Shown here: positions 1 through 54,102 of the stretch, one piece after another
How the letters are laid out: every line of letters starts with the position of its first letter
Position numbering within the stretch: position 1 is the first letter of the stretch
Source: a virus
Lineage: Duplodnaviria; Caudoviricetes
Virus record (IMG/VR): IMGVR_UViG_3300048576_000547
Location: 1-54,102 of that record
Direction: 5' to 3' (one strand)
DNA length: 54,102 nucleotides
Translations under genes and position numbers: made by a program
Notes under the pieces: model-generated
The model's input: the letters and a program-made list of their open reading frames with translations, nothing else
What the model was told of the DNA's origin: nothing
Databases searched by the model: none

Positions 1-462
1 ATGGTTAATGACGATCCGGTGGTCGTGCGCCTGTACTTTCGTTGGCACGAGGTTTTAGGGCTGTATGACGAACTAAATAATGCAACGGAGGCCCACACCG
101 TTATTGGCGAAAAGACGGACGAAAAAGGGTTCTGGCTATTTGGTAATGCCCCATGCTTTCTTACCACGAATACGATTGATGAGGCTCACAAGGACGCTGA
201 GCGAAAATCCGTGAATGCCAGCGATTACGATCCCGTTCAAAGAATTGATGATATCGCTTATTGGGAAAATCCCTTGCACCCGATCATGGGAGACGACAGT
301 CCCGTTTTTATAGACGCCCGCGCGCTATTGAAGACTGCCCAGAATCCCCCTGAACCGGACGTGCAACCAAAATATCTCTGTGTCGATATACGGAGAAGAT
401 CGGTCTATCCTTGGCTTATGTTTTCGGAGAAAGAAGGCAAGGTCATCTACCTCAAGCCATAG
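1..462 (+). CDS. Hypothetical protein, probably left flank gene
   Basis: 153-aa ORF converging on the integrase operon; no motif recognised. Confidence 0.5.
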   Translation: MVNDDPVVVRLYFRWHEVLGLYDELNNATEAHTVIGEKTDEKGFWLFGNAPCFLTTNTIDEAHKDAERKSVNASDYDPVQRIDDIAYWENPLHPIMGDDSPVFIDARALLKTAQNPPEPDVQPKYLCVDIRRRSVYPWLMFSEKEGKVIYLKP

Positions 463-838
463 CAATCTTTTGAGCCTGCTCGTTCCAATCCAAGGCCGTC
501 AAATTGTACAGATGCTGCAGGGTCAGATAACGCGGCTGGGTGTTTTCAAGGATGGCTTCGACGACGGTGGGCGCAAGAAATGTGAGCGAAAGTTGCCGCA
601 GCACATAGGCATCATCCTGCCGGTTTTTGCGGGCGAAGTCCGTGATGCTGTCGTATGTGCCACTTTCAATCTCTTGCCGCCAAAGATGCGCTCTTACGAG
701 AGCTTTTTGCATCGTTTGTAATTGCGGCGTTGTGCCCGATGCAGGCGTTGTCGCTCCATTGGGGGCGACAAGATATTTTCGCCCCGCGCGGCGTTTCGGT
801 TTAAGCGGCAGGAGAATAACAATCGTGTCCGTGTTCAT
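452..838 (-). CDS. Conserved small HTH-like protein downstream of serine recombinase
   Basis: Overlaps the integrase 3' end. KALVRAHLWRQEIESG-YDSITDFAR...YVLRQLSLTFLAP resembles the accessory ORF of DUF2924-recombinase loci. Confidence 0.75.
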   Translation of the reverse strand: MNTDTIVILLPLKPKRRAGRKYLVAPNGATTPASGTTPQLQTMQKALVRAHLWRQEIESGTYDSITDFARKNRQDDAYVLRQLSLTFLAPTVVEAILENTQPRYLTLQHLYNLTALDWNEQAQKIAMA

Positions 839-2186
839 TTTGCTGCGCTTCCGTGACCCATTGAGCCAGAATGTTTTTCTTAAGGTGTAATTTTACGCCA
901 TCCTCGGTAACTTCGATCCGTTCGAGGATTTGCATGAGCAGCTTGCGTTGCTCCGGAATAAAGAGTTCTTCCCAAAGAGCATCGAAACTCTGGAGTTCCT
1001 TGCGCACAAGGCGTTCGCGGTCGACCTTTGTAACTGTGGGTTTCCCTTTGTCCCTTTCGCTCATGCACTGAGCGATCATCGCTATCAATTCAGGCGTTTT
1101 GAAAGCGGCTTTAATTTGATAGAGAACCGCGCTTTCCAGCTCTTGGGCAGGAAGCGAGCGAATGGAACAGGCTTCGCGTCCGTTTCTGAGCGACTTGACG
1201 CAAACATAATAGCGATAGGAAACGCCGCGCGCGCGAATGCTCGTGCAGGATGGCGTCATGGCCGAGCCGCAGCACCCGCACCACACAAGGCCGCGTAGAA
1301 GCGCTGGTTGGCGCACACGGCTTGCATTGCCCCGTTTTTGGGGTGCTTGGGCGAGAATTTTGTGCGCGGCGTCCCAAAGCGGCTGATCAACGATGGCTGA
1401 GTGCTCGCCGGGATAAGATTTCCCTTTGTGGACGGCTTCGCCCAGATACACCCGATTGTGCAGGATCCGATAAATATACTGTTTGTCGAGAGGCTTCCCT
1501 TCGTGGCGACGACCGCCTTGTGTTGTCCACGCCTTCTTTGTGTAACCAACGGCGTTAAGTTGCCGGATGATCCCGACGCAGGATTCCGTCTGCGTGAATG
1601 ACTCAAAAATCTCCCGCACAAGCGGGGCTTCCATAGGATTGATCACCAACTTGCGGCTGACCACATCATAACCCAACGGAGGGCAACCACCCATCCACAT
1701 GCCTTTGCGGCGGCTTGCAGCGAATTTGTCGCGGATGCGTTCGCTGATAACTTCACGCTCGAATTGTGCGAAGGACAGAAGGATGTTGAGTATCAGCCTT
1801 CCCATCGACGTTGTGGTGTTAAAAGACTGCGTGATGCTGACGAAGGTCACCTTGTGGCGGTCGAACACTTCGACCATCTTCACGAAGTCCATAAGAGAGC
1901 GCGACAAGCGGTCGATTTTGTAAACGACCACGATATCGATCATGCCGCGTTCGATGTCTTCCATCAATTTTTTGAGGGCTGGGCGCTCCAGTGTGCCACC
2001 CGAAAAGCCACCATCGTCATAACTGGCAGGCAAGGCCGTCCAGCCTTCAGCCTTTTGGCTCAAGACATAGGCCTCGCACGCCTCGCGCTGGGCGTCGAGG
2101 CTGTTGAATTCCATGTCGAGGCCTTCTTCCGAAGACTTGCGTGTGTAAATCGCGCAGCGGACGCGAGGCTTTACGACATCCTTCAT
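801..2186 (-). CDS. Large serine recombinase (integrase)
   Basis: YTRKSS catalytic Ser motif, DRLSR, recombinase domain (PPLGYD...YLG), zinc ribbon CGCCG...YYVC...C. Confidence 0.95.
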   Translation of the reverse strand: MKDVVKPRVRCAIYTRKSSEEGLDMEFNSLDAQREACEAYVLSQKAEGWTALPASYDDGGFSGGTLERPALKKLMEDIERGMIDIVVVYKIDRLSRSLMDFVKMVEVFDRHKVTFVSITQSFNTTTSMGRLILNILLSFAQFEREVISERIRDKFAASRRKGMWMGGCPPLGYDVVSRKLVINPMEAPLVREIFESFTQTESCVGIIRQLNAVGYTKKAWTTQGGRRHEGKPLDKQYIYRILHNRVYLGEAVHKGKSYPGEHSAIVDQPLWDAAHKILAQAPQKRGNASRVRQPALLRGLVWCGCCGSAMTPSCTSIRARGVSYRYYVCVKSLRNGREACSIRSLPAQELESAVLYQIKAAFKTPELIAMIAQCMSERDKGKPTVTKVDRERLVRKELQSFDALWEELFIPEQRKLLMQILERIEVTEDGVKLHLKKNILAQWVTEAQQNEHGHDCYSPAA

Positions 2187-2644
2187 GCCGCTGTCTCCTT
2201 GGAGCTACAGCCCCCACGTTCTTGCCGCAGGCCAAAGAATACGGGGCCGTTCCAATGCGTGCCGGTAATGTCGCGAGCGATGGCTGTGAGCGAATTCCAT
2301 TTGCGTCCGGCATATTCAAATCCGTTTCCAAGAACGATTGCCTCGTATCGTTCTCCCCGCCATTCGCGCACAAGGCGCGTTCCAGCGACAGGGATCTTTG
2401 CTGGAGCCACACGTCTTTTTGTTTTTGCTCCTTTGGCTTCGGCAAGAAGGTCGTTCAAGCGATTTTCAGCTTTGTTGGATAATCCGCCGTAGGTCAGTTC
2501 CTGAATGCGATAGGCCAAAGCATGAGCCATAAAGCCACGTCTGTAGGGCGGCGGCTCGGCCTGATAGTAATCCCGCCAAAGCTGTTTGAGTTCGGCGAAA
2601 CTCTTATCCTGTAGTTCCTTGATCTGGCGCATAATAGGCGTCAT
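2183..2644 (-). CDS. DUF2924 family protein
   Basis: LAYRIQELTYGGL, GTRLVREWRG, SLTAIARDITGTHWNGPVFFGL; ATGA-coupled to the integrase. Confidence 0.9.
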   Translation of the reverse strand: MTPIMRQIKELQDKSFAELKQLWRDYYQAEPPPYRRGFMAHALAYRIQELTYGGLSNKAENRLNDLLAEAKGAKTKRRVAPAKIPVAGTRLVREWRGERYEAIVLGNGFEYAGRKWNSLTAIARDITGTHWNGPVFFGLRQERGGCSSKETAA

Positions 2645-2832
2645 TGCATGCTCTCTCTAGGCGTTTTCTTTTCGCCCACACACACGCTTCCTTCCGTAGA
2701 GAAGTCCAGTTCTTCAGCGCAGTATTTTCCATTTTCTCTCGCTATTTTGCGCAGAATAGCCACGGCTAACAAATCGGCGACAACGTAGAGAGGTTTCTTT
2801 TTCGATGAAGTATCCATGGGCGGACGCGACAC
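2641..2832 (-). CDS. Small hypothetical protein upstream of DUF2924
   Basis: 63-aa ORF whose stop overlaps the DUF2924 start. It contains the TGGA-N16-AGCG DNA motif, so it may be partly regulatory. Confidence 0.4.
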   Translation of the reverse strand: MSRPPMDTSSKKKPLYVVADLLAVAILRKIARENGKYCAEELDFSTEGSVCVGEKKTPRESMQ

Positions 2833-2921
2833 GCATCAAAGCCCAGTCCAGATTGTCTTCCACCAGCGCCATTGTTGGCGCAGGGTGCGGGAGATGCCAC
2901 GTTTGATGCGCTCGAACAGGT

Positions 2922-3152
2922 TCATGCCTGCCTCGCGACGCGTTCGGATGGATGCGGCGCGCGCATGGCCAACGCGATAAAGGCATCGAGGTGCGCGTCA
3001 TGGGCGCGCGCGATGGCTTTGTGGTAAGTGTCGACCGCCAGTTCGGCAACTTCAAGGGCTTCGTCTGTGCGGCCTTGGCGCACGAGGTTCAGAGTCTCGC
3101 GCACGCAGCGGTGCGCCATGTCCATGTAAAGCTGGGAAACGACGGGGATCAT
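2922..3152 (-). CDS. Hypothetical phage protein
   Basis: 76 aa; AAGGAG RBS upstream; first gene after the leftward promoter. Confidence 0.6.
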   Translation of the reverse strand: MIPVVSQLYMDMAHRCVRETLNLVRQGRTDEALEVAELAVDTYHKAIARAHDAHLDAFIALAMRAPHPSERVARQA

Positions 3153-3202
3153 AGCAATTCTCCTTGGGAAAAATGGGGCGGTATAGGCCGCCTAATCCCA
3201 AG

Positions 3203-3260
3203 AACCTATCCAAATAGGCATGGTCTGTCAATAAAAAGCGGAAACCAATCCTTTTTGGAT
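3203..3260 (-). promoter_or_regulatory. Leftward sigma70-type promoter overlapped by ATCC-N5-GG(A/C) operators
   Basis: Minus-strand TTGACA (3226-3231), 17 bp, TAGGTT (3203-3208); operators ATCCAAATAGGCA 3208-3220 and ATCCTTTTTGGAT 3248-3260. Confidence 0.6.
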
Positions 3261-3267
3261 AGGCTTA

Positions 3268-3924
3268 TTATGCCCTCAATGCCGGTTTTCTTACCTCTGG
3301 GCCGTCTTCCTCGTCATCGGCATCAATCGCAGGAAGAGCCGCCCAGAGCATTTCAAAGGTTTGTTTCAGACCTTTCGCCAGCATGGGGGAGCGTGCCAAC
3401 AGAAGGCGGTCAGGGCCGATCATCTGCGCGACCGTCGATCCATAAACGATCTGAAGTGGAAGCGGCGTGAAATTCGCAGGAGCGACGCGTACCGGCGATT
3501 CGGCATCCTGCTTGTGGCAGATGGCGCGATAGGCAAATCCGGCATCACGTAGCGCTGAGCAATAGCCGATGAGTTCGGGAGAAAACAGACATGGCGTGTT
3601 GCCGCACAAAAACAAGGCTTCTGCGCCTTCCTGCCCGCGCAAATGTGTGTGTATGTCCTCGAACATGTGGGCGATTGCGCTTTCACCATCCAAGATCAAA
3701 TGATCTTTTTCCCGCAACGCAACACCACGCCCACCGATGAATTCGACTTTTTCTCCGAGGTAGGACAGCAGAGCGGTTTCCGTCTTTTGTTGCAGCTTGT
3801 TTATGCCCCCCAGCTCAAACTGACGGATCGACGTGAGGGCAGCGCCGGATTCCTTCGCAAGATCGTCTTGCGAGATATTCAGGAGCGCACGAGCGGCGCG
3901 GAGTTGGTCAGGGGTGAGTGCCAT
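3268..3924 (-). CDS. XRE-family HTH regulator with C-terminal domain
   Basis: N-terminal TPDQLRAARALLNISQDDLAKESG...IRQFELG HTH. Confidence 0.85.
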   Translation of the reverse strand: MALTPDQLRAARALLNISQDDLAKESGAALTSIRQFELGGINKLQQKTETALLSYLGEKVEFIGGRGVALREKDHLILDGESAIAHMFEDIHTHLRGQEGAEALFLCGNTPCLFSPELIGYCSALRDAGFAYRAICHKQDAESPVRVAPANFTPLPLQIVYGSTVAQMIGPDRLLLARSPMLAKGLKQTFEMLWAALPAIDADDEEDGPEVRKPALRA

Positions 3925-4072
3925 GTTATGCTTTCCGTATCATTAATGCTCAATTTCCGCATTATTCATGCCGAAAGTCAAGATTTTTGTTGATTTTTTC
4001 GTTAATTTCTGGCATCTTTCAACCCATGCTTGCAACATTTTGGTAGAGATCATTCTTCGGCGGAAGATTTTT

Positions 4073-4369
4073 ATGAGCAATTCCAATGTAATAGTGTCCC
4101 TCATTTTCGAGGAAATGGCGGACGAAGAAAACCTGTTTACCCCCGGCCAACAAGGCTTCATCGCGGGATTGTATCGGCAGATTGATGACGATCAGGTAAA
4201 GATTTTAGAGGGCATTATCCTCTCCCGCGCGGAGCGGCTCCAATGCAGCTCTCTGCTTTTGCGCATGGCTTTTGTCAATTTTTATCAGATTGATGAATTG
4301 AAAGAATTGCCTCGTGATCATTTCAAAGAGGCTATTATGTACCTGACGCATTTCAAGGGCGTGAATTGA
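4073..4369 (+). CDS. Hypothetical protein, ORF6C/antirepressor-C-terminal-like
   Basis: C-terminal FYQIDELKELPRDHFKEAIMYL resembles ORF6C-type domains; start placed at ATG 4073. Confidence 0.5.
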   Translation: MSNSNVIVSLIFEEMADEENLFTPGQQGFIAGLYRQIDDDQVKILEGIILSRAERLQCSSLLLRMAFVNFYQIDELKELPRDHFKEAIMYLTHFKGVN

Positions 4370-4372
4370 AGC

Positions 4373-4789
4373 CTAGTCGACAACGCAGGTGAGCATGTCG
4401 TCCACCTTTTCCTTGATTTCCGCATTCTTCTGTTTGTCGCTTGTTTTGCGGCATTTTTTGTAGGTTTTGCACACGACCTTGGCCAGAACCGCTGGATCGA
4501 CGTCATGCCCCGTGCAGCGCGCTTGGGCGTAGGTGAGGATTTCGCGCAAGAGCGCTTCGTCGACATCAGCATCCATCGCTTTTATGTCCTGCGCGTCGAT
4601 CTCATCGATCAAAGCGGACACGCGAACCTTATAAAATTTGGCCAGTTTTTCGAGCCAAGACAGGCTGATGTTGCGCGTTCCCTTCTCGAAACGCTGAATC
4701 GTCTGCGCCGTAACCTTGTGCGCCGCTGCGACTTCCTCTTGGGTAAAGCCCGCTTGTTCTCTTATGATTTTCAATCTGTTCATTCTCAT
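4373..4789 (-). CDS. CI-like repressor (XRE HTH, no S24 autocleavage domain)
   Basis: NRLKIIREQAGFTQEEVA...TIQRFEKGTRNISL HTH; divergent from the Cro-like gene. Confidence 0.85.
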   Translation of the reverse strand: MRMNRLKIIREQAGFTQEEVAAAHKVTAQTIQRFEKGTRNISLSWLEKLAKFYKVRVSALIDEIDAQDIKAMDADVDEALLREILTYAQARCTGHDVDPAVLAKVVCKTYKKCRKTSDKQKNAEIKEKVDDMLTCVVD

Positions 4790-4795
4790 CACCCC

Positions 4796-4905
4796 ATCCA
4801 ATTTGGATGCACCATCATATCCGAATTGGATGGTTAACGCAAATAGTTTCATAAAACCATCCTAATAGGCCTTTTTAATCTTGATTTAACCTATCCAAAT
4901 GGGAT
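4796..4905. promoter_or_regulatory. Immunity operator cluster, palindrome ATCC-N5-GGAT
   Basis: ATCCAATTTGGAT 4796-4808, ATCCGAATTGGAT 4819-4831, ATCCTAATAGGCC 4859-4871 (degenerate), ATCCAAATGGGAT 4893-4905. Confidence 0.8.
4875..4890 (+). promoter_or_regulatory. CtrA binding box in the cI/cro intergenic region
   Basis: TTAA-TCTTGAT-TTAAC is an exact TTAA-N7-TTAAC consensus and overlaps a TTGATT -35-like hexamer. Confidence 0.6.
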
Positions 4906-4919
4906 ATGTGATTATCATC

Positions 4920-5132
4920 ATGAAACTGGCCGATTACCTCATAGCGAAAAAACTCTCTTACGCGGCATTTGCGCGGATGCTTGGCATGGACAGCACAAGC
5001 GCCGCCCTGAATGTCGCTCGATACGCCAAAGGCGAGCGCCGCCCGCGCCCCGTCATCGCCGACAAAATCGTCGCCGTCACCAAAGGGCGCGTGAAGCACA
5101 AAGACCTCTACAGCATCGGAGCAGTCGAATGA
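4920..5132 (+). CDS. Cro-like HTH protein
   Basis: MKLADYL...SYAAFARMLG...VARYAKGERRP...IVAVTKGRVKHKDL; first gene of the rightward early operon. Confidence 0.85.
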   Translation: MKLADYLIAKKLSYAAFARMLGMDSTSAALNVARYAKGERRPRPVIADKIVAVTKGRVKHKDLYSIGAVE

Positions 5133-5617
5133 CCCTGATCGTCGGCATCGATCCCGGTCTGTCCGGCGCTTTGGCTTTTCTCTTCGGCGAAGAGATGGAC
5201 GTATGCCCCATGCCGACGCTCACGATCACGAAGGCCAAGGGGCATCGTCGCGTTCTTGATCTGACGGCTCTCGCCAACATTCTCGATGACAAAACAAAAA
5301 ATGCCGCGCGAGTGAGCGTGTTTATCGAGCGCGTCTCCGCCATGCCAAAACAGGGCGTGGCCAGCATGTTTTCTTTTGGCGAAAGTTATGGCGCGATCAA
5401 GGGCATCGTGGCCGCCAACTTTCTGCCCATGACGCTCGTCACGCCGGTGACGTGGAAGGCGAAGCTCAAAGTCTCCCGCAATAAAGACGACGCCCGCTAC
5501 CGCGCCAGCCAACTCATGCCGCGTTTCGCACATTTCTGGGCACGTCGCAGCGACGACGGCATGGCCGAGGCGGCGCTCATCGCATTTTACGGACAGAATT
5601 TTGGAGGCGTACAATGA
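5129..5617 (+). CDS. RuvC-like (MOC1-type) Holliday junction resolvase
   Basis: IVGIDPGLSGA, VFIER, SMFSFGESYG, VTPVTWK, DDGMAEAALIA acidic catalytic motifs. Confidence 0.85.
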   Translation: MTLIVGIDPGLSGALAFLFGEEMDVCPMPTLTITKAKGHRRVLDLTALANILDDKTKNAARVSVFIERVSAMPKQGVASMFSFGESYGAIKGIVAANFLPMTLVTPVTWKAKLKVSRNKDDARYRASQLMPRFAHFWARRSDDGMAEAALIAFYGQNFGGVQ

Positions 5618-6087
5618 TCCTTCGTAATTTTCATCCCGCCGCGCTTGATGAGATGGATATTCCGTCTATTGCCGCCTTGGCAACGCCGGAACTGGCCGAC
5701 CTGATCGATTTGCTCGACAAGGACGCGACGCTCCTCAAATTGCGCAAGGACAAACTCGCCTGTGCCCTGAACCGCAAATACGGCGATGATGCTCACAAGG
5801 CGCGTCTTGATGCCGGAAAAGATACCGGTGTCGTGCATTTGGAAGATTGCGGTTTTGATGTCGCCGCCGATGTCAGCAAGACCGTCAAGTGGGATCAGGC
5901 CAAGTTGATCGCGGCTTTGGATTCTCTGCCGACCGAAACGGCCAAGCATTATGCCAAGGCCGAATTCAAAGTGGACGAGCGTAAATACGCTGCGGCCCCT
6001 CCCGACATCCAGAAGATTCTTGCTCCCGCGCGCGCCGTTGTGCCGGGACGGGAAACCTACACCCTCAAACAAAAAACGAAGGAGTAA
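5614..6087 (+). CDS. Conserved phage replication-region protein
   Basis: ATGA coupling; GKDTGVVH...KTVKWDQAKL...VDERKYAA pattern typical upstream of the AAA ATPase. Confidence 0.8.
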   Translation: MILRNFHPAALDEMDIPSIAALATPELADLIDLLDKDATLLKLRKDKLACALNRKYGDDAHKARLDAGKDTGVVHLEDCGFDVAADVSKTVKWDQAKLIAALDSLPTETAKHYAKAEFKVDERKYAAAPPDIQKILAPARAVVPGRETYTLKQKTKE

Positions 6088-6088
6088 T

Positions 6089-6979
6089 ATGACCGGATTT
6101 AAACTCATCACGGCCGATCAGCGTCTTGCCGAAAAACGCGGCATCAAGGGCCACATCAATGGGCGCTATAAAATCGGCAAAACAAGTTTGCTCTGGACGC
6201 TCGACGCCCCGAGCACGCTCTTCATCGATCTTGAGGCAGGCGATCTGGCCGTCGAAGGCTGGGGTGGCGACACAATCCGCCCGCGCACATGGCAGGAGTG
6301 CCGCGATTTCGCGGCCTATATCGGTGGCCCCAATCCGGCGCTGCGCGACAACCAGCCCTATAGTCAGGCGCATTACGATCATGTGTGCAGCGAATTCGGT
6401 GACGCGGCTGTGCTCGACAAATACGAAACGATCTTCATAGATAGCATCACCGTCGCATCGCGTCTGTGTTTTCAATGGTGCACAGGCCAGCCCGAAGCCA
6501 TCAGCGAGAAGACGGGCAAGCCAGACACGCGCGGCGCTTATGGCCTTCTTGGCCGCGAGATGATCGGCTGGCTCACGCACTTGCAGCACACGCGCGGCAA
6601 AAACGTCTGGTTCGTCGGGATCCTCGATGAAAAGACGGACGACTTCAACCGCCGGGTTTACACGCCGCAGATTGAAGGCAGCAAAACCGGCCTCGAACTG
6701 CCGGGCATTGTCGATCAAGTCGTCACAATGGCCGAGATCAAGGCAGACGACGGATCCGCCTATCGCGCATTTGTTTGCCAAGCCCTGAACCCGTGGGGCT
6801 ATCCGGCGGGCGACCGCAGCGGACGCCTCGCCATGATCGAGGAGCCGCATCTTGGGCGGCTCATGGACAAAATCAGGCAACCCCTCACAAAGACGGCATC
6901 GGAACGGCTGGAGTTTTGCAGGCCACAGCCGACCGATGCCGAAACCCCCGCAAATGTCGTTCAACAAACACAGGAGTAA
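6089..6979 (+). CDS. AAA_24/Sak4-like ATP-binding recombination protein
   Basis: Walker A GRYKIGKT, Walker B IFIDSIT, ELPGIVDQV, DRSGRL; GGAG RBS before ATG 6089. Confidence 0.88.
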   Translation: MTGFKLITADQRLAEKRGIKGHINGRYKIGKTSLLWTLDAPSTLFIDLEAGDLAVEGWGGDTIRPRTWQECRDFAAYIGGPNPALRDNQPYSQAHYDHVCSEFGDAAVLDKYETIFIDSITVASRLCFQWCTGQPEAISEKTGKPDTRGAYGLLGREMIGWLTHLQHTRGKNVWFVGILDEKTDDFNRRVYTPQIEGSKTGLELPGIVDQVVTMAEIKADDGSAYRAFVCQALNPWGYPAGDRSGRLAMIEEPHLGRLMDKIRQPLTKTASERLEFCRPQPTDAETPANVVQQTQE

Positions 6980-6985
6980 AAACAC

Positions 6986-7615
6986 ATGTACCAGAACCAA
7001 GGGATGGATTTCAACGATGCCGGTCAACAGCAGGTCGGCGAGCTTATTCCGGCAGGCACAATCGCCAAGGTGGTTATTACCATTCGTCCCGGCAGCGCGA
7101 GCCAAGGCGGCTGGCTGACGCGCAGCAACACGAGCGACGTGGAATATCTCAATTGCGAGTTCACGGTTCTCGAAGGCCCGTTCGCCAAACGCAAGTTCTG
7201 GCAGAACATGACCGTTTCAGGCGGCAAGGTCGACGAGCGCGGCCAATCCAAAGCGTGGGGTATCACAAAAGCAGCCCTGCGCGCCATGCTGGATAGCGCC
7301 TTCGGTCTTGATCCGGACGACGACAGCCCTGCCTCGAAGCAGAAGCGCATCACTCAGGATTGGGGCGCGTTCAACGGTCTGCAGTTCGTCGCCAAAATCG
7401 GCATTGAAAAAGGCAAGGACAATTACGCCGACAAAAATCGCCTGCAATATGTTCTGACGCGCAAGAACCCCGAATATGCTGGAGTCATGTTCGGCGCACA
7501 AACGGGTTACGCGCAGCAGCCGCAGCAGCAAATGCCAACGCAGTCACAGCCTCAGCAACAGCCCCCTCAACAACAAGGAACGCCAAATAGCAACGTCCCG
7601 ACCTGGGCGCGCTGA
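6986..7615 (+). CDS. Phage ssDNA-binding protein (DUF669-like)
   Basis: YLNCEFTVLEGPFAKRKFW motif; Q/P-rich tail ending PTWAR; follows the Sak4-like ATPase. Confidence 0.75.
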   Translation: MYQNQGMDFNDAGQQQVGELIPAGTIAKVVITIRPGSASQGGWLTRSNTSDVEYLNCEFTVLEGPFAKRKFWQNMTVSGGKVDERGQSKAWGITKAALRAMLDSAFGLDPDDDSPASKQKRITQDWGAFNGLQFVAKIGIEKGKDNYADKNRLQYVLTRKNPEYAGVMFGAQTGYAQQPQQQMPTQSQPQQQPPQQQGTPNSNVPTWAR

Positions 7616-7651
7616 TCCTCGTTTCCATTTTTATTCGTTTGAGGGTGTCCG

Positions 7652-9343
7652 ATGCTCCTCCGGCCACGACAGAAGATCTTTGTCGAAAATTGCGTCGCTG
7701 CTCTAAAGGAGCGGCGCAATACGCTCGGCGTCGCCCCGACAGGTGCTGGCAAGACCATCATGCTGTCGGCGGCGACGGGCGACATCCTGCGCGAAACGGG
7801 CGGCAAGGCTGCGATCCTTGCCCACCGCGACGAACTTACCGCGCAAAACGTCATGAAGTTCGCGCGAGTAAACCCTGCCATCAGCACGTCTATCTTTGAC
7901 GCGAACAGCAAATCATGGCGTGGCCGCGCGACCTTCGCCATGGTTCCGACCTTGGCGCGTTCCGATAATATATCCTGTATGCCGCCGCTCGATCTTCTCG
8001 TGATCGACGAGGCGCATCACGCCGCAGCCGAGAGCTACCGCCGTATCATCAATGAAGCCAAAGAGAAAAACCCGGATGTTCTAATCTTTGGCCTGACCGC
8101 TACGCCCAATCGCGGCGACAAAAAGGCTCTGCGCCCCGTATTCGACAATGTCGGCGATCAGATCAGACTCACGGAGCTTGTCCAGTCCGGACATCTTGTG
8201 CCGCCGCGCACATTCGTAGTCGACGTGGGCGTGCAGGACGAGCTGCGGCAGGTGCGTAAGACCGCGATAGACTTCGACATGGCGGAAGTGGCGGCGATCA
8301 TGAACCGTCCCGTCGTGACGGATGCCGTCGTCAAGCATTGGCAAGAAAAGGCCGGTGATCGCAAGACCGTTGTTTTTTGTTCGACCGTTGAGCATGCGAC
8401 GAATGTGACGGAAACGTTTAACCGTTCCGGCATCGAAGCCGTGCTCGTGCACGGAGACATGGCTCATAGCGACCGCCGTCTCACGCTCGCCCGGTTTCAG
8501 CAAGGCAGCGCGCGTGTGATCGTCAATGTGGCCGTGTTGACGGAAGGCTGGGATTACCCGCCGACATCATGTGTCGTTCTGCTCCGCCCCAGCTCATACC
8601 GCTCGACCATGATCCAGATGATCGGACGTGGCCTACGCACCATCGATCCCAAGGAACATCCGGGCGTCATAAAAACAGACTGCATCGTGCTTGATTTTGG
8701 AACGTCCACGCTGATGCACGGGAGCCTCGAACAGGACGTCAATCTAGACGGCAAAACCGTTCAGGGCGAAGCGCCGACGAAAGAATGCCCAGAATGCGGC
8801 GCGACCGTTCCCTTGTCCGCGCAGGAATGCGCTTTATGCGGTTATGAATTCCCTGTCGGCAATCCGGTCGGCGAGATCGGCCTCGGCGGAGAGCAATTGC
8901 CGCTTGAAGATTTTGCCCTGACGGAAATCGATCTTCTGAAGCGTAGCAGCTTCCGTTGGATTGACCTGTTCGATGATGACGCGGCGCTGATGGCCTCCGG
9001 TTTCTCGGCATGGGCAGCGATCTTCTGGCTTGGCGGCTATTGGCACGCCGTTGGCGGGTTCGAGCGCGACGTTCAAATTCTCGGCACAGGCGAGCGCGTC
9101 GTCATGATGGCCGTGGCCGACGATTTTCTGAACGAGCGCGAGACAAGCGAAAGCGCCCACAAGACCCGCCGCTGGATGAACGAACCCGCCAGCGAAAAGC
9201 AACTCGCCTTGCTCGGCGAAACGGCGCGGATGGACTTCAGCATGACGAAGTATCGCGCGTCCTGCCTGCTTAATTTCCGCTTCAATAAAGGCCGCATTCG
9301 CCAACTGGTCGAACAAGCCGTCGGGCAAAGGGAGGCCGCGTAA
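7652..9343 (+). CDS. SF2 DEAD/DEAH-box helicase with zinc ribbon
   Basis: APTGAGKT, DEAHH, TATP, VLTEGWD, QMIGRGLR, CPECG...CALCG. Confidence 0.95.
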   Translation: MLLRPRQKIFVENCVAALKERRNTLGVAPTGAGKTIMLSAATGDILRETGGKAAILAHRDELTAQNVMKFARVNPAISTSIFDANSKSWRGRATFAMVPTLARSDNISCMPPLDLLVIDEAHHAAAESYRRIINEAKEKNPDVLIFGLTATPNRGDKKALRPVFDNVGDQIRLTELVQSGHLVPPRTFVVDVGVQDELRQVRKTAIDFDMAEVAAIMNRPVVTDAVVKHWQEKAGDRKTVVFCSTVEHATNVTETFNRSGIEAVLVHGDMAHSDRRLTLARFQQGSARVIVNVAVLTEGWDYPPTSCVVLLRPSSYRSTMIQMIGRGLRTIDPKEHPGVIKTDCIVLDFGTSTLMHGSLEQDVNLDGKTVQGEAPTKECPECGATVPLSAQECALCGYEFPVGNPVGEIGLGGEQLPLEDFALTEIDLLKRSSFRWIDLFDDDAALMASGFSAWAAIFWLGGYWHAVGGFERDVQILGTGERVVMMAVADDFLNERETSESAHKTRRWMNEPASEKQLALLGETARMDFSMTKYRASCLLNFRFNKGRIRQLVEQAVGQREAA

Positions 9344-10368
9344 TGCTGTGCGACGAGATCATCGAAACCTACACGCGAGGCGAAGCCGCGTTCTTTCGTA
9401 AAGTCGAAGGCCCGGAATTCGAGCGGGTGCTCGACAAGATCAGGCGCGCGCACAAGTTCGTCTTTAACGAACGGACAACGGGCATCTTGCATGACGTAAA
9501 AGACATGAAGCCGTCGGGGGTTCTTGCCCTTCTGGATTTTGCTATGCCGCCTTACGGCCTGACCTGGCTCGAATTTCCTCAGATCGAGTTCCACCACAAT
9601 GTTGAATTCCGCGCCGTTGCGGGAAAGCCGCCGACGAAACGCATAGGCTTTCTTGTGGAGCAGACAGGCGACGGCGAACTGCTTATGACCATGGGCTATT
9701 CTTTCAGGAACGCAATTAATCCGCCGACCATCCATCAGATACGCGTCTCTTTCAGGCATCGGCGCTTCTCCGAAATGGAAGAAAGCATTTTCTTTCCGGC
9801 ATTAAAACGGCTTTCCGACGAAGGAATGGATGCGCAGCAAGCCGAGGAAATGCGGTGCATCGTCGAAGAAGCGAATGCCTTCGCCGCTTCTCTGACGCCA
9901 AAGGAAAAAGCCTGCGCGCTGAGCCTTGATCGCATGTTCGTCAAAAAGGCGCATCCGGCCTTTCTTCAGACCCTTGCTAGGACAAACGCCCGCTACGGAG
10001 CGAAAAAGTTCGATGCGTATATGCAGTCTATGTGCAACGACTGGCATGGAGATGAAGGCATTCCGCTATTCGCCTTCGCCTTTCTCTCTTGCCGAAACGT
10101 TTTCGAGGTTTCGGAGGCCGACATCTCCGACAAACTGAACCGCGCGCGCGTCAAGCGCGGGAAAGAGCCGTTTTTCTCCTACCACATGGTCGATCTCAAG
10201 CCGGAGATGAAAAGCAGACTCGACGCCTCGGCAAACACCGGCATTCAGCAGCGCCGCCATTGGGTGCGCGGCCACTTCAAGGAAAGGAAAACAGGCCGCT
10301 TCTTCTGGCACCCGCATCTGGCTGGCAATCCCGATCTTGGGTTCGTCGCCAAGGATTATAAGGCATGA
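9343..10368 (+). CDS. Hypothetical phage protein
   Basis: TAATG coupling; basic C-terminal RRHWVRGHF...WHPHLAG motif. Confidence 0.8.
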   Translation: MLCDEIIETYTRGEAAFFRKVEGPEFERVLDKIRRAHKFVFNERTTGILHDVKDMKPSGVLALLDFAMPPYGLTWLEFPQIEFHHNVEFRAVAGKPPTKRIGFLVEQTGDGELLMTMGYSFRNAINPPTIHQIRVSFRHRRFSEMEESIFFPALKRLSDEGMDAQQAEEMRCIVEEANAFAASLTPKEKACALSLDRMFVKKAHPAFLQTLARTNARYGAKKFDAYMQSMCNDWHGDEGIPLFAFAFLSCRNVFEVSEADISDKLNRARVKRGKEPFFSYHMVDLKPEMKSRLDASANTGIQQRRHWVRGHFKERKTGRFFWHPHLAGNPDLGFVAKDYKA

Positions 10369-10378
10369 GGGAGGCTGC

Positions 10379-11383
10379 GTGAATGTGCTCGACCTCTTTT
10401 CAGGCATCGGCGGGTTCAGCCTCGGTCTCGAAGCGGCGGGCATGCGAACCGTCGCGTTCTGCGAAATTGAGCCGTACTGCCAAACCATCCTGCGCGAGCG
10501 ATGGCCCGGCGTGCAAGTCCACGAAGACGTGCGCAAGCTCGACGGATTCCGCTACAGGGGAACAGTTGACCTTGTTTGCGGCGGATACCCTTGCCAGCCC
10601 TTCAGCATGGCAGGACGCCGCGCTGGCGCGGAAGATGAAAGACACCTCTGGCCGGAAATGCTGCGCGTTATACGAGGCTGCGGGCCGCGATGGGTCGTTG
10701 CCGAAAACGTTGCTGGGCATATTACGCTCGGTTTCGACGAAGTTGCCTCATCGCTGGAAGCTGAAGGCTTCGCCGTCTGGCCGTTTGTACTTCCAGCTTG
10801 CGCTGTTGGCGCTCCCCACCGGCGAGACAGACTTTGGATTGTGGCTCACGCCAAGAGCCAAGGAAAGCAGCGAAAGGCCGGAGACGTTTCTGAAACGAAT
10901 GGGCGACCGCAGCGCGAGATGTCGCGGCAGCCTGACGGCGCAGGTTATGTGGCCAACCCCCAAGGCGCATGCGGGATCGAACCGGCGTCAGAAACCGACA
11001 CCAGCGCAACTGGCGGGCAAAGCGGGGATGGATTTGTCAGTCGCAGTAAAGCTGTGGCCGACGCCTCACGGCTTCAGCCCAGACGGCAAAAGCAACGGGC
11101 CGAGCGGCAACGAACTGGGTCGCGCCGTCAATCAGTCGATGCTTCTTCTGGCGTCTCCGACAGCACAGGATGCGCCCAACAACGGCGGGGCTTCTCAGCC
11201 TTTCCGGAATTCCTCGCCCCTCAATGCAGCGGTTGGTGGGAGTCTGAACCCGATGTGGGTCGAGTGGCTCATGGGATATCCCATCGGGTGGACAGGCTGC
11301 GCGCTCTCGGCAACGCCATCGTCCCGCAAATCGCGGCGATCATCGGACAAGCCATCATGACCTATGAAAAGGAGAACCCGTGA
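10379..11383 (+). CDS. C5-cytosine DNA methyltransferase, alpha chain (motifs I-VIII and X)
   Basis: GGAGG then GTG start; FSGIGG, GYPCQPFS, ENV, HRRDRLWIVA, RLRALGNAIVP; no motif IX in this frame. Confidence 0.92.
   Translation: MNVLDLFSGIGGFSLGLEAAGMRTVAFCEIEPYCQTILRERWPGVQVHEDVRKLDGFRYRGTVDLVCGGYPCQPFSMAGRRAGAEDERHLWPEMLRVIRGCGPRWVVAENVAGHITLGFDEVASSLEAEGFAVWPFVLPACAVGAPHRRDRLWIVAHAKSQGKQRKAGDVSETNGRPQREMSRQPDGAGYVANPQGACGIEPASETDTSATGGQSGDGFVSRSKAVADASRLQPRRQKQRAERQRTGSRRQSVDASSGVSDSTGCAQQRRGFSAFPEFLAPQCSGWWESEPDVGRVAHGISHRVDRLRALGNAIVPQIAAIIGQAIMTYEKENP
10383..11360 (+). CDS. Nested +1-frame ORF, putative beta chain of the C5 methyltransferase (TRD-like WPTP repeats and motif IX)
   Basis: Open for 325 codons inside the MTase gene. 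Carries WLTP/WPTP/WPTP/LASP repeats and LNPMWVEWLMGYPIGWT (motif IX-like). True start codon unknown. Confidence 0.75.
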   Translation: MCSTSFQASAGSASVSKRRACEPSRSAKLSRTAKPSCASDGPACKSTKTCASSTDSATGEQLTLFAADTLASPSAWQDAALARKMKDTSGRKCCALYEAAGRDGSLPKTLLGILRSVSTKLPHRWKLKASPSGRLYFQLALLALPTGETDFGLWLTPRAKESSERPETFLKRMGDRSARCRGSLTAQVMWPTPKAHAGSNRRQKPTPAQLAGKAGMDLSVAVKLWPTPHGFSPDGKSNGPSGNELGRAVNQSMLLLASPTAQDAPNNGGASQPFRNSSPLNAAVGGSLNPMWVEWLMGYPIGWTGCALSATPSSRKSRRSSDKPS

Positions 11384-11721
11384 AATGGTGCGCCATTTGT
11401 TACCGCCAACAGCGCGGCTTCGGCTTTATGCCCGCCTTGATCGGCCAACCCCAAAAACCAGCGCGGCGTTTTTGCAGCATGCGCTGCCTCGATCTTTACG
11501 CACGTCTGTTTAAGGAAGGAAACGGCATGATTGACATGACGGATTTTGAACGCGCTTCTATTCATGCCTGCCTTGTTCCGCTCGGCGAATGCGTGGCCGA
11601 GATCGGGATGGATAAGCCCTTGTCTGCCTATAGCAAAGAACAGGTGCTCACGCTGATCGAGGTGATCGTCACGGCCTATCAGGATGCCATGCGCAAGGGC
11701 AGTCCGGAGGTGCCGTTTTGA
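11380..11721 (+). CDS. DUF6511-like zinc-finger phage protein
   Basis: CAIC...FCSMRC; MIDMTDFE...IGMDKPL...EVPF. Confidence 0.75.
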   Translation: MKWCAICYRQQRGFGFMPALIGQPQKPARRFCSMRCLDLYARLFKEGNGMIDMTDFERASIHACLVPLGECVAEIGMDKPLSAYSKEQVLTLIEVIVTAYQDAMRKGSPEVPF

Positions 11722-12491
11722 GCATGCTTGATTTCAATCACGGCTCGGATCGCGCCGCGCAGGATCCGCGCTCGATCCCCATCGGCCAGCGTATCAACGA
11801 TCTCATTGATGCAGCGCTGATAGCGGAACGCGCTACGCAGCCGCGCCGAGAATATCTGGGCGCGTCCATGCTTGGCGACCCATGTTCTCGTCGCATCCAG
11901 TACGAGTATGTTGGCGCGCCCAAGGATCAGGGTAAGGATTTTGACGGCCAGACCCTGCGTATCTTTGCGGCTGGGCATCAGTTCGAGGCGCTGTCGATCA
12001 AGTGGCTGCGCGCGGCTGGGTTCGATCTGCGCACGGAAAAAACGGACGGCGGACAGTTTGGCTTCTCGGTCGCCAAGGGCCGCATCAAGGGACATATCGA
12101 TGGCGTCGTTGTCAACGGCCCGTCATGGTTTCTCTATCCCGCGCTGTGGGAACACAAGGCGCTTAAGGACAAAAGCTGGCAGGATTTGGTCAAACGCGGC
12201 CTTGCGATCTCCAAGCCGCTCTATGCGGCACAAGTCGCGCTCTATCAGGGCTATATGCCCGATTTGGCGCAAGCGCCTGCGTTGTTTACGGCCTTAAACA
12301 AGGACACGGAAGAACTCTATCACGAGCTTGTGCCGTTCGACGCCTCCTTGGCGCAAAGCACGAGCGACAAGGCTGTGAACATTCTGCGCGCCACGGATGC
12401 CGGAGAGTTGCTGCCGCGCATGGCATCAAACCCAGACTTCTATCTCTGCCTCTGCTGCCCCTACGCCCAAAGGTGCTGGCATGGCGGATAA
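11718..12491 (+). CDS. Cas4-like PD-(D/E)XK exonuclease
   Basis: YLGASMLGDPCSRR, GHIDG, LWEHK, QVALYQ, C-terminal CxxCPYxxxC. Confidence 0.88.
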   Translation: MSMLDFNHGSDRAAQDPRSIPIGQRINDLIDAALIAERATQPRREYLGASMLGDPCSRRIQYEYVGAPKDQGKDFDGQTLRIFAAGHQFEALSIKWLRAAGFDLRTEKTDGGQFGFSVAKGRIKGHIDGVVVNGPSWFLYPALWEHKALKDKSWQDLVKRGLAISKPLYAAQVALYQGYMPDLAQAPALFTALNKDTEELYHELVPFDASLAQSTSDKAVNILRATDAGELLPRMASNPDFYLCLCCPYAQRCWHGG

Positions 12492-14649
12492 GATGGACTT
12501 TAATGATGCCCGCAAACAGGGGCCGCTTGATCCTCGCGCCAAGATCGACGCCGCGCAGGTCAAGCAACGCATGGCGGATTGCCATCGGCAAATCCTTGAC
12601 CATCTATTGCCGGGCGGCCTCTATGTCGGCGAAGAGTTTCATTGCGGCAACATCTCAGGGATACCCGGCGACAGCCTTAAGCTCAGCGTGCGCAAAAACA
12701 AGATGGGCGTGGGCGAGGATTTCGCCACGGGCCAGAAGTTCGGCGACCTGATCGATGTTTGGAAAGCCGTGCGAGGCGAGGATTACTGGACGGCGCTTCA
12801 AAACATCGCGGCCTTTCTGAATATCGCCGAGCGCATGCCAGCGCCGAAACCTCAAAAGGTTTCTAAAAACCAACCCGACATGGGACAACCCGTCGCGCAG
12901 TATAATTATACCGACGCGGCTGGCGTGATCCAGCTTGTCGTCTACCGGCATGAATATCAGGAAAACGGCAAGCGCAAAAAGGCCTTCAAAATATGGAACG
13001 CCGTCACGCACAAATGGGAGGCGCCTAAATCAGGCCGCCCACTCTATAACCAAACGGGCATCGTGGATGTCGACACGGTCATTCTGGTCGAGGGCGAAAA
13101 AGCGGCGGACGCGCTCATAGGCTCCGGCATCCCTGCGACCAGCGCCTTGAGCGGCTCTAATGCGCCGACCGATAAGACGGACTGGTCGCCTCTAGCTGGC
13201 AAGCGCGTTCTGATCTGGCCGGACAACGACGCGACGGGTTTGTCCTATGCGCAAGCCGCCGCCAAAGCTGCGTTGGCAACAGGCGCAGCAAGTGTCGGCA
13301 TCCTTTCTCTGCCGCAGGACAAAACCGAAGGCTGGGATGCGGCGGACGCTTGCGTCGAAGGCTTCGACATCCCCGCGTTTTTGGAACAGCCCATTGAAAC
13401 GCTCGCGCCTTCCGTTGAACAACGAGGGCCTTTTCACATCACGGACTGGTCTGCCAACCGCTTCAAGACAGGCCAATCAAAGCCCGTTGAATGGCTGGTC
13501 GAAGACGTGATCCCCATGAACTGCGCCGGAATCTTCGCGGCGACGGGCGGCGCAGGCAAAGGGATGCTCATTCTTGATCTCTCGTTGAAAGTCGCCATGC
13601 CCGGCATGACGGGTGGGCTTCTCGATGTGAAGCCGATGGCGTTTGGCCATCCCGTGACCGCCACGGGGGCAGCCGTGATCTTCGCGGCGGAAGACGATTG
13701 GGACGAATTGCACCGCCGCCTTGATCGACTTGACCCGGAAGGACGGCGCGAGCACCCGAACGTGCGGCTCTTTCCCATTCCCTTGCCGAGCGCGTCCGGA
13801 CCCATGACTTTGTTTTCGACCTCGCCGGAGGGAACGAAAACTACGCCGCTTTGGGACATGATCACGTCAGAGCTTGAGGCCATTCCAGATTTGCGCCTTG
13901 TCGTGTTCGATCCGCTCGCTTGCTTCATCAACGTCAGCATCGACGGGGACAACAACGCCGCGCAGTACATCCTGAGCATGTTCTCCTTCATGGCGGCGCA
14001 GCTGAAAATCTCCATCATCCTGTGCCACCACACGACCAAGGACAGCGGCTCGCGCGGCGGACACAAGATCACGGCGATGGCGGCGCGCAACACCATTCGC
14101 GGCGCTTCGGCGCTCGTGAACGGCGGTCGCTGGGCGTATGTCCTCTGGACGGACGAAAAAGCCAATCTGCGCGAGGAATGCAAATGGCTGAACATCGAGT
14201 GGGAAGAGGATTTTCTCTTCAAGGGCGCTCTCGTCAAAGGCAACCTCGGCGGCGACAAGAGCATCCACACTTTCACGCGCGACAAGAAAACAGGTCTTCT
14301 GATCGACCGCACGCACGAGTTCCGGCGCTCGGTCTATGCCCACAAGGATCAGATGCTCGACAGTCTCGTGGAAGCCGTGGAGAAAGCGGCGAAGGCGGGA
14401 CTGCCATACACGAAGACGGGTGCGAACAGCCTTTACGAGCGCCGCGAGGAATTGCCCGAACCCTTCCACAAGCTGGGCCGCATCGCGTTCGAAAACTCCG
14501 TTCAAAATCTTTTGAACAACCAAATTCTCGTCAAGGCCGCCGCCAAGGGCAGCAAGACCGTCCAATGGCTCGATGTGCCGGATGGCCCCTTTGCTTTAGG
14601 CGTTGGCAACTTTGCCGTGGGCAAAAAAGGAGCCGCTCATGAAAATTAA
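12481..14649 (+). CDS. Primase-helicase (TOPRIM plus RepA/AAA_25 helicase)
   Basis: VEGEKAADAL, WPDND, GWDAAD; ATGGAGKG, VVFDP, CHHTTK, RGASAL. Confidence 0.92.
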   Translation: MADKMDFNDARKQGPLDPRAKIDAAQVKQRMADCHRQILDHLLPGGLYVGEEFHCGNISGIPGDSLKLSVRKNKMGVGEDFATGQKFGDLIDVWKAVRGEDYWTALQNIAAFLNIAERMPAPKPQKVSKNQPDMGQPVAQYNYTDAAGVIQLVVYRHEYQENGKRKKAFKIWNAVTHKWEAPKSGRPLYNQTGIVDVDTVILVEGEKAADALIGSGIPATSALSGSNAPTDKTDWSPLAGKRVLIWPDNDATGLSYAQAAAKAALATGAASVGILSLPQDKTEGWDAADACVEGFDIPAFLEQPIETLAPSVEQRGPFHITDWSANRFKTGQSKPVEWLVEDVIPMNCAGIFAATGGAGKGMLILDLSLKVAMPGMTGGLLDVKPMAFGHPVTATGAAVIFAAEDDWDELHRRLDRLDPEGRREHPNVRLFPIPLPSASGPMTLFSTSPEGTKTTPLWDMITSELEAIPDLRLVVFDPLACFINVSIDGDNNAAQYILSMFSFMAAQLKISIILCHHTTKDSGSRGGHKITAMAARNTIRGASALVNGGRWAYVLWTDEKANLREECKWLNIEWEEDFLFKGALVKGNLGGDKSIHTFTRDKKTGLLIDRTHEFRRSVYAHKDQMLDSLVEAVEKAAKAGLPYTKTGANSLYERREELPEPFHKLGRIAFENSVQNLLNNQILVKAAAKGSKTVQWLDVPDGPFALGVGNFAVGKKGAAHEN

Positions 14650-14696
14650 TTTCATCCTCCCCTGCGCCGATGTTCCTATCCGTTTTGGCAATGGCT

Positions 14697-14894
14697 CCGT
14701 CACTAGTCACTACGTCACTACCCAGTTATGGCTCTTAGTTAGTGACGTTCTAACCCGCAGTTTTGCTCAAAAAACCGTCACTAGTGACGGATCGTCCCTA
14801 ACTAGGCAAAAAGCTAAGCTTTCTGCGGCCTGCAGCGTCACTAGCCCCCCATATATAAATATATACCCCCCAGTGATGGGACACTGGGGGTATA
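14697..14894. repeat. Iteron-like GTCACTA repeats and palindromes, candidate replication origin
   Basis: (C)GTCACTA at 14698, 14706, 14713, 14776, 14836; inverted TAGTGACG at 14740 and 14782; 16-bp palindrome CCGTCACTAGTGACGG 14775-14790; AT tract ATATATAAATATATA; inverted repeat TATACCCCCCAGTG/CACTGGGGGTATA 14862-14894. Confidence 0.7.
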
Positions 14895-15003
14895 CAAATT
14901 TTTCTCTCACACAGGATCCGTCAAGCGATGCCCCGCGATCACATCCGGCGCAATACCTTTCGCTTGCCCGTTTTTCCCCGAAGCAACAAAGGAGGTTCAA
15001 GCG

Positions 15004-15321
15004 ATGACCGGTACCTTGATCAAGGCGCGTGATGCGAACATTTACTGGCGCTACTCCCACACGAACCGCGTCTATGACGTGCGCGTGCGGGATCGGTTTG
15101 ATTTGTGCGAAGAGCGCGTCACCTCAAGCGGCGCGTTCTGGACGGGTTGGAAACACGCGCGCGGCACAAGCCCCGAAACGCTTTTCGGCGAAATGCTCAT
15201 CCGCTACGGCTTCACCTCGCTTGAGGAAGCGCGGATCGCTCTCCTGCAGTTTGCCAAGATCGACAACTGCCAATGGGCGCGCAACATGCTTGACGCAAAA
15301 ATGTATGGGAGGGTCGCATGA
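15004..15321 (+). CDS. Hypothetical phage protein
   Basis: GGAGG RBS; ATGA-coupled to the next gene. Confidence 0.7.
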   Translation: MTGTLIKARDANIYWRYSHTNRVYDVRVRDRFDLCEERVTSSGAFWTGWKHARGTSPETLFGEMLIRYGFTSLEEARIALLQFAKIDNCQWARNMLDAKMYGRVA

Positions 15322-15749
15322 AATCTTCCAAACACCTCAGCATGAGCGATGTCGCGGACAGGCTGGAACAAGCCGCGCATACCTTGCGCCGTCTTCCGCC
15401 CGTCAAAGTGCGCGGTTATTTCGGGACATGGCCGCAGATCATGCAGGAGGCGATCTACGCTTACGGCTGGGAAGAAGCGCGGATCAAGCTCGGCCCGCCT
15501 TCGGCGCGCCACATCACCGAGATGGACGAAGCCCTGCGTTGGCTCATGTGGCTTGAGCGTGAGGAAGTCACGCTTCTGTGGCTCCGCGCGTGCGGCCTCA
15601 AATGGAAGAAGATCAACCGTCTTCTCGGCTGGTCGGTGCGCAAACTCCAGTACGATTGGCGAATCGCTCTCGCCAAAATCGAGTATCGGCTGGCCAATCC
15701 GGACATGAAGTTTGAGCTTCCCTGCGTCAAAAGAATCCGAAACGGATAG
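15318..15749 (+). CDS. DUF6362-like protein, putative late transcription regulator
   Basis: VADRLEQAAHTLRRLP...GYFGTWP...PPSA..ITEMDEALRWL..WLRA.G..WK; last early gene before cos. Confidence 0.8.
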   Translation: MKSSKHLSMSDVADRLEQAAHTLRRLPPVKVRGYFGTWPQIMQEAIYAYGWEEARIKLGPPSARHITEMDEALRWLMWLEREEVTLLWLRACGLKWKKINRLLGWSVRKLQYDWRIALAKIEYRLANPDMKFELPCVKRIRNG

Positions 15750-15900
15750 GCGAGAATGCGCAAAACCATCGGTAAACGATTCAAATGCCTGAAAAATGTC
15801 GTGCGCATAATAGTTGTGCGCGTTTTGCGCAGTTTTAGGCATAATCTTGGTTATGATTTGGGAAACCCACGCGCGACGAATGTGGGCGCTGGCGGGCAAA

Positions 15901-16165
15901 ACACCGTCGACACTATCGAACAGTATCCAACACCTTCGGATAAGTGCCGAGACCTTCCGAACAGGGTCGAACGTCATCCGACATCATGCGGATATGGTCG
16001 CACAATCCAGCAATCTTATGATATTTTCAGCAAAGAAAACGCATCGAAGATTGCCTGATCCGGCCAACACCGTTCGACACCGTCGAACACTATCCGATAG
16101 CGTGTGACACCCTCGGAACAGCTTCGACACTATCGAACATCATCGAACAGTATCGTACATGATCG
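15901..16165 (+). repeat. Two arrays of degenerate ~10-bp tandem repeats (consensus ACACTATCGA)
   Basis: About 10 units at 15901-16000 and about 10 units at 16067-16165; CGACACTATCGAACA is exact at 15908 and 16125. Confidence 0.85.
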
Positions 16166-16220
16166 CGGCATTCTCGGCTTTGCCGCGCCGTGTGATGTGC
16201 GCCTCGTTCACGGAGAAGCG

Positions 16221-16634
16221 ATGAGCATCCTGCCCACCATCAAGAATTGCCTGCGCGCCATTGCGGCTTTGGCCGTGCGCGTGCGCAGCGCGATAACCCC
16301 AACCCTTTCTTCAACCAGCCAACAAACGGAGACAAGCATGACCGATCCCCAAACGACCGACGCCACATCACAGACTGCGAACACCGATGCGGCGACCGAC
16401 GCCGCCCCCGCGCAGGCCGAGACGCAAGAACCGCGCGACCTCGATTTTGTTTTCGAGCAGTACGAAGCCGCGCTTGTCGACTTCAAAGACAAGCTCGACC
16501 AAGCCAACGCCGCCAAGGCCACGGCCATCTCGGCTGCCCAGCGCGTCGCCGATCTCAAAAAGGAACTCGATACGCTTGAAGGCGATGTCGAAAAAAGCTT
16601 CGCGTCTGTCGAAGCGTTCTTGGCAAGCGCATAG
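16221..16634 (+). CDS. Hypothetical coiled-coil protein (alternative start 16338)
   Basis: GGAG RBS before both ATG 16221 and ATG 16338; acidic T/A-rich linker followed by a heptad-rich helix. Confidence 0.7.
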   Translation: MSILPTIKNCLRAIAALAVRVRSAITPTLSSTSQQTETSMTDPQTTDATSQTANTDAATDAAPAQAETQEPRDLDFVFEQYEAALVDFKDKLDQANAAKATAISAAQRVADLKKELDTLEGDVEKSFASVEAFLASA

Positions 16635-16704
16635 GTCGAGCCAAAATGGATAAGGCATCCACCCGCATTGGATGGGGGTGGGTAGCCTATCCCTTTGAAA
16701 TCTT

Positions 16705-16758
16705 GGGTCCTTCCAGCCGGAAAACGTATGCTGGCGGCAAGAGCGCGGGACTTCGCTA
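16705..16758 (+). other. Lambda-like cos site (cosQ-cosN-I2)
   Basis: GGGTCCT (identical to lambda cosQ), then TATGCTGGCGGCAAGAGCGCGGGACTTCGCTA versus lambda TTACGGGGCGGCGACCTCGCGGGTTTTCGCTA (recalled from memory); the terminase is GpA-type. Confidence 0.75.
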
Positions 16759-16926
16759 CATGTAGGGTCGAAAAGCGGGAAGCCACCCCACAGGTTGTGG
16801 TTTCAAGCGCAGCCCGATTATTTCATGGAAAACAAAGCGTTAAGTCAGCTTGGCGGGTGGATTCCGACAAGTGGATTCTTTGCCCAAGGAAGCCAGCCCG
16901 CATCCAAAAATGAAAAGTGAGAAAAA

Positions 16927-17271
16927 ATGACAACCTACACCATCTGGCAAGTCGCCGAGGCTGTTGGCGCGACGAAAATGCAAATCGAAAAATGGATATC
17001 GCGTGGGCTTTTTGAACCGTCACAAAGTGTCCCAGAAAAGCGGGCGCGAGAATATATCTTCGATGACGTCGTTCATCTTGCCGCGATAGTCTCTTTGCAA
17101 AAGTTCGGTGTGAGTGTGAAACGCGCCGCGTCTATTGCAGGGGCCGCGCTGAAATCCGCCGATCCGATGGCTCATGCCCTAAAAGGCATTACCGGCGTTT
17201 ATGTGAATATCGAAAACATCCGCAAAGACACAAGAGCATCCCTGAAAAGGGTCGTCGGACAAAATGCCTAA
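16927..17271 (+). CDS. MerR-like winged-HTH protein
   Basis: YTIWQVAEAVGAT...IEKWISRGLFEP...REYIFDDV...LQKFGVS. Confidence 0.7.
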   Translation: MTTYTIWQVAEAVGATKMQIEKWISRGLFEPSQSVPEKRAREYIFDDVVHLAAIVSLQKFGVSVKRAASIAGAALKSADPMAHALKGITGVYVNIENIRKDTRASLKRVVGQNA

Positions 17272-18673
17272 TGGCCGCCACCAAATGGCTAAAAGTATAG
17301 AGCTTTGGCCGATTGGCAAGCTCAAGCCCTATGCGAAAAACCCGCGCACGCACAATGCGGCGCAGGTCGCACAGCTGGCCGCGAGCATCGTCGAATACGG
17401 GTTTACCAATCCGCTTCTTGTGGTCAGCGACGGCACGATCATCGCTGGGCATGGGCGGTTGGAAGCGGCAAAACAGGTCGGGTTGAAGGAAGTTCCGGTC
17501 ATCCTGCTTGATCACCTGACGCCCGCGCAACGCCGCGCCTACGTCATCGCCGACAACCAACTAGCCCTGCAAGCGGGATGGGACGACGCTCTCTTAGCGG
17601 AGGAGATGCACGCGCTGAACGGACTTGGGTTCGATCTATCGCTCACAGGGTTCGACGAAAAAGAAATCGATCAAATCCTCGCCCCCTTGCAGGATGAGCA
17701 GGAGAAGCCGTCCGAGGCTGGCGGCAAGGAAGACGAAGCGCCTGCGCCGCCCAAGCATCCCGTCTCGCGCGAAGGCGACGTCTGGCTGCTTGGCAACCAT
17801 CGCTTGCTTTGCGGCGACAGCACGGATCCCGCCGCCATTGCGCGTTTGATGGGCGGGAAGCAAGCGCACTTGCTGTTCACGTCGCCGCCCTATGGCAACC
17901 AGCGCGATTACACGACCGGAGGCATCAGCGATTGGGACAAGCTGATGCAAGGCGTATTTTCCGTATTGCCGATGCGCGACGATGGTCAGGTCTTGGTCAA
18001 TCTCGGCCAGATCCACAAAGACGGCGAATGGCAGCCTTACTGGCAGGATTGGATCGCGTGGATGCGCGAGAAAAACTGGCGGCGCTTCGGCTGGTACGTT
18101 TGGGATCAGGGGCCGGGTCTTCCGGGTGATTGGAACGGACGCTTCGCCCCCAGCTTCGAGTTCGTCTTTCATTTCAACAAGACGCCGCGCAAACCCAACA
18201 AGATCGTGCCCTGCAAATGGGCGGGGCACGTCATGCACGAAGACGAAGGCGGCTTGCGCGAAAAAGATGGCACGGTTGGCAAATGGACGCACGCCGAACA
18301 GCCCGTTCAGGAAAACAAGATACCGGACAACGTGATCCGCATTACGCGCCACAAAGCGCGCGGCGTCGAAACCGAACACCCCGCCGTGTTTCCCGTGCGT
18401 TTGCCCGCGTTCATCATGCAGGCCTACAGCGCCGAGGGCGAGATTGTTTATGAACCCTTCTGCGGATCGGGAACCACCATCATCGCGGGCGAACAAACAG
18501 GCCGCGCCGTTCGGGCGATGGAGCTTGCGCCCGCTTATGTCGACGTGGCCGTGCGCCGATGGCGCGAGATATTCCCGAACGCGCCCCTTGCGCTTGAAGG
18601 CGAAGGAACAAGTTTTGAAGAAACCGCCGCCGCGCGCGGCATCGATTTGACCCAAGAAAGCGAAGCCTCATGA
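17264..18673 (+). CDS. ParB-N domain fused to N4/N6 DNA methyltransferase (SPPY)
   Basis: PYAKNPRTH, IIAGHGRL, ADNQL; TSPPY, HPAVFP, EPFCGSGTT; start may be ATG 17285. Confidence 0.92.
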   Translation: MPNGRHQMAKSIELWPIGKLKPYAKNPRTHNAAQVAQLAASIVEYGFTNPLLVVSDGTIIAGHGRLEAAKQVGLKEVPVILLDHLTPAQRRAYVIADNQLALQAGWDDALLAEEMHALNGLGFDLSLTGFDEKEIDQILAPLQDEQEKPSEAGGKEDEAPAPPKHPVSREGDVWLLGNHRLLCGDSTDPAAIARLMGGKQAHLLFTSPPYGNQRDYTTGGISDWDKLMQGVFSVLPMRDDGQVLVNLGQIHKDGEWQPYWQDWIAWMREKNWRRFGWYVWDQGPGLPGDWNGRFAPSFEFVFHFNKTPRKPNKIVPCKWAGHVMHEDEGGLREKDGTVGKWTHAEQPVQENKIPDNVIRITRHKARGVETEHPAVFPVRLPAFIMQAYSAEGEIVYEPFCGSGTTIIAGEQTGRAVRAMELAPAYVDVAVRRWREIFPNAPLALEGEGTSFEETAAARGIDLTQESEAS

Positions 18674-19875
18674 CCTTGACCGTTGAGCTTTGGTCGCTCG
18701 ACCGCTTGCTGCCCTATGCCGCAAACGCTCGGACGCATGATGACGCGCAGATTGCGCAAATCGCGGCCAGCATTGCGGAGTTTGGGTTCAATGCGCCTTG
18801 CCTTGTCGATGATCGTGGCGTTTTGATCGCGGGGCATGGCCGCCTTTTAGGCGCGCGGAAACTTGGCTTAACTGAAGTTCCCGTCATTTGCCTCGGCCAT
18901 CTATCAGAAGCGCAGGCGCGCGCTTATCGCATTGCCGACAACCGCATCGCTGAAAATAGCAAATGGGATGAAGCGATGCTTGCGGCAGAGGTGGCGCGGC
19001 TGCAAGAGGAGAACGTCGATCTTTCTCTCCTTGGGTTTGGAGAGGACGAGATCGACGATCTGCTGAATCTTGAAGACGGAAACGAAGGGAACACGGACGA
19101 CGATGCCGTGCCGGAAGTGCCCATCGATCCCGTGACAAAGACCGGCGATGTCTATGTTCTTGGCAATCATCGTTTGCTCTGCGGCGACAGTACCGTTCTC
19201 GAAAACGTCGAAAAGGTTCTCGATGGTGCGCTGGCCGACATGGTATTCACGGATCCGCCTTACAACGTGGATTACGGTAACACGGCCAAGGACAAGATGC
19301 GCGGCAACGACCGCAAGATCATGAACGATAATCTTGGCAAAGGCTTCGAGGCCTTCCTTTATGACGCTTGCGTCAATATGGTGACTGTCTGTAAGGGCGC
19401 GATTTACATCTGCATGTCATCCAGCGAACTGCACACGTTGCAAAAAGCCTTCGTTGCGGCGGGCGGAAAATGGTCGACTTTTGTCATCTGGGCCAAAAAC
19501 ACTTTCACGCTTGGGCGCTCGGACTATCAGCGCCAGTACGAGCCGATCCTCTATGGCTGGAAACAAGGTACCGATCATTTCTGGTGCGGCGCGCGCGATC
19601 AGGGTGACGTGTGGTTTGTGAACAAGCCGACGAAGAACGATCTGCATCCGACCATGAAGCCCGTTGAGCTTGTTGAACGCGCCGTCCGCAACAGCAGCAA
19701 AAGCCGCGACATTGTTCTGGACTGCTTCGGCGGCTCTGGCAGCACGCTCATCGCTTGCGAGAAAGCCGGGCGTCAGGCGCGGCTGATCGAATTGGATCCC
19801 AAATACTGCGACGTGATTGTCAAGCGGTGGGAAGAGTTTACGGGAAAGAAAGCTGAACTGGCTTCGGCATCTTAA
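18670..19875 (+). CDS. ParB-N domain fused to N6-adenine DNA methyltransferase (DPPY)
   Basis: PYAANARTH, IAGHGRL, ADNRI; TDPPYN, HPTMKP, DCFGGSGST. Confidence 0.93.
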   Translation: MTLTVELWSLDRLLPYAANARTHDDAQIAQIAASIAEFGFNAPCLVDDRGVLIAGHGRLLGARKLGLTEVPVICLGHLSEAQARAYRIADNRIAENSKWDEAMLAAEVARLQEENVDLSLLGFGEDEIDDLLNLEDGNEGNTDDDAVPEVPIDPVTKTGDVYVLGNHRLLCGDSTVLENVEKVLDGALADMVFTDPPYNVDYGNTAKDKMRGNDRKIMNDNLGKGFEAFLYDACVNMVTVCKGAIYICMSSSELHTLQKAFVAAGGKWSTFVIWAKNTFTLGRSDYQRQYEPILYGWKQGTDHFWCGARDQGDVWFVNKPTKNDLHPTMKPVELVERAVRNSSKSRDIVLDCFGGSGSTLIACEKAGRQARLIELDPKYCDVIVKRWEEFTGKKAELASAS

Positions 19876-20375
19876 GCACAATCGAACCAGCGCATGCATG
19901 TGGCAAGCAGGTGATCGTAATCGCCGCTTGACGCCTCAGTCATGAATTCTTTGATCTGATCGCCCGGCACGCCTTCCTTGCGTGCGGCGCGCTGGCATTG
20001 CCCAAGCACGGCGAAGGCATTGCCATCGCGGCCGGAAAGCTGGACGCGCACGTCGGGAAAGCGCAAGGCGTTGTCGGGGGCTTTAAAACCGACATAGCGC
20101 GCGTAACCGTATCCTTCGGGATTGATGTAAAGCTGGCGCCTATCGGAAGCCGTGACTTCGATCACACTCACGCGACCGTTAAAGTAGCCGCCTTTGCCGA
20201 GACACCAAGTGCGGTCTGTAAGAAAGGATTGGACAAGGGCATCGTATTCCTCGGCGGTCAAGGCAGTGGTTTCGCTGACCGTGACGACTTCCGCCCTTAG
20301 GCTGTCGTCTCGATAAGCGGCCTCGACATCGGTAATGTCGCGCGGCTTGCTGGCAAAACGCACAAGGATGGTCAT
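19872..20375 (-). CDS. Hypothetical phage protein, apparently two domains
   Basis: N part ends YINPEGYGYARYVG; C part VQLSGRDGNAFAVLG...SGDYDHLL; AAGGA RBS. Confidence 0.8.
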   Translation of the reverse strand: MTILVRFASKPRDITDVEAAYRDDSLRAEVVTVSETTALTAEEYDALVQSFLTDRTWCLGKGGYFNGRVSVIEVTASDRRQLYINPEGYGYARYVGFKAPDNALRFPDVRVQLSGRDGNAFAVLGQCQRAARKEGVPGDQIKEFMTEASSGDYDHLLATCMRWFDCA

Positions 20376-20388
20376 TGGTCGGATCCTT

Positions 20389-20874
20389 TCATTTAACGCG
20401 GTCGATAAGGGTTGCTTTCGCGCCGAGCTTATTTATGAGCGCGTCAAGTGCGCTGCCTCTGTGACCGCCGATATGCCATTCGCTGATCGCTTCGATCAGA
20501 GGAAAGTCCGGCGAGTAGCTGCGACTGTTCTTGTAATTGTAAATCGTGGCGACCTCTTTGCGCGGAAGCATAACAAGCCAATGCGCTTCGGTTTTAAAGC
20601 CGTCGCCTTCCGATGGCTTGCCGAAGATTTCGACAAGGCCTGCATAGGACGCTTTAATGCTTCCGATGTAACAAGTGCCGTCGGCAGGATGCTTTATGAC
20701 TTGGCGCGCCTGCTTGCGCTGACGAAGGCCCGCATCGTAAGCGGCTTCGAGCGCGGCCTTGATGCCCCAAACGCTGCAGTCGTGGAAATCGAGTTCGTCG
20801 CTGTTGCGCGTTTGCAGCGTGCCAATATGAAGATGGTCTGATGCGATTTGTGAAAAAATCTCGTTTCTGGTCAT
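20389..20874 (-). CDS. DUF6900-like protein with C-terminal extension
   Basis: TLQTRNSDELDFHDCSVWGIKAALEAAYDAG; GAGG RBS before ATG 20874. Confidence 0.8.
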   Translation of the reverse strand: MTRNEIFSQIASDHLHIGTLQTRNSDELDFHDCSVWGIKAALEAAYDAGLRQRKQARQVIKHPADGTCYIGSIKASYAGLVEIFGKPSEGDGFKTEAHWLVMLPRKEVATIYNYKNSRSYSPDFPLIEAISEWHIGGHRGSALDALINKLGAKATLIDRVK

Positions 20875-20881
20875 CGCCGCC

Positions 20882-21211
20882 TCACGCTGCTTTGGTTTCG
20901 TGGATCGCTTTTCTGAAATAGCTCTTCCAACCCCTGTCCTGCAGGATGTTGTCGATGTGCTCGGCAATCGCTTCGGGGCTTGTGGGGCCGCCTTTGATGA
21001 AGCTTAACTCGTCGGCGAGATGGCGACCGAAGCGCGCGTCAAGAAGATCGCGCGTATGTTCAGGCGTAAGATCAAAGCGCTCTGCAAGCAGTTTGCTCAT
21101 CGCGTCCCAAACCATCGGCGCATCGTAGTCGCTGCGGACGCTTGTGCCCCAAAATCCCCATTCGGGGTTGGCGGTGGGAAGCGGGTTGTTGTTTTGCATA
21201 ATGGCCTCCAA
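20882..21211 (-). CDS. Hypothetical phage protein
   Basis: PTANPEWGFWGT...RDLLDARFGRHLAD conserved-looking motif; GGAGG precedes the internal ATG at 21199. Confidence 0.75.
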   Translation of the reverse strand: MEAIMQNNNPLPTANPEWGFWGTSVRSDYDAPMVWDAMSKLLAERFDLTPEHTRDLLDARFGRHLADELSFIKGGPTSPEAIAEHIDNILQDRGWKSYFRKAIHETKAA

Positions 21212-21297
21212 TAAATGCGTTTCTCATTACATGGTGATGATCGCTCTTCGTCGCAAGATTATCCACTCAATTAGGGATCATATGATTGCGAAGATAA

Positions 21298-21330
21298 GCG
21301 CCGGTTGATTGTTAGATAATCAACCGGCGC
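21298..21330. terminator. Hairpin downstream of the DUF3489 gene
   Basis: 13-bp perfect inverted repeat GCGCCGGTTGATT-N7-AATCAACCGGCGC. Confidence 0.55.
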
Positions 21331-21342
21331 GCACGGATTGCT

Positions 21343-21729
21343 TCATTGCTTGGGGGGTGCGATTTTATAAACGCGTTTGCCGTCTTTCGGCTTTTCGGAA
21401 ACGATTTGGTAACCACGTTTCTTGCCGAGCGCGTGAGAAATCGCCGAACGCACCGTGTGTTTTTGCCAGCCCGTCGCCTCGACAATCTGGTCGATGGTCG
21501 CGCCTTCGGGGCGGCTTAACAGTTCGATAACCTTCGTGAGTTTCGTATCCCGCGCAGGTGCGTCATTTGTCGGCTTCATGGCCGCGACGGCGGCAAGACC
21601 CGCCTGCATAGGCTCGGAGAGTTTGCTTTCATCGAGGGGTTTGCCGTTGCCTTGGGCCTTGGTTTTGATCGCGGCCTTGACGATAGTTTTCGGCTTGGAT
21701 TTGCCTGTTTTGCTTGGTTTTTTGGACAT
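21343..21729 (-). CDS. DUF3489 family protein
   Basis: TKLTKVIELLSRPEGATIDQIVEATGWQKHTVRSAIS...LGKKRG...RVYKI; AAGGAGG RBS. Confidence 0.9.
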   Translation of the reverse strand: MSKKPSKTGKSKPKTIVKAAIKTKAQGNGKPLDESKLSEPMQAGLAAVAAMKPTNDAPARDTKLTKVIELLSRPEGATIDQIVEATGWQKHTVRSAISHALGKKRGYQIVSEKPKDGKRVYKIAPPKQ

Positions 21730-21873
21730 GTTTGTGTCCTCCTTTCGCCATCATGAACGCTTCATTCGCGGCACTTATCCAGTCAATTATGAGCAATCAG
21801 ATGGCTTTCTTCGGCTTATCCCGATCATTAGGTGATCGTGCAAAAGCGACGCTGGGGCGCAGGAAAATGACAT

Positions 21874-22431
21874 ATGGGAGTCAGTCAACGACAGTTCGCC
21901 GATCTGTGGGGCAAAAGTCGCGGCGCGGTGCAGAAAGCCATCGCATCGGGCCGCATCCGGCTTGAAAGCGATGGGACAATCGACGCGGATAAGGCCATCG
22001 CGGCATTGGCGACGAATACGGATCCCGCGCAAGTGCGAGGCAAAGAAAAGCCGAAAGGCAAAGCGGTGCCAGAAGCGGCCATCCGCGCCGTCGGCGATAC
22101 GCTACGAGAGTCCGGCCACGCGCCCATAACAGGCGGCGGCACGACCTTCGTCCAAGCCCGCACGGCAAATGAAGTTTTGAAGGCGCAAGAGCGCCGCGTC
22201 AAACTGCAGAAGCTTAAAGGTGAGCTTGTCGACCGCGCGCAAGCTGTCGCGTTGATCTATCGGATTGCACGGCAGGAGCGCGATGCATGGCAGATGTGGC
22301 CAACGCGCGTCGCCTCCGCGCTGGCCTCTGACCTCGGCGCGGACACGCATCAGGTTCAGGTCGCGCTTGAAAAGCTGGTGCGCGAGCATCTGGCTCAGCT
22401 TGCCGACATCAAGATCGAAATCCGCTCATGA
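21874..22431 (+). CDS. Terminase small subunit (Nu1-like)
   Basis: N-terminal HTH (SQRQFA...AVQKAIASGRI), ARTANE..KA...LKGELVDR; directly upstream of the large subunit. Confidence 0.85.
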   Translation: MGVSQRQFADLWGKSRGAVQKAIASGRIRLESDGTIDADKAIAALATNTDPAQVRGKEKPKGKAVPEAAIRAVGDTLRESGHAPITGGGTTFVQARTANEVLKAQERRVKLQKLKGELVDRAQAVALIYRIARQERDAWQMWPTRVASALASDLGADTHQVQVALEKLVREHLAQLADIKIEIRS

Positions 22432-24377
22432 TCGGCATCGAAGAAAGCCTCGCCTCGTTCGACGGTGCGGACATAATATTGCGCAGATGGGCGGATGGCC
22501 TAGCGCCCGATCCGGATCTGATGGTTTGGGAATGGGCGGATCTGCATCGCTTTCTCTCGCCGCGCGGCGCAAACGAAGCTGGGCCGTGGCGCACGATCCG
22601 CACGCCGTACTTGCGCGAACCCATGAGTTCGCTGTCACCGTCTTCACCTTATCAGCGCATCGTATTCATGAAAGGCGCACAACTCGGAGGCACCGAGTGC
22701 GGCAATAACTGGATCGGATACATCATTCACCACGCGCCGGGGCCTGCCATGATGGTGAACCCGACGGTCGAAATGGCTCGTCGCTCCAGCCAGCAACGCA
22801 TTGAGCCGATGATAGAAGAATGTCCGGTGCTGCGCGAACGTGTCGCGCCTGCGCGTTCACGCGATAGTGGCAATACGGTGCTGAGTAAAGAGTTTCCGGG
22901 CGGCATTCTGGTTATGACTGGGGCTAACAGCGCCATCGGTCTGCGCTCTATGCCCGCACGGTATTTGTTTCTGGACGAGGTCGACGCTTATCCTGCAAGC
23001 GCAGGCGAAGAAGGCGATCCGGTTGCCTTGGCCGAGGCTAGAACGCGTACCTTCGCGTGGAGGCGCAAGGTGTTCTTGTGCTCCACGCCGACGATCAAGG
23101 GCATCTCGCGCATCGAACGCGAATATGAGGCGAGCGATCAACGCAAATACTTCGTGCCGTGCCCGTTTTGCGGACACAAGCAGGTTCTGCGGTTCGAAAG
23201 GTTGCGTTGGGAGAAAGGCAAACCGGAAACGGTCGCCTATTTCTGCGAGCATTGCGAAGCGCGGATCGAGGAACGATACAAGCCTTTCATGAACGAACAT
23301 GGAGAATGGCGTGCGACGGCGGTCAGCACCGATCCGCTTACGGTGGGCTACCACATCTCAAGCCTTAACTCGCCGTTGGGCTGGTACACTTGGGAGCGCG
23401 TCGCCCGCGATTGGGAAGCGGCACAAGGAAACGACGAGGCCATGAAAGGCTTCAAAAACAGCGTGCTCGGCGAGACATGGGTTGAGAGCGGCGAAGCGCC
23501 AGACTGGCAAATCCTATGCGACCGCCGAGAGCCGTATCGTTTGGGCACGGTTCCAAAACACGGCTTGTTCCTGACTGCTGGCGCGGACGTACAGAAAGAC
23601 CGCATCGAGGTTGATGTCTGGGCGTGGGGGCGCGGCCTCGAAAGCTGGCTCGTCGATCACATCGTTATTCCCGGTGGGCCGGATGATCCTGCGGCTTGGG
23701 CCGCGCTGGCGCAACTGCTGACACAGACATGGCCGCACGAGAATGGGCCGCATCTGACAATTGCCAAGCTGGCTATCGATTCCGGTTACGAAGCACCTGC
23801 CGTCTATGCGTGGACGCGCAGGATGGGCGGCGGACAGGTCATGGCCGTTAAGGGCGCGGAAGGATTTAACCGCGCCAGCCCCGTTACAGGCCCCACTTAT
23901 GTGGACGCGACCGAAGGCGGACGCAAAATCAGGCGCGGCGCGAAGCTTTGGGTCGTCGCGGGATCGACGTTCAAAACAGAGACCTATCGTTATCTGCGCC
24001 TTGTTCGGCCAACAGCCGAAGAGATCGCGGACGGTGCGCTGTTCCCGCCCGGAACGGTGCATCTGCCCGAAGGCATCGATAGCGAATGGATCAGGCAGTT
24101 GACGGCGGAACAGCTTGTGACCGTCAAGACCAAGCGCGGCTTCTCGAAACTGGAATGGCAAAAGCTGCGCGAACGAAACGAAGCCTTGGACTGCCGCGTC
24201 TATGCGCGCGCGGCGGCATGGATTGTCGGGATTGATCGGTTTTCACAGCGGCGATGGGAAGATCTTGAAAAGGCGGTTGCGCTTATCGAAGCCGAACCCG
24301 CTTCTCAAGTCGATTTCAGGCGGACGGGTTCGAAGGCGCCTCAGCAACGCCGCGTGATCAGGAGCAGTTATTTATGA
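22428..24377 (+). CDS. Terminase large subunit (lambda GpA family)
   Basis: TPYLRE, KGAQLGGTE, LFLDEVDAYP, STPT, GADVQKDR, IDSG, RNEALDCRVYA. Confidence 0.96.
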   Translation: MIGIEESLASFDGADIILRRWADGLAPDPDLMVWEWADLHRFLSPRGANEAGPWRTIRTPYLREPMSSLSPSSPYQRIVFMKGAQLGGTECGNNWIGYIIHHAPGPAMMVNPTVEMARRSSQQRIEPMIEECPVLRERVAPARSRDSGNTVLSKEFPGGILVMTGANSAIGLRSMPARYLFLDEVDAYPASAGEEGDPVALAEARTRTFAWRRKVFLCSTPTIKGISRIEREYEASDQRKYFVPCPFCGHKQVLRFERLRWEKGKPETVAYFCEHCEARIEERYKPFMNEHGEWRATAVSTDPLTVGYHISSLNSPLGWYTWERVARDWEAAQGNDEAMKGFKNSVLGETWVESGEAPDWQILCDRREPYRLGTVPKHGLFLTAGADVQKDRIEVDVWAWGRGLESWLVDHIVIPGGPDDPAAWAALAQLLTQTWPHENGPHLTIAKLAIDSGYEAPAVYAWTRRMGGGQVMAVKGAEGFNRASPVTGPTYVDATEGGRKIRRGAKLWVVAGSTFKTETYRYLRLVRPTAEEIADGALFPPGTVHLPEGIDSEWIRQLTAEQLVTVKTKRGFSKLEWQKLRERNEALDCRVYARAAAWIVGIDRFSQRRWEDLEKAVALIEAEPASQVDFRRTGSKAPQQRRVIRSSYL

Positions 24378-24580
24378 CCTACACGATCTCTCAACGTGAT
24401 GCTCTGCGCGCCGCGATTGCAAGCGGCGTCCTGCGCCTCTCCTATGACGGAAAGACGGTGGAGTACCGCTCGATGGCCGATCTGAAATCGGCGCTGAATG
24501 ATGTGGAAGCCGCTTTGGCGCGGGAGAACGGCGAAGTGCAGACGCGCCGGATCAAGATTTACGCGGACAAGGATCTCTAA
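24374..24580 (+). CDS. Head-tail joining protein (gpW-like)
   Basis: 68 aa between terminase and portal; SYDGKTVEYRSMADL. Confidence 0.85.
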   Translation: MTYTISQRDALRAAIASGVLRLSYDGKTVEYRSMADLKSALNDVEAALARENGEVQTRRIKIYADKDL

Positions 24581-26118
24581 TGAACGTCTTTTCTCGCATC
24601 GGTGCAGCGGTCAAATACGCCGCCACCGGACGCTTGTCCGCGTCTGCGCTCATGGGCAGCTTCGAGGGCGCGATGGCGCAACGGCGGCTGGTGGCTTGGC
24701 GGGCAACACAGGAAAACATAAATGGTCTGCTGGCATCTGGCGGTGATCTTCTGCGCGCGCGGGCGCGGCAGATCGTGCGCTCGAACCCTTATGCCTCGAA
24801 TGCTTGCGAGAGTTTTGTGGCAAATGCCGTCGGCGCGGGCGTTAAGCCATCCAGCCTTGTCGCCGATCAGGCGCTCAAGGATCAAATTCAAAAAACATGG
24901 CTTGCATGGACGGACGAAGCGGACGCCGATGGTCTGACAGATTTCTACGGGCTTCAGGCTCTGGCGGTGCGCGCCATGTTCGAGGCCGGAGAATGTTTCA
25001 TCCGCTTCCGCCAACGCATGCCGCGAGATGGATTGACCGTTCCCTTGCAGCTTCAGCTTCTTGAAGCCGAGATGCTGCCATTGACGAAGATCGACATCGG
25101 CCCTACGGGCAATCCCGTGCGCTGCGGGATCGAGTTCAATCCCATCGGCCAGCGCGTGGCCTATCATTTTTATCGCAAACATCCGGGCGATAGCACGGAT
25201 CAAAGCAATAAGGGCGAGATCGTCCGCGTTCCGGCATCAGAAATCCTTCACATCTATCGTCCCGAACGTCCGGGCCAGATACGCGGCGTGCCGTGGATCG
25301 CGCCCGCGCTGGTGAAGCTTTATCTGCTCGACCAGTACGACGACGCGGAACTGGATCGCAAGAAGGTCGCGGCCTTGTTCGCGGGCTTCATCACGAAGAA
25401 CGCGCCGGAAGACAATATGATGGGCGAAGGCGCAGCGGATGAAACAGGCGCAGCCATCGCGGGGCTATCGCCCGGCACGATGCAGGTGCTTCTGCCCGGC
25501 GAGGATATCAAGTTCTCAAGTCCAGCCGATGTCGGCGGGTCTTACGAGATGTTCCAGTACCGAACGCTTCTGGCGGTTTGCGCCGCTATGGGTATTCCCT
25601 ACACGAACGTCACGGGCGATCTAAAAGCTGCCAATTATTCCAGCATTCGCGCAGGCACGGTCGAGTTCCGGCGGCGGCTGGATCAGTTCCAGTTCGCTAC
25701 GCTGGTGTTTCAGATGTGCCGTCCGATATGGCGGCGCTGGATGGAGACCGCCGTTCTGGCTGGTGTGCTCGACATGCCGGGCTTTGCCAAAAATCCGGCG
25801 CAATACACGGCGGTCAAATGGATCGCGCCAAAATGGGAATGGGTCGATCCGCTCAAAGACCGTCAGGCCGAGAAAATTGCGCAAGAACAAGGCTGGAAAG
25901 CACCTTCCGACATCATCGAAGCCGAGGGCAACGATGTGGACGAAACCTACAACCGCATCGCCGCCGACCAGAAACGCCGCGAAGAGCTTGGCATCAAACT
26001 CGGCCAACCTGCACCAACGCCAGCGACCCCTCCGGAGCAAACCGCTCCTGATGCGCCCGACCAACAAGCGCAGGATCAAACGGAAACGGATCAACAACAA
26101 ACAGATCAAACAGCATGA
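24580..26118 (+). CDS. Portal protein (lambda family)
   Basis: LRARAR..VRSNPYA, RPGQIRGVP, GDLKAANYSSIRAG, WVDPLKD. Confidence 0.95.
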   Translation: MNVFSRIGAAVKYAATGRLSASALMGSFEGAMAQRRLVAWRATQENINGLLASGGDLLRARARQIVRSNPYASNACESFVANAVGAGVKPSSLVADQALKDQIQKTWLAWTDEADADGLTDFYGLQALAVRAMFEAGECFIRFRQRMPRDGLTVPLQLQLLEAEMLPLTKIDIGPTGNPVRCGIEFNPIGQRVAYHFYRKHPGDSTDQSNKGEIVRVPASEILHIYRPERPGQIRGVPWIAPALVKLYLLDQYDDAELDRKKVAALFAGFITKNAPEDNMMGEGAADETGAAIAGLSPGTMQVLLPGEDIKFSSPADVGGSYEMFQYRTLLAVCAAMGIPYTNVTGDLKAANYSSIRAGTVEFRRRLDQFQFATLVFQMCRPIWRRWMETAVLAGVLDMPGFAKNPAQYTAVKWIAPKWEWVDPLKDRQAEKIAQEQGWKAPSDIIEAEGNDVDETYNRIAADQKRREELGIKLGQPAPTPATPPEQTAPDAPDQQAQDQTETDQQQTDQTA

Positions 26119-27404
26119 ATCTTCTTCCCCACATCGCGGCCCGTGTATTCGGCGCGCCGCTTATGATCGCGCGCGCCAAGCTGGACGTCATCCTCAGCGT
26201 GCTCGTACCGCGTCTTGATGGCGAAAGTCTACAGCCAAAATCTTCGGCGGAGACGCGCGATTACGATGTGACGCCGGAGGGCATCGCCGTCATCCCCGTC
26301 TTCGGCACGCTGGTGCGGCGGACGGTCGGGCTTGAAGCGCAAAGCGGGCTTGTCAGTTACACGACCATCGGCCAGCAGTTGGACATGGCGCTTTCGGATC
26401 CTTCCGTCAAAGCGATTTTGCTTGATGTCGACAGTCCCGGCGGCGAAGCGGGCGGCGTGTTCGATCTGGCCGACAAGATTTACGCGGCGCGCAAGGTCAA
26501 GCCGATCTGGGCGTCCGTGGACGAGGACGCTTTTTCCGCCGCTTACGCCATCGCCGCGTCCGCCAGCAAACTCTACGTCCCGCGCACGGGCGGCGTCGGC
26601 TCTATCGGCGTGATCGCCGTGCATCTTGATCAATCGCAGGCCGAGGCCGATGTCGGCCTCAAATACACGGCGATCTATGCGGGGGCGCGAAAGAACGACA
26701 TGTCGCCGCACGAGCCTTTGTCGGATCCCGCGCGCGCCGCGCTGCAAACGGAAGTCGACCGTGTCTACGACCTGTTCGCGCAGACGGTTTCGCGCGGGCG
26801 GCGCATGCCGGTGGAGGCCGTGAAAGCGACCGAAGCCGGATTGTTTTTCGGCGAGGACGGCGTCGCAGCCGGACTTGCCGACAAGATCGGAACCTTCACG
26901 GACGCTTTGGCTGATCTGACGGCAAGCCTCGCGCCCAAGCCTCTCCGTTTTTCTCTGTCCACAACCACAAACACGCAAAGAAAGGATATGTCTATGAAAG
27001 ACCCGAACCTGAACGCCGCAACCGAGGCGCAAGCCGCCGAAGTCACTGCGCAAGAAGCGCCTGCCACGCCTATGGCGGCGCAAGAACCCGCCGTTGATAT
27101 CGCTGCGCTTACGGCGCAGGCCAAAGCGGAGGCTCGCGCCGAAGCGTTGGCCTATGTCGCCGAAGTGAACGAGTTGTGCCAGCTCGCGGGCATGCCGGAC
27201 AAGGCGGCGGGCTTCGTCGCCAAAGCCGTTCCTGTGGCCGATATCCGCAAGACTTTGCTCACGGCCAAGGCCGCTACGGCGGAAGCGACGGCCATCATGT
27301 CCCAGCATGAAGGAATGGCTGGCAGCCCGTCTGCCAAGTCGAAGATCGACACGGCGGCGATCTACTCCTCCCGCAACAACCCGAAAACGCAGTCACGGTT
27401 GTGA
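26115..27404 (+). CDS. S49 prohead protease (gpC-like) with C-terminal scaffold
   Basis: DVDSPGGE, SAAYAIA, GSIGV, GLADKIG. Confidence 0.93.
   Translation: MNLLPHIAARVFGAPLMIARAKLDVILSVLVPRLDGESLQPKSSAETRDYDVTPEGIAVIPVFGTLVRRTVGLEAQSGLVSYTTIGQQLDMALSDPSVKAILLDVDSPGGEAGGVFDLADKIYAARKVKPIWASVDEDAFSAAYAIAASASKLYVPRTGGVGSIGVIAVHLDQSQAEADVGLKYTAIYAGARKNDMSPHEPLSDPARAALQTEVDRVYDLFAQTVSRGRRMPVEAVKATEAGLFFGEDGVAAGLADKIGTFTDALADLTASLAPKPLRFSLSTTTNTQRKDMSMKDPNLNAATEAQAAEVTAQEAPATPMAAQEPAVDIAALTAQAKAEARAEALAYVAEVNELCQLAGMPDKAAGFVAKAVPVADIRKTLLTAKAATAEATAIMSQHEGMAGSPSAKSKIDTAAIYSSRNNPKTQSRL
26994..27404 (+). CDS. Nested in-frame scaffolding protein (Nu3-like)
   Basis: Internal AAGGA RBS (26982-26986) 7 nt before in-frame ATG 26994; Ala/Glu-rich helical product. 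Confidence 0.6.
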   Translation: MKDPNLNAATEAQAAEVTAQEAPATPMAAQEPAVDIAALTAQAKAEARAEALAYVAEVNELCQLAGMPDKAAGFVAKAVPVADIRKTLLTAKAATAEATAIMSQHEGMAGSPSAKSKIDTAAIYSSRNNPKTQSRL

Positions 27405-27464
27405 GCGGCGCGCATGCGCCGGTCACAGAGTAGTTGCGTTCAACAAAAGAAAGGAAAATAACCC

Positions 27465-28115
27465 ATGACTGAACTTACTGAAGGCCAACACAAGGCCGAG
27501 TTTATCGTTTCCGAAACCGAGGGCACGATTTCGCGCGATACCGTGACCATCTTGCATGGCCAAAATCTTCAAGCTGGTCATGTGCTGGGCAAGGTATCCG
27601 TCGGCGCGGCCACGGGCGCTGCGGCGGCTGGCAATGTCGGCAACGGCACGATCACCGACGTCTCGGTGGGATCCGGCGTCAAAGCCGGAACCTATGTGAT
27701 CGACTGCATCGAACCTGCGGCCAACGGCGGCACCTTCGCCGTCGAGGAACCGGGCGGCTCGATCATCGGCACGGCGCAGGTCGGAACGCCTTTCGTCGGC
27801 GCGATCAACTTCACTTTGACCGACGGCGCGACAGACTTCGCGGCGGGCGACCGCTTCACGGTGGTCGTGGGCGGCGGCTCCGGCAAGTACAAGGAATACC
27901 GCTCGTCGAACACCGATGGTTCGCAAACCGCCGTTGCCGTGTTGTTGGACGCCGTCGACGCGACCGCAGCCGACAAGGACGGCGTGATCATCGCCCGTCA
28001 AGCCGAAGTGAACGCCGCCGAACTCGTCTGGTTCACGGGCGCGACGGACGCTCAGAAAACGGCGGGCGCTAACCAGCTCAAAAACCAGACCATCCTCGTG
28101 CGCGCGGCCATCTAA
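27465..28115 (+). CDS. Head decoration protein with internal beta-rich insertion
   Basis: SRDTVTI...AGHVLGK N-terminus and DGSQTAVAVL...AEVNAAEL C-terminus; lies just before the capsid gene. Confidence 0.85.
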   Translation: MTELTEGQHKAEFIVSETEGTISRDTVTILHGQNLQAGHVLGKVSVGAATGAAAAGNVGNGTITDVSVGSGVKAGTYVIDCIEPAANGGTFAVEEPGGSIIGTAQVGTPFVGAINFTLTDGATDFAAGDRFTVVVGGGSGKYKEYRSSNTDGSQTAVAVLLDAVDATAADKDGVIIARQAEVNAAELVWFTGATDAQKTAGANQLKNQTILVRAAI

Positions 28116-28138
28116 GCCACACTTACGATTGTGTAACC

Positions 28139-28180
28139 GACAAAAGCCCTGCATTCGCAAAACGAATGCGGGGTTTTGTC
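28139..28180 (+). terminator. Strong hairpin between decoration and capsid genes
   Basis: GACAAAAGCCCTGCATTCG-CAAAA-CGAATGCGGGGTTTTGTC. Confidence 0.5.
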
Positions 28181-28201
28181 ATTCAGAAAGGAATCCTTCC
28201 T

Positions 28202-29218
28202 ATGCCTACGCTCGACGTATTCAACAGCAACGCCTTCTCGGTGGTGTCCCTGACGGACGCCATCAATAAGGTTCCCTTCATTCCCGGTAAGATCGGCCAG
28301 CTTGGCTTGTTCACGGAATCCGGCATCACCACGACCACGGTCATGATTGAGGAACGGCAAGGAAGCCTGAACCTGATCGAGACCACGGCTCGCGGCGCAC
28401 CTGCCGTGCAAAACCACGCCAATAAGCGCAAGGCGCGGTCGTTCGTCGTGCCGCACATCGCCATCGAAGACACGATCATGGCCGACGAAGTCCAGAACAT
28501 CCGATCCTTCGGCTCTGAAAACCAGATGGAGAGCGTCCAGCAGGTCGTCCAGTTCCGCCTAGCGGAAATGGCGAACAAGCACGATGCGACGCTGGAGCAT
28601 CTTCGCGTCGGCGCGATCAAGGGGCAAATCCTCGACGCGGACGGCGTGACGGTGCTTTACGACTTGTTCAACGAGTTCGGCGTGACACAGCAGGCGGAAG
28701 TCGACTTCGATCTCGACAACGCCAACCCCGAAGCCGGAGCCGTGAAACTGCTTTGCCATGCCGTCAAACGCAACATCGAGGACGAGCTTGGCGCGCAGAC
28801 CTACGACCACATCCACGCAATCTGCGGCTCGGACTTCTATGACGCGCTTGTCACGCATCCGGAAGTGACCAAGGCCTACGACCGTTATCAGGAAAGCCTT
28901 TTCCTGCGCACGGGACAAGCGCGGAGCCAGTTCGAATATGCGGGCATCGTGTTCGAAGAATATCGCGGCAAGGTCGGCACGGTGGAATACACCGAAAGCG
29001 CCAAGGCATTCTTCTTCCCCGTTGGCGTGCCGAACCTGTTCCGGCAGTACAACGCGCCTGCCGACTTCGTCGAGACGGTGAACACCGTTGGTTTGCCGCG
29101 TTACGCCAAACAGGCCATCGACGATGAGTTCGGGCGCTGGGTCAAGGTGCATTCGCAGTCCAACCCGCTGCCGATCTGCACGCGTCCGCGCGTGTTGGTC
29201 AAAGGCAAGGCCGCGTAA
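28202..29218 (+). CDS. Major capsid protein (lambda gpE-like family)
   Basis: FSVVSLTDAIN, TLEHLRVGAIKG, APADFVETVNTVGLPRYAK, QSNPLPICTRP. Confidence 0.95.
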   Translation: MPTLDVFNSNAFSVVSLTDAINKVPFIPGKIGQLGLFTESGITTTTVMIEERQGSLNLIETTARGAPAVQNHANKRKARSFVVPHIAIEDTIMADEVQNIRSFGSENQMESVQQVVQFRLAEMANKHDATLEHLRVGAIKGQILDADGVTVLYDLFNEFGVTQQAEVDFDLDNANPEAGAVKLLCHAVKRNIEDELGAQTYDHIHAICGSDFYDALVTHPEVTKAYDRYQESLFLRTGQARSQFEYAGIVFEEYRGKVGTVEYTESAKAFFFPVGVPNLFRQYNAPADFVETVNTVGLPRYAKQAIDDEFGRWVKVHSQSNPLPICTRPRVLVKGKAA

Positions 29219-29231
29219 TCGGGGAAAAGCC

Positions 29232-29543
29232 ATGTCCTTCGGCAATATGATTGCAGCCTTGTTTGCGGATCCGATCCTGAGCAAGGCCGCCGTCTATCTG
29301 CCGAAGGGCAGCGCCGAAGCCATCAATGTCCGCGTGATGACCAAGCAGCCGGATATCATCACGGACTTCGGCGAAGGGCAAATCCACGCGGCAACGACGC
29401 TGTTCGAGATACAAAGGCAGGACATCGCCCAGCCCAAAACGGGAGACAGGCTTACGGTGGACGGGATCACTTACATCGTCCAGTCCGAGCCAATGGGCGA
29501 CCGCGAACGGCTGATCTGGCGGCTTGACGTGATACCGGCATGA
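29232..29543 (+). CDS. Head-tail joining protein
   Basis: Position after capsid; LFADP...PKTGDRLTVDG..Y.VQSEP..DRERLIW. Confidence 0.8.
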   Translation: MSFGNMIAALFADPILSKAAVYLPKGSAEAINVRVMTKQPDIITDFGEGQIHAATTLFEIQRQDIAQPKTGDRLTVDGITYIVQSEPMGDRERLIWRLDVIPA

Positions 29544-30190
29544 GACTTCTCGCAGCGCTTCAGGGCGATCTCAAAAAGATCATGGCCGCCGAGCAGCGCG
29601 TGGCGGAACGGGCCGTGACGGATGGCGTGAGGCAAGCAACCGATGGCCTTAAACTGGAACTGCGCGGGCAAGTCACAGGGGCTGGCCTCGGCCAGAGGCT
29701 CGCCAACACATGGCGTGGGCAGGTCTTTCCCAAAAGCGGCCAAAGCCTTAACGCCGCAGGGTTCGTGTTCAGCAAAGCCCCGAACATCGTGGCCGTCTAC
29801 GCTCGTGGATGCGTTATCAAATCCAGCAAGGGTTTCTTTCTGGCTATCCCCACCCCTGCGGCAGGCAAGTTCGCGCTCTTCAAAAAAATTACGCCAGCCG
29901 GATGGGAACAGGCGCATGGCAAGAGGCTGCGCTTTGTCTACAGACGTGGCGCGCCGTCGCTGCTTGTGGCCGACGACATGCGCGCGCGGAAAGGGAAACG
30001 CGGAGGGTTCGCCGATGCCAGTGCTGCCTCCATACGGACGGGGCGCGGCCTCACCACGGTGCCGGTCTTTATCCTCGTGCCGCAGGTCACCATCAAAAAA
30101 CGCTTCGACATCGATTCCGTCGCCCAGAAATGGATCGACCGCACGCCCGAACTCATCATCCGGAACTGGCAAGAAAATGAACAGACATGA
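29540..30190 (+). CDS. DUF6441-like neck/tail completion protein
   Basis: LRGQVTGAGLGQRLANTW, LAIPT, LRFVYRR, VPVFILVPQV. Confidence 0.8.
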   Translation: MRLLAALQGDLKKIMAAEQRVAERAVTDGVRQATDGLKLELRGQVTGAGLGQRLANTWRGQVFPKSGQSLNAAGFVFSKAPNIVAVYARGCVIKSSKGFFLAIPTPAAGKFALFKKITPAGWEQAHGKRLRFVYRRGAPSLLVADDMRARKGKRGGFADASAASIRTGRGLTTVPVFILVPQVTIKKRFDIDSVAQKWIDRTPELIIRNWQENEQT

Positions 30191-30615
30191 CGCCACGCGA
30201 AACCATTCTGCAAGCGCTGTTCGCACAGTTGCAAACGATCCCTGATGCGCGGGTTCTGCGTAACGAGGTTCTGCCGGAGGTCATTCCTGCGGGCGGCTTG
30301 ATCATCCTACGCGACGGCGAAACGGGCGAGCCGGAAACGATGCTCTCGCCGATCTCTTACTACTGGCAGCATCGCGCCATGCTCGACATCGCGGTTCAAA
30401 AAGGCGAAGCGGCGGAGCGCGATGCGGCGCTGGACACGCTGTTCGAAGATATTGCGACAGCTCTTTCCACCGACCGCACGCTGGGCGGGCTTTGCGATCT
30501 CGTCACGCCGCTTGCGCCAGAAATCGGGTCGCTCGGCATCAATCAAGCACCGAGCGTCAAGACCGCCATTGTGTTGATTGAACTTATCTACGTCACCGAC
30601 GGCCAGCTGAATTAG
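30187..30615 (+). CDS. Putative tail terminator protein
   Basis: RETILQAL...VLPE.IPAGGLIILRDG...DRTLGGLCD; directly before the tail tube. Confidence 0.75.
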   Translation: MTPRETILQALFAQLQTIPDARVLRNEVLPEVIPAGGLIILRDGETGEPETMLSPISYYWQHRAMLDIAVQKGEAAERDAALDTLFEDIATALSTDRTLGGLCDLVTPLAPEIGSLGINQAPSVKTAIVLIELIYVTDGQLN

Positions 30616-30629
30616 CTGGCCGTTTTTTT
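30600..30629 (+). terminator. Rho-independent terminator inside the late operon
   Basis: CGGCCAGCT-GAATT-AGCTGGCCG followed by T7. Confidence 0.7.
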
Positions 30630-30655
30630 CACCACCACAACCGAAGGAGTAAACT

Positions 30656-31594
30656 ATGTCACGTGCTTATGGCGCGAATGCGCAGCTATTGGGTAAATTC
30701 GAAACCATCTACGGGTCTTCGCCCATCGGGAACTATACGAAGTTCCCGTTCGTGTCCTCGAATCTCGGTTCGGAACAAGGGTTGATCGCTTCCGATCTCT
30801 TGGGGCAAGGCCGCGATCCATCGCAACCAATCCGCGACGTGATCAAGGTCGAGGGTGATATCGTCGTGCCCGTCGATGTCCGCAATTTCGGTTATTGGCT
30901 GAAAGCGCTGCTGGGCGCGCCAGACACCACAGGCACGGGGCCGTATGTGCATACGTTCGACTCCGGTCTTTCGTCGCTGCCCAGCCTGTCGCTCGAAGTC
31001 GGCATGCCGGAAGCGTCGGCGTTTTTCATGAACATGGGCGTGCGTATCGACTCCATGCAGCTGTCGTTCGCACGCTCCGGCGCGGCCAACGCCACGCTGA
31101 ACTGCGTTGCGCAAGGTGAAACCCGTGCGGCGGCCAGCTCAGGCGGCACGCCGACATCGTCTTTGCTGACGCGCTTCAACCAGTTCCAAGGCTCGATCAA
31201 ACGGGACGGCACGGCGCTCGGCAACGTCACGGGAGCGCAGCTGACCTATAGCAACAATCTGGAACGCATCGAGACGATCCGCTCGGATGGCAAGATCGAC
31301 GGGGCCGACCCGACCATCGCCGCTCTGACGGGAACCATCGAGGTGCGTTTCGCGGACACGACGCTGATCGACACGGCGACCAACAACACGCCCATCGAGC
31401 TGGAGTTCGGGTACGTCATCGACGCCGACCATTCGCTTATCTTCACGGCGCATGAAGTCTATCTGCCCAAACCCAAGCTGGCCGTCACAGGCCCCGGCGG
31501 CGTGCAGGCGAGCTTTAACTGGCAGGCCGCGAAGCCGAGCGTCGGCCAAATGTTGACCGTCGCGCTCACCAATGATGTCGAGGATTACGCATGA
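30656..31594 (+). CDS. Major tail tube protein
   Basis: LGSEQGLIASDLLGQGRDP, NNLERIETIRSDG, GPGGVQASFNWQAA; AAGGAG RBS. Confidence 0.9.
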   Translation: MSRAYGANAQLLGKFETIYGSSPIGNYTKFPFVSSNLGSEQGLIASDLLGQGRDPSQPIRDVIKVEGDIVVPVDVRNFGYWLKALLGAPDTTGTGPYVHTFDSGLSSLPSLSLEVGMPEASAFFMNMGVRIDSMQLSFARSGAANATLNCVAQGETRAAASSGGTPTSSLLTRFNQFQGSIKRDGTALGNVTGAQLTYSNNLERIETIRSDGKIDGADPTIAALTGTIEVRFADTTLIDTATNNTPIELEFGYVIDADHSLIFTAHEVYLPKPKLAVTGPGGVQASFNWQAAKPSVGQMLTVALTNDVEDYA

Positions 31595-31938
31595 TCCGGC
31601 TTGATCTTAAGCGCGAGCCTTTTTGGCTTGATCTCGGTTATGGCGTGCGTCTGCATGTTCGCCCCGCGACATCGGCGCTTGTCATGGCCGCGCGGGTCTC
31701 GGCTCTGAAAGAAACGCAAGGGGACGCCGACGCCGGAACGCGCAGCGCGGCGCTCCTCAAGCGTCTAGCGGAGCTGGCCGTGCTCGCATGGGAAGGCGTT
31801 GGCGACAGCGAGGACAACCTCGCCGAAGTAACGCCGGAAGCTGTTTCGGCGTTGATGGACTTGTGGCCCATCGCGGACGCGTTCGAGCGACTCTACCTCG
31901 GCCCATCGCTTCTTCTGGAACAGGAAAAAAACGCCTAG
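31591..31938 (+). CDS. Tail assembly chaperone (gpG-like)
   Basis: Between tube and tape measure; ends LEQEKNA at a slippery site. Confidence 0.85.
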   Translation: MIRLDLKREPFWLDLGYGVRLHVRPATSALVMAARVSALKETQGDADAGTRSAALLKRLAELAVLAWEGVGDSEDNLAEVTPEAVSALMDLWPIADAFERLYLGPSLLLEQEKNA

Positions 31939-32288
31939 AGGCTCGCTGCAAATGGCATTTCGGCGGCGGGCCGGATTATTGCTGCTCGTGCGCCGAAAAC
32001 TGTTTGACGTGCTCGAAAGGAGAAACCAACGAGCACGGCGACCGCTGCCCCTACGCCGAGACCGAGCCGCAAACGATGGAAGGCTGGCAAGCGTGGGACG
32101 TTGCGCTTCGCTGTGCGGGGCAGCTTCGCACGGCGCAGCTTGCCGTCATCGGCATCGACATGAACGCCGCCATCCATATCGGAGAATCCCTCGGCTACGA
32201 CCCGACCGGATTGGTCGAGCTTCTCCCCGCCTGCGAGTCAGGAATGGTTTCCGCAATCAACGCAAAAGTTAATGAGGGCTTAAAGTAA
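31926..32288 (+). CDS. gpT-like extension reached by -1 programmed frameshift
   Basis: Slippery A AAA AAC at 31926-31932; the -1 frame stays open to 32288 (WHFGGGPDYC..C...CPY...PQTMEGWQAWD) and is TAATG-coupled to the tape measure gene. Confidence 0.8.
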   Translation, partial: KKRLEARCKWHFGGGPDYCCSCAENCLTCSKGETNEHGDRCPYAETEPQTMEGWQAWDVALRCAGQLRTAQLAVIGIDMNAAIHIGESLGYDPTGLVELLPACESGMVSAINAKVNEGLK

Positions 32289-34813
32289 TGCCCGAACGCA
32301 ATCTTGCAATCCGTCTGTCCGTCATGGATGGCGGCAAGGTCAAGGCCGAGCTGAAGGAGATCGGGGAGTCCGGCGAGAAGTCGCTCAAGAAGATTGAGCT
32401 TGCCGGACAGCCCGCTTCCAAAAGCCTGATCGCCCTGAACGCCGCCGCGAACGATATGAAAGGCGCGGCGATTGGTCTGTCCAGCCAGATGGGGCCGGTC
32501 GGCGCAGGGCTGGCCGCGCTGGGGCCTGCGGGACTTGCGGCAGGGGCGGCCCTTGGCGGTTTGGCTCTGATCTTCAAACAGAGCTACGAAGAAGCGGCAC
32601 TCGCCGAGCAGACCTTCAACCGTTTGCAAGGCGTGCTCAAAGCCACGGGCTATGCCTCCGGCCTGACGGGCAAAGAAATTGCCGAAATGGCCGAGCAGAT
32701 GGAGCATTCGACGCTGACCAGCGCCGAAGACGTCAAAAGCGCCGCCGCAATCATGGCGACGTTCCGTTCCGTGTCCGGCGACACGTTTAAACAGGCGATC
32801 CATTTGGCGCAGGACATGTCGTCCGTGTTTGGGCAGGATCTGCGCTCGTCCGCCACGCAGCTTGGCAAGGCCCTCGAAGATCCCGTGGAAGGCCTGACGG
32901 CCCTGCGGCGCGTGGGCGTTTCGTTTTCGGATTCTCAAAAAGACGTTATTAAGACGCTTGTCGAGACGGGACAAAAGGCCGAAGCGCAAAAGATGATCCT
33001 CGCCGCCCTGCAAGAACAGGTCGGCGGCGCGGGGCAAGCGGAAACGCAAGGTCTGACCGGAGCAACGCACCGCCTGTCGGTCGCTTGGGGCGATATGCTC
33101 AAGGCCATCGGCCAGACCGAAACCGTGGGCGGCACGGCGATGGGCGTGCTGGCAAAGCTCGCATCCACTTTTGAAGTGACGACCGAGTGGTTCAGCAAGG
33201 CTCCGCTTGATGTCCAGTTGCGAAAAGCTAAAAACGAACTGGCCGAAGTGCAAAAGCAGCTTGAATGGCTTCAAAACCTGCCGCCGGTTGTCCAGCCGCT
33301 TTATAAAGACAACACAGCGTTCCGGCAAAAGAAAGCCGCCGAACTTACGGCAGAGATCGAACGCCTGACTAAGGCCGAACAAGCCGAAGCCGACGAACGA
33401 GCCAAAGCTGATGCTGGTCGCGCCAACGCAGAAAAGGAAGGCCGCGCCGATCTTTTGCTCACGACGCGCAAGGGCATCGACGAGGCTTTGGCTAAACTCG
33501 TAAACGATCCCGCCGAGAAAATTACCAAAATTAATGACGAGCTGGCGAAGACAAAAACGAACCTGAACGCTCTGCGCGAAACGGACGGCAGTAATGCGGG
33601 CGCGGTCGATACGGCCATCAAACAGGCCGAAGAGCTTGCCAAACGCCAGATCGACGCCATTCAAAAACCCATTGCCGAAGCGGCGCAAAAGGAAGCGGAT
33701 GCGAACCAAAAGGTTATCGACGATCTGAAGCAAAAACTGCTTGGCATCGGCAATGAACGCCAAGCCTTTATCGATCAGGCCGTTTCGCGGCTTTCTAATA
33801 AGGCGACGGACGCCGATAAAAGCAAGACGAGCGATCTGGCTGGGCGATTATTCGATGAAAAAGCCTTCGCAAGCGCCGAGAAAGTCATCGCCGATCTCGG
33901 CAAGCAGATGGACAAGCTGTCTGACAAGCGCAAAGCGTTTGTTCAGGATGCGGTGGCAAAGCTTCCTGAAACGGCCACGCAAGAGCAAGTCGAGCGCACG
34001 AAGCAAATGGCCGCCTCGCTTTATGACCAGACGCAGGCGCAGGAAAAACTCGACAAGCTGAAACAAGAAGGCAAGCAGCTTACCGATCAATCCAAATCGG
34101 CGACGGAAGCCTACGCCGATCAGATCGCGCGCCTGACTGAAATGCTGAATGCGGGCGCAATCAGTCAGGAAGTCTTCAACAAAGCAAAGGATAAAGCCTA
34201 CGACGAGCAACTGGCCGGTCGTACGGACGGACAGGCCGGTGCGATCCGCGCCTTTCGCGCTTATCAGAAGGAAGGCGAAGATACGGCGGGGGCGGTCGAA
34301 AAAGCGTTTACAAGCGCCATGAAGGCGACCGAGGATGCCATCGTCAACATGGTGACATCCGGCGAGATTAGCCTCAACAGCCTGAACGATCTGGCCAACA
34401 GTATCGTTGCCGACATAACGCGGATGTTCGTGCAGCAATCGATCACTGGCCCGCTTTTCAAAGCGATGGGGTCAAGCCTTGAAGGCGGCGGCTTCTTGTC
34501 AGATATATTCGGCTCGCTCTTTCACGAAGGCGGAACGGTCGGTAGCCCAGCCCCCGCGCGACAGGTTCCTGCTTTCGTGTTTGCGGGAGCGCCCCGCTAT
34601 CATTCAGGCGGGATCGCTGGCCTACGACCAGACGAGGTTCCTGCGATCCTTCAACGAGGAGAAACCGTCCTGCCCAAAAACGCTCGGTCAGGCAATCAGG
34701 TCAATGTGGTGATGCAGATCTCGACGCCGGATGCGAATAGCTTTCGGGCCAGCCAAAGCCAGATCTCGGCGGAGGCTGCTCGAGGGATTAGTCGCGCAAG
34801 GCGAAATCTGTAA
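32288..34813 (+). CDS. Tail tape measure protein
   Basis: 841-aa Ala-rich helical protein; QLGKALEDP..GLTALRRVGV; C-terminal FHEGG...APRYHSGG...DEVPAILQRGE. Confidence 0.93.
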   Translation: MPERNLAIRLSVMDGGKVKAELKEIGESGEKSLKKIELAGQPASKSLIALNAAANDMKGAAIGLSSQMGPVGAGLAALGPAGLAAGAALGGLALIFKQSYEEAALAEQTFNRLQGVLKATGYASGLTGKEIAEMAEQMEHSTLTSAEDVKSAAAIMATFRSVSGDTFKQAIHLAQDMSSVFGQDLRSSATQLGKALEDPVEGLTALRRVGVSFSDSQKDVIKTLVETGQKAEAQKMILAALQEQVGGAGQAETQGLTGATHRLSVAWGDMLKAIGQTETVGGTAMGVLAKLASTFEVTTEWFSKAPLDVQLRKAKNELAEVQKQLEWLQNLPPVVQPLYKDNTAFRQKKAAELTAEIERLTKAEQAEADERAKADAGRANAEKEGRADLLLTTRKGIDEALAKLVNDPAEKITKINDELAKTKTNLNALRETDGSNAGAVDTAIKQAEELAKRQIDAIQKPIAEAAQKEADANQKVIDDLKQKLLGIGNERQAFIDQAVSRLSNKATDADKSKTSDLAGRLFDEKAFASAEKVIADLGKQMDKLSDKRKAFVQDAVAKLPETATQEQVERTKQMAASLYDQTQAQEKLDKLKQEGKQLTDQSKSATEAYADQIARLTEMLNAGAISQEVFNKAKDKAYDEQLAGRTDGQAGAIRAFRAYQKEGEDTAGAVEKAFTSAMKATEDAIVNMVTSGEISLNSLNDLANSIVADITRMFVQQSITGPLFKAMGSSLEGGGFLSDIFGSLFHEGGTVGSPAPARQVPAFVFAGAPRYHSGGIAGLRPDEVPAILQRGETVLPKNARSGNQVNVVMQISTPDANSFRASQSQISAEAARGISRARRNL

Positions 34814-34974
34814 CGTCTTGCTTTGTCACAAATCTTATTTTGTTGACCAAAGAATAGGTTAACGCCATGCTAAGGGCATGAAGGTTGGAGATTCATTCTT
34901 CTTCCTTCTGAGGCTTAAGAACCTCACATGTGCGGTATGACATCGTCCGTCAAGGATGTCGCCTTTCGGCTTAA

Positions 34975-35056
34975 CGCCGGAGGGCGATGCTGTATGTCCA
35001 GCCCGAAAGGGTAAAGAGTATCGCGCCGTCCTTGTGTCGGTTTTGAACCTCCGGCG
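34975..35056 (+). ncRNA. C4 (P1)/CI (P4)-like cloverleaf antisense RNA candidate
   Basis: Closing stem CGCCGGAGG/CCTCCGGCG; inner stem GCGATGCT/AGTATCGC capped by CCC-GAAA-GGG; small hairpin with TCCTTG loop; unpaired TTTGAA; complementary sites upstream and downstream. Confidence 0.55.
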
Positions 35057-35100
35057 ACCAGCGGAATTTGCCGCTGGCCGATACTTCAAACCGAGGGAGA

Positions 35101-35271
35101 ATGCAGATGCATGACATTGGTGCTTGGCAGCTTTGCGGCAACTTTTTTACGGCCTATTTGGGCAACCCTAATATATTGATTCTTTTAATTCTTCTTTTGC
35201 TCGGCGTTGGCACGAGCCGAAGGTTCATGGTTATTGCGAAAAACTTAAATTTAGGGTTAAGTAAACGTTAA
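35101..35271 (+). CDS. Small hydrophobic ORF downstream of the RNA element
   Basis: GAGGGAG RBS (ATG 35101 or 35107); ILILLILLLLGVG stretch; 3' end runs into the CtrA box, so it may be a remnant. Confidence 0.35.
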   Translation: MQMHDIGAWQLCGNFFTAYLGNPNILILLILLLLGVGTSRRFMVIAKNLNLGLSKR

Positions 35272-35272
35272 C
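35256..35272. promoter_or_regulatory. CtrA binding box upstream of the chemoreceptor gene
   Basis: GTTAA-GTAAACG-TTAAC matches TTAA-N7-TTAAC on both strands; about 105 bp before the ATG. Confidence 0.75.
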
Positions 35273-35377
35273 TCGTTCCACGTTTATTTAACACCCTCCC
35301 GTCCTGATAGAAAAACTGTAACGACCACAATTGAAAAATGTTCTTTCTATATGGTCGACAAATAATGGAGTCTTCCC

Positions 35378-37072
35378 ATGCGTTTTTGGAATAATTCAAG
35401 CCTGCTCGCTAAACTATTCATCCCGCAAATACTGGTTATCTGCGCTTGTGTGGTTATCATCGTAAGCGGATCGAAAGGATTTGATACGATCACAGGTCTT
35501 ACGGCGCGCATTATTGACAATGACATTGCGCGTACTCTTCTTGTTTTCGAAGCGAAAGACGAATTGGCGCAGGTCGCGTTAGCCGGTCGCAGTGCGGCGG
35601 GAACAACCGATAAGGAAGCGCTTAAATCGTTTGAAGCTGTTTTCACGGAACACGGTCAAAAAGCGCAAAAGATCGTAACCAAACTGGCAGCGGTAATTCA
35701 AGATCCCAACAGGCACAAAATCATCACGACTATCGATGGGGACATACAGAAGTATTTAGCCGCCTATGACCAATATTTTAACAGCCGCCACAATGAAGCG
35801 CCGCGCGAAACCATCGAGGCGCTTTCAAGCGAAACGGTGAAAATACGCAAAGGCATCCTTGAGAATTTCTCCGTGCTTGTGGAGGCGTATAAAGTAACGG
35901 TCAATACACGCCGAGAAGAAATAGTTGCCACAGGAAAAGAAACGTCGAATATGAACTTGTGGGTCTCCGTTGTCGGACTTCTCTTATCCTATGGTTTGCT
36001 TGGCTGGATCACGCTCAGGCAGGTGATCCGTCCATTGAATGCTGTCATTCGCAATCTCGATCAGGTTGCTGAAGGAAACCTTGATATTTCTGTCGAAGCA
36101 ACGGAACGCCACGATGAGGTCGGAAAACTGATGCGTTCCCTTCAAGTCTTCAAAGATAACGCGCTTAAGGTCGGCGCTTTGCAGCGAGAACAAAAAGAAG
36201 CCGAAGAACGCGCGGAAAAAAATCGCAAAACAGCCATGCTAAAAATGGCTGATGATTTTGAATCCAGCGTTCTGAGTGTTGTTAAGGGCGTAGCGGCATC
36301 TTCAACAGAAATGCAAGCCACGGCTCAGAATATGTCAGAGGTCGCAGGCACGACAAGCAACCAAGCGACTTCAGTTGCGGCGGCAACGACACAAGCAAGT
36401 TCAAACGTGGAAACGGTCGCTTCGGCTGCGGAAGAATTGTCTGCTTCCGTAAACGAAATCACAAGCCATGTTACGGATGCCGCGCGTATGGCCCAACAAG
36501 CCGCCGACGAGTGCAAAAGTACGGAAGAGATGGTGGAGAAATTGGCGTCGTCATCTCTGAAAATTGGTGAGATCGTCGATCTCATCAATCAGATCGCGGC
36601 AAAGACCAATCTTTTAGCACTTAACGCCACGATTGAAGCTGCCCGTGCTGGTGAGGCTGGCAAGGGTTTTGCCGTTGTTGCCAGCGAGGTGAAGCATCTT
36701 GCCAACCAAACGGCCAAGGCGACCGACGAAATCGGGACGCAAGTCGCTTCCATTCAAAGTGACACGAACAACGCCGTTGGCGCTATCAGGGCAATCTCCG
36801 GCACAATAGACAAAGTGCGGAACATCTCCTCAAGCATTGCAACCGCCGTCGAAGAACAAGGATCTGCGACAAGAGAAATCGCGCGGAATGTCCAACAGGC
36901 TTCTCAAGGTACGCATGAGGTTGCGGAGAACATCCATTTGGTCACCCAAGGAGCAACACAGACCGGAGCAGCGGCGGAACAGGTACTGGCAACGGCGGGC
37001 GAACTGGCCCACAACGCCGAAGTCCTGCACAAAGAGGTCGAGAACTTTCTGACGAATGTTCGTGCGAACTAA
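35378..37072 (+). CDS. Methyl-accepting chemotaxis protein (2 TM, 4HB-like sensor, HAMP, signalling domain)
   Basis: Two TM helices; HAMP (PL...VAEGNL...RHDEVGKL); [37 protein letters not shown] hairpin. Confidence 0.96.
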
Positions 37073-37129
37073 ATCTCTTTGTCCGCATCGCTGATCAACA
37101 GCAATTCCTTTTGATGCAAGGCAATTGAA

Positions 37130-37546
37130 GTGAAGCCAATTTTGTTCCCAAAGGGCAATCGTGATCCCATTGATATTTACGTGGGGAAACGGTTGAGACT
37201 ACGTCGCAGCCTTATCGGAGTAAGCCAGGCGCAACTTGGTAAAGCGGTCGGGATTTCGTTCCAGCAAATCCAAAAGTACGAGCGCGGCATCAATCGCATG
37301 GGCGCAAGTCGCCTTTATCAATTTGCAGGGCTGCTTCGCGTTTCCGTGTCTTACTTTTTTGATGACATTGAGACAGAACAAAAGACAGAGGAAGCACTGC
37401 AGAATAAGGTCGTTCCCCTGAAGGCAGCCCCAAAACAGATGCACAACAAAGAAACGTTGCAACTTGTTCGCGCCTTTCACGCCATCTCTGACAAAAAGCA
37501 GCGCAATAAAGTGATGTCTCTTATCAAAACGATGGCTATTGAATAG
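37130..37546 (+). CDS. Alphaproteobacterial XRE regulator (PraR/PhrR/StaR-like)
   Basis: DPIDIYVGKRLRLRR...SQAQLG.AVGISFQQIQKYERGINRMGASRL...ETLQLVRAF..I. Confidence 0.88.
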   Translation: MKPILFPKGNRDPIDIYVGKRLRLRRSLIGVSQAQLGKAVGISFQQIQKYERGINRMGASRLYQFAGLLRVSVSYFFDDIETEQKTEEALQNKVVPLKAAPKQMHNKETLQLVRAFHAISDKKQRNKVMSLIKTMAIE

Positions 37547-37561
37547 TTTTCCTGAGGCAGC

Positions 37562-38161
37562 ATGACATTTCACGAAGTGCAATTTCCGCCCGACATTGCT
37601 TATGGAGCATCGGGTGGGCCGGAGTATTTGACGTCGGTCGTCTCGATGGCTTCTGGTTTTGAGCAGCGCAACGCCAACTGGTCGGCGGCACGCCTTAAAT
37701 GGAATGTTGCGTCTGGGTTAAAACACCAGACGCAGCTTAACACTTTGATTGCCTTCTTCCGCGCGCGCAAAGGAAAGGCTTACGGTTTCAGATTCAAGGA
37801 CTGGACGGATTATAAGGCGACCGCCCAAACCCTCGGTACAGGCGATGGGACAACAAAAGCCTTTCAGCTTGTCAAAAGCTACACCTCTGGTGCAGGTAAC
37901 GAGACGCGCACGATCACCAAGCCTGTGCTTGGCACGGTCGCCCCCTATCTTGGGGGCGTCAAACAAACATCCGGCTGGTCGATCAATACGGCCACAGGCA
38001 TTTTGACCTTCAGCATTGCCCCTGCACAAGGCGTGGCGGTCACGGCGGATTTTGAGTTCGACGTGCCCGTGCGCTTCGACACCGACAGCATGGCCGTCAG
38101 TATCGAGCAATTCGATCTCCATCAATGGTCGGACATTCCCGTTATAGAGATCCGCGTATAG
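37562..38161 (+). CDS. Distal tail protein (DUF2460, GTA-like)
   Basis: FHEVQFP...GGPE, FFRARKG.AYGFRFKDW.D, FEFDVPVRFDTD. Confidence 0.93.
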   Translation: MTFHEVQFPPDIAYGASGGPEYLTSVVSMASGFEQRNANWSAARLKWNVASGLKHQTQLNTLIAFFRARKGKAYGFRFKDWTDYKATAQTLGTGDGTTKAFQLVKSYTSGAGNETRTITKPVLGTVAPYLGGVKQTSGWSINTATGILTFSIAPAQGVAVTADFEFDVPVRFDTDSMAVSIEQFDLHQWSDIPVIEIRV

Positions 38162-38164
38162 CTC

Positions 38165-39007
38165 ATGAAAACAGCCACCACCCAACTTGCCGCGCACATC
38201 GCGGGTGAGACCACCACGCTTGCGACCTGTTGGAAGGTCACGCGCAAGGATGGGGACGTGTTCGGCTTCACCGACTTTGACCGCGATCTGACCATCGACG
38301 GTATCGTTTATGAAGCACGGACGGGCTACACGCGCTCTGCCATCCATACGATTTCGGATTTGTCTGTCGACAATCTCGACATCGAAAGCGCGCTGGACAG
38401 CGAAGCCTTGGCTGCACCTGACCTGCGCGCGGGAATATGGGACAATGCCGAGGTTCTTATCTTTCTGGTCAATTGGAACGCCTTGTCGCAAGGCAAGATC
38501 ATCATGAAGCGCGGCACAATCGGACAGGTCGAGCTAAAGGATACAATCTTCAAGGCAGAACTGCGCGGTCTGACGCAGGCGCTTTCGCAGCAAATCGGCG
38601 AGCTTTACACGCCCAACTGCCGCGCTGATCTTGGCGATACGCGTTGCAAGATCGATTTAGCTGCCTTGACGGTGGCCAGCGCGGTCACGGCGGTTTCGGA
38701 TAGATACGGTTTTACCGACAGCGCGCGCGCCGAGGCCGATGATTATTGGAGCGGCGGGCTTGTCACATGGACAAGCGGCGCGAACGCGGGGCGCAAAATG
38801 GAAATCCGCAGCTTTGCATCAGGCGTCTTTGATTTGTTTCTGCCCATGCCGTCCGAGATCGTGGCGGGCGACACGTATGCCGTCCAGCCCGGATGTGACA
38901 AAAGCTTTTCGACCTGTTGCGCCAAATACAACAATGCCGCGAACTTTCGCGGCGAACCGCACGTCCCCGGCACGGACGCCGTTTTGAGTTATCCCGATGG
39001 AAAATAA
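38165..39007 (+). CDS. Baseplate hub protein (DUF2163/BR0599, GTA-like)
   Basis: CWKVTRKDG..FGFTDFDRDL, CRADLGD.RC, GCDK...C..KYNN..NFRGEPHVPG. Confidence 0.93.
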   Translation: MKTATTQLAAHIAGETTTLATCWKVTRKDGDVFGFTDFDRDLTIDGIVYEARTGYTRSAIHTISDLSVDNLDIESALDSEALAAPDLRAGIWDNAEVLIFLVNWNALSQGKIIMKRGTIGQVELKDTIFKAELRGLTQALSQQIGELYTPNCRADLGDTRCKIDLAALTVASAVTAVSDRYGFTDSARAEADDYWSGGLVTWTSGANAGRKMEIRSFASGVFDLFLPMPSEIVAGDTYAVQPGCDKSFSTCCAKYNNAANFRGEPHVPGTDAVLSYPDGK

Positions 39008-39449
39008 ACCCACACGCATGGACGCGGTTGCCGAAGCCCGCGCATGGCTCGACACGCCGTTTCACCATCAAGCCTCGGTCAAAGGGGCTGGCTGTGACTG
39101 TATCGGTCTCGTCAAGGGTGTTGGGACGGCTTTGAAGCTGGTCGATTACGATCCGGTCTCACCACAGGCGCAGGCGTTCGCCAATTATTCCATGTTGCCC
39201 AACAGTCGCCGCATGCGCGAGGGGTTAGCGACATGGCTTGTCGAAATCCCCGTGGCCGATGCGACGTTGGCAGACATTCTCTTTATGGCATGGGGCCGCG
39301 AGCCGCAGCATGTGGCATTGATTACGGACAAAGGCATCATCCACAGCTATTCCGGCGTGGGCAAAGTGGTCGAACACGCGCTGGACGAAAGCTGGCGGCG
39401 GCGGATCGTGGCTGCTTATCGTTATCCCGCATTTTCTGAAAGCGAATAA
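38997..39449 (+). CDS. NlpC/P60 family tail peptidase
   Basis: ARAWLDTPFHHQ...GCDCIGL...HVALI...IIHSY. Confidence 0.92.
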   Translation: MENKPTRMDAVAEARAWLDTPFHHQASVKGAGCDCIGLVKGVGTALKLVDYDPVSPQAQAFANYSMLPNSRRMREGLATWLVEIPVADATLADILFMAWGREPQHVALITDKGIIHSYSGVGKVVEHALDESWRRRIVAAYRYPAFSESE

Positions 39450-42400
39450 ATGGCCGTTCTTGCTCTTGGTCTTGTTGGCACAGGTTTGACTTCCGCCATC
39501 GGGATCGGCGCGTCCATTGGCTGGATGGGCGGGGTCGTTCTCGGCAATCTGTTGTTCGGCGGCAACAAGGGATCGAACACCGAAGGGTCGCGCCTTAGCG
39601 ATTTATCGGTTCAGTCTTCAACCTATGGCGGCACGATCCAGCTGGTTTACGGAACCATGCGCGTGTCCGGCAACGTCATCTGGTCGACGCCGCTCAAGGA
39701 AACTCGCCATGTTTCGCGCCAAAGCGGTGGCAAAGGCGGTGGTGGAAGCTCAACGACTACGACTTACACATATTCGGTGTCTTTCGCCATTGGTCTGTGC
39801 GCGGGGCCTGTCTCGACCGTGCGGCGCGTGTGGGCGGATACCAAGCTCATTTATGACGCGACCGCTTCGAACACGCAGGCGACTGAGAAGTATCCCGGCG
39901 TTGTCCGGATTCACACGGGCGCAGAAGACCAGCAGCCCGACAGCACGATGGAAATGCATCTCGGCGCGGGAAACGTGCCGGGCTATCGCGGACTTTGCTT
40001 CCTGACCTTCACAGATTTGCAGTTGGCCGACTTTGCCAACCGCATTCCCAATATCAGCGCCGAGGTCGTGGCATCAGGTGCGATGGATTGTGATGCCGTG
40101 ATCTTGCAGAAGGTGCCAAGCATGTTCCGCGAAGGCGGCGTGATTGACCCTGCACGTGGCGTCTTGCTTTGCGTGAATGCGACCCGCGCCTTCAAATACG
40201 ATCTTGTCAACAACACGCTGGCGCTTAACACGCCGCTTGTCGATGATGTCTATGGCGATCTGCGCGGCATTGACAGCGAAGGCTACCTCTATCACGCCAC
40301 GGACGCTTATGGCGTTGGGATGCATCTGTGCAAGCGCAATCCTGATACGATGGCTGTCGTGGCCAAGACGAAAAAGCGTATCGACTTCAGCGTCAGCGGG
40401 TTCGTGCTGGGCGACAAGATCCTCGTGCATCGTTCACGCAAGATATACAATCTTGATTTTGGATTGGTCGCTGATCTTTCTGATTTTTTCCCCAGCGCGA
40501 ACGAAGCACCCATGTGCGCGGACGGCAGCGGTCGATATTGGCAAGCCGCATCCGATAAAATCCGCCGTGTAGAGCTGGACTTCCTCGGCAACGGCGATGT
40601 TGCTGAATGGGACATTTCGGCTTGGACAAGCGGTCAACGCCCGAACATCATCTTCTGGGACGACACGACCGGACATTTATATCTTAAGATCAATATGCTT
40701 GGCCGGATCGTCAAATGGCATCCCGACAACGGCTTCGTCGACTATGTGGACGGGATATCAATGGCAGCGGGATGGTCGCTCCAATGCGACTATGCCTTTC
40801 CGCAAAAAGGAAGGTTTTGGGCCGCAAGCGATCTTTCGGCCACGCTGGTCGATCTTGTCTCGATGCGCGTTGAGAAAACGATCAATCTCATGCCTTATCT
40901 TCCGACTTACGCCACGCATTTTTGCGGCTGTTACGAGAAGTTCACGCACAGCGCGATCATCATGACCGATGCCGGAGAGGTCAAATACCCTCTTGAACGC
41001 TTCGGCTCCGACAATGTCTCGTTGGCAAGTATCCTCACGGATTTGTGTGAACGGGCGGGCATGTCTCAAACGGACATTCTGACCAACGAAGTCAGCCAGT
41101 CGGTACATGGCTATGTCATGAGCCGCCGTGCTTCGGCGCGAGATGCCATCGAGCCATTGCTCGGCGCATACTTCATTGATGCGGCGGAGACAGATGGCGT
41201 GCTGCGCTTTATTCCTCGCGGGCAGGATACGGCGGTCACGATCCCTTACGACGATTTGGGCGCGGTGGAGGGAACATCGAATGATAATCCGCTCCGCGTG
41301 ACCGAAACCCGCACGCAGGAACTTGAACTGCCGCAACGGATCGACCTGACCCATTACGATCCCGACCGCGATTATCAGAGCAACACGCAAAACGCCGCAC
41401 GCGCCAGCAACGCCGTTACGACCAAGGATCAGCAAACGGTCGAGCTGTCCATCGCCTTGTCGGCGGATGAAGCTGCGCAGATCGCGGATAAGACGCTCAC
41501 CAGCGCGTGGATCGGACGGAACCAGTTCGAATTCAATCTGCCGCCCAAATGGCTGCGTCTCGATCCCACGGATGTGATCGACGTCCTATTGCCGGATGCG
41601 ACCTTGGCCTTGCGTCTGACGCAGGTGGATTTCGGCGGCAACAACATCGTGGCTTGCAAGGCGGTGGCCGAGGACGAGATTGCCTACACCTCATCGGCCA
41701 AAGGCACGAGCGTTCCGATCATTTCAAACCCGATCCCGATCTCCACGCCGATCTCGGCCTTGGTCATGGATTTACCCATGCTGCGCGCCGAGGATGATGG
41801 ACTGGGGCTTTATTACGCACTGGCGCTTAAGGACAACGGGACAGCCAGCCTTTACAAGTCCCCCGATGCTTTGACATGGAGCATCATCGGGACGGGTTCC
41901 GCCGCTCCGGCCTATGGTTGGGCATCGAGCGTTCTGGCAGCACCCCTCAGCGCGTGGTCGTGGGACGAGACGAACAATGTTCAGATCGCGCTTTCTCACG
42001 GCACTCTGGACAGTAAGACGGCGCTGGAAGTCCTCAACTGGAACAACATCGGGCTTTTGGGCGACGAATTGATCCAATGGCGCAACGCCACGCTGCTGGC
42101 CGAAAACCTTTACCAGCTTTCCGGCCTCTTGCGCGGGCGGCGCGGCACGGAATGGGCCACAGGCACACACAAGATCGGTGATCGCTTCGTCGTTCTGGCA
42201 ACGGACGGTTTTTACCGCATGGCGATGGCCGCGACCGAGATCGGGCAGATTTCTTATTACAAGGCCATCCCGTCCGGCGGGGATTGGGACGATGCCGCGC
42301 AAACAAGCCAGAAGTTTAATGCGGCAAGTCTCAGGTGCTTTTCGCCCGTTCATATCAAGGGCGTGCGCGATGGAAGCAGCAATCTGACTCTTTCTTGGAT

Positions 42401-42656
42401 CATGCGTGCGCGGTGGAACGGCGAATGGCTCGATGGGATCGACATATCGAACTACGAGGCCACGGAAGCCTATGAGATCGACATTCTAAACGGCGACACG
42501 GTGGTGCGGACGCTTACGGCTACCACGACCAGCGCAACCTACAGCGCCACCGATCAAATAACCGATTTCGGCGCGGCGCAGAGCGTCTTGTCCATCGCCG
42601 TTTATCAAATCAACAGCACCATCGGGCGAGGCTATGCAGGAAAGGCTATCGTGTAA
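39450..42656 (+). CDS. Central tail/host-specificity protein (megatron-like)
   Basis: SSTYG..I.LVYG.MR.SGNVIW, RRVWADTKL, PGYRG, LSGLLRGRRGTE, YEIDI; unique central insertion. Confidence 0.9.
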   Translation: MAVLALGLVGTGLTSAIGIGASIGWMGGVVLGNLLFGGNKGSNTEGSRLSDLSVQSSTYGGTIQLVYGTMRVSGNVIWSTPLKETRHVSRQSGGKGGGGSSTTTTYTYSVSFAIGLCAGPVSTVRRVWADTKLIYDATASNTQATEKYPGVVRIHTGAEDQQPDSTMEMHLGAGNVPGYRGLCFLTFTDLQLADFANRIPNISAEVVASGAMDCDAVILQKVPSMFREGGVIDPARGVLLCVNATRAFKYDLVNNTLALNTPLVDDVYGDLRGIDSEGYLYHATDAYGVGMHLCKRNPDTMAVVAKTKKRIDFSVSGFVLGDKILVHRSRKIYNLDFGLVADLSDFFPSANEAPMCADGSGRYWQAASDKIRRVELDFLGNGDVAEWDISAWTSGQRPNIIFWDDTTGHLYLKINMLGRIVKWHPDNGFVDYVDGISMAAGWSLQCDYAFPQKGRFWAASDLSATLVDLVSMRVEKTINLMPYLPTYATHFCGCYEKFTHSAIIMTDAGEVKYPLERFGSDNVSLASILTDLCERAGMSQTDILTNEVSQSVHGYVMSRRASARDAIEPLLGAYFIDAAETDGVLRFIPRGQDTAVTIPYDDLGAVEGTSNDNPLRVTETRTQELELPQRIDLTHYDPDRDYQSNTQNAARASNAVTTKDQQTVELSIALSADEAAQIADKTLTSAWIGRNQFEFNLPPKWLRLDPTDVIDVLLPDATLALRLTQVDFGGNNIVACKAVAEDEIAYTSSAKGTSVPIISNPIPISTPISALVMDLPMLRAEDDGLGLYYALALKDNGTASLYKSPDALTWSIIGTGSAAPAYGWASSVLAAPLSAWSWDETNNVQIALSHGTLDSKTALEVLNWNNIGLLGDELIQWRNATLLAENLYQLSGLLRGRRGTEWATGTHKIGDRFVVLATDGFYRMAMAATEIGQISYYKAIPSGGDWDDAAQTSQKFNAASLRCFSPVHIKGVRDGSSNLTLSWIMRARWNGEWLDGIDISNYEATEAYEIDILNGDTVVRTLTATTTSATYSATDQITDFGAAQSVLSIAVYQINSTIGRGYAGKAIV

Positions 42657-43378
42657 TGACAACAACCCCCAATCTTCTCATAGACCACATCGCCGCCAGC
42701 CAAGCCCAAAAGGAAGTCACGGCCAACACAGCCTTCGACGTTCTGGACAAGGCCTTGTGCCAATTCACAAGCATCGCGCTGACCGATGCCAATCTGACGC
42801 TGACCGATGCGCAGATGATCGGCAATATGGCGTTGAAATTCACGGGGACATTGACGGCGGCGCGGACGATCACGGTTCCGGCGCGCGCCAAGTTCATCTA
42901 TGTCGAGAACGGAACCACAGGCGGCTTTGCGCTATCGGTTAAAACGCCATCCGGCACAGCCATTGCGCTTGGCAGCGGCGAGCGAAAGCTCCTTTATTGC
43001 AACGGCAGCGACTTCACGATTGCTGCCGAGGCCGGAGCCGCGCCCTACGACATAGGCGGTTCGTTTGTCGGCAAGCCCAGCGCGGGAACCGTCATCATGC
43101 GCTTTCCCATGCCGCGCGCCGTCCGCTTTCTCTCCGGCATGGCGCTCAGCAAAGGCGTGGCAGCGACAGCCGCAACGGCTGCCGTGTCTTTCTCTCTCCG
43201 CAAAAACGGGATCGAGTTCGCCACCATGAACTTCGCCGCGTCTGCCACGAGCGCGACCTTCACCTGCGCGACCACGACCGACTTTGCGGCTGGGGACATC
43301 CTGACGCTTGTGGCTCCGGCCACGCCAGACGACACGCTTTCGGACATCGGCTTCGCCTTCGCGGGCCTTCGTATTTAA
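42656..43378 (+). CDS. Tail fibre/adaptor with DUF2793-like N-terminus
   Basis: TPNL....IAASQAQKEVTAN.A...LD N-terminus. Confidence 0.75.
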   Translation: MTTTPNLLIDHIAASQAQKEVTANTAFDVLDKALCQFTSIALTDANLTLTDAQMIGNMALKFTGTLTAARTITVPARAKFIYVENGTTGGFALSVKTPSGTAIALGSGERKLLYCNGSDFTIAAEAGAAPYDIGGSFVGKPSAGTVIMRFPMPRAVRFLSGMALSKGVAATAATAAVSFSLRKNGIEFATMNFAASATSATFTCATTTDFAAGDILTLVAPATPDDTLSDIGFAFAGLRI

Positions 43379-43390
43379 GGAGAACAATCT

Positions 43391-44419
43391 ATGGCCTTAC
43401 GCTTTCTCGACGGGTTCGATCATTACACAACGGCGGCTGCTTACGCCTATAAATACACTGCCTATACGACCACGTTGACCCCCAGCACAGGGCGGCGCAG
43501 CGGGAGCAACGCGGCGCGGTTCGGCAACTATGGCGGCGATTACCTTCTGAAAACGCTGGACGATCAGGCGACATGGATCGTCGGCTTTGCCTATAAGCGG
43601 GACTATGCCTCGAACGACGAAAAGCCGATCCTGCAATTGCGAGACAACACCGGCGCGGTGCAAGTTGCCCTTTGCATGCATGGCGTCGATGGTTTGCTGC
43701 GCTTGTGGCGCGGCGATCAGACGACGCTTTTGGCGACATCTACCGTCGCTCTCCCGACAGGGTCTTGGAACTATATCGAGCTAAAGACCTTCATCAATGA
43801 CACGACCGGAACGATGGAACTTCGCGTCAACGGCGTGACGGTGGCGACCTACACGGGCGACACAAAATATTCCTCCACCATTGGGACGGCTCGTTCGATC
43901 CGGCTCAGCGGCGGCGTTTATTCGTCCTCCTATTACGGATGGATCGACGATCTCTATGTTTGCGATGGCGCGGGGACGACAAACAACGACTTCCTCGGTG
44001 ACTGCCGCGTGGACACGCTTTATCCGAACGGGGTCGGCAACAGCTCCCAGTTCACGCCAACAGGCAGCGCGACCAACTGGGAAAACGTGGACGAAATCCC
44101 GCCGGACGAAGACACGAGCTATAACGCCAGCGACACGGTGGGAGCCATAGACAGCTTTGCCTTCACGGACGCGACGATCTTGAACGCCTCGGTCTTCGGC
44201 GTGCAGGCGAACATTCTAGCAAGGAAAGACGATGCGGGAACGCGCACATTACGCGCTGTCGCGCGGGTCAACGGCGCGAATTACGAAGGCAGCGACCAGT
44301 CCCTTGGAGACACCTATCTCAATCAACAGCAAATCTGGGCGCTCAATCCGGCCACGTCCGTAAGCTGGACGGAAGCCGACATTAACGCCGCCGAGTTCGG
44401 TTACAAGGTGCAAGCCTAA
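43391..44419 (+). CDS. Putative receptor-binding/tail-associated protein
   Basis: AAGGAG RBS; beta-rich T/G/S composition; WNYIEL...LRVNG...IDDLYVCD lectin-like pattern. Confidence 0.7.
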   Translation: MALRFLDGFDHYTTAAAYAYKYTAYTTTLTPSTGRRSGSNAARFGNYGGDYLLKTLDDQATWIVGFAYKRDYASNDEKPILQLRDNTGAVQVALCMHGVDGLLRLWRGDQTTLLATSTVALPTGSWNYIELKTFINDTTGTMELRVNGVTVATYTGDTKYSSTIGTARSIRLSGGVYSSSYYGWIDDLYVCDGAGTTNNDFLGDCRVDTLYPNGVGNSSQFTPTGSATNWENVDEIPPDEDTSYNASDTVGAIDSFAFTDATILNASVFGVQANILARKDDAGTRTLRAVARVNGANYEGSDQSLGDTYLNQQQIWALNPATSVSWTEADINAAEFGYKVQA

Positions 44420-44628
44420 TGTTGCGCGTAACGCAAAACGCCATCGAAGTCGTTCGCAAACCGACGACAGCCGATCTGCGCATCACGGCCTACGCGGCGG
44501 AAGTTCTGCGCCGCCCAGCCGCGCCTCACGTTTGCGCCAGCCAGATCGCCGTCGAAATCCTGCGTGCCAATGCAGCCATCCCTTCCGGCAATAGCCAACA
44601 GCCCCTCATCATTATCGTCGCGGGATAA
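44419..44628 (+). CDS. Small tail-associated hypothetical protein
   Basis: TAATG coupling; three imperfect RxxQ/YxAxEVLR repeats. Confidence 0.65.
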   Translation: MLRVTQNAIEVVRKPTTADLRITAYAAEVLRRPAAPHVCASQIAVEILRANAAIPSGNSQQPLIIIVAG

Positions 44629-44632
44629 GCCC

Positions 44633-44935
44633 ATGACAAAAACCCAAGCGCAACCCGTTTTCGAAGAACGGGAACAGGAGAACACGCCCATGAGTCCGAA
44701 CGAGCAGATCGAATACTTCCGCAGCATTGGACGCCTCGAAGCGCAGGTCGCCAGCCTTATTGCTGCCGTGTCCGAACTCAAAACCAAGGTGGATGGAATC
44801 GATACGCGCCTCGATCAACTCGACCGCTTGGCGAACCGCTGGAAAGGCGGCTTCGCCGTCATCCTGACGCTGGGAGCCATCGCCGGATTCGTGCTCGATA
44901 ACGTCATTCGCTGGTGGACAAGCAAGGGGTCGTAA
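44633..44935 (+). CDS. Putative holin-like membrane protein (alternative start 44690)
   Basis: Coiled coil then one C-terminal TM helix (GGFAVILTLGAIAGFVL); before the lysis genes; AGGAG precedes ATG 44690. Confidence 0.6.
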   Translation: MTKTQAQPVFEEREQENTPMSPNEQIEYFRSIGRLEAQVASLIAAVSELKTKVDGIDTRLDQLDRLANRWKGGFAVILTLGAIAGFVLDNVIRWWTSKGS

Positions 44936-44956
44936 TCAATTTCTACCATTCAACTG

Positions 44957-44991
44957 AAGCCGTCACCCGCAAGGGCTGGCGGCTTTTTCTT
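44957..44991 (+). terminator. Rho-independent terminator
   Basis: AGCCGTCA-CCCGCAAGGGC-TGGCGGCT followed by a T-run. Confidence 0.65.
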
Positions 44992-45013
44992 TACCTAAAC
45001 GAAAGGAAAAACC

Positions 45014-45676
45014 ATGACAAGCAAAACGCCCGCGCGCGGCATTCGCAACAACAATCCGGGCAATCTGCGCCGGACGGACGACCCTTGGCAGGGGCTGGCC
45101 GAGACCCAGACGGACACGGAATTCTTTGTGTTTCAAAGCCCAATTTACGGGATCCGCGCCTTGGCCCGAACGCTGATCAAATATCAGGACAAGCACAGGC
45201 TTTGCACCATCCGCCAGATCATCGGTCGGTGGGCACCAAACACCGAAAACGACACAGTGGCGTATATAAAAGCCGTTTCGGACGAGACGGGGCTTGCGCC
45301 AGATGTGGTTCTGGACATGCACAAATACGAACATTTGAAGGCCTTGGTCACGGCCATCATCAAACACGAAAACGGTCAGCAGCCTTACGGGGGCGCACAG
45401 GTCGACAAAGCTTTGGTTCTGGCAGGTGTGGAGCCACCGCCCAAGAACTTGCAACACACGCGCACAGTAAAGGGCGGAAAGGCCGCCACGGCGGCAACCG
45501 TTGGCCTTGGTGCGCTGGAAGCGGCCAAAGAGGCGCTCGACCCCGCCCGTGATGCGCTGCAAACGCTTGTTCCGTATCTTGACGTGGCCAAATGGCTTCT
45601 TCTGGCCATCACGCTCATCGGCATCGGTGTGATGATCTGGGCACGGATCGACGACAACAGGAAGGGTCTGCGCTGA
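45014..45676 (+). CDS. Putative endolysin (lysozyme-like, RGIRNNNPGN family) with C-terminal TM segments
   Basis: RGIRNNNPGNLR, GIRAL, RWAP..ENDT.AY, AIIKHENG; hydrophobic tail; upstream of spanins. Confidence 0.75.
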   Translation: MTSKTPARGIRNNNPGNLRRTDDPWQGLAETQTDTEFFVFQSPIYGIRALARTLIKYQDKHRLCTIRQIIGRWAPNTENDTVAYIKAVSDETGLAPDVVLDMHKYEHLKALVTAIIKHENGQQPYGGAQVDKALVLAGVEPPPKNLQHTRTVKGGKAATAATVGLGALEAAKEALDPARDALQTLVPYLDVAKWLLLAITLIGIGVMIWARIDDNRKGLR

Positions 45677-45915
45677 TGTGGGCGATCCTGACGAGCTGGT
45701 TCTCCAGCAACCTCATCAAAATCATCGGCTGGGGGGCGATTGCCGCGTCTGTGGCCGCCGTTTTGCTCGGCGCAAAGCAATCAGGCCGTACCGCCGAACG
45801 GTACGATCAACTCAAGAAAATAATGGAGATCAAAGATGCCCAACTTCGCGCCACGCTGGACGCTCCTCGCACTCGCGCTGATCTCGTTAAACGCCTGCGG
45901 GACGGCAAATTATAA
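45676..45915 (+). CDS. Putative i-spanin (Rz-like)
   Basis: TGATG coupling; N-terminal TM then short coiled coil ending LRDGKL. Confidence 0.7.
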   Translation: MWAILTSWFSSNLIKIIGWGAIAASVAAVLLGAKQSGRTAERYDQLKKIMEIKDAQLRATLDAPRTRADLVKRLRDGKL

Positions 45916-46084
45916 CCCCGCTTGCGTCTGCCCACCGATTAAAGAATACAGTCGGGAGTTTCAGGAAAAGCTTGCAAAAGAGATTGATGTAGCACCGGAA
46001 AACGGAGCATATCCGCAGGCGATCTTAGACTACGCTTTACTCAGAGAACAGTTAGCTTCCTGTCTGAAGAAGGACAATTTTTGA
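45836..46084 (+). CDS. Putative o-spanin lipoprotein (Rz1-like)
   Basis: Overlaps the i-spanin in another frame; lipobox LNA-C; CPPIKEYSREFQ...DYALLREQL..C. Confidence 0.75.
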   Translation: MPNFAPRWTLLALALISLNACGTANYNPACVCPPIKEYSREFQEKLAKEIDVAPENGAYPQAILDYALLREQLASCLKKDNF

Positions 46085-48316
46085 ATCAACCGCACCTGTT
46101 CCCATCATGATATGGTAATGTTTTATATAGCCGCATTCACTAAAAATCTTCTCGAACAACTCAAAAAATTTGTTTTCATCAATCTCGACTTCATCGACAT
46201 AACTTGCAGCATCGGAATGAGATTCTCTATCCATATAACGTCCAAATGCTGTATATGAAATATCCCCCTGATTAGCCTTGACTAGGTGATTTAAAGCGGA
46301 CGCCAGTTTATCTTCACCATCAATAAACGAGAAGAATTGCTCAAGAATATTCCTCATTGTGTTTGCAAGGAGGATCTTCGAGGCAGCACCATCTTTTATG
46401 TCTCTCAGCAATTGCCAGTAGGTTTCGTAATTATTTTTAATTTCTTTTTTTGACATGGGCTGAATATAGGTCGTCTTTTCCCTTTTTGTAATTCTAAACA
46501 AGCGATATTGTTTAGAAAGATCTTCGCCTTTGAAGTAGCCTAACAGCTCATGCAAAAAATAAAGATGGTGCGTAAGAACAAATATCTGGCGGTAAGAACC
46601 ATCTTTAAAAAACTTTTCTTTAATCAGCATCCCCACATCGAACACGAGATTAAATGATAAACTCGAAATCGGATCGTCAATAACTATTATTCGATTTGAC
46701 GTGCCTCCATTGCTCTCAATATCGGACACTCCGACACAAGCCTCCAGATAATACAGGAAGGAAATGAGCGTCTTTTCTCCCTCGCTAAGTGTCTTAAATG
46801 CATAGTCTTCGGGTGGACGATCATCACGAACAACCCTGTAAACAAATCTATTATCATCCTCTAAATTAACGCGTTGAATACTGAACCCATCCAGCCCAAA
46901 AGATCTCAAGCGGCTGTTGATGCGCCTAACGGACTCTTCAACATTTTTTGTCTTTTTTTGGTTCTCAATAACAATCTTTTCCAAAGAGCGTTCTTTTTCC
47001 ATGATGGAAGCCAGTTCCTTGGAAGCTTCTTCGTTCTTTTTGTTCAGCGCTGCTGATTGCAGTACATATGAGCTAATGTCAGCCTCATATTTTAGATGGA
47101 TAAGACCCCAGAAAGCGCGTTTTATCTGCTCTTTTGCAGTCGTCAAATTCTTCAATTTTTCATTAAAGGCGTTAAGCTCTTTGTTGTGATCAGATATTAT
47201 CTCGTTTATGCGCTCAACGAATGGCATTGTTGGAGCAAGAAGAACTTCCTCACCTAACGTTGCCAATTTCTTTTCGACAGCCTTCAGGTTCTTGTTTAAA
47301 CTATTTTGAAGATCAGTTGCGCAATCTAAAAATCCGCTGCGACTACTAATCTCAGCATCATCCCTATATTTTTGAAGAAGGGCCACAGTGCTTTCGTATT
47401 CCGCCCTATATGTTTCGTTGTGTTTTTGTATTTCGATTTTTTTGTTTTGATATGTAGCATCAACATGCGCCTTGATCTTAGTTCTAAGATCAGCGTCTAT
47501 CTTCTGTTTGCAGAATGGACATACGTCAGTTTTATCCAAATAGGATTCGATTCCTTTATTAAGCCACGTCTCATGGTTCAGCTTGGCAATCAGGTCACTT
47601 AAGTAGCTGTCTTGCGATCCAACAATTTTATCCTGAAAGATTAAATTGTTTTCTATGTCAGACACGAAAGGCTCAACCATTTGGAGCAGTGGCTTTTCTG
47701 CGGTGTCGCCAGCCGTCAGCTGCTCGTATTCGGTCTTTAATCGTTCAAGTTCGGCAGGTACATTTTCTGCTTGTTTCTCAGGAGAAGATGACAATAACAC
47801 CTGCTTCAGAAATGCGTCCTTGCTTCCCATGTATCCCATAAGACAGGGTCGCAACGATGTGTTTTCATACGCCTGTTTCTCACCCCAAACTTTCTCAGAA
47901 AGAGCATTCCTGTTTTGCATCCCGTCCGATTGGCAATCTGCAATAATTTTAGCCTGAGCCTCTCGAAGTGGAGATTGTTTTAGCAATTCAGAGCGAGCAT
48001 TTTTGATATTTGTCTCAGCTTCAGTATTGGCCTTGTCTAGCGTAAAGATACCCTTCTGGCAGTCCGTCAAAAGAAAATTATCTTCGACATATTTTTCATT
48101 ATAGACAAGAAATTCCGGCTTAATCAGGTTTGGCTTAAATTTTATATCGCAAAAGGTATAATCGCCAATCTTCTCTCCTTGAAAATACAGGAACTGCGCC
48201 AGAGTAGATTTGCCTGTTCCGTTGAGTCCGTAAAAGATGTTAACGCGCTTAAGTTCATCAAGAGTAACAGGAGATGAATAGCTGGCCACAGAATGAAGTT
48301 TTATCTCTTGAACCAT
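46052..48316 (-). CDS. rloC: RloC-like anticodon nuclease (Rad50/SMC-type ABC ATPase, zinc hook, HEPN)
   Basis: GLNGTGKST, CPFC hook within coiled coil, LSEGEK, IVIDDPISSL, LTHH, NTMRNILE and RYMDRESH; AT-rich; downstream of res. Confidence 0.8.
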   Translation of the reverse strand: MVQEIKLHSVASYSSPVTLDELKRVNIFYGLNGTGKSTLAQFLYFQGEKIGDYTFCDIKFKPNLIKPEFLVYNEKYVEDNFLLTDCQKGIFTLDKANTEAETNIKNARSELLKQSPLREAQAKIIADCQSDGMQNRNALSEKVWGEKQAYENTSLRPCLMGYMGSKDAFLKQVLLSSSPEKQAENVPAELERLKTEYEQLTAGDTAEKPLLQMVEPFVSDIENNLIFQDKIVGSQDSYLSDLIAKLNHETWLNKGIESYLDKTDVCPFCKQKIDADLRTKIKAHVDATYQNKKIEIQKHNETYRAEYESTVALLQKYRDDAEISSRSGFLDCATDLQNSLNKNLKAVEKKLATLGEEVLLAPTMPFVERINEIISDHNKELNAFNEKLKNLTTAKEQIKRAFWGLIHLKYEADISSYVLQSAALNKKNEEASKELASIMEKERSLEKIVIENQKKTKNVEESVRRINSRLRSFGLDGFSIQRVNLEDDNRFVYRVVRDDRPPEDYAFKTLSEGEKTLISFLYYLEACVGVSDIESNGGTSNRIIVIDDPISSLSFNLVFDVGMLIKEKFFKDGSYRQIFVLTHHLYFLHELLGYFKGEDLSKQYRLFRITKREKTTYIQPMSKKEIKNNYETYWQLLRDIKDGAASKILLANTMRNILEQFFSFIDGEDKLASALNHLVKANQGDISYTAFGRYMDRESHSDAASYVDEVEIDENKFFELFEKIFSECGYIKHYHIMMGTGAVDSKIVLLQTGS

Positions 48317-48336
48317 CTCCTTCCTCCATGACTTTC

Positions 48337-51270
48337 TTAAAAAGAAAATGTGGATTGTATCCGTTCATCAACAGGCCTTAGTTTCGCATATTCCAGCATG
48401 TCCTTAATGGATGCGCCTTTGTCGCGCCATTCGTAGAAAACGCCTTCACCAAGCAACACATAGTGCCACTCTGCATTCCCGCGTTGTTCGGGCGCAAGGC
48501 TGTTCAAACGGTCACACCATGAAACGGCAGCGCGTTTTTTCCGTTTAACATTCGGTGTGTTGACTTGTCCTTGTGCTTTCGTCTCGACGAGATAGATTTT
48601 ATCCTCACAACGGACAAGAAAATCGGGGTAGTAGAATGCCGGAAGTCCATCTTCTTTGACATAACGCAACCTTGTGAAGATGTGCTTCTGTTCATTGAGC
48701 TTGCAGAAAGCATCGACGGAACCATCTCGATCAACCGTCTCGATGAAGGCCCGTTCAAGACCGCCGCTACGAGAGGGATATGGCAAGCGCAAATAAATGC
48801 TCTTGCTGACAGCCAAAGACGAACTCTCTCTCATTGTCAGTTTTGGGACTTCTGATAACAGACGATGGGTCACTTCTGCATCTGCGGTAATTGCCGTTTC
48901 CTCAGCCGCCAAAAGCTGTCGCGCCCAAACCTTCATGACGTGTTCTGTTACTGGATCGACAAGCAGGATGCGCCAGTTTTCATCTGTAAACGGATCAAAA
49001 GCCCTCTCAAAAAGGCGTGTTCGGATATACTCGTCTATTCCGTTCGCTAGATATGCCCGATTAATTTGGATATGCGGAAATTCGGTATTCTTCTTGAATT
49101 TTGTAGAGCTGTCCGTAAGCGGCTGGCTTAAAGCCTCCGTAATTCGACGAACAACACGCCCGAGGTAGTCGTTGTATCCCGTGGCCGTCATCACGCCACC
49201 GTTGACGCGATAGTCACCAAAACGGGTCTTGTCCTGAACGTCCTCGGAATGGAACTTTTCTCCGATCCCAATCATTGCCTTGAGTTTATCAACCGAAAAG
49301 GTCGTAAAGGATTCAAGAGAAGAAACAGCAATTTCTCGCGTTTGCACTTCTTCTTCTCTCTCGCGGAGAATGAAGGGAATGGCAAAATCATAGTCCTGAT
49401 AATTGGGGCGCATCCCTATAGCCACAAGGTCGCCATTAGCGGAACCACCAGTGTCATCGTCATCTTCGATCTCACCAACGAGACCCTCTTTAATCAATTC
49501 TTCGTAAAACTCGATGAAAGCTGGATGTTCGACAATCGATAGAATGTCGATCATGCTTCCCGGCGTTTTACCTTCTCGAATGAGCTTGCGATTATCTCGC
49601 TTGATGTCGTCAAAGTCTGTGCCACGCCACATAAGGCGAAGACCGCGTCCAATCGTTTGTTCCAGCAAAATCCCAGCAGCAGAAGCGCGAAGCGGGACAA
49701 TGACGCAGATGTTGTTAACGTCAAACCCTTCGCGAAGCATTAACACGCTAATAACGACGCGTGGGTGGGCGTGGCGATCAACATCGAAAAGACGCTCACG
49801 AAGAACCTTCCACTCGTCCATCTTAAGTTCGCCTTTGCGGTTGGAATCAACACGCAAAATCTCTTCTTGTCCTAAACCCTCTAGTTTCAGAAAGTCTTCG
49901 ATCAAGGGCGTTACGGAGGTATCTTCGCAGACCACGAGCATCTTCGGGTGACGGTCGGGATCAAGCTTGGCAAAATCTTCTTCAAGCTTCCGAAGCTTTG
50001 TTAGCCCTGCGCGAAGCATGATGCGTTGGCCCTCGGCAAGCTGCGGATTTCCGTTTTCATCACGATATGCCTTGAACTCCAATTGTTCGTCGGACAGCGC
50101 ACCAATTTCGCTACGCTTGTCAAGAACAAGGGACTTAACCAGCCCAAGTTTCATCGCCGTTTTGAGATCGAAGTCCACCACAATATGGGGGAAGAAAGAC
50201 TTTTTAGCATTTTTGCCAGTTCCGACTTCATTGTAAGGCGTTGCCGAGAAGTCAACTTGGACAAAACGGTCTGCCTTTGGCTCAGAAATCAGTGAAAGGC
50301 TTTTCTGCCATTCAACTTCAGAAACTTCTCCTTCACGTTTGAACTCGTGAATATGGTGGGCCTCGTCATTAAAGACCATTAGGCTCGGAAGCTCACATAG
50401 ATAATTCAAAATGCCGCCGCGCTCAAACCGCCTATTCAGCACATTAAGATCGTTGCCCTGTGAGGTTCCGGGCGTCAATGGGAGAAGATCGCTGACAACG
50501 TCTTTTGCATCAGGGCGCGTGCCGGGAGCAAAGACCATTTCTTGCTGCCCATCATCTTCGCCTTCTTCGCTCAAAACATGCCAGTTAGCGATGGCTATAA
50601 CGCCCCCAGAAGTGACTTTTCTCCCAATCTCTTCCTTGGGGCACACAGCCCCCTGAACAAAGCGAAATACTTCGTCGCGGTGTGCGGCTGGGATGAAAAG
50701 CTCTTGAAACGTCGAAAGATCGGACGTGACGAAATTGCGCTTTCCATCACGCTCCTTGCCCTCAAAAGCATCGCGCAAGCGGTCATAAACAATCAGCCCC
50801 GGCGCAACTATCAAGAAATTCTTGGTGTATCGCGGATTGCTGGGGTCACGGTTGGCGTTGAGGACTTGCCAAACCATAAACGCCTGCAAAACCCACGTTT
50901 TGCCTGTACCTGTTGCCATCTTGAGGCAGTATTTGGGACAATTGTTTTTTGGCGCGCTAATAATGTCTGCTGCTTGCGCGCTTGTCATCAAGACCTCAGG
51001 AGCCACGTTCTCATAAAGCCCCTTAAGTGTCGTCATACCAAGAACTTCGTGGGCGTAAATGACATTTAGGATTGCGGTTTTTTGCCCCTCATGAAAATTG
51101 TAAGGGCGCGTGTCTAGAAAATCTTGCTGAAACCACCATTTCAAAAGCTCGGCGGTTGTATCGCTCACTTGTGACAGTATAGGGGCGTCTCCATTCTCAA
51201 GGCCAACGCAAGCCTCAGCAACACGAGCAGAAAGAAGGCGAGCGAGGGTAAGGTCATTTATGCTTGCCAT
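48337..51270 (-). CDS. res: Type III restriction endonuclease subunit
   Basis: MATGTGKT, NDEAHH, FSATP, LREGFDV, EQTIGRGLR; C-terminal PDF...VETK nuclease. Confidence 0.92.
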   Translation of the reverse strand: MASINDLTLARLLSARVAEACVGLENGDAPILSQVSDTTAELLKWWFQQDFLDTRPYNFHEGQKTAILNVIYAHEVLGMTTLKGLYENVAPEVLMTSAQAADIISAPKNNCPKYCLKMATGTGKTWVLQAFMVWQVLNANRDPSNPRYTKNFLIVAPGLIVYDRLRDAFEGKERDGKRNFVTSDLSTFQELFIPAAHRDEVFRFVQGAVCPKEEIGRKVTSGGVIAIANWHVLSEEGEDDGQQEMVFAPGTRPDAKDVVSDLLPLTPGTSQGNDLNVLNRRFERGGILNYLCELPSLMVFNDEAHHIHEFKREGEVSEVEWQKSLSLISEPKADRFVQVDFSATPYNEVGTGKNAKKSFFPHIVVDFDLKTAMKLGLVKSLVLDKRSEIGALSDEQLEFKAYRDENGNPQLAEGQRIMLRAGLTKLRKLEEDFAKLDPDRHPKMLVVCEDTSVTPLIEDFLKLEGLGQEEILRVDSNRKGELKMDEWKVLRERLFDVDRHAHPRVVISVLMLREGFDVNNICVIVPLRASAAGILLEQTIGRGLRLMWRGTDFDDIKRDNRKLIREGKTPGSMIDILSIVEHPAFIEFYEELIKEGLVGEIEDDDDTGGSANGDLVAIGMRPNYQDYDFAIPFILREREEEVQTREIAVSSLESFTTFSVDKLKAMIGIGEKFHSEDVQDKTRFGDYRVNGGVMTATGYNDYLGRVVRRITEALSQPLTDSSTKFKKNTEFPHIQINRAYLANGIDEYIRTRLFERAFDPFTDENWRILLVDPVTEHVMKVWARQLLAAEETAITADAEVTHRLLSEVPKLTMRESSSLAVSKSIYLRLPYPSRSGGLERAFIETVDRDGSVDAFCKLNEQKHIFTRLRYVKEDGLPAFYYPDFLVRCEDKIYLVETKAQGQVNTPNVKRKKRAAVSWCDRLNSLAPEQRGNAEWHYVLLGEGVFYEWRDKGASIKDMLEYAKLRPVDERIQSTFSF

Positions 51271-51272
51271 GA

Positions 51273-53321
51273 TCAGACCTCTACAATTGCTTCGGCTTCA
51301 AAGCCAAAAACGTCCACTACGCGCACACAAACACGGCGACTGCCTTCTTTTGCAGGCAAATCTGACAGGCGGGCCGTTGTAACAACGCGGAATGGATCAT
51401 CATCGTTCTCCGTATTTCCGCGATAATCTTGCCAAACGGAACGGAACACATGGCCATCATAATCGGGGTCAACACTCCAATACTCAATCAATGCCATCGG
51501 GTCTTTGTTGACAATTCCTTGAAGCTTCTTCCTGTTGGCCTCGTCAAGGTTGAGCGCATCGGGAGATAAAAGAACATAATTGTCGATCTCAACCGTTAAG
51601 CTTTCTTTATCTGCATGCTTCGTCCGTTCAACGGGCTTGATCTTCACATACTGAAGTGAGGAGAAACGAACTTCTTCGGCCTTCAGTTTGTTGCCTTTCT
51701 TCTTCAATCGGTCGAGCAAGTCTGGCGGGATAACAAGCACCTCAAGTTTATCGCCTTGATTAAGCGCCTCAATGTCGTGCCCTATGTTTGAATCAAAGTT
51801 CCAGCCTAAAATAATGACCTTATCCCAGCCCCCCATCAAATTGTCACGGATTTCAATGGCTCTTTTGAGTGTAGCAAGGCCTGTGAGCTTGTTTGGGCTG
51901 TCAGCGAGAACAAGCGTTTTGGTGTGTGAAAGCCGCCCCATATTGCGGTTTGGATTTTCTTCGACAGGAAGAGGTAATGCGCCAAAAAGGCCGAGCACAA
52001 TTTCAGAGAGATCGCCAACACGAAACTTGCGCCCCATCGTGCTGCGCGCCATTTCCACTTGGTAATCACCTACGTGTTGATAAAGAAAAGGTAGGGCATC
52101 TTTATCGATAAGCCTTTGACGTGTGATCATGCATGCGGGCTTTCCTATGTCTGCAACAATCCACCGGCGTCCCAACCGTTCCGCCACAGATGCTGTTGTT
52201 CCAGATCCTGAGAAAAAATCAGCTACTAAATCATTGGGGTTGGAAGATGCTTCTATTATTCTCTGTAATAATTTTTCTGGCTTTTGTGTAGGATATCCAA
52301 CAAGTTCCTGCCCTGTTTTGGACGGAAGGATGTCCGTCCAAATAGATTGAACTCTTCGCCCTTGTTCCGCATTTTCATCCATGTACTGCTTAAGGTAGGG
52401 AGTCCCCGTAGAGCTATAATAAATTCTGTTTTCAGCAGATAATTTATCAATTCCTTCTTGAGAATAACTCCAGTGTCTTCCTGAAGGGGGAGCAATTTCT
52501 TTCTCTTGGAATACACGAGATGGCCCAGATCCCGGAGCCGTTATAGGGCCGGCAAAGAAACGACGGCCAGTTTCTGGCTCAACCAAGTTAAATCTAGTGG
52601 CCAAATGTTCGTCTGTTAACGGAACAAAAATAGGATTAAATGTATGATCACCGGATTTTCCATACGAGTAAAGAACGTCATGTACTACACCAAATTTCCC
52701 TGCATCGTTATGCGCACCGGTTCTTTGCCAAATGATCTCATTTAGAAAGTTTTCTTTCCCAAAAACTTCGTCAGCAATTATCTTTATGTAATGCCCAACA
52801 TGGTAATCCAAGTGAACGTATATTGTTGCTTTATCAGAAAGCAGCTCTCTTACTAGACAAAGCCTTGGAACAAGCATTTGAATATATGATGCGGTTCCAT
52901 CTTGCCACGTGTCTGAATAGGCAAACTGCTCAATCGCAGTTGGCTTTTGCTCAATGTCACCTCCCGGAAGTGTGATCTTTGTTCTATAGTCCGCCTTACT
53001 GTCGAAAGGGGGGTCAATGTAAATCAAATCCACTTTCCCTCGCATAGAAGGCATTTCATCACTGCCTGCAAGGAGTGCTGCAATCGCCAGCAAGTTGTCG
53101 CCATAAATAAGGCGGTTCATATTAGCTGGATCAAGATCATGCGAAGCCTTCTCAGCCCTAGCGAACATATTTTCCCAATTCGTGTCGCGCGAGGGTATAA
53201 CGAGCTCGCGGGTCTGAAGGCCAATACGATGGGCGCTTTCCAATCGCTCCATAATGCGTTCGGCCTCGCGCTTTCCTTCTGTGACGATGGTTGGCAGTTG
53301 TTCCAATAAACTCTTGGTCAT
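51273..53321 (-). CDS. mod: Type III modification methyltransferase subunit
   Basis: GDNL, YIDPPF, YPTQKPE, DFFSGSGTT; start at ATG 53321 (MTKSLLEQLP). Confidence 0.93.
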   Translation of the reverse strand: MTKSLLEQLPTIVTEGKREAERIMERLESAHRIGLQTRELVIPSRDTNWENMFARAEKASHDLDPANMNRLIYGDNLLAIAALLAGSDEMPSMRGKVDLIYIDPPFDSKADYRTKITLPGGDIEQKPTAIEQFAYSDTWQDGTASYIQMLVPRLCLVRELLSDKATIYVHLDYHVGHYIKIIADEVFGKENFLNEIIWQRTGAHNDAGKFGVVHDVLYSYGKSGDHTFNPIFVPLTDEHLATRFNLVEPETGRRFFAGPITAPGSGPSRVFQEKEIAPPSGRHWSYSQEGIDKLSAENRIYYSSTGTPYLKQYMDENAEQGRRVQSIWTDILPSKTGQELVGYPTQKPEKLLQRIIEASSNPNDLVADFFSGSGTTASVAERLGRRWIVADIGKPACMITRQRLIDKDALPFLYQHVGDYQVEMARSTMGRKFRVGDLSEIVLGLFGALPLPVEENPNRNMGRLSHTKTLVLADSPNKLTGLATLKRAIEIRDNLMGGWDKVIILGWNFDSNIGHDIEALNQGDKLEVLVIPPDLLDRLKKKGNKLKAEEVRFSSLQYVKIKPVERTKHADKESLTVEIDNYVLLSPDALNLDEANRKKLQGIVNKDPMALIEYWSVDPDYDGHVFRSVWQDYRGNTENDDDPFRVVTTARLSDLPAKEGSRRVCVRVVDVFGFEAEAIVEV

Positions 53322-53325
53322 TAGA

Positions 53326-53556
53326 TTACTCTTTCCGCGCTTTTGTTTTCTGATGCCGTGCGCGAGTCCATTCGTCGATTTCGTCGCCCCGAAAGCGCCA
53401 AGAACCCCCAACCTTAAAGGCTGGGATTTCTTGCCGCGACAAGAGGCTGTAGATCGAACGCTCCGTGACCTTGAGGTATTTGGCAACTTCCTCAACGGTC
53501 AGGATTTCCGGCTTGGATGATTCGGCACGCTGTTTCATACAGCGTAAAGTATTCAT
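53326..53556 (-). CDS. Excisionase-family (HTH_17) DNA-binding protein leading the R-M operon
   Basis: ILTVEEVAKYLKV...IY.L....IPAFKVGGSWRF; start may be ATG 53538. Confidence 0.88.
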   Translation of the reverse strand: MNTLRCMKQRAESSKPEILTVEEVAKYLKVTERSIYSLLSRQEIPAFKVGGSWRFRGDEIDEWTRARHQKTKARKE

Positions 53557-53670
53557 AAATTTTCATTCTTGCAATCCTCCATTAGCCCCAAACAGGCAGT
53601 CAGGGCATTTGTCAGAGGAATTGCTTCAAATGTGTCGGAAGTCCAGTTCTACAGTCCTTTTCTTGATTGG

Positions 53671-54102
53671 TTAATCCACCTGTTGCGCCGTCAGGAACAT
53701 CGCTTTTTCTAGGGCAGTGAAGAACTGCTGGTAGGGCTGCGGATCCTCGATGGCGGTGATGTTGTACTGGGCGTTGGAGCGGACGATGAGTTGGGTCGTG
53801 CCGCGATCACGGACGCTGACGGTCATGCGCATGGCGTAACCGTTTAATTTCGTTCCGCTTACTGTACCCAACGTGGCATCGGCCTTGTCGATCACGAAGC
53901 CAAGATCCTGAAGCGTGGCGATGATGGTGCGCAGGGTTTTTGCCTTGTCGGTCGTATCGAAGGCGCGGCTTTGCATGTTGCGCAAGGCAACTTGGCTTTC
54001 GGACGTTTGAAGCACCTGATCGCGGCTGTTGGTCTGACAGGCCGTCAGGAGCGAAAGGGCAAGAAAGGATACGGCAACGGTCTTGATTGCTTTGCGGGAC
54101 AT
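53671..54102 (-). CDS. Lipoprotein of unknown function, probably right flank gene
   Basis: Signal peptide with lipobox LTA-C; TLQDLGFVI..AD..LG.VSG. Confidence 0.8.
   Translation of the reverse strand: MSRKAIKTVAVSFLALSLLTACQTNSRDQVLQTSESQVALRNMQSRAFDTTDKAKTLRTIIATLQDLGFVIDKADATLGTVSGTKLNGYAMRMTVSVRDRGTTQLIVRSNAQYNITAIEDPQPYQQFFTALEKAMFLTAQQVD

Follow-up and report, generated by a model that had tools for sequence, protein, structure and literature searches.

Gene context of the motif sites

The window, that is, the whole 54,102-nt stretch of DNA analyzed here, is a tailed prophage and not a conjugative element or ICE. On the minus strand, the gene for a large serine recombinase (801–2186), the integrase, with Resolvase, Recombinase and Zn_ribbon_recom domains, lies downstream of a DUF2924 gene (2183–2644; PF11149, E = 7.8e-48). 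This gene is preceded in turn by a small conserved ORF (2641–2817), which encodes 58 amino acids from the ATG at 2817 and ends in a TGA overlapping the DUF2924 ATG (ATGA). The small frame is open and overlaps DUF2924 in loci L121, L122, L123, L125, L126 and L051 and in many metagenome loci, and its product has no match in Pfam or PHROG. A blastn search of the GenBank phage collection with the DUF2924 region returned no match, the structure model of the DUF2924 protein (pLDDT 80, pTM 0.40) had no PDB match with E < 0.5, and no literature on DUF2924 regulation was found. Of the 401 genomes sampled from the phylum, 74 have DUF2924 alongside serine recombinases, often as multiple copies.

A second group of minus-strand genes comprises a DUF3489 gene (21343–21729; PF11994) and a three-gene cassette (19872–21199) encoding a PTANPEWGFWGT-type protein, a DUF6900 protein and a 167-aa protein matching phrog_1933, the first two of which are fused into one protein in L312 and L313. 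A terminator-like hairpin with a 13-bp stem (21298–21330, minus strand) follows DUF3489. The C-terminal domain of the DUF3489 protein is a predicted winged helix-turn-helix, and Foldseek matches its structure model to ArsR/MarR-type regulators; a PDB sequence search with this protein found nothing.

The first-pass annotation had described the motif TGGA-N16-AGC(G/A) ahead of four leftward units and had placed the four sites in one class. All four sequences are present on the minus strand with the same spacing. The distance from the motif end to the next start codon is 40 nt for site 1 (DUF2924 ATG at 2644), 42 nt for site 2 (ATG at 21199), 28 nt for site 3 (ATG at 21729) and 65 or 83 nt for site 4 (ATG at 53556 or 53538). 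The common class holds for sites 1, 2 and 3, on the evidence of independent sequences, and is not supported for site 4.

Site 3 (21753–21781, minus strand) consists of TGGATA (box 1, 21781–21776), a 17-nt spacer ending in AGC, and GTTCAT (box 2, 21758–21753), and lies 24 nt before the DUF3489 start codon. Site 2 (21237–21265, minus strand), with TGGATA (21265–21260), a spacer ending in AGC, and GATCAT (21242–21237), follows the DUF3489 terminator and precedes the first gene of the cassette; because the hairpin separates DUF3489 from site 2, the arrangement fits separate transcription units. Site 1 (2680–2708, minus strand), with TGGACT (2708–2703), a spacer ending in AGC, and GTGTGT (2685–2680), is not in an intergenic gap but inside the 3′ part of the small ORF. 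The AGC, initially taken as a part of the motif in its own right, makes up the last three spacer positions (−15 to −13) rather than a separate box.

A conserved two-box element

Inspection of the regions upstream of DUF2924, DUF3489 and the cassettes in related elements revealed a common two-box element. Box 1 is T(T/G/C)GA(C/T)(A/T), the 17-nt spacer ends in (A/T)GC, and box 2 is a hexamer ending in (C/T)AT, or TGTGT in the lineage of this phage. Most copies of box 2 read G(T/G/A)TCAT, at times CCTTAT or CATCAT, with NTGTGT before DUF2924 in this lineage. The spacer is 17 nt at all window sites and in all instances gathered with a fixed-spacing pattern. AGCG(T/G)TCAT is almost invariant in the family, the G two bases ahead of box 2 hardly ever varies, and a purine-rich GAA-GAA stretch is conserved. 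The TGGATA and TGGACT forms of box 1 match TTGACA at four of six positions, and family variants include TTGATA, TTGACT, TTGGCT and TTGCTA.

Upstream of DUF3489 in 50 viral loci, both boxes recur exactly 17 nt apart, even where the flanks cannot be aligned, as TGGATA, TTGATA, TTGGCT, TTGACT or TTGCTA paired with AGC-GTTCAT. Scanning with the box-2 half alone (GCGAATGAAGCGTTCAT) retrieved further sites with TTGATA or TTGATC at the correct distance. A matrix built from the DUF3489-type sites scored 5 bits or more upstream of DUF2924 in 33 of 75 metagenome loci; at the same threshold all three controls (opposite strand, and two windows within the gene) gave 0 of 75. In 30 of these 33 positive loci box 1 lies 55–61 nt before the DUF2924 start codon. 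In all, the element precedes DUF3489, DUF6900-type cassettes and DUF2924–serine-integrase operons in dozens of viral contigs, and these three gene families carry it in many contexts unrelated to one another; many of these members are related by descent, so that the family counts are not all independent events.

In five related MAGs the strict pattern has 12 matches versus 0 in the control, with pairs 0.5–1 kb apart in prophage regions; near-identical sites of the site-2 and site-3 types are paired at this distance in the prophages of G002, G003 and G004. Across 401 alphaproteobacterial genomes it has 41 matches in 27 genomes, versus 3 for the reversed pattern. Among 29 distinct strict occurrences examined, the downstream gene is DUF2924 in eight, DUF3489 in two and of the PTANxxWGFWGT/DUF6900 type in three; four more precede a small unknown gene with a Shine-Dalgarno sequence, and 12 are without such context. 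No host core gene in proper promoter context was found among the strict matches examined from these 401 genomes. TGGATA-N17-CATCAT is also present at DUF2924 loci binned to Kiritimatiellia and Ruminococcus MAGs, a spread across phyla that rests on three MAG titles.

In an alignment of the window with four relatives (340 columns), ACTGGACTTC, AAGGAAGC and TGTGTG, all at site 1, are the longest invariant runs. Site 1 has no third-position wobble, and the adjacent DUF2924 coding sequence in the same alignment wobbles at every third base. This alignment and the 75 metagenome loci overturn the explanation of site 1 as mere coding sequence, and site 1 would be a clear case of regulatory DNA frozen within a protein-coding sequence.

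A matrix from 33 instances outside the window ranks site 3 first, site 2 second and site 1 third of 108,132 window positions, with site 4 at 47th, and a cruder one from 12 DUF2924-upstream instances places sites 2, 3 and 1 at 18, 30 and 39 and site 4 at 3857; these ranks are partly circular because the sites were originally picked for TGGA...AGC. Window position 3981 (minus strand), fourth by the first matrix, was rejected as a class member: in L122 only its TTGACT is kept, and it is therefore an ordinary promoter candidate.

Taken together, the sequence comparisons show that the element class exists, is constrained at the nucleotide level, has fixed spacing and start-codon distance, and is restricted to these mobile-element genes, and on their basis sites 3, 2 and 1 are members of one conserved, promoter-like two-box element. 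Inverted repeats (ATGAA-GCG-TTCAT, GACC-AGAGC-GGTC) occur in some copies and are not conserved family-wide. An RNA hairpin or palindrome centered on AGCG was considered and rejected, as some copies have one and most do not, and Rfam 15 gave 0 matches at the gathering score across the whole window. A small opposite-strand protein starting from the reverse complement of box 2 (ATGAAC...) was likewise rejected: in both L083 and L084 only 10 codons precede the stop, at site 2 only 23, and because of these early stops the frame is not conserved.

Promoter and operator readings

We consider it probable that a single conserved cis-regulatory element, most likely acting as a promoter, is present in three copies, at sites 3, 2 and 1, and that site 4 matches by chance. 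The most likely function is that of a sigma-70-family promoter with a weak −10, in which box 1 would serve as the −35 and box 2 as the −10, with RNA polymerase starting there. The copy at site 3 would then start a leftward DUF3489 transcript, that at site 2 a leftward transcript of the DUF6900-type cassette after the DUF3489 terminator, and that at site 1 a leftward transcript of DUF2924 and the serine integrase. With site 1 placed within the final part of the small ORF, expression of the integrase operon could proceed independently of that ORF.

The sigma-70 consensus is TTGACA-N17-TATAAT, with TGn in extended −10 promoters. The original statement that the motif does not match sigma70 needs revision, since box 1 across the family is a TTGACA-like hexamer (TTGATA, TTGACT, TTGGCT, TGGATA) located 17 nt from box 2, within the 16–18 nt range of sigma-70 spacers. 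The element also resembles sigma-70 promoters in the G at −14, as in an extended −10, and in its position 20–60 nt before a Shine-Dalgarno sequence and start codon. It differs in that box 2 usually does not have an A at −11 and in the conservation of the (A/T)GC spacer end and the GAA-GAA stretch. Overall, box 2 does not show the A at position 2 and T at position 6 of a −10 hexamer: GATCAT (site 2) has both and matches TATAAT at four of six positions, while GTTCAT (site 3) and GTGTGT (site 1) are without the A at −11, GTGTGT being the worse. A consensus sigma-70 scan of 19800–22000 returned 0 promoters.

The RNA-library contigs, from four runs, are short and shallow, are spread across the entire phage and may include DNA; they show no starts and, being contigs, cannot show transcript ends. 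One from run X15 ends at 21299, near the DUF3489 hairpin, a weak indication. A single short, low-depth contig from run X17, with 8 mismatches, covers 21522–21770 and thus reaches about 24 nt beyond the start predicted with GTTCAT as the −10, which better fits a start after the GATAAG in box 1.

Three other known signals, those of sigma-54, LexA and EcfG, do not fit the element. Sigma-54 promoters have GG-N10-GC (−24/−12), and the alphaproteobacterial LexA box is a GTTC-N7-GTTC direct repeat. In agreement with the earlier reading, no GC follows the GG of box 1 by 10 nt at the window sites, and GTTC occurs once in site 3 and is absent from sites 1, 2 and 4. EcfG general stress promoters have GGAAC-N16-17-CGTT; GCGTTCAT contains CGTT at the right distance, but box 1 is without AAC and many members have CGGT or CCTT instead. 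Against the DnaA box, TTATCCACA, the reverse complement of box 1 matches at 8 of 9 positions for site 2 and 7 of 9 for site 3, and members with TGGACT, TCGACT or TTGGCT do not match.

The putative sigma-70-type promoter has parallels in temperate phages. In phage lambda the pI promoter lies within xis, and CII activates the leftward promoters pRE, pI and paQ. Here too the integrase promoter would lie within an upstream gene, and several leftward units would share a promoter type; unlike in lambda, TTGC-N6-TTGC repeats are absent and the integrase is a serine recombinase with DUF2924. Morons are temperate-phage units with their own promoter, gene and terminator. The DUF3489 unit and the cassette are similar to these in having their own upstream elements and in running against the flow of the late operon, and DUF3489 also has its own hairpin terminator. 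They differ from morons in that the putative specialized promoter type is common to the integrase operon as well, across many phages. A compact promoter-like signature of this kind could help to annotate transcription units of alphaproteobacterial prophages, including the integrase operon, DUF3489 and DUF6900-type genes.

The element is more tightly conserved than an ordinary promoter requires, which suggests that a further factor is involved. The element may, with perhaps one chance in several, be mainly an operator, at which a DNA-binding protein encoded by the element occupies both boxes, or just the region of box 2, and controls how all three units are expressed; the candidates are DUF2924, the product of the small ORF and the winged-helix DUF3489 protein. 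The promoter would merely overlap this operator, and the two readings are compatible. Several observations favor an operator: (i) AGCG(T/G)TCAT is conserved far more tightly than a sigma-70 promoter needs. (ii) In proper context, the strict pattern is found only before mobile-element genes. (iii) DUF3489 is encoded in all five viral contigs found by the DNA pattern alone, versus 0 of 14 control genomes. (iv) The DUF3489 model has an ArsR/MarR-like winged helix. A factor travelling with the element would also explain the motif in the Kiritimatiellia and Ruminococcus loci. However, DUF3489 is present in only two of five genomes with the motif before DUF2924 and three of five with the motif before other genes, DUF2924 is present in three of these latter five, and one genome has neither, although the genomes are perhaps incomplete. 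The inverted repeats, moreover, are not a family-wide feature, and co-occurrence in related phages may reflect kinship only.

Rather more tentatively, the element could define a dedicated promoter class of mobile elements that needs an element-borne specificity factor, with DUF2924, the winged-helix DUF3489 protein and the small ORF product again as candidates. If so, it would specify a lysogeny regulon like that of lambda CII with pI, pRE and paQ, in which one switch turns on both small accessory genes and, from within the upstream gene, a serine integrase operon; its conservation would reach from alphaproteobacterial prophages as far as elements of other phyla. A literature search for the motif strings found nothing relevant. 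The element would offer a concrete handle on the factor controlling integration in a large group of serine-integrase phages.

It is improbable that the element is a promoter read by an alternative, RpoH-type (heat-shock) sigma factor of the host, which would make the integrase operon and accessory genes responsive to host stress. A passage of PMC4843759, citing Barnett 2012, gives the S. meliloti RpoH1 promoter as CTTGAA-N15-16-CCTATAT, and passages of PMC3441632 indicate that R. sphaeroides RpoHI still tolerates T at −12. Together with the bases to its left (C-N-C-T-T/G-G-A), box 1 is similar to CTTGAA, giving a CTTGA-like −35 that has a C three bases ahead of it, and the C-rich heptamers ending in AT (CGTTCAT, CCCTTAT) match CCTATAT at four to five of seven positions. 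Of the full consensus, the −35 part alone fits. In four related host MAGs the groES promoter has the form CTTGAA-N16-CCTA(N)(N)T, whereas the element has N17 on the same count, one base longer, and T in place of the conserved A at the fourth position of the heptamer. Furthermore, no heat-shock gene appears in promoter context among the strict matches in the 401 genomes, nor does any other host core gene, and MAGs from other phyla contain the motif too.

Still less probable is that box 1 itself is the −10 (GATAAT or GATAAG in TGGATAA) and box 2 a conserved element of the 5′ transcript. GATAAT matches TATAAT at five of six positions, and the X17 contig ends about 4–7 nt downstream of GATAAG. But that contig is a single low-depth record with mismatches, box 1 of many members is TGGACT, TCGACT or TTGGCT, none of which resembles a −10, no conserved −35 is found 16–18 nt upstream of box 1, and neither a consistent RNA hairpin nor an Rfam match supports a transcript element.

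The bare motif and site 4

On its own, the bare pattern is weak evidence. TGGA-N16-AGC(G/A) has seven matches in the window, six on the minus strand, versus 3.6 ± 1.9 in shuffled sequences, and at least seven occur in 4 of 100 shuffles; when both strands were scanned at 18 spacings, the cell for the minus strand and spacing 16 (6 matches) was only the top one of 36. Three of the seven matches (5988, 20906 and 32700) are within coding sequence and score poorly with the family matrices. These counts, and the failure of site 4 in all comparative tests, would suit a chance pattern chosen after the fact, an explanation we regard as highly implausible for the set of four; for sites 1–3 it is excluded by independent comparisons (the MAG counts, matrix ranks, 75 DUF2924 loci, 401 genomes and wobble-free alignment).

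Site 4 (53617–53645, minus strand), ahead of the restriction-modification genes, has TGGACT and AGC, with AATTCC as its box-2 hexamer. It is most likely a chance partial match and probably not a member of the element. The single regulon first proposed for integration, accessory genes and defense is accordingly reduced to the integration module (DUF2924–integrase) with the accessory genes (DUF3489 and the 21199–19872 cassette); the link to the defense genes is not supported, site 4 being without box 2. The site is not conserved in G002 or G001. G002, the one relative with the same gene order around it, has a much shorter intergenic region from which the motif is absent, and none of 16 distant HTH_17 relatives has the motif. 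An exact scan of viral contigs for the string shared by sites 1 and 4 (AGAACTGGACTTC-N11-GAAGC) gave five matches, all resembling unrelated coding sequence, and the 13-nt identity of the two sites therefore carries no weight. An attachment site at a prophage end was also considered for site 4 and rejected, the break in homology after the lipoprotein-like gene being divergence only: G002 and G001 retain the order lipoprotein, HTH_17, followed by a different restriction-modification set.

Gene layout of the prophage and the bare pattern

The whole virus record makes up the window, which is cut at gene boundaries; its genes are those of a temperate tailed phage. A leftward (minus-strand) integration module at the left end contains a recombinase-associated gene (452–838), a large serine recombinase (801–2186), DUF2924 (2183–2644) and a small ORF (2641–2817). 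To its right lie HTH regulators (3268–3924, 4373–4852 and 4899–5132), a rightward replication block extending to 19875 whose last genes are two ParB-methyltransferase genes, four small leftward genes in a block (19872–21729) and a rightward late operon that opens with the small terminase subunit (21874) and closes with the endolysin (45676). Leftward genes for an RloC-like ATPase, type III res and mod, and HTH_17 follow (46052–53556), and a lipoprotein-like gene (53671–54102) is the last of the window. This tailed-phage layout identifies the window as a prophage and not a conjugative element. Relatedness to four other prophages (L121, L123, L125 and L126) stops at 465–477, where ORFs 1–462 (plus) and 452–838 (minus) converge with an 11-nt overlap; the serine integrase likely has its left attachment junction here. 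The N6_N4 DNA methyltransferase genes form an adjacent pair at 17264–19875, the first with a ParB N-terminal domain, and a methyl-accepting chemotaxis protein gene (HAMP, MCPsignal) and an HTH_3 gene, unusual phage cargo, interrupt the row of tail genes at 35378–37546.

The first-pass annotation had placed TGGA-N16-AGC(G/A) at the head of four leftward units, and all four sequences are indeed found there on the minus strand, each with the pattern: before DUF2924 (site 1, 2680–2708), the three-gene cassette at 19872–21199 (site 2, 21237–21265), DUF3489 (site 3, 21753–21781) and HTH_17 (site 4, 53617–53645). By itself the pattern is weak evidence: (i) it has 7 matches in the window where 3.6 are expected, a count reached by 4 of 100 shuffles; (ii) when 18 spacings are scanned on both strands, a spacing of 16 on the minus strand is simply the top cell; and (iii) the further matches, at 5988, 20906 and 32700, all lie within coding sequence. 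The match at 20906–20929 (minus; AGCG, then GATCCA) falls within the last part of the first gene in the cassette, 30–55 nt 5' of the probable start of the DUF6900 gene (about 20874), and has a low matrix score (rank 1816). The first cassette protein and the DUF6900 protein are one fused protein in two other loci (L312, L313).

A conserved two-box element at sites 1–3

Site 1 lies within a 58-codon ORF whose TGA overlaps the DUF2924 ATG and which is likewise open and overlapping in L121, L122, L123, L125, L126 and L051. The possibility that site 1 is coding sequence only was overturned by metagenome DUF2924 loci and by a five-sequence alignment. Scanning a DUF2924 alignment against metagenome contigs yielded 80 loci (44–58% identity), 75 of them usable. 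With a weight matrix derived solely from DUF3489-type sites, 33 of the 75 upstream regions scored at least 5 bits and 22 at least 10 bits, compared with 0/75 at 5 bits on the opposite strand and in each of two in-gene windows; in 30 of the 33, box 1 starts 55–61 nt 5' of the start codon. Examples include TTGAGG-N17-GTTCAT (L257), TACACT-N17-GTTCAT (L233), TGGACT-N17-GGTCAT (L195) and TGGACT-N17-GTGTGT (L186), the last being the window variant. Among 401 genomes of the phylum, thirty more DUF2924 loci carry mostly CTGGATAA, the same box 1 as sites 2 and 3, followed after 17 nt by CCTTAT, CCTCAT or GTTCAT. In the alignment of the window with four relatives (DUF2924 72–84% identical, 340 columns), the longest invariant runs are ACTGGACTTC, AAGGAAGC and TGTGTG, which together make up site 1, whereas the adjoining DUF2924 coding sequence is invariant only in runs of two bases, with a wobbling third base between runs. 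Site 1 is thus a DNA element kept constant within coding sequence. The second hexamer is NTGTGT in the window lineage, a variant that is itself conserved.

The DNA 5' of DUF3489 was read in 50 viral contig loci encoding the protein. Close relatives have site 3 nearly unaltered; distant relatives, whose identity of ~55% is confined to the C-terminal domain and whose flanks cannot be aligned, still carry CTTGGCTT, a purine-rich stretch and then AGCGTTCAT, with a TTGACA-like hexamer and GTTCAT exactly 17 nt apart. Of 62 stretches matching the two-box pattern in the viral collection, roughly half resemble chance coding matches; about 25 are family members, located 5' of three or more different genes. 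A search with only the box 2 half yielded 29 stretches, including new sites with TTGATA or TTGATC, not TGGATA, as box 1. After de-duplication, 69 representatives read T(T/G)G(A/G/C)(T/C)N, 17 nt, G(T/A/G)TCAT with AGC before it, the invariance of the box 2 letters being no evidence because the search pattern fixed them; a Shine-Dalgarno sequence and ATG usually lie 15–45 nt downstream. A 13-bp-stem hairpin 3' of DUF3489 and 5' of site 2 argues that the cassette forms a separate transcription unit. In some relatives (viral contigs L084 and L104), upstream of an MNSTIKVG gene, a perfect 9-bp inverted repeat, GATTATCCA-N9-TGGATAATC, has box 1 as its right arm, and each arm resembles a DnaA box; at sites 2 and 3 the left arm is only imperfect.

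In five Rhodospirillaceae-type MAGs with prophage relatives, the strict pattern gave 12 matches versus 0 for the reversed control, paired 0.5–1 kb apart as in the window. Across 401 alphaproteobacterial genomes it gave 41 matches in 27 genomes, and the reversed pattern 3. Among 29 distinct occurrences inspected, the downstream gene is DUF2924 in eight (five by Pfam; the other three, without a Pfam scan, by N-terminal residues near-identical to one Pfam-confirmed protein), DUF3489 in two, a PTANxxWGFWGT or DUF6900 protein of the cassette's family in three and an unknown small gene with a Shine-Dalgarno sequence in four; 12 have no such gene context, and none of the 29 places a host core gene in proper promoter context. 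DUF2924 itself occurs in 74 of 401 sampled Pseudomonadota genomes, with up to seven copies per genome in some (notably G016, G072, G088, G100 and G192), suggesting that such genomes carry many serine-recombinase elements. In MAGs labelled Kiritimatiellia and Ruminococcus, DUF2924 loci have TGGATA-N17-CATCAT; as an ordinary –10, CATCAT is fair. Two such upstream sequences (L128, L129) are nearly identical despite their different phylum labels, so the labels call for caution; either a very recent transfer or one mis-binned contig would account for this.

Site 4 and the defence block

Site 4 has box 1 and AGC in common with site 1, and its box 2 hexamer is AATTCC. The exact string common to the two sites showed no meaningful recurrence in viral contigs, and the site 4 motif was found in 0 of 16 distant HTH_17 loci. 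Of two related genomes, G002 has the order tail genes, defence genes, HTH_17 and lipoprotein gene, with a motif-free intergenic region of about 30 nt at the corresponding place; in G001 the sequence at that position is different. Among 108,132 window positions, two matrices rank site 4 at 47 and 3857, and sites 1–3 at 1–3 and 18–39. We consider it unlikely that site 4 is functional. The four-site observation stands for sites 1–3; of the proposed shared regulon, an element-associated promoter or operator linking integration and accessory genes is supported and the extension to defence is not.

The RloC-like ATPase/type III res and mod/HTH_17 block lies between phage tail and lysis genes and the lipoprotein-like gene (46052–54102). 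In the same two genomes (L179, G002:C30:88000-106000; L180, G001:C32), the flanks, including HTH_17, are the same and the restriction-modification genes are diverged or different; the block looks like a variable defence slot, which may lie within the prophage.

Promoter reading and candidate factors

Most likely, sites 1–3 would be promoters, with box 1 as –35 and box 2 as –10. Several features are consistent with this: (i) box 1 is TTGACA-like; (ii) a G two bases 5' of box 2 is reminiscent of an extended –10; (iii) the start codon follows at a short, fixed distance; and (iv) each element stands at the head of a unit or after a terminator. The copy before DUF2924 lies in the last part of the upstream gene, an arrangement that could let expression of the integrase operon proceed without the small protein. 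In lambda, pI lies within xis, to which the position of this element within the upstream small gene may be a parallel. As a –10 for the housekeeping sigma factor, box 2 is poor. According to PMC8407463, alphaproteobacterial promoters often lack a T at –7, whereas the element keeps it. In four related MAGs the host groES promoters read CTTGAA-N16-CCTANNT, close to the published RpoH consensus (PMC4843759); by comparison, the element has a different spacing and another base at the fourth position of the heptamer. Parts of the region occur in six metatranscriptome runs; the expression data consist of short assembled contigs from four of these, which show no transcript ends and whose libraries may contain DNA. 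One such contig starts at 21299, at the base of the terminator stem; a second covers 21522–21770, past the start predicted from GTTCAT, and counts weakly against the –35/–10 assignment.

Rfam gave no match; a full-text literature search with the motif strings listed only unrelated titles, with no relevant paper among the matches listed, and few papers in such a search mention DUF3489 or DUF2924. Within these searches the element is undescribed, and it would be a phage promoter class. DUF3489 and DUF2924, both named as candidate factors in the first-pass annotation, are each absent from some of the genomes with the motif, though those genomes may be incomplete. A structure model predicts an ArsR/MarR-like winged helix for DUF3489, which is encoded in all five viral contigs found by the DNA pattern.

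Follow-up and report, generated by a model that had tools for sequence, protein, structure and literature searches.

The sequence analyzed here, termed the window, comprises the 54,102 nucleotides of the IMG/VR virus record IMGVR_UViG_3300048576_000547, has a GC content of 59-62%, and carries all features described below on its plus strand. Two long open reading frames overlap at the locus, one in frame 0 (10337-11383) and one in the +1 frame (10383-11360, 325 codons). The likely start of the former is the GTG at 10379, which is preceded at a distance of 4 nt by a GGAGG sequence and defines the alpha coding sequence (10379..11383; 334 amino acids plus stop). The +1 frame contains the beta coding sequence (10566..11360; 264 amino acids plus stop), for which a TTG start is proposed and which, by its coordinates, is located entirely within alpha. 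The methylase gene is an orphan and sits in the replication module of the provirus.

The translation of alpha contains all catalytic motifs of a C5 DNA methyltransferase in frame 0: FSGIGG (motif I), PCQ (motif IV, 10589-10597), ENV (motif VI, 10703-10711), HRRDR (motif VIII, 10817-10831), and LGNAIVP (motif X, 11306-11326), assigned with the consensus sequences FxGxGG, PCQ, ENV, RxR, and GNxxxP, respectively. Residues G11, G12, P71, C72, Q73, N110, V111, R149, R151, G311, and N312 are invariant across 82 alpha proteins. The catalytic core with motifs I-VIII (10379..10858) is conserved in 84 loci with a top-residue fraction of 0.45-0.89. Pfam PF00145 matches alpha with 146.1 bits (cut-off 22) at residues 2-173 only, and TIGR00675 (112.7 bits, cut-off 100.65) likewise matches with the first half of the model only; phrog_363 covers residues 2-331 (1.7e-82). 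A profile of the 82 alpha proteins identifies M.HhaI as the closest solved structure, residues 12-178 of which are homologous to the catalytic core (5e-36). The core is followed by a linker of residues about 161-286 (10859..11236), which lies opposite the modules of beta, is unconserved (top-residue fraction 0.05-0.40 at low occupancy over 10856-11245 in 84 relatives), and is predicted to be disordered, the AlphaFold2 model showing pLDDT values of 36-54 and no secondary structure. In this model of alpha alone, the fold is confident only at residues 1-160 (pLDDT 90-98 for most of them) and 310-334. A preliminary description of the locus, made from the sequence alone, had noted motifs I, IV, VI, VIII, and X in the main frame and a low-information interval between VIII and X, and both observations are borne out. 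The variable region (TRD) and motif IX expected in this interval are absent from the alpha chain, and the homologous segment is located on beta. The C-terminal block of alpha (11237..11380) consists of W-x-x-EP-x-VGRVA ... RVDRL, motif X, and the last helix; it has a top-residue fraction of 0.73-0.83 and aligns weakly to M.HhaI 298-319 in the 82-alpha profile.

Beta is composed of an N-terminal domain, four modules, and a motif IX-like block. The N-terminal domain (10566..10841) comprises two helices and a hairpin, is overprinted on motifs IV-VIII of alpha, has a top-residue fraction of 0.48-0.69 (84 loci), and is a proposed docking domain. It is followed by module 1 (WLTPRA, 10842..10949), whose T95 and P96 hardly vary among 82 beta proteins; module 2 (WPTPKA, 10950..11054), recognized from its sequence and from conservation in the relatives; module 3 (WPTPHG, WPTPHGFSPDGKSNGPSGNELGRAV..., 11055..11147), with T166 and P167 nearly invariant in the 82 beta proteins; and a degenerate module 4 (LASPTAQDA..., 11148..11243), which aligns to WPTPTVQDA in P0004, a 75%-identical relative that reads WPTPTV where the window has LASPTA. 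The module 3 type is common to many relatives, including the monomeric P0222, and P0030, P0063, and P0084 likewise carry the module 4 type ahead of their IX-like block. The IX-like block LNPMWVEWLMGYPIGWT (11244..11294) lies out of frame over the conserved EPDVGRVAHGISHRVD of alpha, and the same bases are conserved in both readings (top-residue fraction 0.82-0.86 in beta and 0.83 in alpha, 84 loci); its residues V232, E233, W234, M236, G237, and P239 are invariant in the 82 beta proteins. The +1 sequence thus confirms the four repeats and the IX-like block at the positions given in the preliminary description. In general, conservation in the beta frame covers the modules as well as 11235-11294 (0.82-0.86); the alpha frame is unconserved over 10856-11245. 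Beta matches phrog_1008 (5.9e-30) and gave no match in Pfam and NCBIfam, neither of which contains a model for this chain; a profile of 30 beta proteins searched against the PDB returned a single chance match (E=0.79), and a protein atlas search with beta returned unnamed clusters only, mostly viral.

The assignment of 11244-11294 to motif IX is putative and depends on position and on the motif consensus, because PF00145 does not match the IX-like region of beta; searched against beta, the type-B beta chains described below, and the monomeric relatives, this model left the IX and X regions unrecognized. As judged from sequence comparison, the WPTP-type modules, of about 36 residues each, form the variable region of the whole family and are a candidate TRD. 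Counts across homologs, proposed in the preliminary description, gave 1-5 strict modules per beta in 225 beta proteins with a median spacing of 36 amino acids, and more in the monomeric P0222. A repeat-expanded beta chain is therefore not peculiar to the window, as had been supposed; the repeats are the variable region of the family. The argument that unit lengths in multiples of three would allow modules to come and go with both frames intact is trivial and uninformative, since such spacings arise automatically between motifs that share one frame. The repeat units are homologous to one another: single-linkage clustering placed 526 of 669 modules in one cluster and therefore does not separate module types or trace their shuffling. 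At the DNA level the repeat is confined to the WPTP codons (13 nt, 85% identity), and because nothing longer than this 13-nt match is repeated the modules are not recent duplications.

The beta start most likely lies near 10566, as we infer from the sequence context and from the relatives. Among 127 relatives, 85 have a beta frame that does not open until 20-65 nt before motif IV, and in 70 of these the earliest start codon is ATG, the usual beta start of the family. The window has no ATG at this place, just the TTG at 10566 (the alternative being ATG 10635), which is preceded at 4 nt by AGGGGA (10556..10561), a sequence resembling a Shine-Dalgarno element that may function as such; the relative L004 carries CGGGGAACAGTTG at the same position. 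The third-position entropy of alpha drops from bin 10559 onward. Upstream of the start, the +1 ORF (10383..10565) is probably non-coding for beta: the third positions of alpha are unconstrained (1.6-1.8 bits), in 10 of 84 loci the +1 frame is open upstream of about 10560, versus 7.9 loci expected by chance, and the window alone gives P ~0.2 for its openness there. By these statistics this part is open by chance. The statement that the +1 frame is open across the gene therefore holds for 10383-11360 as such, but its openness upstream of about 10560 has no significance.

A beta-like ORF in the +1 frame of alpha was found in 244 of 244 related loci (164/164, and 80/80 of a second subfamily), originating from Alphaproteobacteria, Planctomycetota, Bacteroidota, Bacillota, Patescibacteria, Actinomycetes, and viral contigs with GC fractions of 0.45-0.68. 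Codon resampling was applied to 84 non-redundant loci to assess frame openness. Given the alpha protein, the median probability of an open +1 frame over motifs IV-VIII is 0.006, and given the beta protein, that of an open alpha frame over VIII-IX is 0.0005; the +2 frame contains a median of 13 stops. The linker of alpha is stop-free against expectation both in the window (P=0.0025) and in the 84 loci (median 0.0005). The third-position entropy of alpha is 1.70 bits before beta, 1.20 bits over motifs IV-VIII, and 0.44 bits over the IX/X overlap, and it is back at 1.55 bits after the GWT of beta. These openness and third-position data demonstrate that both frames are kept open and under purifying selection. 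A different explanation, according to which the GC richness of the gene has left a non-coding +1 ORF open, or the locus is a frameshifted pseudogene or assembly error of a monomeric methylase, could draw on the GC content of the window, on the chance openness upstream of 10560, and on the openness over IV-VIII, which falls short of significance in the window alone (P=0.22), because of which the case for double coding rests on the family. It is nevertheless scarcely credible: the two-frame layout occurs in every one of the 244 loci, including those of 45-50% GC, where the openness P is 0-0.005, alpha is unbroken from motif I to motif X in 147 of 155 loci, variation at the synonymous sites of alpha is suppressed exactly over the conserved parts of beta, and identities of 30-60% exclude an origin of the loci from a single recent clone.

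At E<=1e-3 the family, which is mostly viral, numbers 12,623 cluster representatives. The architectures of 164 loci were classified as nested (144, 137 of them complete), split as in M.AquI (4), alpha broken (2), without a match to the motif IV regular expression (11), and other (3). Proteins starting with MSWHFSRAL had been considered as candidates for free-standing beta genes and were rejected, as 80 of 80 such loci are nested in alpha in the +1 frame; a non-overlapping beta gene was not seen among the loci examined. In the Paenibacillus phage Tadhana (TADHANA_54/55) both alpha and beta are annotated as CDSs; this pair belongs to the same family with the same nesting, and the alpha and beta of the window match the same Tadhana-type place with 35% and 31% identity, respectively. 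The pair is annotated as two 'DNA-cytosine methyltransferase' CDSs, which a published report lists, in the passages considered, without remarking on the overlap (PMC6070908). The expectation that standard annotation would miss beta is thus correct for a large number of phage records, including some of Paenibacillus larvae phages (Fernvirus), that annotate alpha only, but it fails for the many Paenibacillus phage records that annotate both, and gene callers yielded thousands of beta ORFs.

Single-chain relatives contain the same parts in one frame. In P0222, alpha 3-161 corresponds to residues 6-162 (46% identity) and alpha 287-322 to residues 507-541, and the stretches 217-277 and 383-501 between them correspond to beta 161-223 and 125-249. 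The monomeric P0246 is similar; in both proteins motifs I-VIII are followed by the WPTP modules, the IX-like block, and motif X, with the IX-like block directly preceding motif X. These alignments demonstrate that the VIII-X interval of the monomeric relatives is homologous to the modules and IX-like block of beta. The same order of parts would be expected if one polypeptide were made from the locus by two programmed ribosomal frameshifts, in which ribosomes would leave frame 0 after motif VIII, read the modules and the IX-like block in +1, and return to frame 0 for motif X, and the conserved blocks of alpha and beta do abut at 10840-10860 and 11294-11306. We consider this very improbable, as the N-terminal 90 residues of beta over motifs IV-VIII are conserved and constrain the third positions of alpha and the linker frame of alpha is kept open against odds of ~0.0005, both of which would be needless for a frameshift product, while most loci have a stop in the beta frame followed by ATG just before motif IV and the genes are clearly separate in type-B relatives.

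Modeled alone, beta gave a poor result (mean pLDDT 59.9; modules 50-65) with the exception of the hairpin residues 62-80 (88-91). Structure prediction of alpha together with beta, which the preliminary description had proposed, yielded ipSAE values of 0.89, 0.90, and 0.90, compared to 0.00 for the best of three controls; in the calibration of the method the mark was reached for 58 of 80 solved complexes and for 2 of 110 mismatched pairs, counts that hold only roughly here because our own alignments were fed to the complex model. The runs have at least 73% of contacts in common, and the pLDDT of the partner is about 54. In the modeled interface, beta 69-80 contacts alpha 132-148, alpha residues 272-333 are included, and the IX-like block of beta touches the motif X helix of alpha. 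The complex model supports binding of alpha and beta, although it may pass partly through resemblance to solved monomeric C5 methyltransferases.

M.EcoHK31I, the single published case of such nesting, was reportedly described from E. coli HK31 by Lee, Kam and Shaw in 1995. According to later reports, it is, together with M.AquI, the example of the rare naturally two-chain C5 methyltransferases (PMC3404938), and its motif-IX beta chain is encoded in another frame inside the alpha gene; the N-terminal part of this beta chain is important for association, internal Met codons are usable as beta starts, and alpha is credited with the TRD and beta with motif IX alone (PMC2836561; PMC3404938). The likeness to the window, namely a two-chain C5 methyltransferase with a beta chain wholly nested out of frame, is a comparison by description; a search of a plasmid collection for EcoHK31I gave 4 records, none of which bears that name. 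The two systems differ in that everything from the docking domain over motifs IV-VIII through the modules to the IX-like block is on beta in the window, where the VIII-X interval of alpha is unconserved and predicted to be disordered, so that the feature of a TRD on alpha is absent; the placement of the TRD on the alpha chain of M.EcoHK31I may be positional only. Moreover, M.EcoHK31I belongs to a restriction-modification system, whereas the gene of the window is a provirus orphan. A split as in M.AquI, with I-VIII on alpha and the modules, the IX-like block, and motif X on beta, is found in the type-B relatives L076, L107, L117, L141, P0236, and Arthrobacter phage Jamun (genes 39/40), in which beta still overlaps motifs IV-VIII of alpha out of frame, by 233 nt in Jamun; in contrast, the window keeps motif X on alpha and has a fully nested beta. 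From monomeric C5 methyltransferases the window differs by having the variable region and the IX-like block on a separate chain encoded in the +1 frame. The multispecific C5 methyltransferases of Bacillus phages (SPR, phi3T type) consist of one chain each and carry unlike TRDs whose separate specificities are proven. They resemble the window in being phage-borne and in having a variable region of several tandem units between motifs VIII and IX, but the units of the window family are mutually homologous repeats.

All catalytic motifs are on alpha and the module region of beta is modeled at low confidence, and from this it could be argued that alpha is active alone, perhaps with low specificity, and that a real but non-obligate beta acts as its modulator, targeting factor, or inhibitor or serves some unrelated purpose. 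This appears improbable, since alpha has no conserved variable region or IX-like block of its own, since a beta-type segment occupies the place of the TRD and motif IX in the monomeric relatives, and since motif X of type-B relatives is carried on the beta chain, for which reason the type-B chains must assemble. In addition, M.EcoHK31I is reported to require both chains, its alpha chain giving no protection by itself once the beta starts had been removed (PMC2836561).

The locus is thus very likely a heterodimeric orphan C5 DNA methyltransferase of the provirus, encoded by one stretch of DNA that is read in two frames. The nested layout recognized in the preliminary description, with motifs I-VIII and X on alpha and a +1-frame beta supplying the IX-like block as in M.EcoHK31I, is supported by the relatives, the single-chain forms, and the complex model. 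Alpha represents the catalytic large domain, with motifs I-VIII and X joined by a roughly 125-residue linker that is predicted to be disordered and whose sequence would be a mere leftover of coding for beta. Beta would be translated by internal initiation just before motif IV and would consist of the docking domain, the variable or target-recognition region formed by the WPTP modules, and a motif IX-like helix. According to the model, the hairpin of beta would extend the edge strand before motif VIII of alpha and the IX-like helix would pack on the motif X region, whereby alpha and beta would together restore the two-domain enzyme, which in the single-chain relatives is one polypeptide. The chains would form a heterodimer in which beta is needed, and the enzyme would presumably methylate the phage DNA and protect it from host restriction, which is reasonable for an orphan phage methylase.

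A more far-reaching reading, which we regard as rather unlikely, is that the modules are swappable mini recognition units and beta an exchangeable, possibly multispecific subunit, the nesting serving to co-inherit and co-express both halves. Modules could then be gained, lost, or exchanged with the catalytic chain untouched, as only the disposable linker lies opposite to them. If this were true, the family would, together with the docking domain, represent the largest known instance of long out-of-frame overlap (about 265 codons), with interacting parts of one enzyme encoded in both frames.

No description of a widespread nested phage methylase family was found in the open-access literature searched. 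Nesting in the manner of M.EcoHK31I is how this very large and predominantly viral family is normally laid out; its cultured members include Paenibacillus phages, Arthrobacter phages, and the E. coli phage phiEc3. The overlap of about 800 nt is ancient and conserved across phyla, and because both frames partly encode conserved, foldable protein, the family lends itself, as a clean natural case, to the study of overprinting and of the constraints of dual coding. Methylase predictions, specificity assignments, and expression constructs that consider alpha only would probably give inactive enzymes.

The C5 methyltransferase gene of the window very probably encodes two chains, beta being nested in alpha. 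Alpha occupies an open reading frame on the plus strand (frame 0, 10337-11383), and its coding sequence (10379-11383, 334 residues) begins with a GTG at 10379, located 4 nt past a GGAGG and directly beyond the stop codon of the upstream gene. It carries the motifs FSGIGG, PCQ, ENV, HRRDR, and LGNAIVP, named here according to the general C5 methyltransferase consensus. PF00145 (Pfam) and TIGR00675 score above their cut-offs, limited to residues 2-173, and a match to PHROG 363 spans the whole length. The neighbors are a Cas4-domain exonuclease and a primase/helicase (replication module), and a scan of four neighboring genes showed no evident restriction enzyme. The longest-ORF calls for the exonuclease (11718-12491) and the primase/helicase (12397-14649) share 95 nt, the real primase start being probably located further downstream than 12397. 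For the provirus, a completeness of 92% is estimated in the IMG/VR record; the GC content of about 0.58 (6000-46000) falls to 0.40-0.49 beyond about 46 kb (46000-54102) and is 0.52-0.54 in the first 6 kb, these drops probably marking provirus-host junctions.

The +1 frame is open at 10383-11360 (plus strand). The four repeats read there in the preliminary description (WLTPRA at 10842, WPTPKA at 10950, WPTPHG at 11055, and LASPTA at 11148) and the IX-like block LNPMWVEWLMGYPIGWT (11244-11294) were all found at exactly these positions. The product has no match in Pfam or NCBIfam and matches PHROG 1008 ("DNA methyltransferase", 5.9e-30); against 1.84 billion cluster representatives it yielded 12,623 matches at E<=1e-3, of which 2,875 remain at E<=1e-10 and 64 at E<=1e-30. 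In Paenibacillus larvae phages, which are low in GC, the tblastn matches of the two products coincide in position. In phage Tadhana, alpha (356 residues) and a CDS nested in it (234 residues) are each annotated as DNA-cytosine methyltransferase, and in the HB10c2 record alpha only is annotated. The accessible part of an article on Paenibacillus phages lists two methyltransferase genes, their overlap being unremarked there (PMC6070908).

The proposed nested two-chain architecture is well supported by a set of 164 loci (80 genome loci, 80 viral loci, three annotated records, and the window), all of which have a beta-like match in the +1 frame of the alpha-like match, with an overlap above 300 nt in 161. 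In a second subfamily, the beta genes of which initially appeared to stand alone, all 80 loci likewise have beta nested in alpha. By motif regular expressions, 144 of the 164 loci have a nested beta and an alpha without interruption between motifs IV and X (137 uncut by a contig end); the other 20 comprise 4 split differently, 2 with a broken alpha, 11 without a motif IV match, mostly owing to truncation or variant motifs, and 3 unclassified. The alpha match runs uninterrupted from N- to C-terminus in 147 of the 155 loci having both ends.

Some individual loci deserve mention. Escherichia phage vB_EcoS-phiEc3 (NC_073323.1; 889-1701 of the fetched locus L245) has an unannotated 270-codon +1 ORF, which contains WPTP modules and an IX-like block, within an annotated "cytosine specific methyltransferase" (801-1745), and similar matches occur in Salmonella and Burkholderia phage records. 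A multi-copy element is suggested by five nested loci with identical match statistics (L020-L024) on a single Roseovarius MAG chromosome (OX638333.1). At L070 (1144-2777), about 190 residues with a Cys/His pattern that we read as HNH-like are inserted between motifs I-III and IV, and the frame switches within motif IV; this could be a homing endonuclease, an intron, or an assembly error. The beta-like protein P0102 (410 aa) has, ahead of hairpin and modules, an N-terminal stretch that we take to be LAGLIDADG-like and that may represent an inserted homing endonuclease or intein. P0120 and P0224 have beta in the same frame as the alpha N-terminus (motif I, plus motif IV in P0120); the products would be without motifs VI and VIII and probably reflect indel errors or decay of the gene copies.

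Synonymous codon resampling was applied to 84 non-redundant nested loci with flanking genes sufficient for codon usage. With the alpha protein fixed, the probability of an open +1 frame over motifs IV-VIII has a median of 0.006 (window, 0.22); with the beta protein fixed, that of an open alpha frame from motif VIII to the IX-like block has a median of 0.0005 (window, 0.0025), and the third frame contains a median of 13 stops. Although the 84 loci were picked as nested, selection bias cannot explain the openness, because 144 of the 164 fetched loci are nested. Third-codon-position entropy of alpha tracks the beta boundaries, with 1.70 bits in motifs I-III, 1.20 in IV-VIII, 0.44 where the IX-like block overlies the conserved EP-x-VGRVA...RVDRL, and 1.55 after the GWT of beta. 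Alpha residues are conserved at 10376-10855 and 11246-11336 and not between, beta residues at 10575-10850, at the WPTP positions, and at 11235-11294. By these sequence statistics, chance openness is excluded and the second frame is to be regarded as a gene.

The ATG at 10383 is probably not the start of beta, since 10 of the 84 loci (7.9 expected) have a +1 frame without stops upstream of motif IV and alpha third positions are free there. Of 127 non-identical nested loci, 85 have a beta frame that is open from just 20-65 nt ahead of motif IV, and ATG is the first start codon in 70 of these 85. The window lacks an ATG in this region; the putative start is a TTG at 10566, 4 nt past AGGGGA, or alternatively an ATG at 10635. 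The closest locus (L004) carries an identical GGGGAACAGTTG there.

In C5 methyltransferases, the variable target-recognition region (TRD) and motif IX lie between motifs VIII and X. The relative P0222 (544 aa) is a single polypeptide, of which residues 6-162 match alpha 3-161 (46% identity, E 1e-37), 217-277 match beta 161-223, 383-501 match beta 125-249, and 507-541 match alpha 287-322; P0246 (474 aa) is arranged likewise. From this order, the WPTP modules and the LNP-x-WVEWLMG-x-P-x-GW block fill the VIII-X interval. PF00145 does not recognize the IX-like region of any family member tried, so the label motif IX is positional. In a third layout (L076, L107, L117, L141, P0236, and genes 39/40 of Arthrobacter phage Jamun), alpha ends past motif VIII and beta, still overlapping motifs IV-VIII of alpha out of frame, extends past the IX-like block to include motif X. 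Motif X thus occurs on either chain, which argues for assembly of the chains and for a mere tethering role of the alpha linker. Jamun gene 40 (L246, 1003-2001) is annotated from 1279 and open from 1003, with a 233-nt out-of-frame overlap with gene 39 (636-1235) that resembles the N-terminal hairpin region of beta.

Modeled alone (82-row alignment), alpha is confident over most of 1-160 and at 310-334, residues of about 161-309 having a pLDDT <55 and no secondary structure; beta alone is modeled poorly (mean pLDDT of 59.9), the better parts being the hairpin 62-80 (88-91) and the IX-like helix. Structure prediction of both chains, proposed earlier as a check, gave 0.89, 0.90, and 0.90 for the predicted complex versus 0.00 for the highest-scoring control of three, with at least 73% of contacts in common between runs and a partner pLDDT of about 54. 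Of 80 solved complexes, 58 reach the mark of the tool, as do 2 of 110 mismatched pairs; these counts are rough here as own alignments were supplied. In the model, the strand ahead of motif VIII (alpha 132-148) is the pairing partner of beta hairpin 69-80, and beta 224-247 (IX-like block) and helix 42-60 pack against alpha 272-333. The prediction supports alpha-beta binding, but may have been helped by solved monomeric C5 methyltransferases.

Counting repeats in 225 non-identical betas by a strict hydrophobic-x-T-P pattern gave 1-5 per beta, with a median spacing of 36 residues (quartiles 31 and 44). By single linkage, 526 of 669 modules fall into one cluster, which makes them copies of one unit. 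At the DNA level no repetition was found beyond the WPTP codons. Module types recurring across proteins include WPTPHGFS-x-DGKSNGPSGNELGRAV and a Q-D-A-x-N-N-G type ahead of the IX-like block. These sequences are compatible with module gain and loss; the argument from unit lengths in multiples of three falls away, this being automatic for any motifs sharing one frame. That each module would have a target of its own, as in a multispecific enzyme, is a possibility of rather low probability, on which these sequences do not bear.

According to the accessible parts of the published descriptions, alpha of M.EcoHK31I comprises motifs I-VIII, X, and a predicted TRD, and beta, wholly within alpha in another frame, holds motif IX; activity requires both chains, and the beta N-terminus is important for their association (PMC2836561, PMC3404938). 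By this description, the window gene resembles M.EcoHK31I in its nested layout and differs in the TRD, which there is placed on alpha. That assignment may be positional only, and if so the window gene would belong to the same family. The third layout corresponds to the split type of M.AquI as described in the accessible part of PMC3404938. The open-access literature searched yielded no account of a nested methyltransferase family widespread among phages. The window gene is a variant of an architecture known but supposed exceptional, and the wider interest lies in the fact that this nested architecture, for which curated family databases hold no models, is common and ancient.

Follow-up and report, generated by a model that had tools for sequence, protein, structure and literature searches.

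A probable antisense RNA of the sRNA-Xcc1/C4 kind leading a conserved module with variable cargo in a prophage

The c4 antisense RNA serves phages P1 and P7 as an immunity switch. The immI operon of phage P1 is arranged in the order a1-b1-c4-a2-b2-icd-ant. In the P1 record a1 and b1 are labelled 'putative', and the P1 sites are only 7–8 nt long. The CCA letters aid recognition of c4 by RNase P. Processing of c4 by RNase P is described in PMC5320573, which also describes C4-derived 'Group 1' sRNAs of Acinetobacter baumannii that are cut from longer transcripts, have been multiplied and are proposed to have adapted to targets other than antirepressors. According to 10.1101/2020.03.17.996009, sRNA-Xcc1 was described from an integron cassette of Xanthomonas and in APSE phages lies upstream of an ORF6N gene; PMC12189769 reports that sRNA-Xcc1 of Xylella adjoins C4 and IsrK. 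Chen et al. 2011, as cited in these two papers (10.1101/2020.03.17.996009, PMC12189769), call sRNA-Xcc1 trans-acting in their title. In Rfam sRNA-Xcc1 belongs to no clan; C4 and c4-a1b1 are both placed in CL00128.

Here we describe a locus on a viral record of 54,102 nt, the whole of which is referred to as the window. Its features are given in Table 1. In our preferred reading, which we consider probable, the window contains a diverged phage antisense RNA of the sRNA-Xcc1/C4 kind that leads a conserved module and acts as a self-pairing regulator of the cassette. Positions 34843–35271 would represent this one module, in which a promoter and a structured leader precede a cloverleaf RNA of ~82–86 nt and an ORF for a 54-aa membrane protein, and the chemotaxis and XRE genes would be variable cargo behind it.

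Table 1. Features of the locus and their positions in the window
Feature	Position	Strand	Description
Promoter-like site	34843–34871	+	TTGACC (34843–34848), 17-nt spacer, CATGCT (34866–34871); 30 nt past tape-measure stop (34811–34813)
Leader hairpin A	34880–34908	+	GAAGG (34880–34884) / CCTTC (34904–34908)
a1 hairpin	34909–34926	+	Stem TGAGG/CCTCA, loop CTTAAGAA; a1 site TTAAGAACC at 34915–34923
b1 by position	34926–34932	+	ACATGTG; partner of hairpin 2 loop
Leader hairpin C	34939–34960	+	GACATC/GATGTC; includes CAAGGA (34951–34956)
Leader segment of alternative fold	34955–34970	+	Can pair with 5' arms of closing stem and hairpin 1
Cloverleaf RNA	34975–35056	+	Closing stem (9 bp), hairpin 1, hairpin 2, linker; from fold, covariation and family model
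Closing stem (helix P1)	34975–34983 / 35048–35056	+	CGCCGGAGG / CCTCCGGCG; 9 bp, perfect pairing
Hairpin 1, inner stem	34984–34991 / 35017–35024	+	8 pairs including one G-U; then internal loop and GAAA-capped stem
Tetraloop hairpin	35002–35011	+	CCC-GAAA-GGG
Hairpin 2	Stem 35025–35028 / 35038–35041	+	Loop (b') TCCTTGTGT, 9 nt, 35029–35037
Linker (a')	35041–35047	+	TTTTGAA, single-stranded
ACCA	35057–35060	+	tRNA-like 3' end directly after closing stem
Downstream hairpin	35058–35077	+	CCAGCGG-AATTTG-CCGCTGG; arms 35058–35064 / 35071–35077; no T run behind
a2 candidate	35085–35094	+	TTCAAACCGA; abuts ribosome-binding site; pairs with 35037–35047, one bulged U
Ribosome-binding site	35093–35099	+	GAGGGAG; 7 nt before ATG 35107; purine-rich block at same place in relatives
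Small ORF	35107–35271	+	54 aa, one hydrophobic helix; MHDIGAWQLC...; conserved after RNA
Methyl-accepting chemotaxis protein (MCP) gene	35378–37072	+	Pfam MCPsignal 1.9e-33, HAMP; variable cargo
XRE-family helix-turn-helix gene	37130–37546	+	Pfam HTH_3 1.8e-09; cargo

Fold and family of the cloverleaf RNA

The cloverleaf at 34975–35056 on the + strand is real. Its 93-nt fold has a minimum free energy of −38.9 kcal/mol in comparison to a mean of −27.7 kcal/mol for shuffled sequences (z −3.58), and none of 200 shuffles folded as well. The G-U pairs in the stems are compatible with the + strand only. A first-pass annotation of the DNA had proposed a C4/CI-like cloverleaf with flanking target sites. 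All elements which it named, i.e. the stems, the GAAA hairpin, the CCAGCGG hairpin, the flanking sites and GAGGGAG, are found where it had placed them. The hairpin for which it gave the loop TCCTTG is present as well, but the loop is longer and comprises the nine nucleotides listed for hairpin 2.

Relatives were collected with a DNA pattern scan and our own covariance model, termed R1. Among the matches listed, R1 recognized the RNA in all 13 viral loci and in 99 of 120 genome loci obtained from the pattern, mostly from Alphaproteobacteria, and the cloverleaf is the sole R1 match in the window. An initial DNA pattern had yielded 12 loci with a real RNA in only two, both of them true sRNA-Xcc1. 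A metagenome scan with a 17-mer gave 119 loci, one of which (L299, identical to L046) contains the RNA as judged by a pattern check of the adjoining letters instead of R1; the others were taken for chance matches. The intergenic stretch had no blastn match in phage and plasmid collections.

The covariation across homologs that the first-pass annotation had suggested as a check is present: in an alignment of 63 relatives 22 of 28 cloverleaf pairs show compensatory changes, including all eight pairs of the outer stem of hairpin 1 and five of six in hairpin 2, neither of which had been used for selection. In 49 of 94 distinct members a CCA occurs no farther than 5 nt from where the stem ends, compared to 6% of 6-nt windows farther downstream. 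In 65 of 90 members the stem is followed, after no more than 12 nt, by the start of a hairpin with 5 bp or more, and 18 of these also show a T-rich tail. The corresponding hairpin of the window was not called as a terminator by a terminator scan of the window.

These data bear on the idea that the element is no RNA gene at all and instead represents a coding stretch, a tRNA remnant or a DNA site such as an attachment site. Two short ORFs do overlap it (34956–35114 on the + strand and 34859–35089 on the − strand), and it resembles a cloverleaf that terminates in CCA. However, the stems are changed on both sides across the 63 sequences, ARAGORN called neither a tRNA nor a tmRNA in the window, the + strand ORF 34956–35114 has no Pfam match, and a 1-nt deletion in the linker of L046 would shift its frame. 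We regard this explanation as hardly credible.

Over the window no Rfam family reached its gathering threshold. Neither C4 (RF01695) nor c4-a1b1 (RF03163) matched at E≤10 within 34700–35450, and C4 gave no match at this level in the whole record, where nine candidates were scored; as a positive control P1 c4 scored 68.8 bits under the C4 model (gathering score 45 bits). The C4-type cloverleaf architecture proposed in the first-pass annotation agrees with the Rfam C4 consensus, and the order of parts agrees with P1, but the Infernal search which the annotation had suggested did not place the RNA in either C4 family. The nearest family is sRNA-Xcc1 (RF02221), which aligned over positions 1–87 of 87 with 38 bits, below its gathering score of 53 bits (E-value 5.5e-5 for 751 bases, 9.4e-7 per record). 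Three relatives (L215, L116, L180) scored 38–39 bits with the same model. Conversely, R1 detects the true sRNA-Xcc1 copies, one in L004 and two in L014, with 24–25 bits and E-values of about 1e-4, and P1 c4 reached only 9.8 bits (E 0.5). The three sRNA-Xcc1 copies also carry an upstream complement of 7–9 nt to their own linker.

The window RNA aligns with sRNA-Xcc1 over the full length and has the same helices, along with the CCCGAAAGGG hairpin and the linker UUUUGA. It differs in the context observed, a block of prophage tail genes in which no integron setting was seen, and sRNA-Xcc1 was published as a trans-acting, virulence-linked sRNA and not as a self-targeting leader RNA. With P1 c4 it shares the closing stem, the tetraloop hairpin, a second hairpin with a large pyrimidine-rich loop (b'), the single-stranded linker (a') and the CCA-type letters thereafter. 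As in P1, a promoter comes first, followed by a1 (held in the loop of a hairpin), b1, the RNA, a2 and the small ORF, and in the relatives of the window the upstream sites and the specificity letters covary. In contrast to these likenesses, no sequence membership with the c4 RNAs of P1 and P7 is detectable. Hairpin 1 is longer in the window and contains an internal loop and a conserved ATGTCCA...TAAAG frame, a2 is located 28 nt behind the RNA and past a hairpin compared to 4 nt in P1, and b2 as well as the antirepressor are missing. Instead, the 54-aa ORF, the MCP gene and the XRE gene follow, and the small ORF was unrelated to icd in the searches that were run. P1 c4 lies in the immunity region, unlike the RNA in the tail-gene block of the window. 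The Group 1 sRNAs of A. baumannii resemble it as C4-shaped RNAs with a proposed use other than antirepressor control; they differ in matching the Rfam C4 motif and in being chromosomal multi-copy sRNAs rather than leaders of prophage cassettes.

Complementary sites around the RNA

Complements of at least 7 nt to a' are found upstream of the RNA in 59 of 90 members and complements to b' in 72 of 90, compared to 4.6% and 4.5% in cross-member controls. Either a1 or b1 is present in 82 members and both are present in 49. Downstream, where perfect runs within 130 nt of the RNA were counted, the numbers are 23 of 90 for a' and 20 of 90 for b' (controls about 4%), with either complement in 30 members and both in 13. 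All five members preceding Rha/Bro-N genes carry a1, b1, a2 and b2 of 6–9 nt each. Members preceding genes for outer-membrane proteins (OMP), ECF sigma factors, KH proteins or small ORFs carry a1/b1 and lack clear a2/b2, so that control of a downstream ribosome site may not be the function of these classes.

In the subgroup of close relatives of the window, the a1 position holds a perfect complement of 8–9 nt to the respective linker, and CACAAG, CGTGAG or CACGAG at the b1 position match the hairpin 2 loops CTTGTG, CTCACG and CTCGTG. Two of nine pairs of the a1/linker helix and three of seven pairs of the b1/loop helix are changed on both sides. Taken together, 97.4% of 77 cells in these helices pair and five of 16 pairs are compensated, which was equalled by none of 500 shuffles. 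The only two unpaired cells in the subgroup both belong to the window: its a1 pairs with its own linker in eight of nine positions counting one G-U, with one A-G mismatch, and is an exact complement of the linker of L215; its b1 retains six of seven pairs, two of them G-U, next to one U-U.

The leader contains two further hairpins. The stem of hairpin A is longer in relatives and changed on both sides (GAAGGCAAG/CTTGCCTTC in L046, AGCAGAT/ATCTGC in L019), as read off the alignment with no formal count. Hairpin C is kept in five of five close relatives with the loop TAAGGA or TATGGA. This loop is the same whatever the hairpin 2 loop of the relative, hence there is no covariation. CAAGGA, which the first-pass annotation had taken for b1, is located in this hairpin and has to be given up in favor of the positional b1. 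The leader segment overlapping hairpin C pairs with the RNA in the minimum free energy and centroid structures of a 297-nt fold, but not in a 128-nt context. Duplexes of this kind with the own leader average −20.4 kcal/mol in comparison to −16.7 kcal/mol for cross-member pairs. Consensus folding of the leader and 5' half of 74 sequences predicted no common structure, and the alternative leader hairpin is therefore an observation on single sequences.

The a2 candidate, for which the first-pass annotation had assumed pairing with the RNA, keeps 10 of 11 positions in the window. Across five relatives 89% of 47 cells pair, and none of ten pairs is changed on both sides. L046 has a perfect match of 9 nt, L215, with a different linker, has no a2 at that place, and L018 retains TCAAACCGA despite an unrelated linker. 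The 3' half of the window RNA scored −15.2 against the translation start region, compared to −15.1 for shuffles (fraction 0.46), which is no excess. The downstream half of the proposed switch thus finds no backing in covariation or in the start region of the window.

The RNA might instead be a leader element which acts via a1/b1 only, either as a cis pseudoknot or kissing fold or by trans feedback on new transcripts, and which sets the output of the whole cassette with no direct block of the small-ORF ribosome site. Upstream complements are general in the family and downstream ones exceptional, several gene classes carry a1/b1 only, covariation is found in a1/b1 and not in a2, and the closing stem has a competitor in the alternative pairing of the leader. 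Yet the sites eroded in the window are a1 and b1, whereas a2 is mostly kept; the role of a1/b1 is unsettled even in P1; and the downstream counts cover perfect runs at short distance only. We consider such a purely leader-directed action rather unlikely.

When the window is taken alone, its flanking complementarities are no better than chance, and they gain meaning only from the position-matched relatives. Ranked by duplex energy among all 16-nt windows, a2 is in the top 1.5%, CAAGGA in the top 2.7% and the upstream site that pairs best with the linker in the top 5%. For the a' and b' of the window, pairing with its own flanks does not exceed pairing with those of other members (fractions 0.12, 0.64, 0.25 and 0.16). 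Upstream targets as proposed in the first-pass annotation, apart from CAAGGA, are borne out by covariation in close relatives but not by the window itself. Erosion has affected the flanking sites of the window, and with one mismatch each in a1 and b1 and an a2 that needs a bulge the switch is probably weakened there.

Erosion could also mean that the RNA is a decaying relic, its fold kept or not yet lost and its targets drifted or recombined, so that it regulates nothing and the cassette depends on the promoter alone. Of five subgroup members, only the window has unpaired a1 and b1 cells, its a1 fits the linker type of another member, and no target site in it rises above chance. On the other hand, the cloverleaf is intact and scores 81 bits under R1, within the 76–82 bits of other subgroup members, most pairs of a1 and b1 remain when G-U is included, and the P1 sites are themselves short. 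We judge a relic to be improbable.

The window was also searched for targets elsewhere. Linker-fitting sites at 20082 and 20588 (one G-U) were rejected as trans targets as they are located inside coding regions. Complements of the loop number eight in comparison to 4.85 expected, a count reached by 10 of 100 shuffles and thus not above chance. A trans-acting RNA directed against superinfecting relatives with the same cassette type (immunity or exclusion), or against host mRNAs as claimed for Xanthomonas sRNA-Xcc1, would be in line with the differing a' and b' and matched a1/b1 of the subgroup, as expected of heteroimmune types, and with the title wording of Chen et al. 2011 as cited by later papers. 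Against this, no second site combining a' and b' complements was found in the window, the best single sites are the coding ones, and neither an antirepressor-type gene nor any member of the families Rha, Bro, KilA and Ant was detected in the 44 ORFs scanned out of 56 kept window ORFs of at least 70 aa. We consider such action on targets elsewhere very improbable.

The module, its cargo and a proposed mode of action

Both hexamers of the promoter-like site and their 17-nt spacing are kept in seven of seven subgroup sequences, with varying spacer letters. The consensus promoter scan did not call the site because of its weak −10 element. Contigs from RNA libraries cover 34891–35095 and 34890–35315, although such contigs give neither ends nor strand and may hold DNA; their starts at 34890 and 34891 are a weak hint only for the promoter-like site. 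In four RNA runs no contig covered 33500–34889 or 37182–38200, and the absence of a contig is no proof of silence.

The small ORF starts at ATG 35107 and not at 35068. The same ORF directly follows the RNA in six of six distinct subgroup relatives with 49–62% identity. A profile search detected only six cluster representatives among 1.84 billion proteins, a word-based protein search found one near-identical protein, and there was no Pfam or PHROG match. In a type I toxin-antitoxin pair a toxic small hydrophobic peptide has its translation start masked by an RNA antitoxin; here the 54-aa peptide has one hydrophobic helix, and the complementarity of its start region to the RNA is not above chance.

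As had been proposed, the RNA precedes the small hydrophobic ORF, the MCP gene and the XRE gene; it heads an insert of low GC content that carries them. The insert has a GC content of 0.44–0.51 compared to 0.56–0.62 in the flanks and separates the tape-measure gene of the prophage from its first distal-tail gene. Cargo is variable across the window and its relatives: nothing, XRE, hemerythrin, or MCP and XRE. The MCP gene is absent from L019, L018, L046 and L180, and no MCP relatives were found in viral contigs. The XRE cargo is shared with L019 and L018 by DNA homology, and the L019 protein likewise matches HTH_3. L180 contains the RNA and the small ORF and nothing else, which identifies the MCP gene as a later addition. 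The suggestion that the RNA is a remnant of an antirepressor locus whose gene was displaced by a moron does not agree with the constant presence of the small ORF behind the RNA, down to the cargo-free L180.

For the self-pairing regulator that we prefer, the following course may be envisaged. The RNA would be cut from the leader, its 5' end possibly being produced by RNase P by analogy to P1 c4. The freed RNA would then bind the transcript from which it came. At a2, beside the ribosome site, such pairing would make translation of the small ORF less efficient and through polarity also reduce expression of the cargo, whilst at a1/b1 it would exert feedback on the leader. Control of the small-ORF ribosome site by the RNA is plausible.

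Implications for C4- and sRNA-Xcc1-like RNAs

As a wider reading, which we put forward tentatively and hold to be possible rather than likely, the window RNA may represent a large uncatalogued clade of the C4/sRNA-Xcc1 type that comprises classical and domesticated forms. The size of the clade is based on one narrow pattern and at least 99 genome loci, mostly from Alphaproteobacteria. In this joint reading the classical form would precede Rha/Bro-N antirepressor genes and carry a1, b1, a2 and b2. The domesticated form would carry upstream self-targets only and serve as an autoregulatory platform for unrelated genes, among them those for outer-membrane proteins, ECF sigma factors and KH proteins and the prophage cassette of the window with its swapped cargo.

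If true, differing a'/b' with matched a1/b1 would represent specificity types like heteroimmunity groups, and the window would be a recombinant of two types. Rfam families which are kept apart, sRNA-Xcc1 on the one hand and C4/c4-a1b1 on the other, would be linked, and this kind of RNA would be extended to Alphaproteobacteria, a group absent from the list attributed to Weinberg et al. 2010 in PMC5320573. R1 could be used to annotate at least about a hundred loci, among the matches listed, that fall below the Rfam thresholds. Members with four sites and members with two upstream sites bear on the role of a1/b1, and at the locus described here the idea that an immunity RNA of phages drives a moron and not an antirepressor can be put to the test.

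The RNA element and its cassette

At 54,102 bases, the window is a provirus record whose layout is that of a lambda-type siphovirus with GTA-like distal tail genes. On its left side it carries genes for a serine recombinase and an XRE repressor-like protein, followed by genes for terminase, portal, protease, capsid and tail tube. Between the tape-measure and DUF2460 genes lies a 2.7-kb interval with a GC content of 0.44–0.51 versus 0.56–0.62 in both flanks, which contains an RNA element, a small ORF, an MCP gene and an XRE gene. The early region carries one C-5 and two N6/N4 DNA methylase genes, one of them also encoding a ParB-like domain at its N terminus. The right end has three large genes with AAA_13, ResIII helicase and N6_N4 methylase domains, which jointly resemble a restriction or defence module located in the provirus or just beyond it.

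Positions of features in the window and in the phage P1 record AF234172 (P1 entries from record annotation)
Feature	Record	Position	Strand	Remark
DNA methylase genes, early region	window	10337-11380, 17264-18670, 18670-19872	+	
First copy of TTTAAAACCGA	window	20082-20092	+	within ORF 19872-20375, opposite ORF's strand
Second copy of TTTAAAACCGA	window	20588-20598	-	within ORF 20389-20967, on ORF's strand
Tape-measure gene	window	32288-34813		
Cargo slot	window	34814-37561		tape-measure/DUF2460 junction
Promoter-like element	window	34843-34871		TTGACC-17-CATGCT
a1 hairpin	window	34915-34923		coordinates are those of TTAAGAACC in its loop
b1 site	window	34926-34932		assigned by position
R1 match	window	34974-35057	+	81 bits, single match
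Elements behind cloverleaf	window			in order: ACCA, hairpin, TTCAAACCGA adjoining GAGGGAG, small ORF
Small ORF	window	35107		ATG; 54 aa
MCP gene	window	35378-37072		
XRE gene	window	37130-37546		
DUF2460, hub, host-specificity genes	window	from 37562		
Three large genes, right end	window	46055-53495	-	
a1	P1	48255-48261		
b1	P1	48269-48276		
c4	P1	48343-48419		
a2	P1	48423-48429		
b2	P1	48452-48459		
icd	P1	starts 48470		followed by ant

The first-pass annotation had described a C4/CI-like cloverleaf here, and each of its helices is present at the position it named; the second hairpin likewise exists, its loop being TCCTTGTGT (9 nt) and not TCCTTG. A stretch of 93 nt folds into the cloverleaf with -38.9 kcal/mol versus a shuffle mean of -27.7 (z -3.58), and none of 200 shuffles was as good. 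ARAGORN detected no tRNA or tmRNA in the window. We assign the RNA to the plus strand because G-U pairs are common in it and would become A-C on the opposite strand. RNAalifold predicted 28 pairs from an alignment of 63 sequences, 22 of them changed on both sides, a count biased by the choice of sequences by a core pattern that fixes the inner hairpin and by trimming through our own closing-stem search, which favors the closing stem itself. In the parts free of this selection 8/8 pairs of the hairpin-1 outer stem and 5/6 of hairpin 2 are compensated. For the 5' arms of the closing stem and of hairpin 1, a leader segment within 34955-34990 offers another pairing partner; this alternative leader hairpin wins when 297 nt are folded and the cloverleaf wins in 128 nt. 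The leader pairing is present in the MFE structure of 27/90 family members; consensus folding of 74 sequences yielded no common structure.

The 54-aa small ORF is found behind the RNA in every member of the subgroup formed by the window and its closest relatives. Its relatives (6 sequences, 49–62% identity) have M-x-D-I-S...C..F.KAY...P.IL...GVGVS.RF in common; a profile search of 1.84 billion representatives returned only 6 matches. The cargo behind it differs: an XRE gene in loci L018 and L019, a 74-aa ORF plus a hemerythrin gene in L046, MCP plus XRE in the window and none in L180, where the DUF2460 gene is directly next. Since cargo varies while RNA and small ORF persist, the constant part consists of promoter, RNA and small ORF, with MCP inserted later, which argues against the earlier suggestion that the RNA was left behind when the MCP-XRE genes displaced an antirepressor. 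The junction is a cargo slot, empty in L015, L017, L026 and L027, and filled in L018, L019, L046, L180 and the window with RNA and small ORF, alone or together with XRE, hemerythrin or MCP plus XRE.

The hexamers TTGACC and CAT(T/G)(C/T)T are kept at 17-nt spacing in 7/7 sequences while the spacer varies; a consensus promoter scan did not pick up this element. The stretch or part of it is present in 20 of the 22 public runs listed. Four RNA-library runs were examined as contigs, from which ends, strand and level are not readable and whose libraries may hold DNA: two samples of one study gave contigs 34891-35095 and 34890-35315, further contigs cover 35223-35495, 36407-36628 and 37016-37181, and two equal-sized runs under other studies gave 35428-35688. 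The shared contig start, 19–20 nt past the -10-like hexamer, is a weak hint of a transcript from the cassette's own promoter.

Relatives of the RNA

In the window no Rfam family reaches its own gathering score. Under permissive settings the best of 8 matches was sRNA-Xcc1 (RF02221), covering model positions 1-87 of 87 with 38 bits (gathering score 53, E 5.5e-5). The C4 and c4-a1b1 models gave no match to the window at E≤10, so that the search proposed in the first-pass annotation lends the RNA no C4 membership. Its nearest catalogued family is sRNA-Xcc1.

Blastn against phage and plasmid collections revealed no relatives. A relative of the DUF2460 protein is encoded in 72 viral loci. When 34600-37600 was compared with all stored loci by blastn, homology across the RNA was confined to L019, L046 and L025, the last two being identical in the RNA region; in L015, L017, L026 and L027 tape-measure homology passes directly into the DUF2460 gene. 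The covariance model R1, made from the 63 sequences and used at E≤0.001, added L018, giving 4 matches in the 66 loci L015-L080 searched (L081-L086 lay outside). The conserved-core pattern ATGTCCANNCCNNANGGNTAAAG occurs in 13 viral and at least 120 genome loci. Among the matches listed, genome loci are mostly labelled Alphaproteobacteria (Sphingomonadales, Rhodospirillales, Magnetococcales, Rhodopseudomonas, Devosia, Caulobacter and others) and a few Verrucomicrobia, Acidobacteria or Desulfovibrio. R1 matched 13/13 viral pattern loci and 99/120 of the genome loci listed; the 21 missed, which come from unrelated phyla, seem to contain the pattern by chance. Nine loci (L018, L105, L125, L136, L138, L161, L163, L165, L176) form a subclade in which the 5' side of hairpin 1 contains an additional hairpin of ~25 nt; R1 gives these loci only 30–36 bits or misses them altogether (L125, L161).

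In phage P1 (AF234172), where Rfam locates c4 at 68.8 bits, the record gives the order promoter P1c4, a1, b1, c4, a2, b2, icd, ant. The Rfam alignment places a1 inside a hairpin loop with b1 just behind, and shows c4 as closing stem, tetraloop hairpin, large-loop hairpin and linker, then CCACC. From promoter through small ORF the parts of the window agree with those of P1 in kind and order. By sequence P1 c4 is far from the window's family (R1 9.8 bits, E 0.5), whereas three true sRNA-Xcc1 copies score 24–25 bits (E ~1e-4); these copies also have a 7–9 nt upstream complement of their own linker. In short, the window's RNA works like C4 by its anatomy and is closer kin to sRNA-Xcc1. The P1 a1/b1 region (L340 1394-1475) matches the Rfam IsrK model below threshold (35 bits vs 50), which suggests kinship between IsrK and the c4-a1b1 leader.

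Self-targets and two classes of members

We searched 90 members with distinct 3' halves for complements of a' (linker plus two flanking bases per side) and b' (hairpin-2 loop plus its 3' arm), recording for each flank (130 nt on either side) the longest run of perfect complementarity. The null consists of all other members' flanks and is conservative because relatives share flanks.

Members with complements of at least 7 nt in their own flanks
Site	Members	Null
a' upstream	59/90	4.6%
b' upstream	72/90	4.5%
Either, upstream	82/90	8.8%
Both, upstream	49/90	0.3%
a' downstream	23/90	3.9%
b' downstream	20/90	4.1%
Either, downstream	30/90	7.6%
Both, downstream	13/90	0.35%

CCA follows within 5 nt of the closing stem in 49/94 distinct cloverleaves, versus 6% of windows further downstream.

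As downstream gene we took the largest among the complete ORFs of 90 aa or more that begin no further than 160 nt downstream, which applied to 51 loci; members with short flanks or lacking such an ORF were omitted. Pfam matches were antirepressor-type Rha or Bro-N in 5, OMP beta-barrel in 4, ECF sigma in 4, KH in 2, HTH_3 in 2 and GYF_2, short-chain dehydrogenase and Pox_D5 (weak) in 1 each; 31/51 had none, and 30 of these 31 ORFs also lacked a PHROG match at 1e-5. All five Rha/Bro-N members (L154, L178, L134, L088, L092) possess a1, b1, a2 and b2 of 6–9 nt each, a2 lying 6–10 nt and b2 30–45 nt behind the RNA, exactly like the four target sites of P1. Members ahead of OMP, ECF sigma, KH (L177, L169, L160, L106, L151, L110, L158, L139) and the small ORF have a1 and b1 of 6–10 nt, with downstream runs of mostly 3–6 nt; exceptions are 7-nt runs for a' in L106 and for b' in L098. 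The upstream pair, mostly without downstream sites, gives serious weight to a rival explanation in which, for this class, which includes the window, the RNA would feed back on its own leader by way of a1/b1.

The window's own sites and the proposed mechanism

Five distinct subgroup sequences (window, L019, L046, L180, L215) were aligned from the a1 hairpin to the start codon, with 9 pairs for a1:a' and 7 for b1:b'. Of 77 cells 97.4% are paired and 5/16 pairs are changed on both sides, figures that, coming from five related sequences, are indicative and not a probability. No shuffle out of 500 reached the observed value for four of five measures (24/500 for further pair types), and partners slid by 1–3 columns gave 19–52% pairing. 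The hairpin-2 loops CTTGTG, CTCACG and CTCGTG face CACAAG, CGTGAG and CACGAG, and the linkers GGTTTTGAA, GGTTTGAA and GGTTCTTAA face TTCAAAAC(C), TTCAAACC and TTAAGAACC, respectively. The sole unpaired cells, A-G in a1 and U-U in b1, both belong to the window. Since its a1 is the exact complement of the L215 linker GGTTCTTAA and not of its own linker GGTTTTGAA, the window seems to combine the leader of one specificity type with the RNA of another, as though by recombination. CAAGGA, formerly proposed as the upstream loop target, lies in a conserved GACATC/GATGTC hairpin and reads TAAGGA or TATGGA in relatives whatever their loop, and is therefore not the b1 site.

For a2:a' 89% of 47 cells are paired and 0/10 pairs are changed on both sides. 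At that place the a2 site is missing from L215, which has a different linker, and the distant relative L018 retains TCAAACCGA despite an unrelated linker; the hairpin-2 loop of L018 complements the start-codon region and one upstream site by 7 nt each. In a duplex scan with sliding 16-nt windows along the plus strand of the record the a2 site ranks in the top 1.5% and the best upstream site in the top 5% for the linker; for the loop, CAAGGA ranks in the top 2.7%. The window's a' and b' fit its own flanks no better than those of other members (fractions 0.12, 0.64, 0.25 and 0.16), and its RNA 3' half pairs with the translation start region at -15.2 kcal/mol versus -15.1 for shuffles (fraction 0.46); among the relatives L046 alone stands out in this duplex (-16.1 vs -10.0, fraction 0.013). 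The flanking targets originally noted are therefore real as positional homologues (a1, a2) but weakened in the window's copy. This erosion supports a third explanation, namely that the window's copy is decaying. The 11-mer TTTAAAACCGA, which occurs twice in the window and fits the linker with one G-U, was taken for chance as a trans target, both copies being far from any start codon.

The data show the fold and kinship of the RNA, its ACCA end, a1/b1 covariation among relatives and the invariable association with the small ORF. According to PMC5320573, RNase P excises c4 from a longer transcript, after which b' covers a ribosome site and a' gives specificity. In the window the leader would be transcribed from 34843-34871 and the cloverleaf then released. 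Its linker may bind 35085-35099, perhaps along with the loop UCCUU against AGGGA, which would lower small-ORF translation and, through polarity, also reduce MCP and XRE expression.

The definitions of both C4 and c4-a1b1 go back to Weinberg et al. 2010; a table of PMC2864571 lists Proteobacteria and phages for C4, and gamma-Proteobacteria and phages for c4-a1b1. No alphaproteobacterial order is among those quoted from that work in PMC5320573, and the sRNA-Xcc1 papers listed deal, in title and abstract opening, with neither Alphaproteobacteria nor self-targets. The kind of RNA is already known; the clade, its site within a tail-gene cassette in front of a small membrane ORF whose cargo is exchanged, and the class with a1/b1 only are absent from the literature that could be searched.
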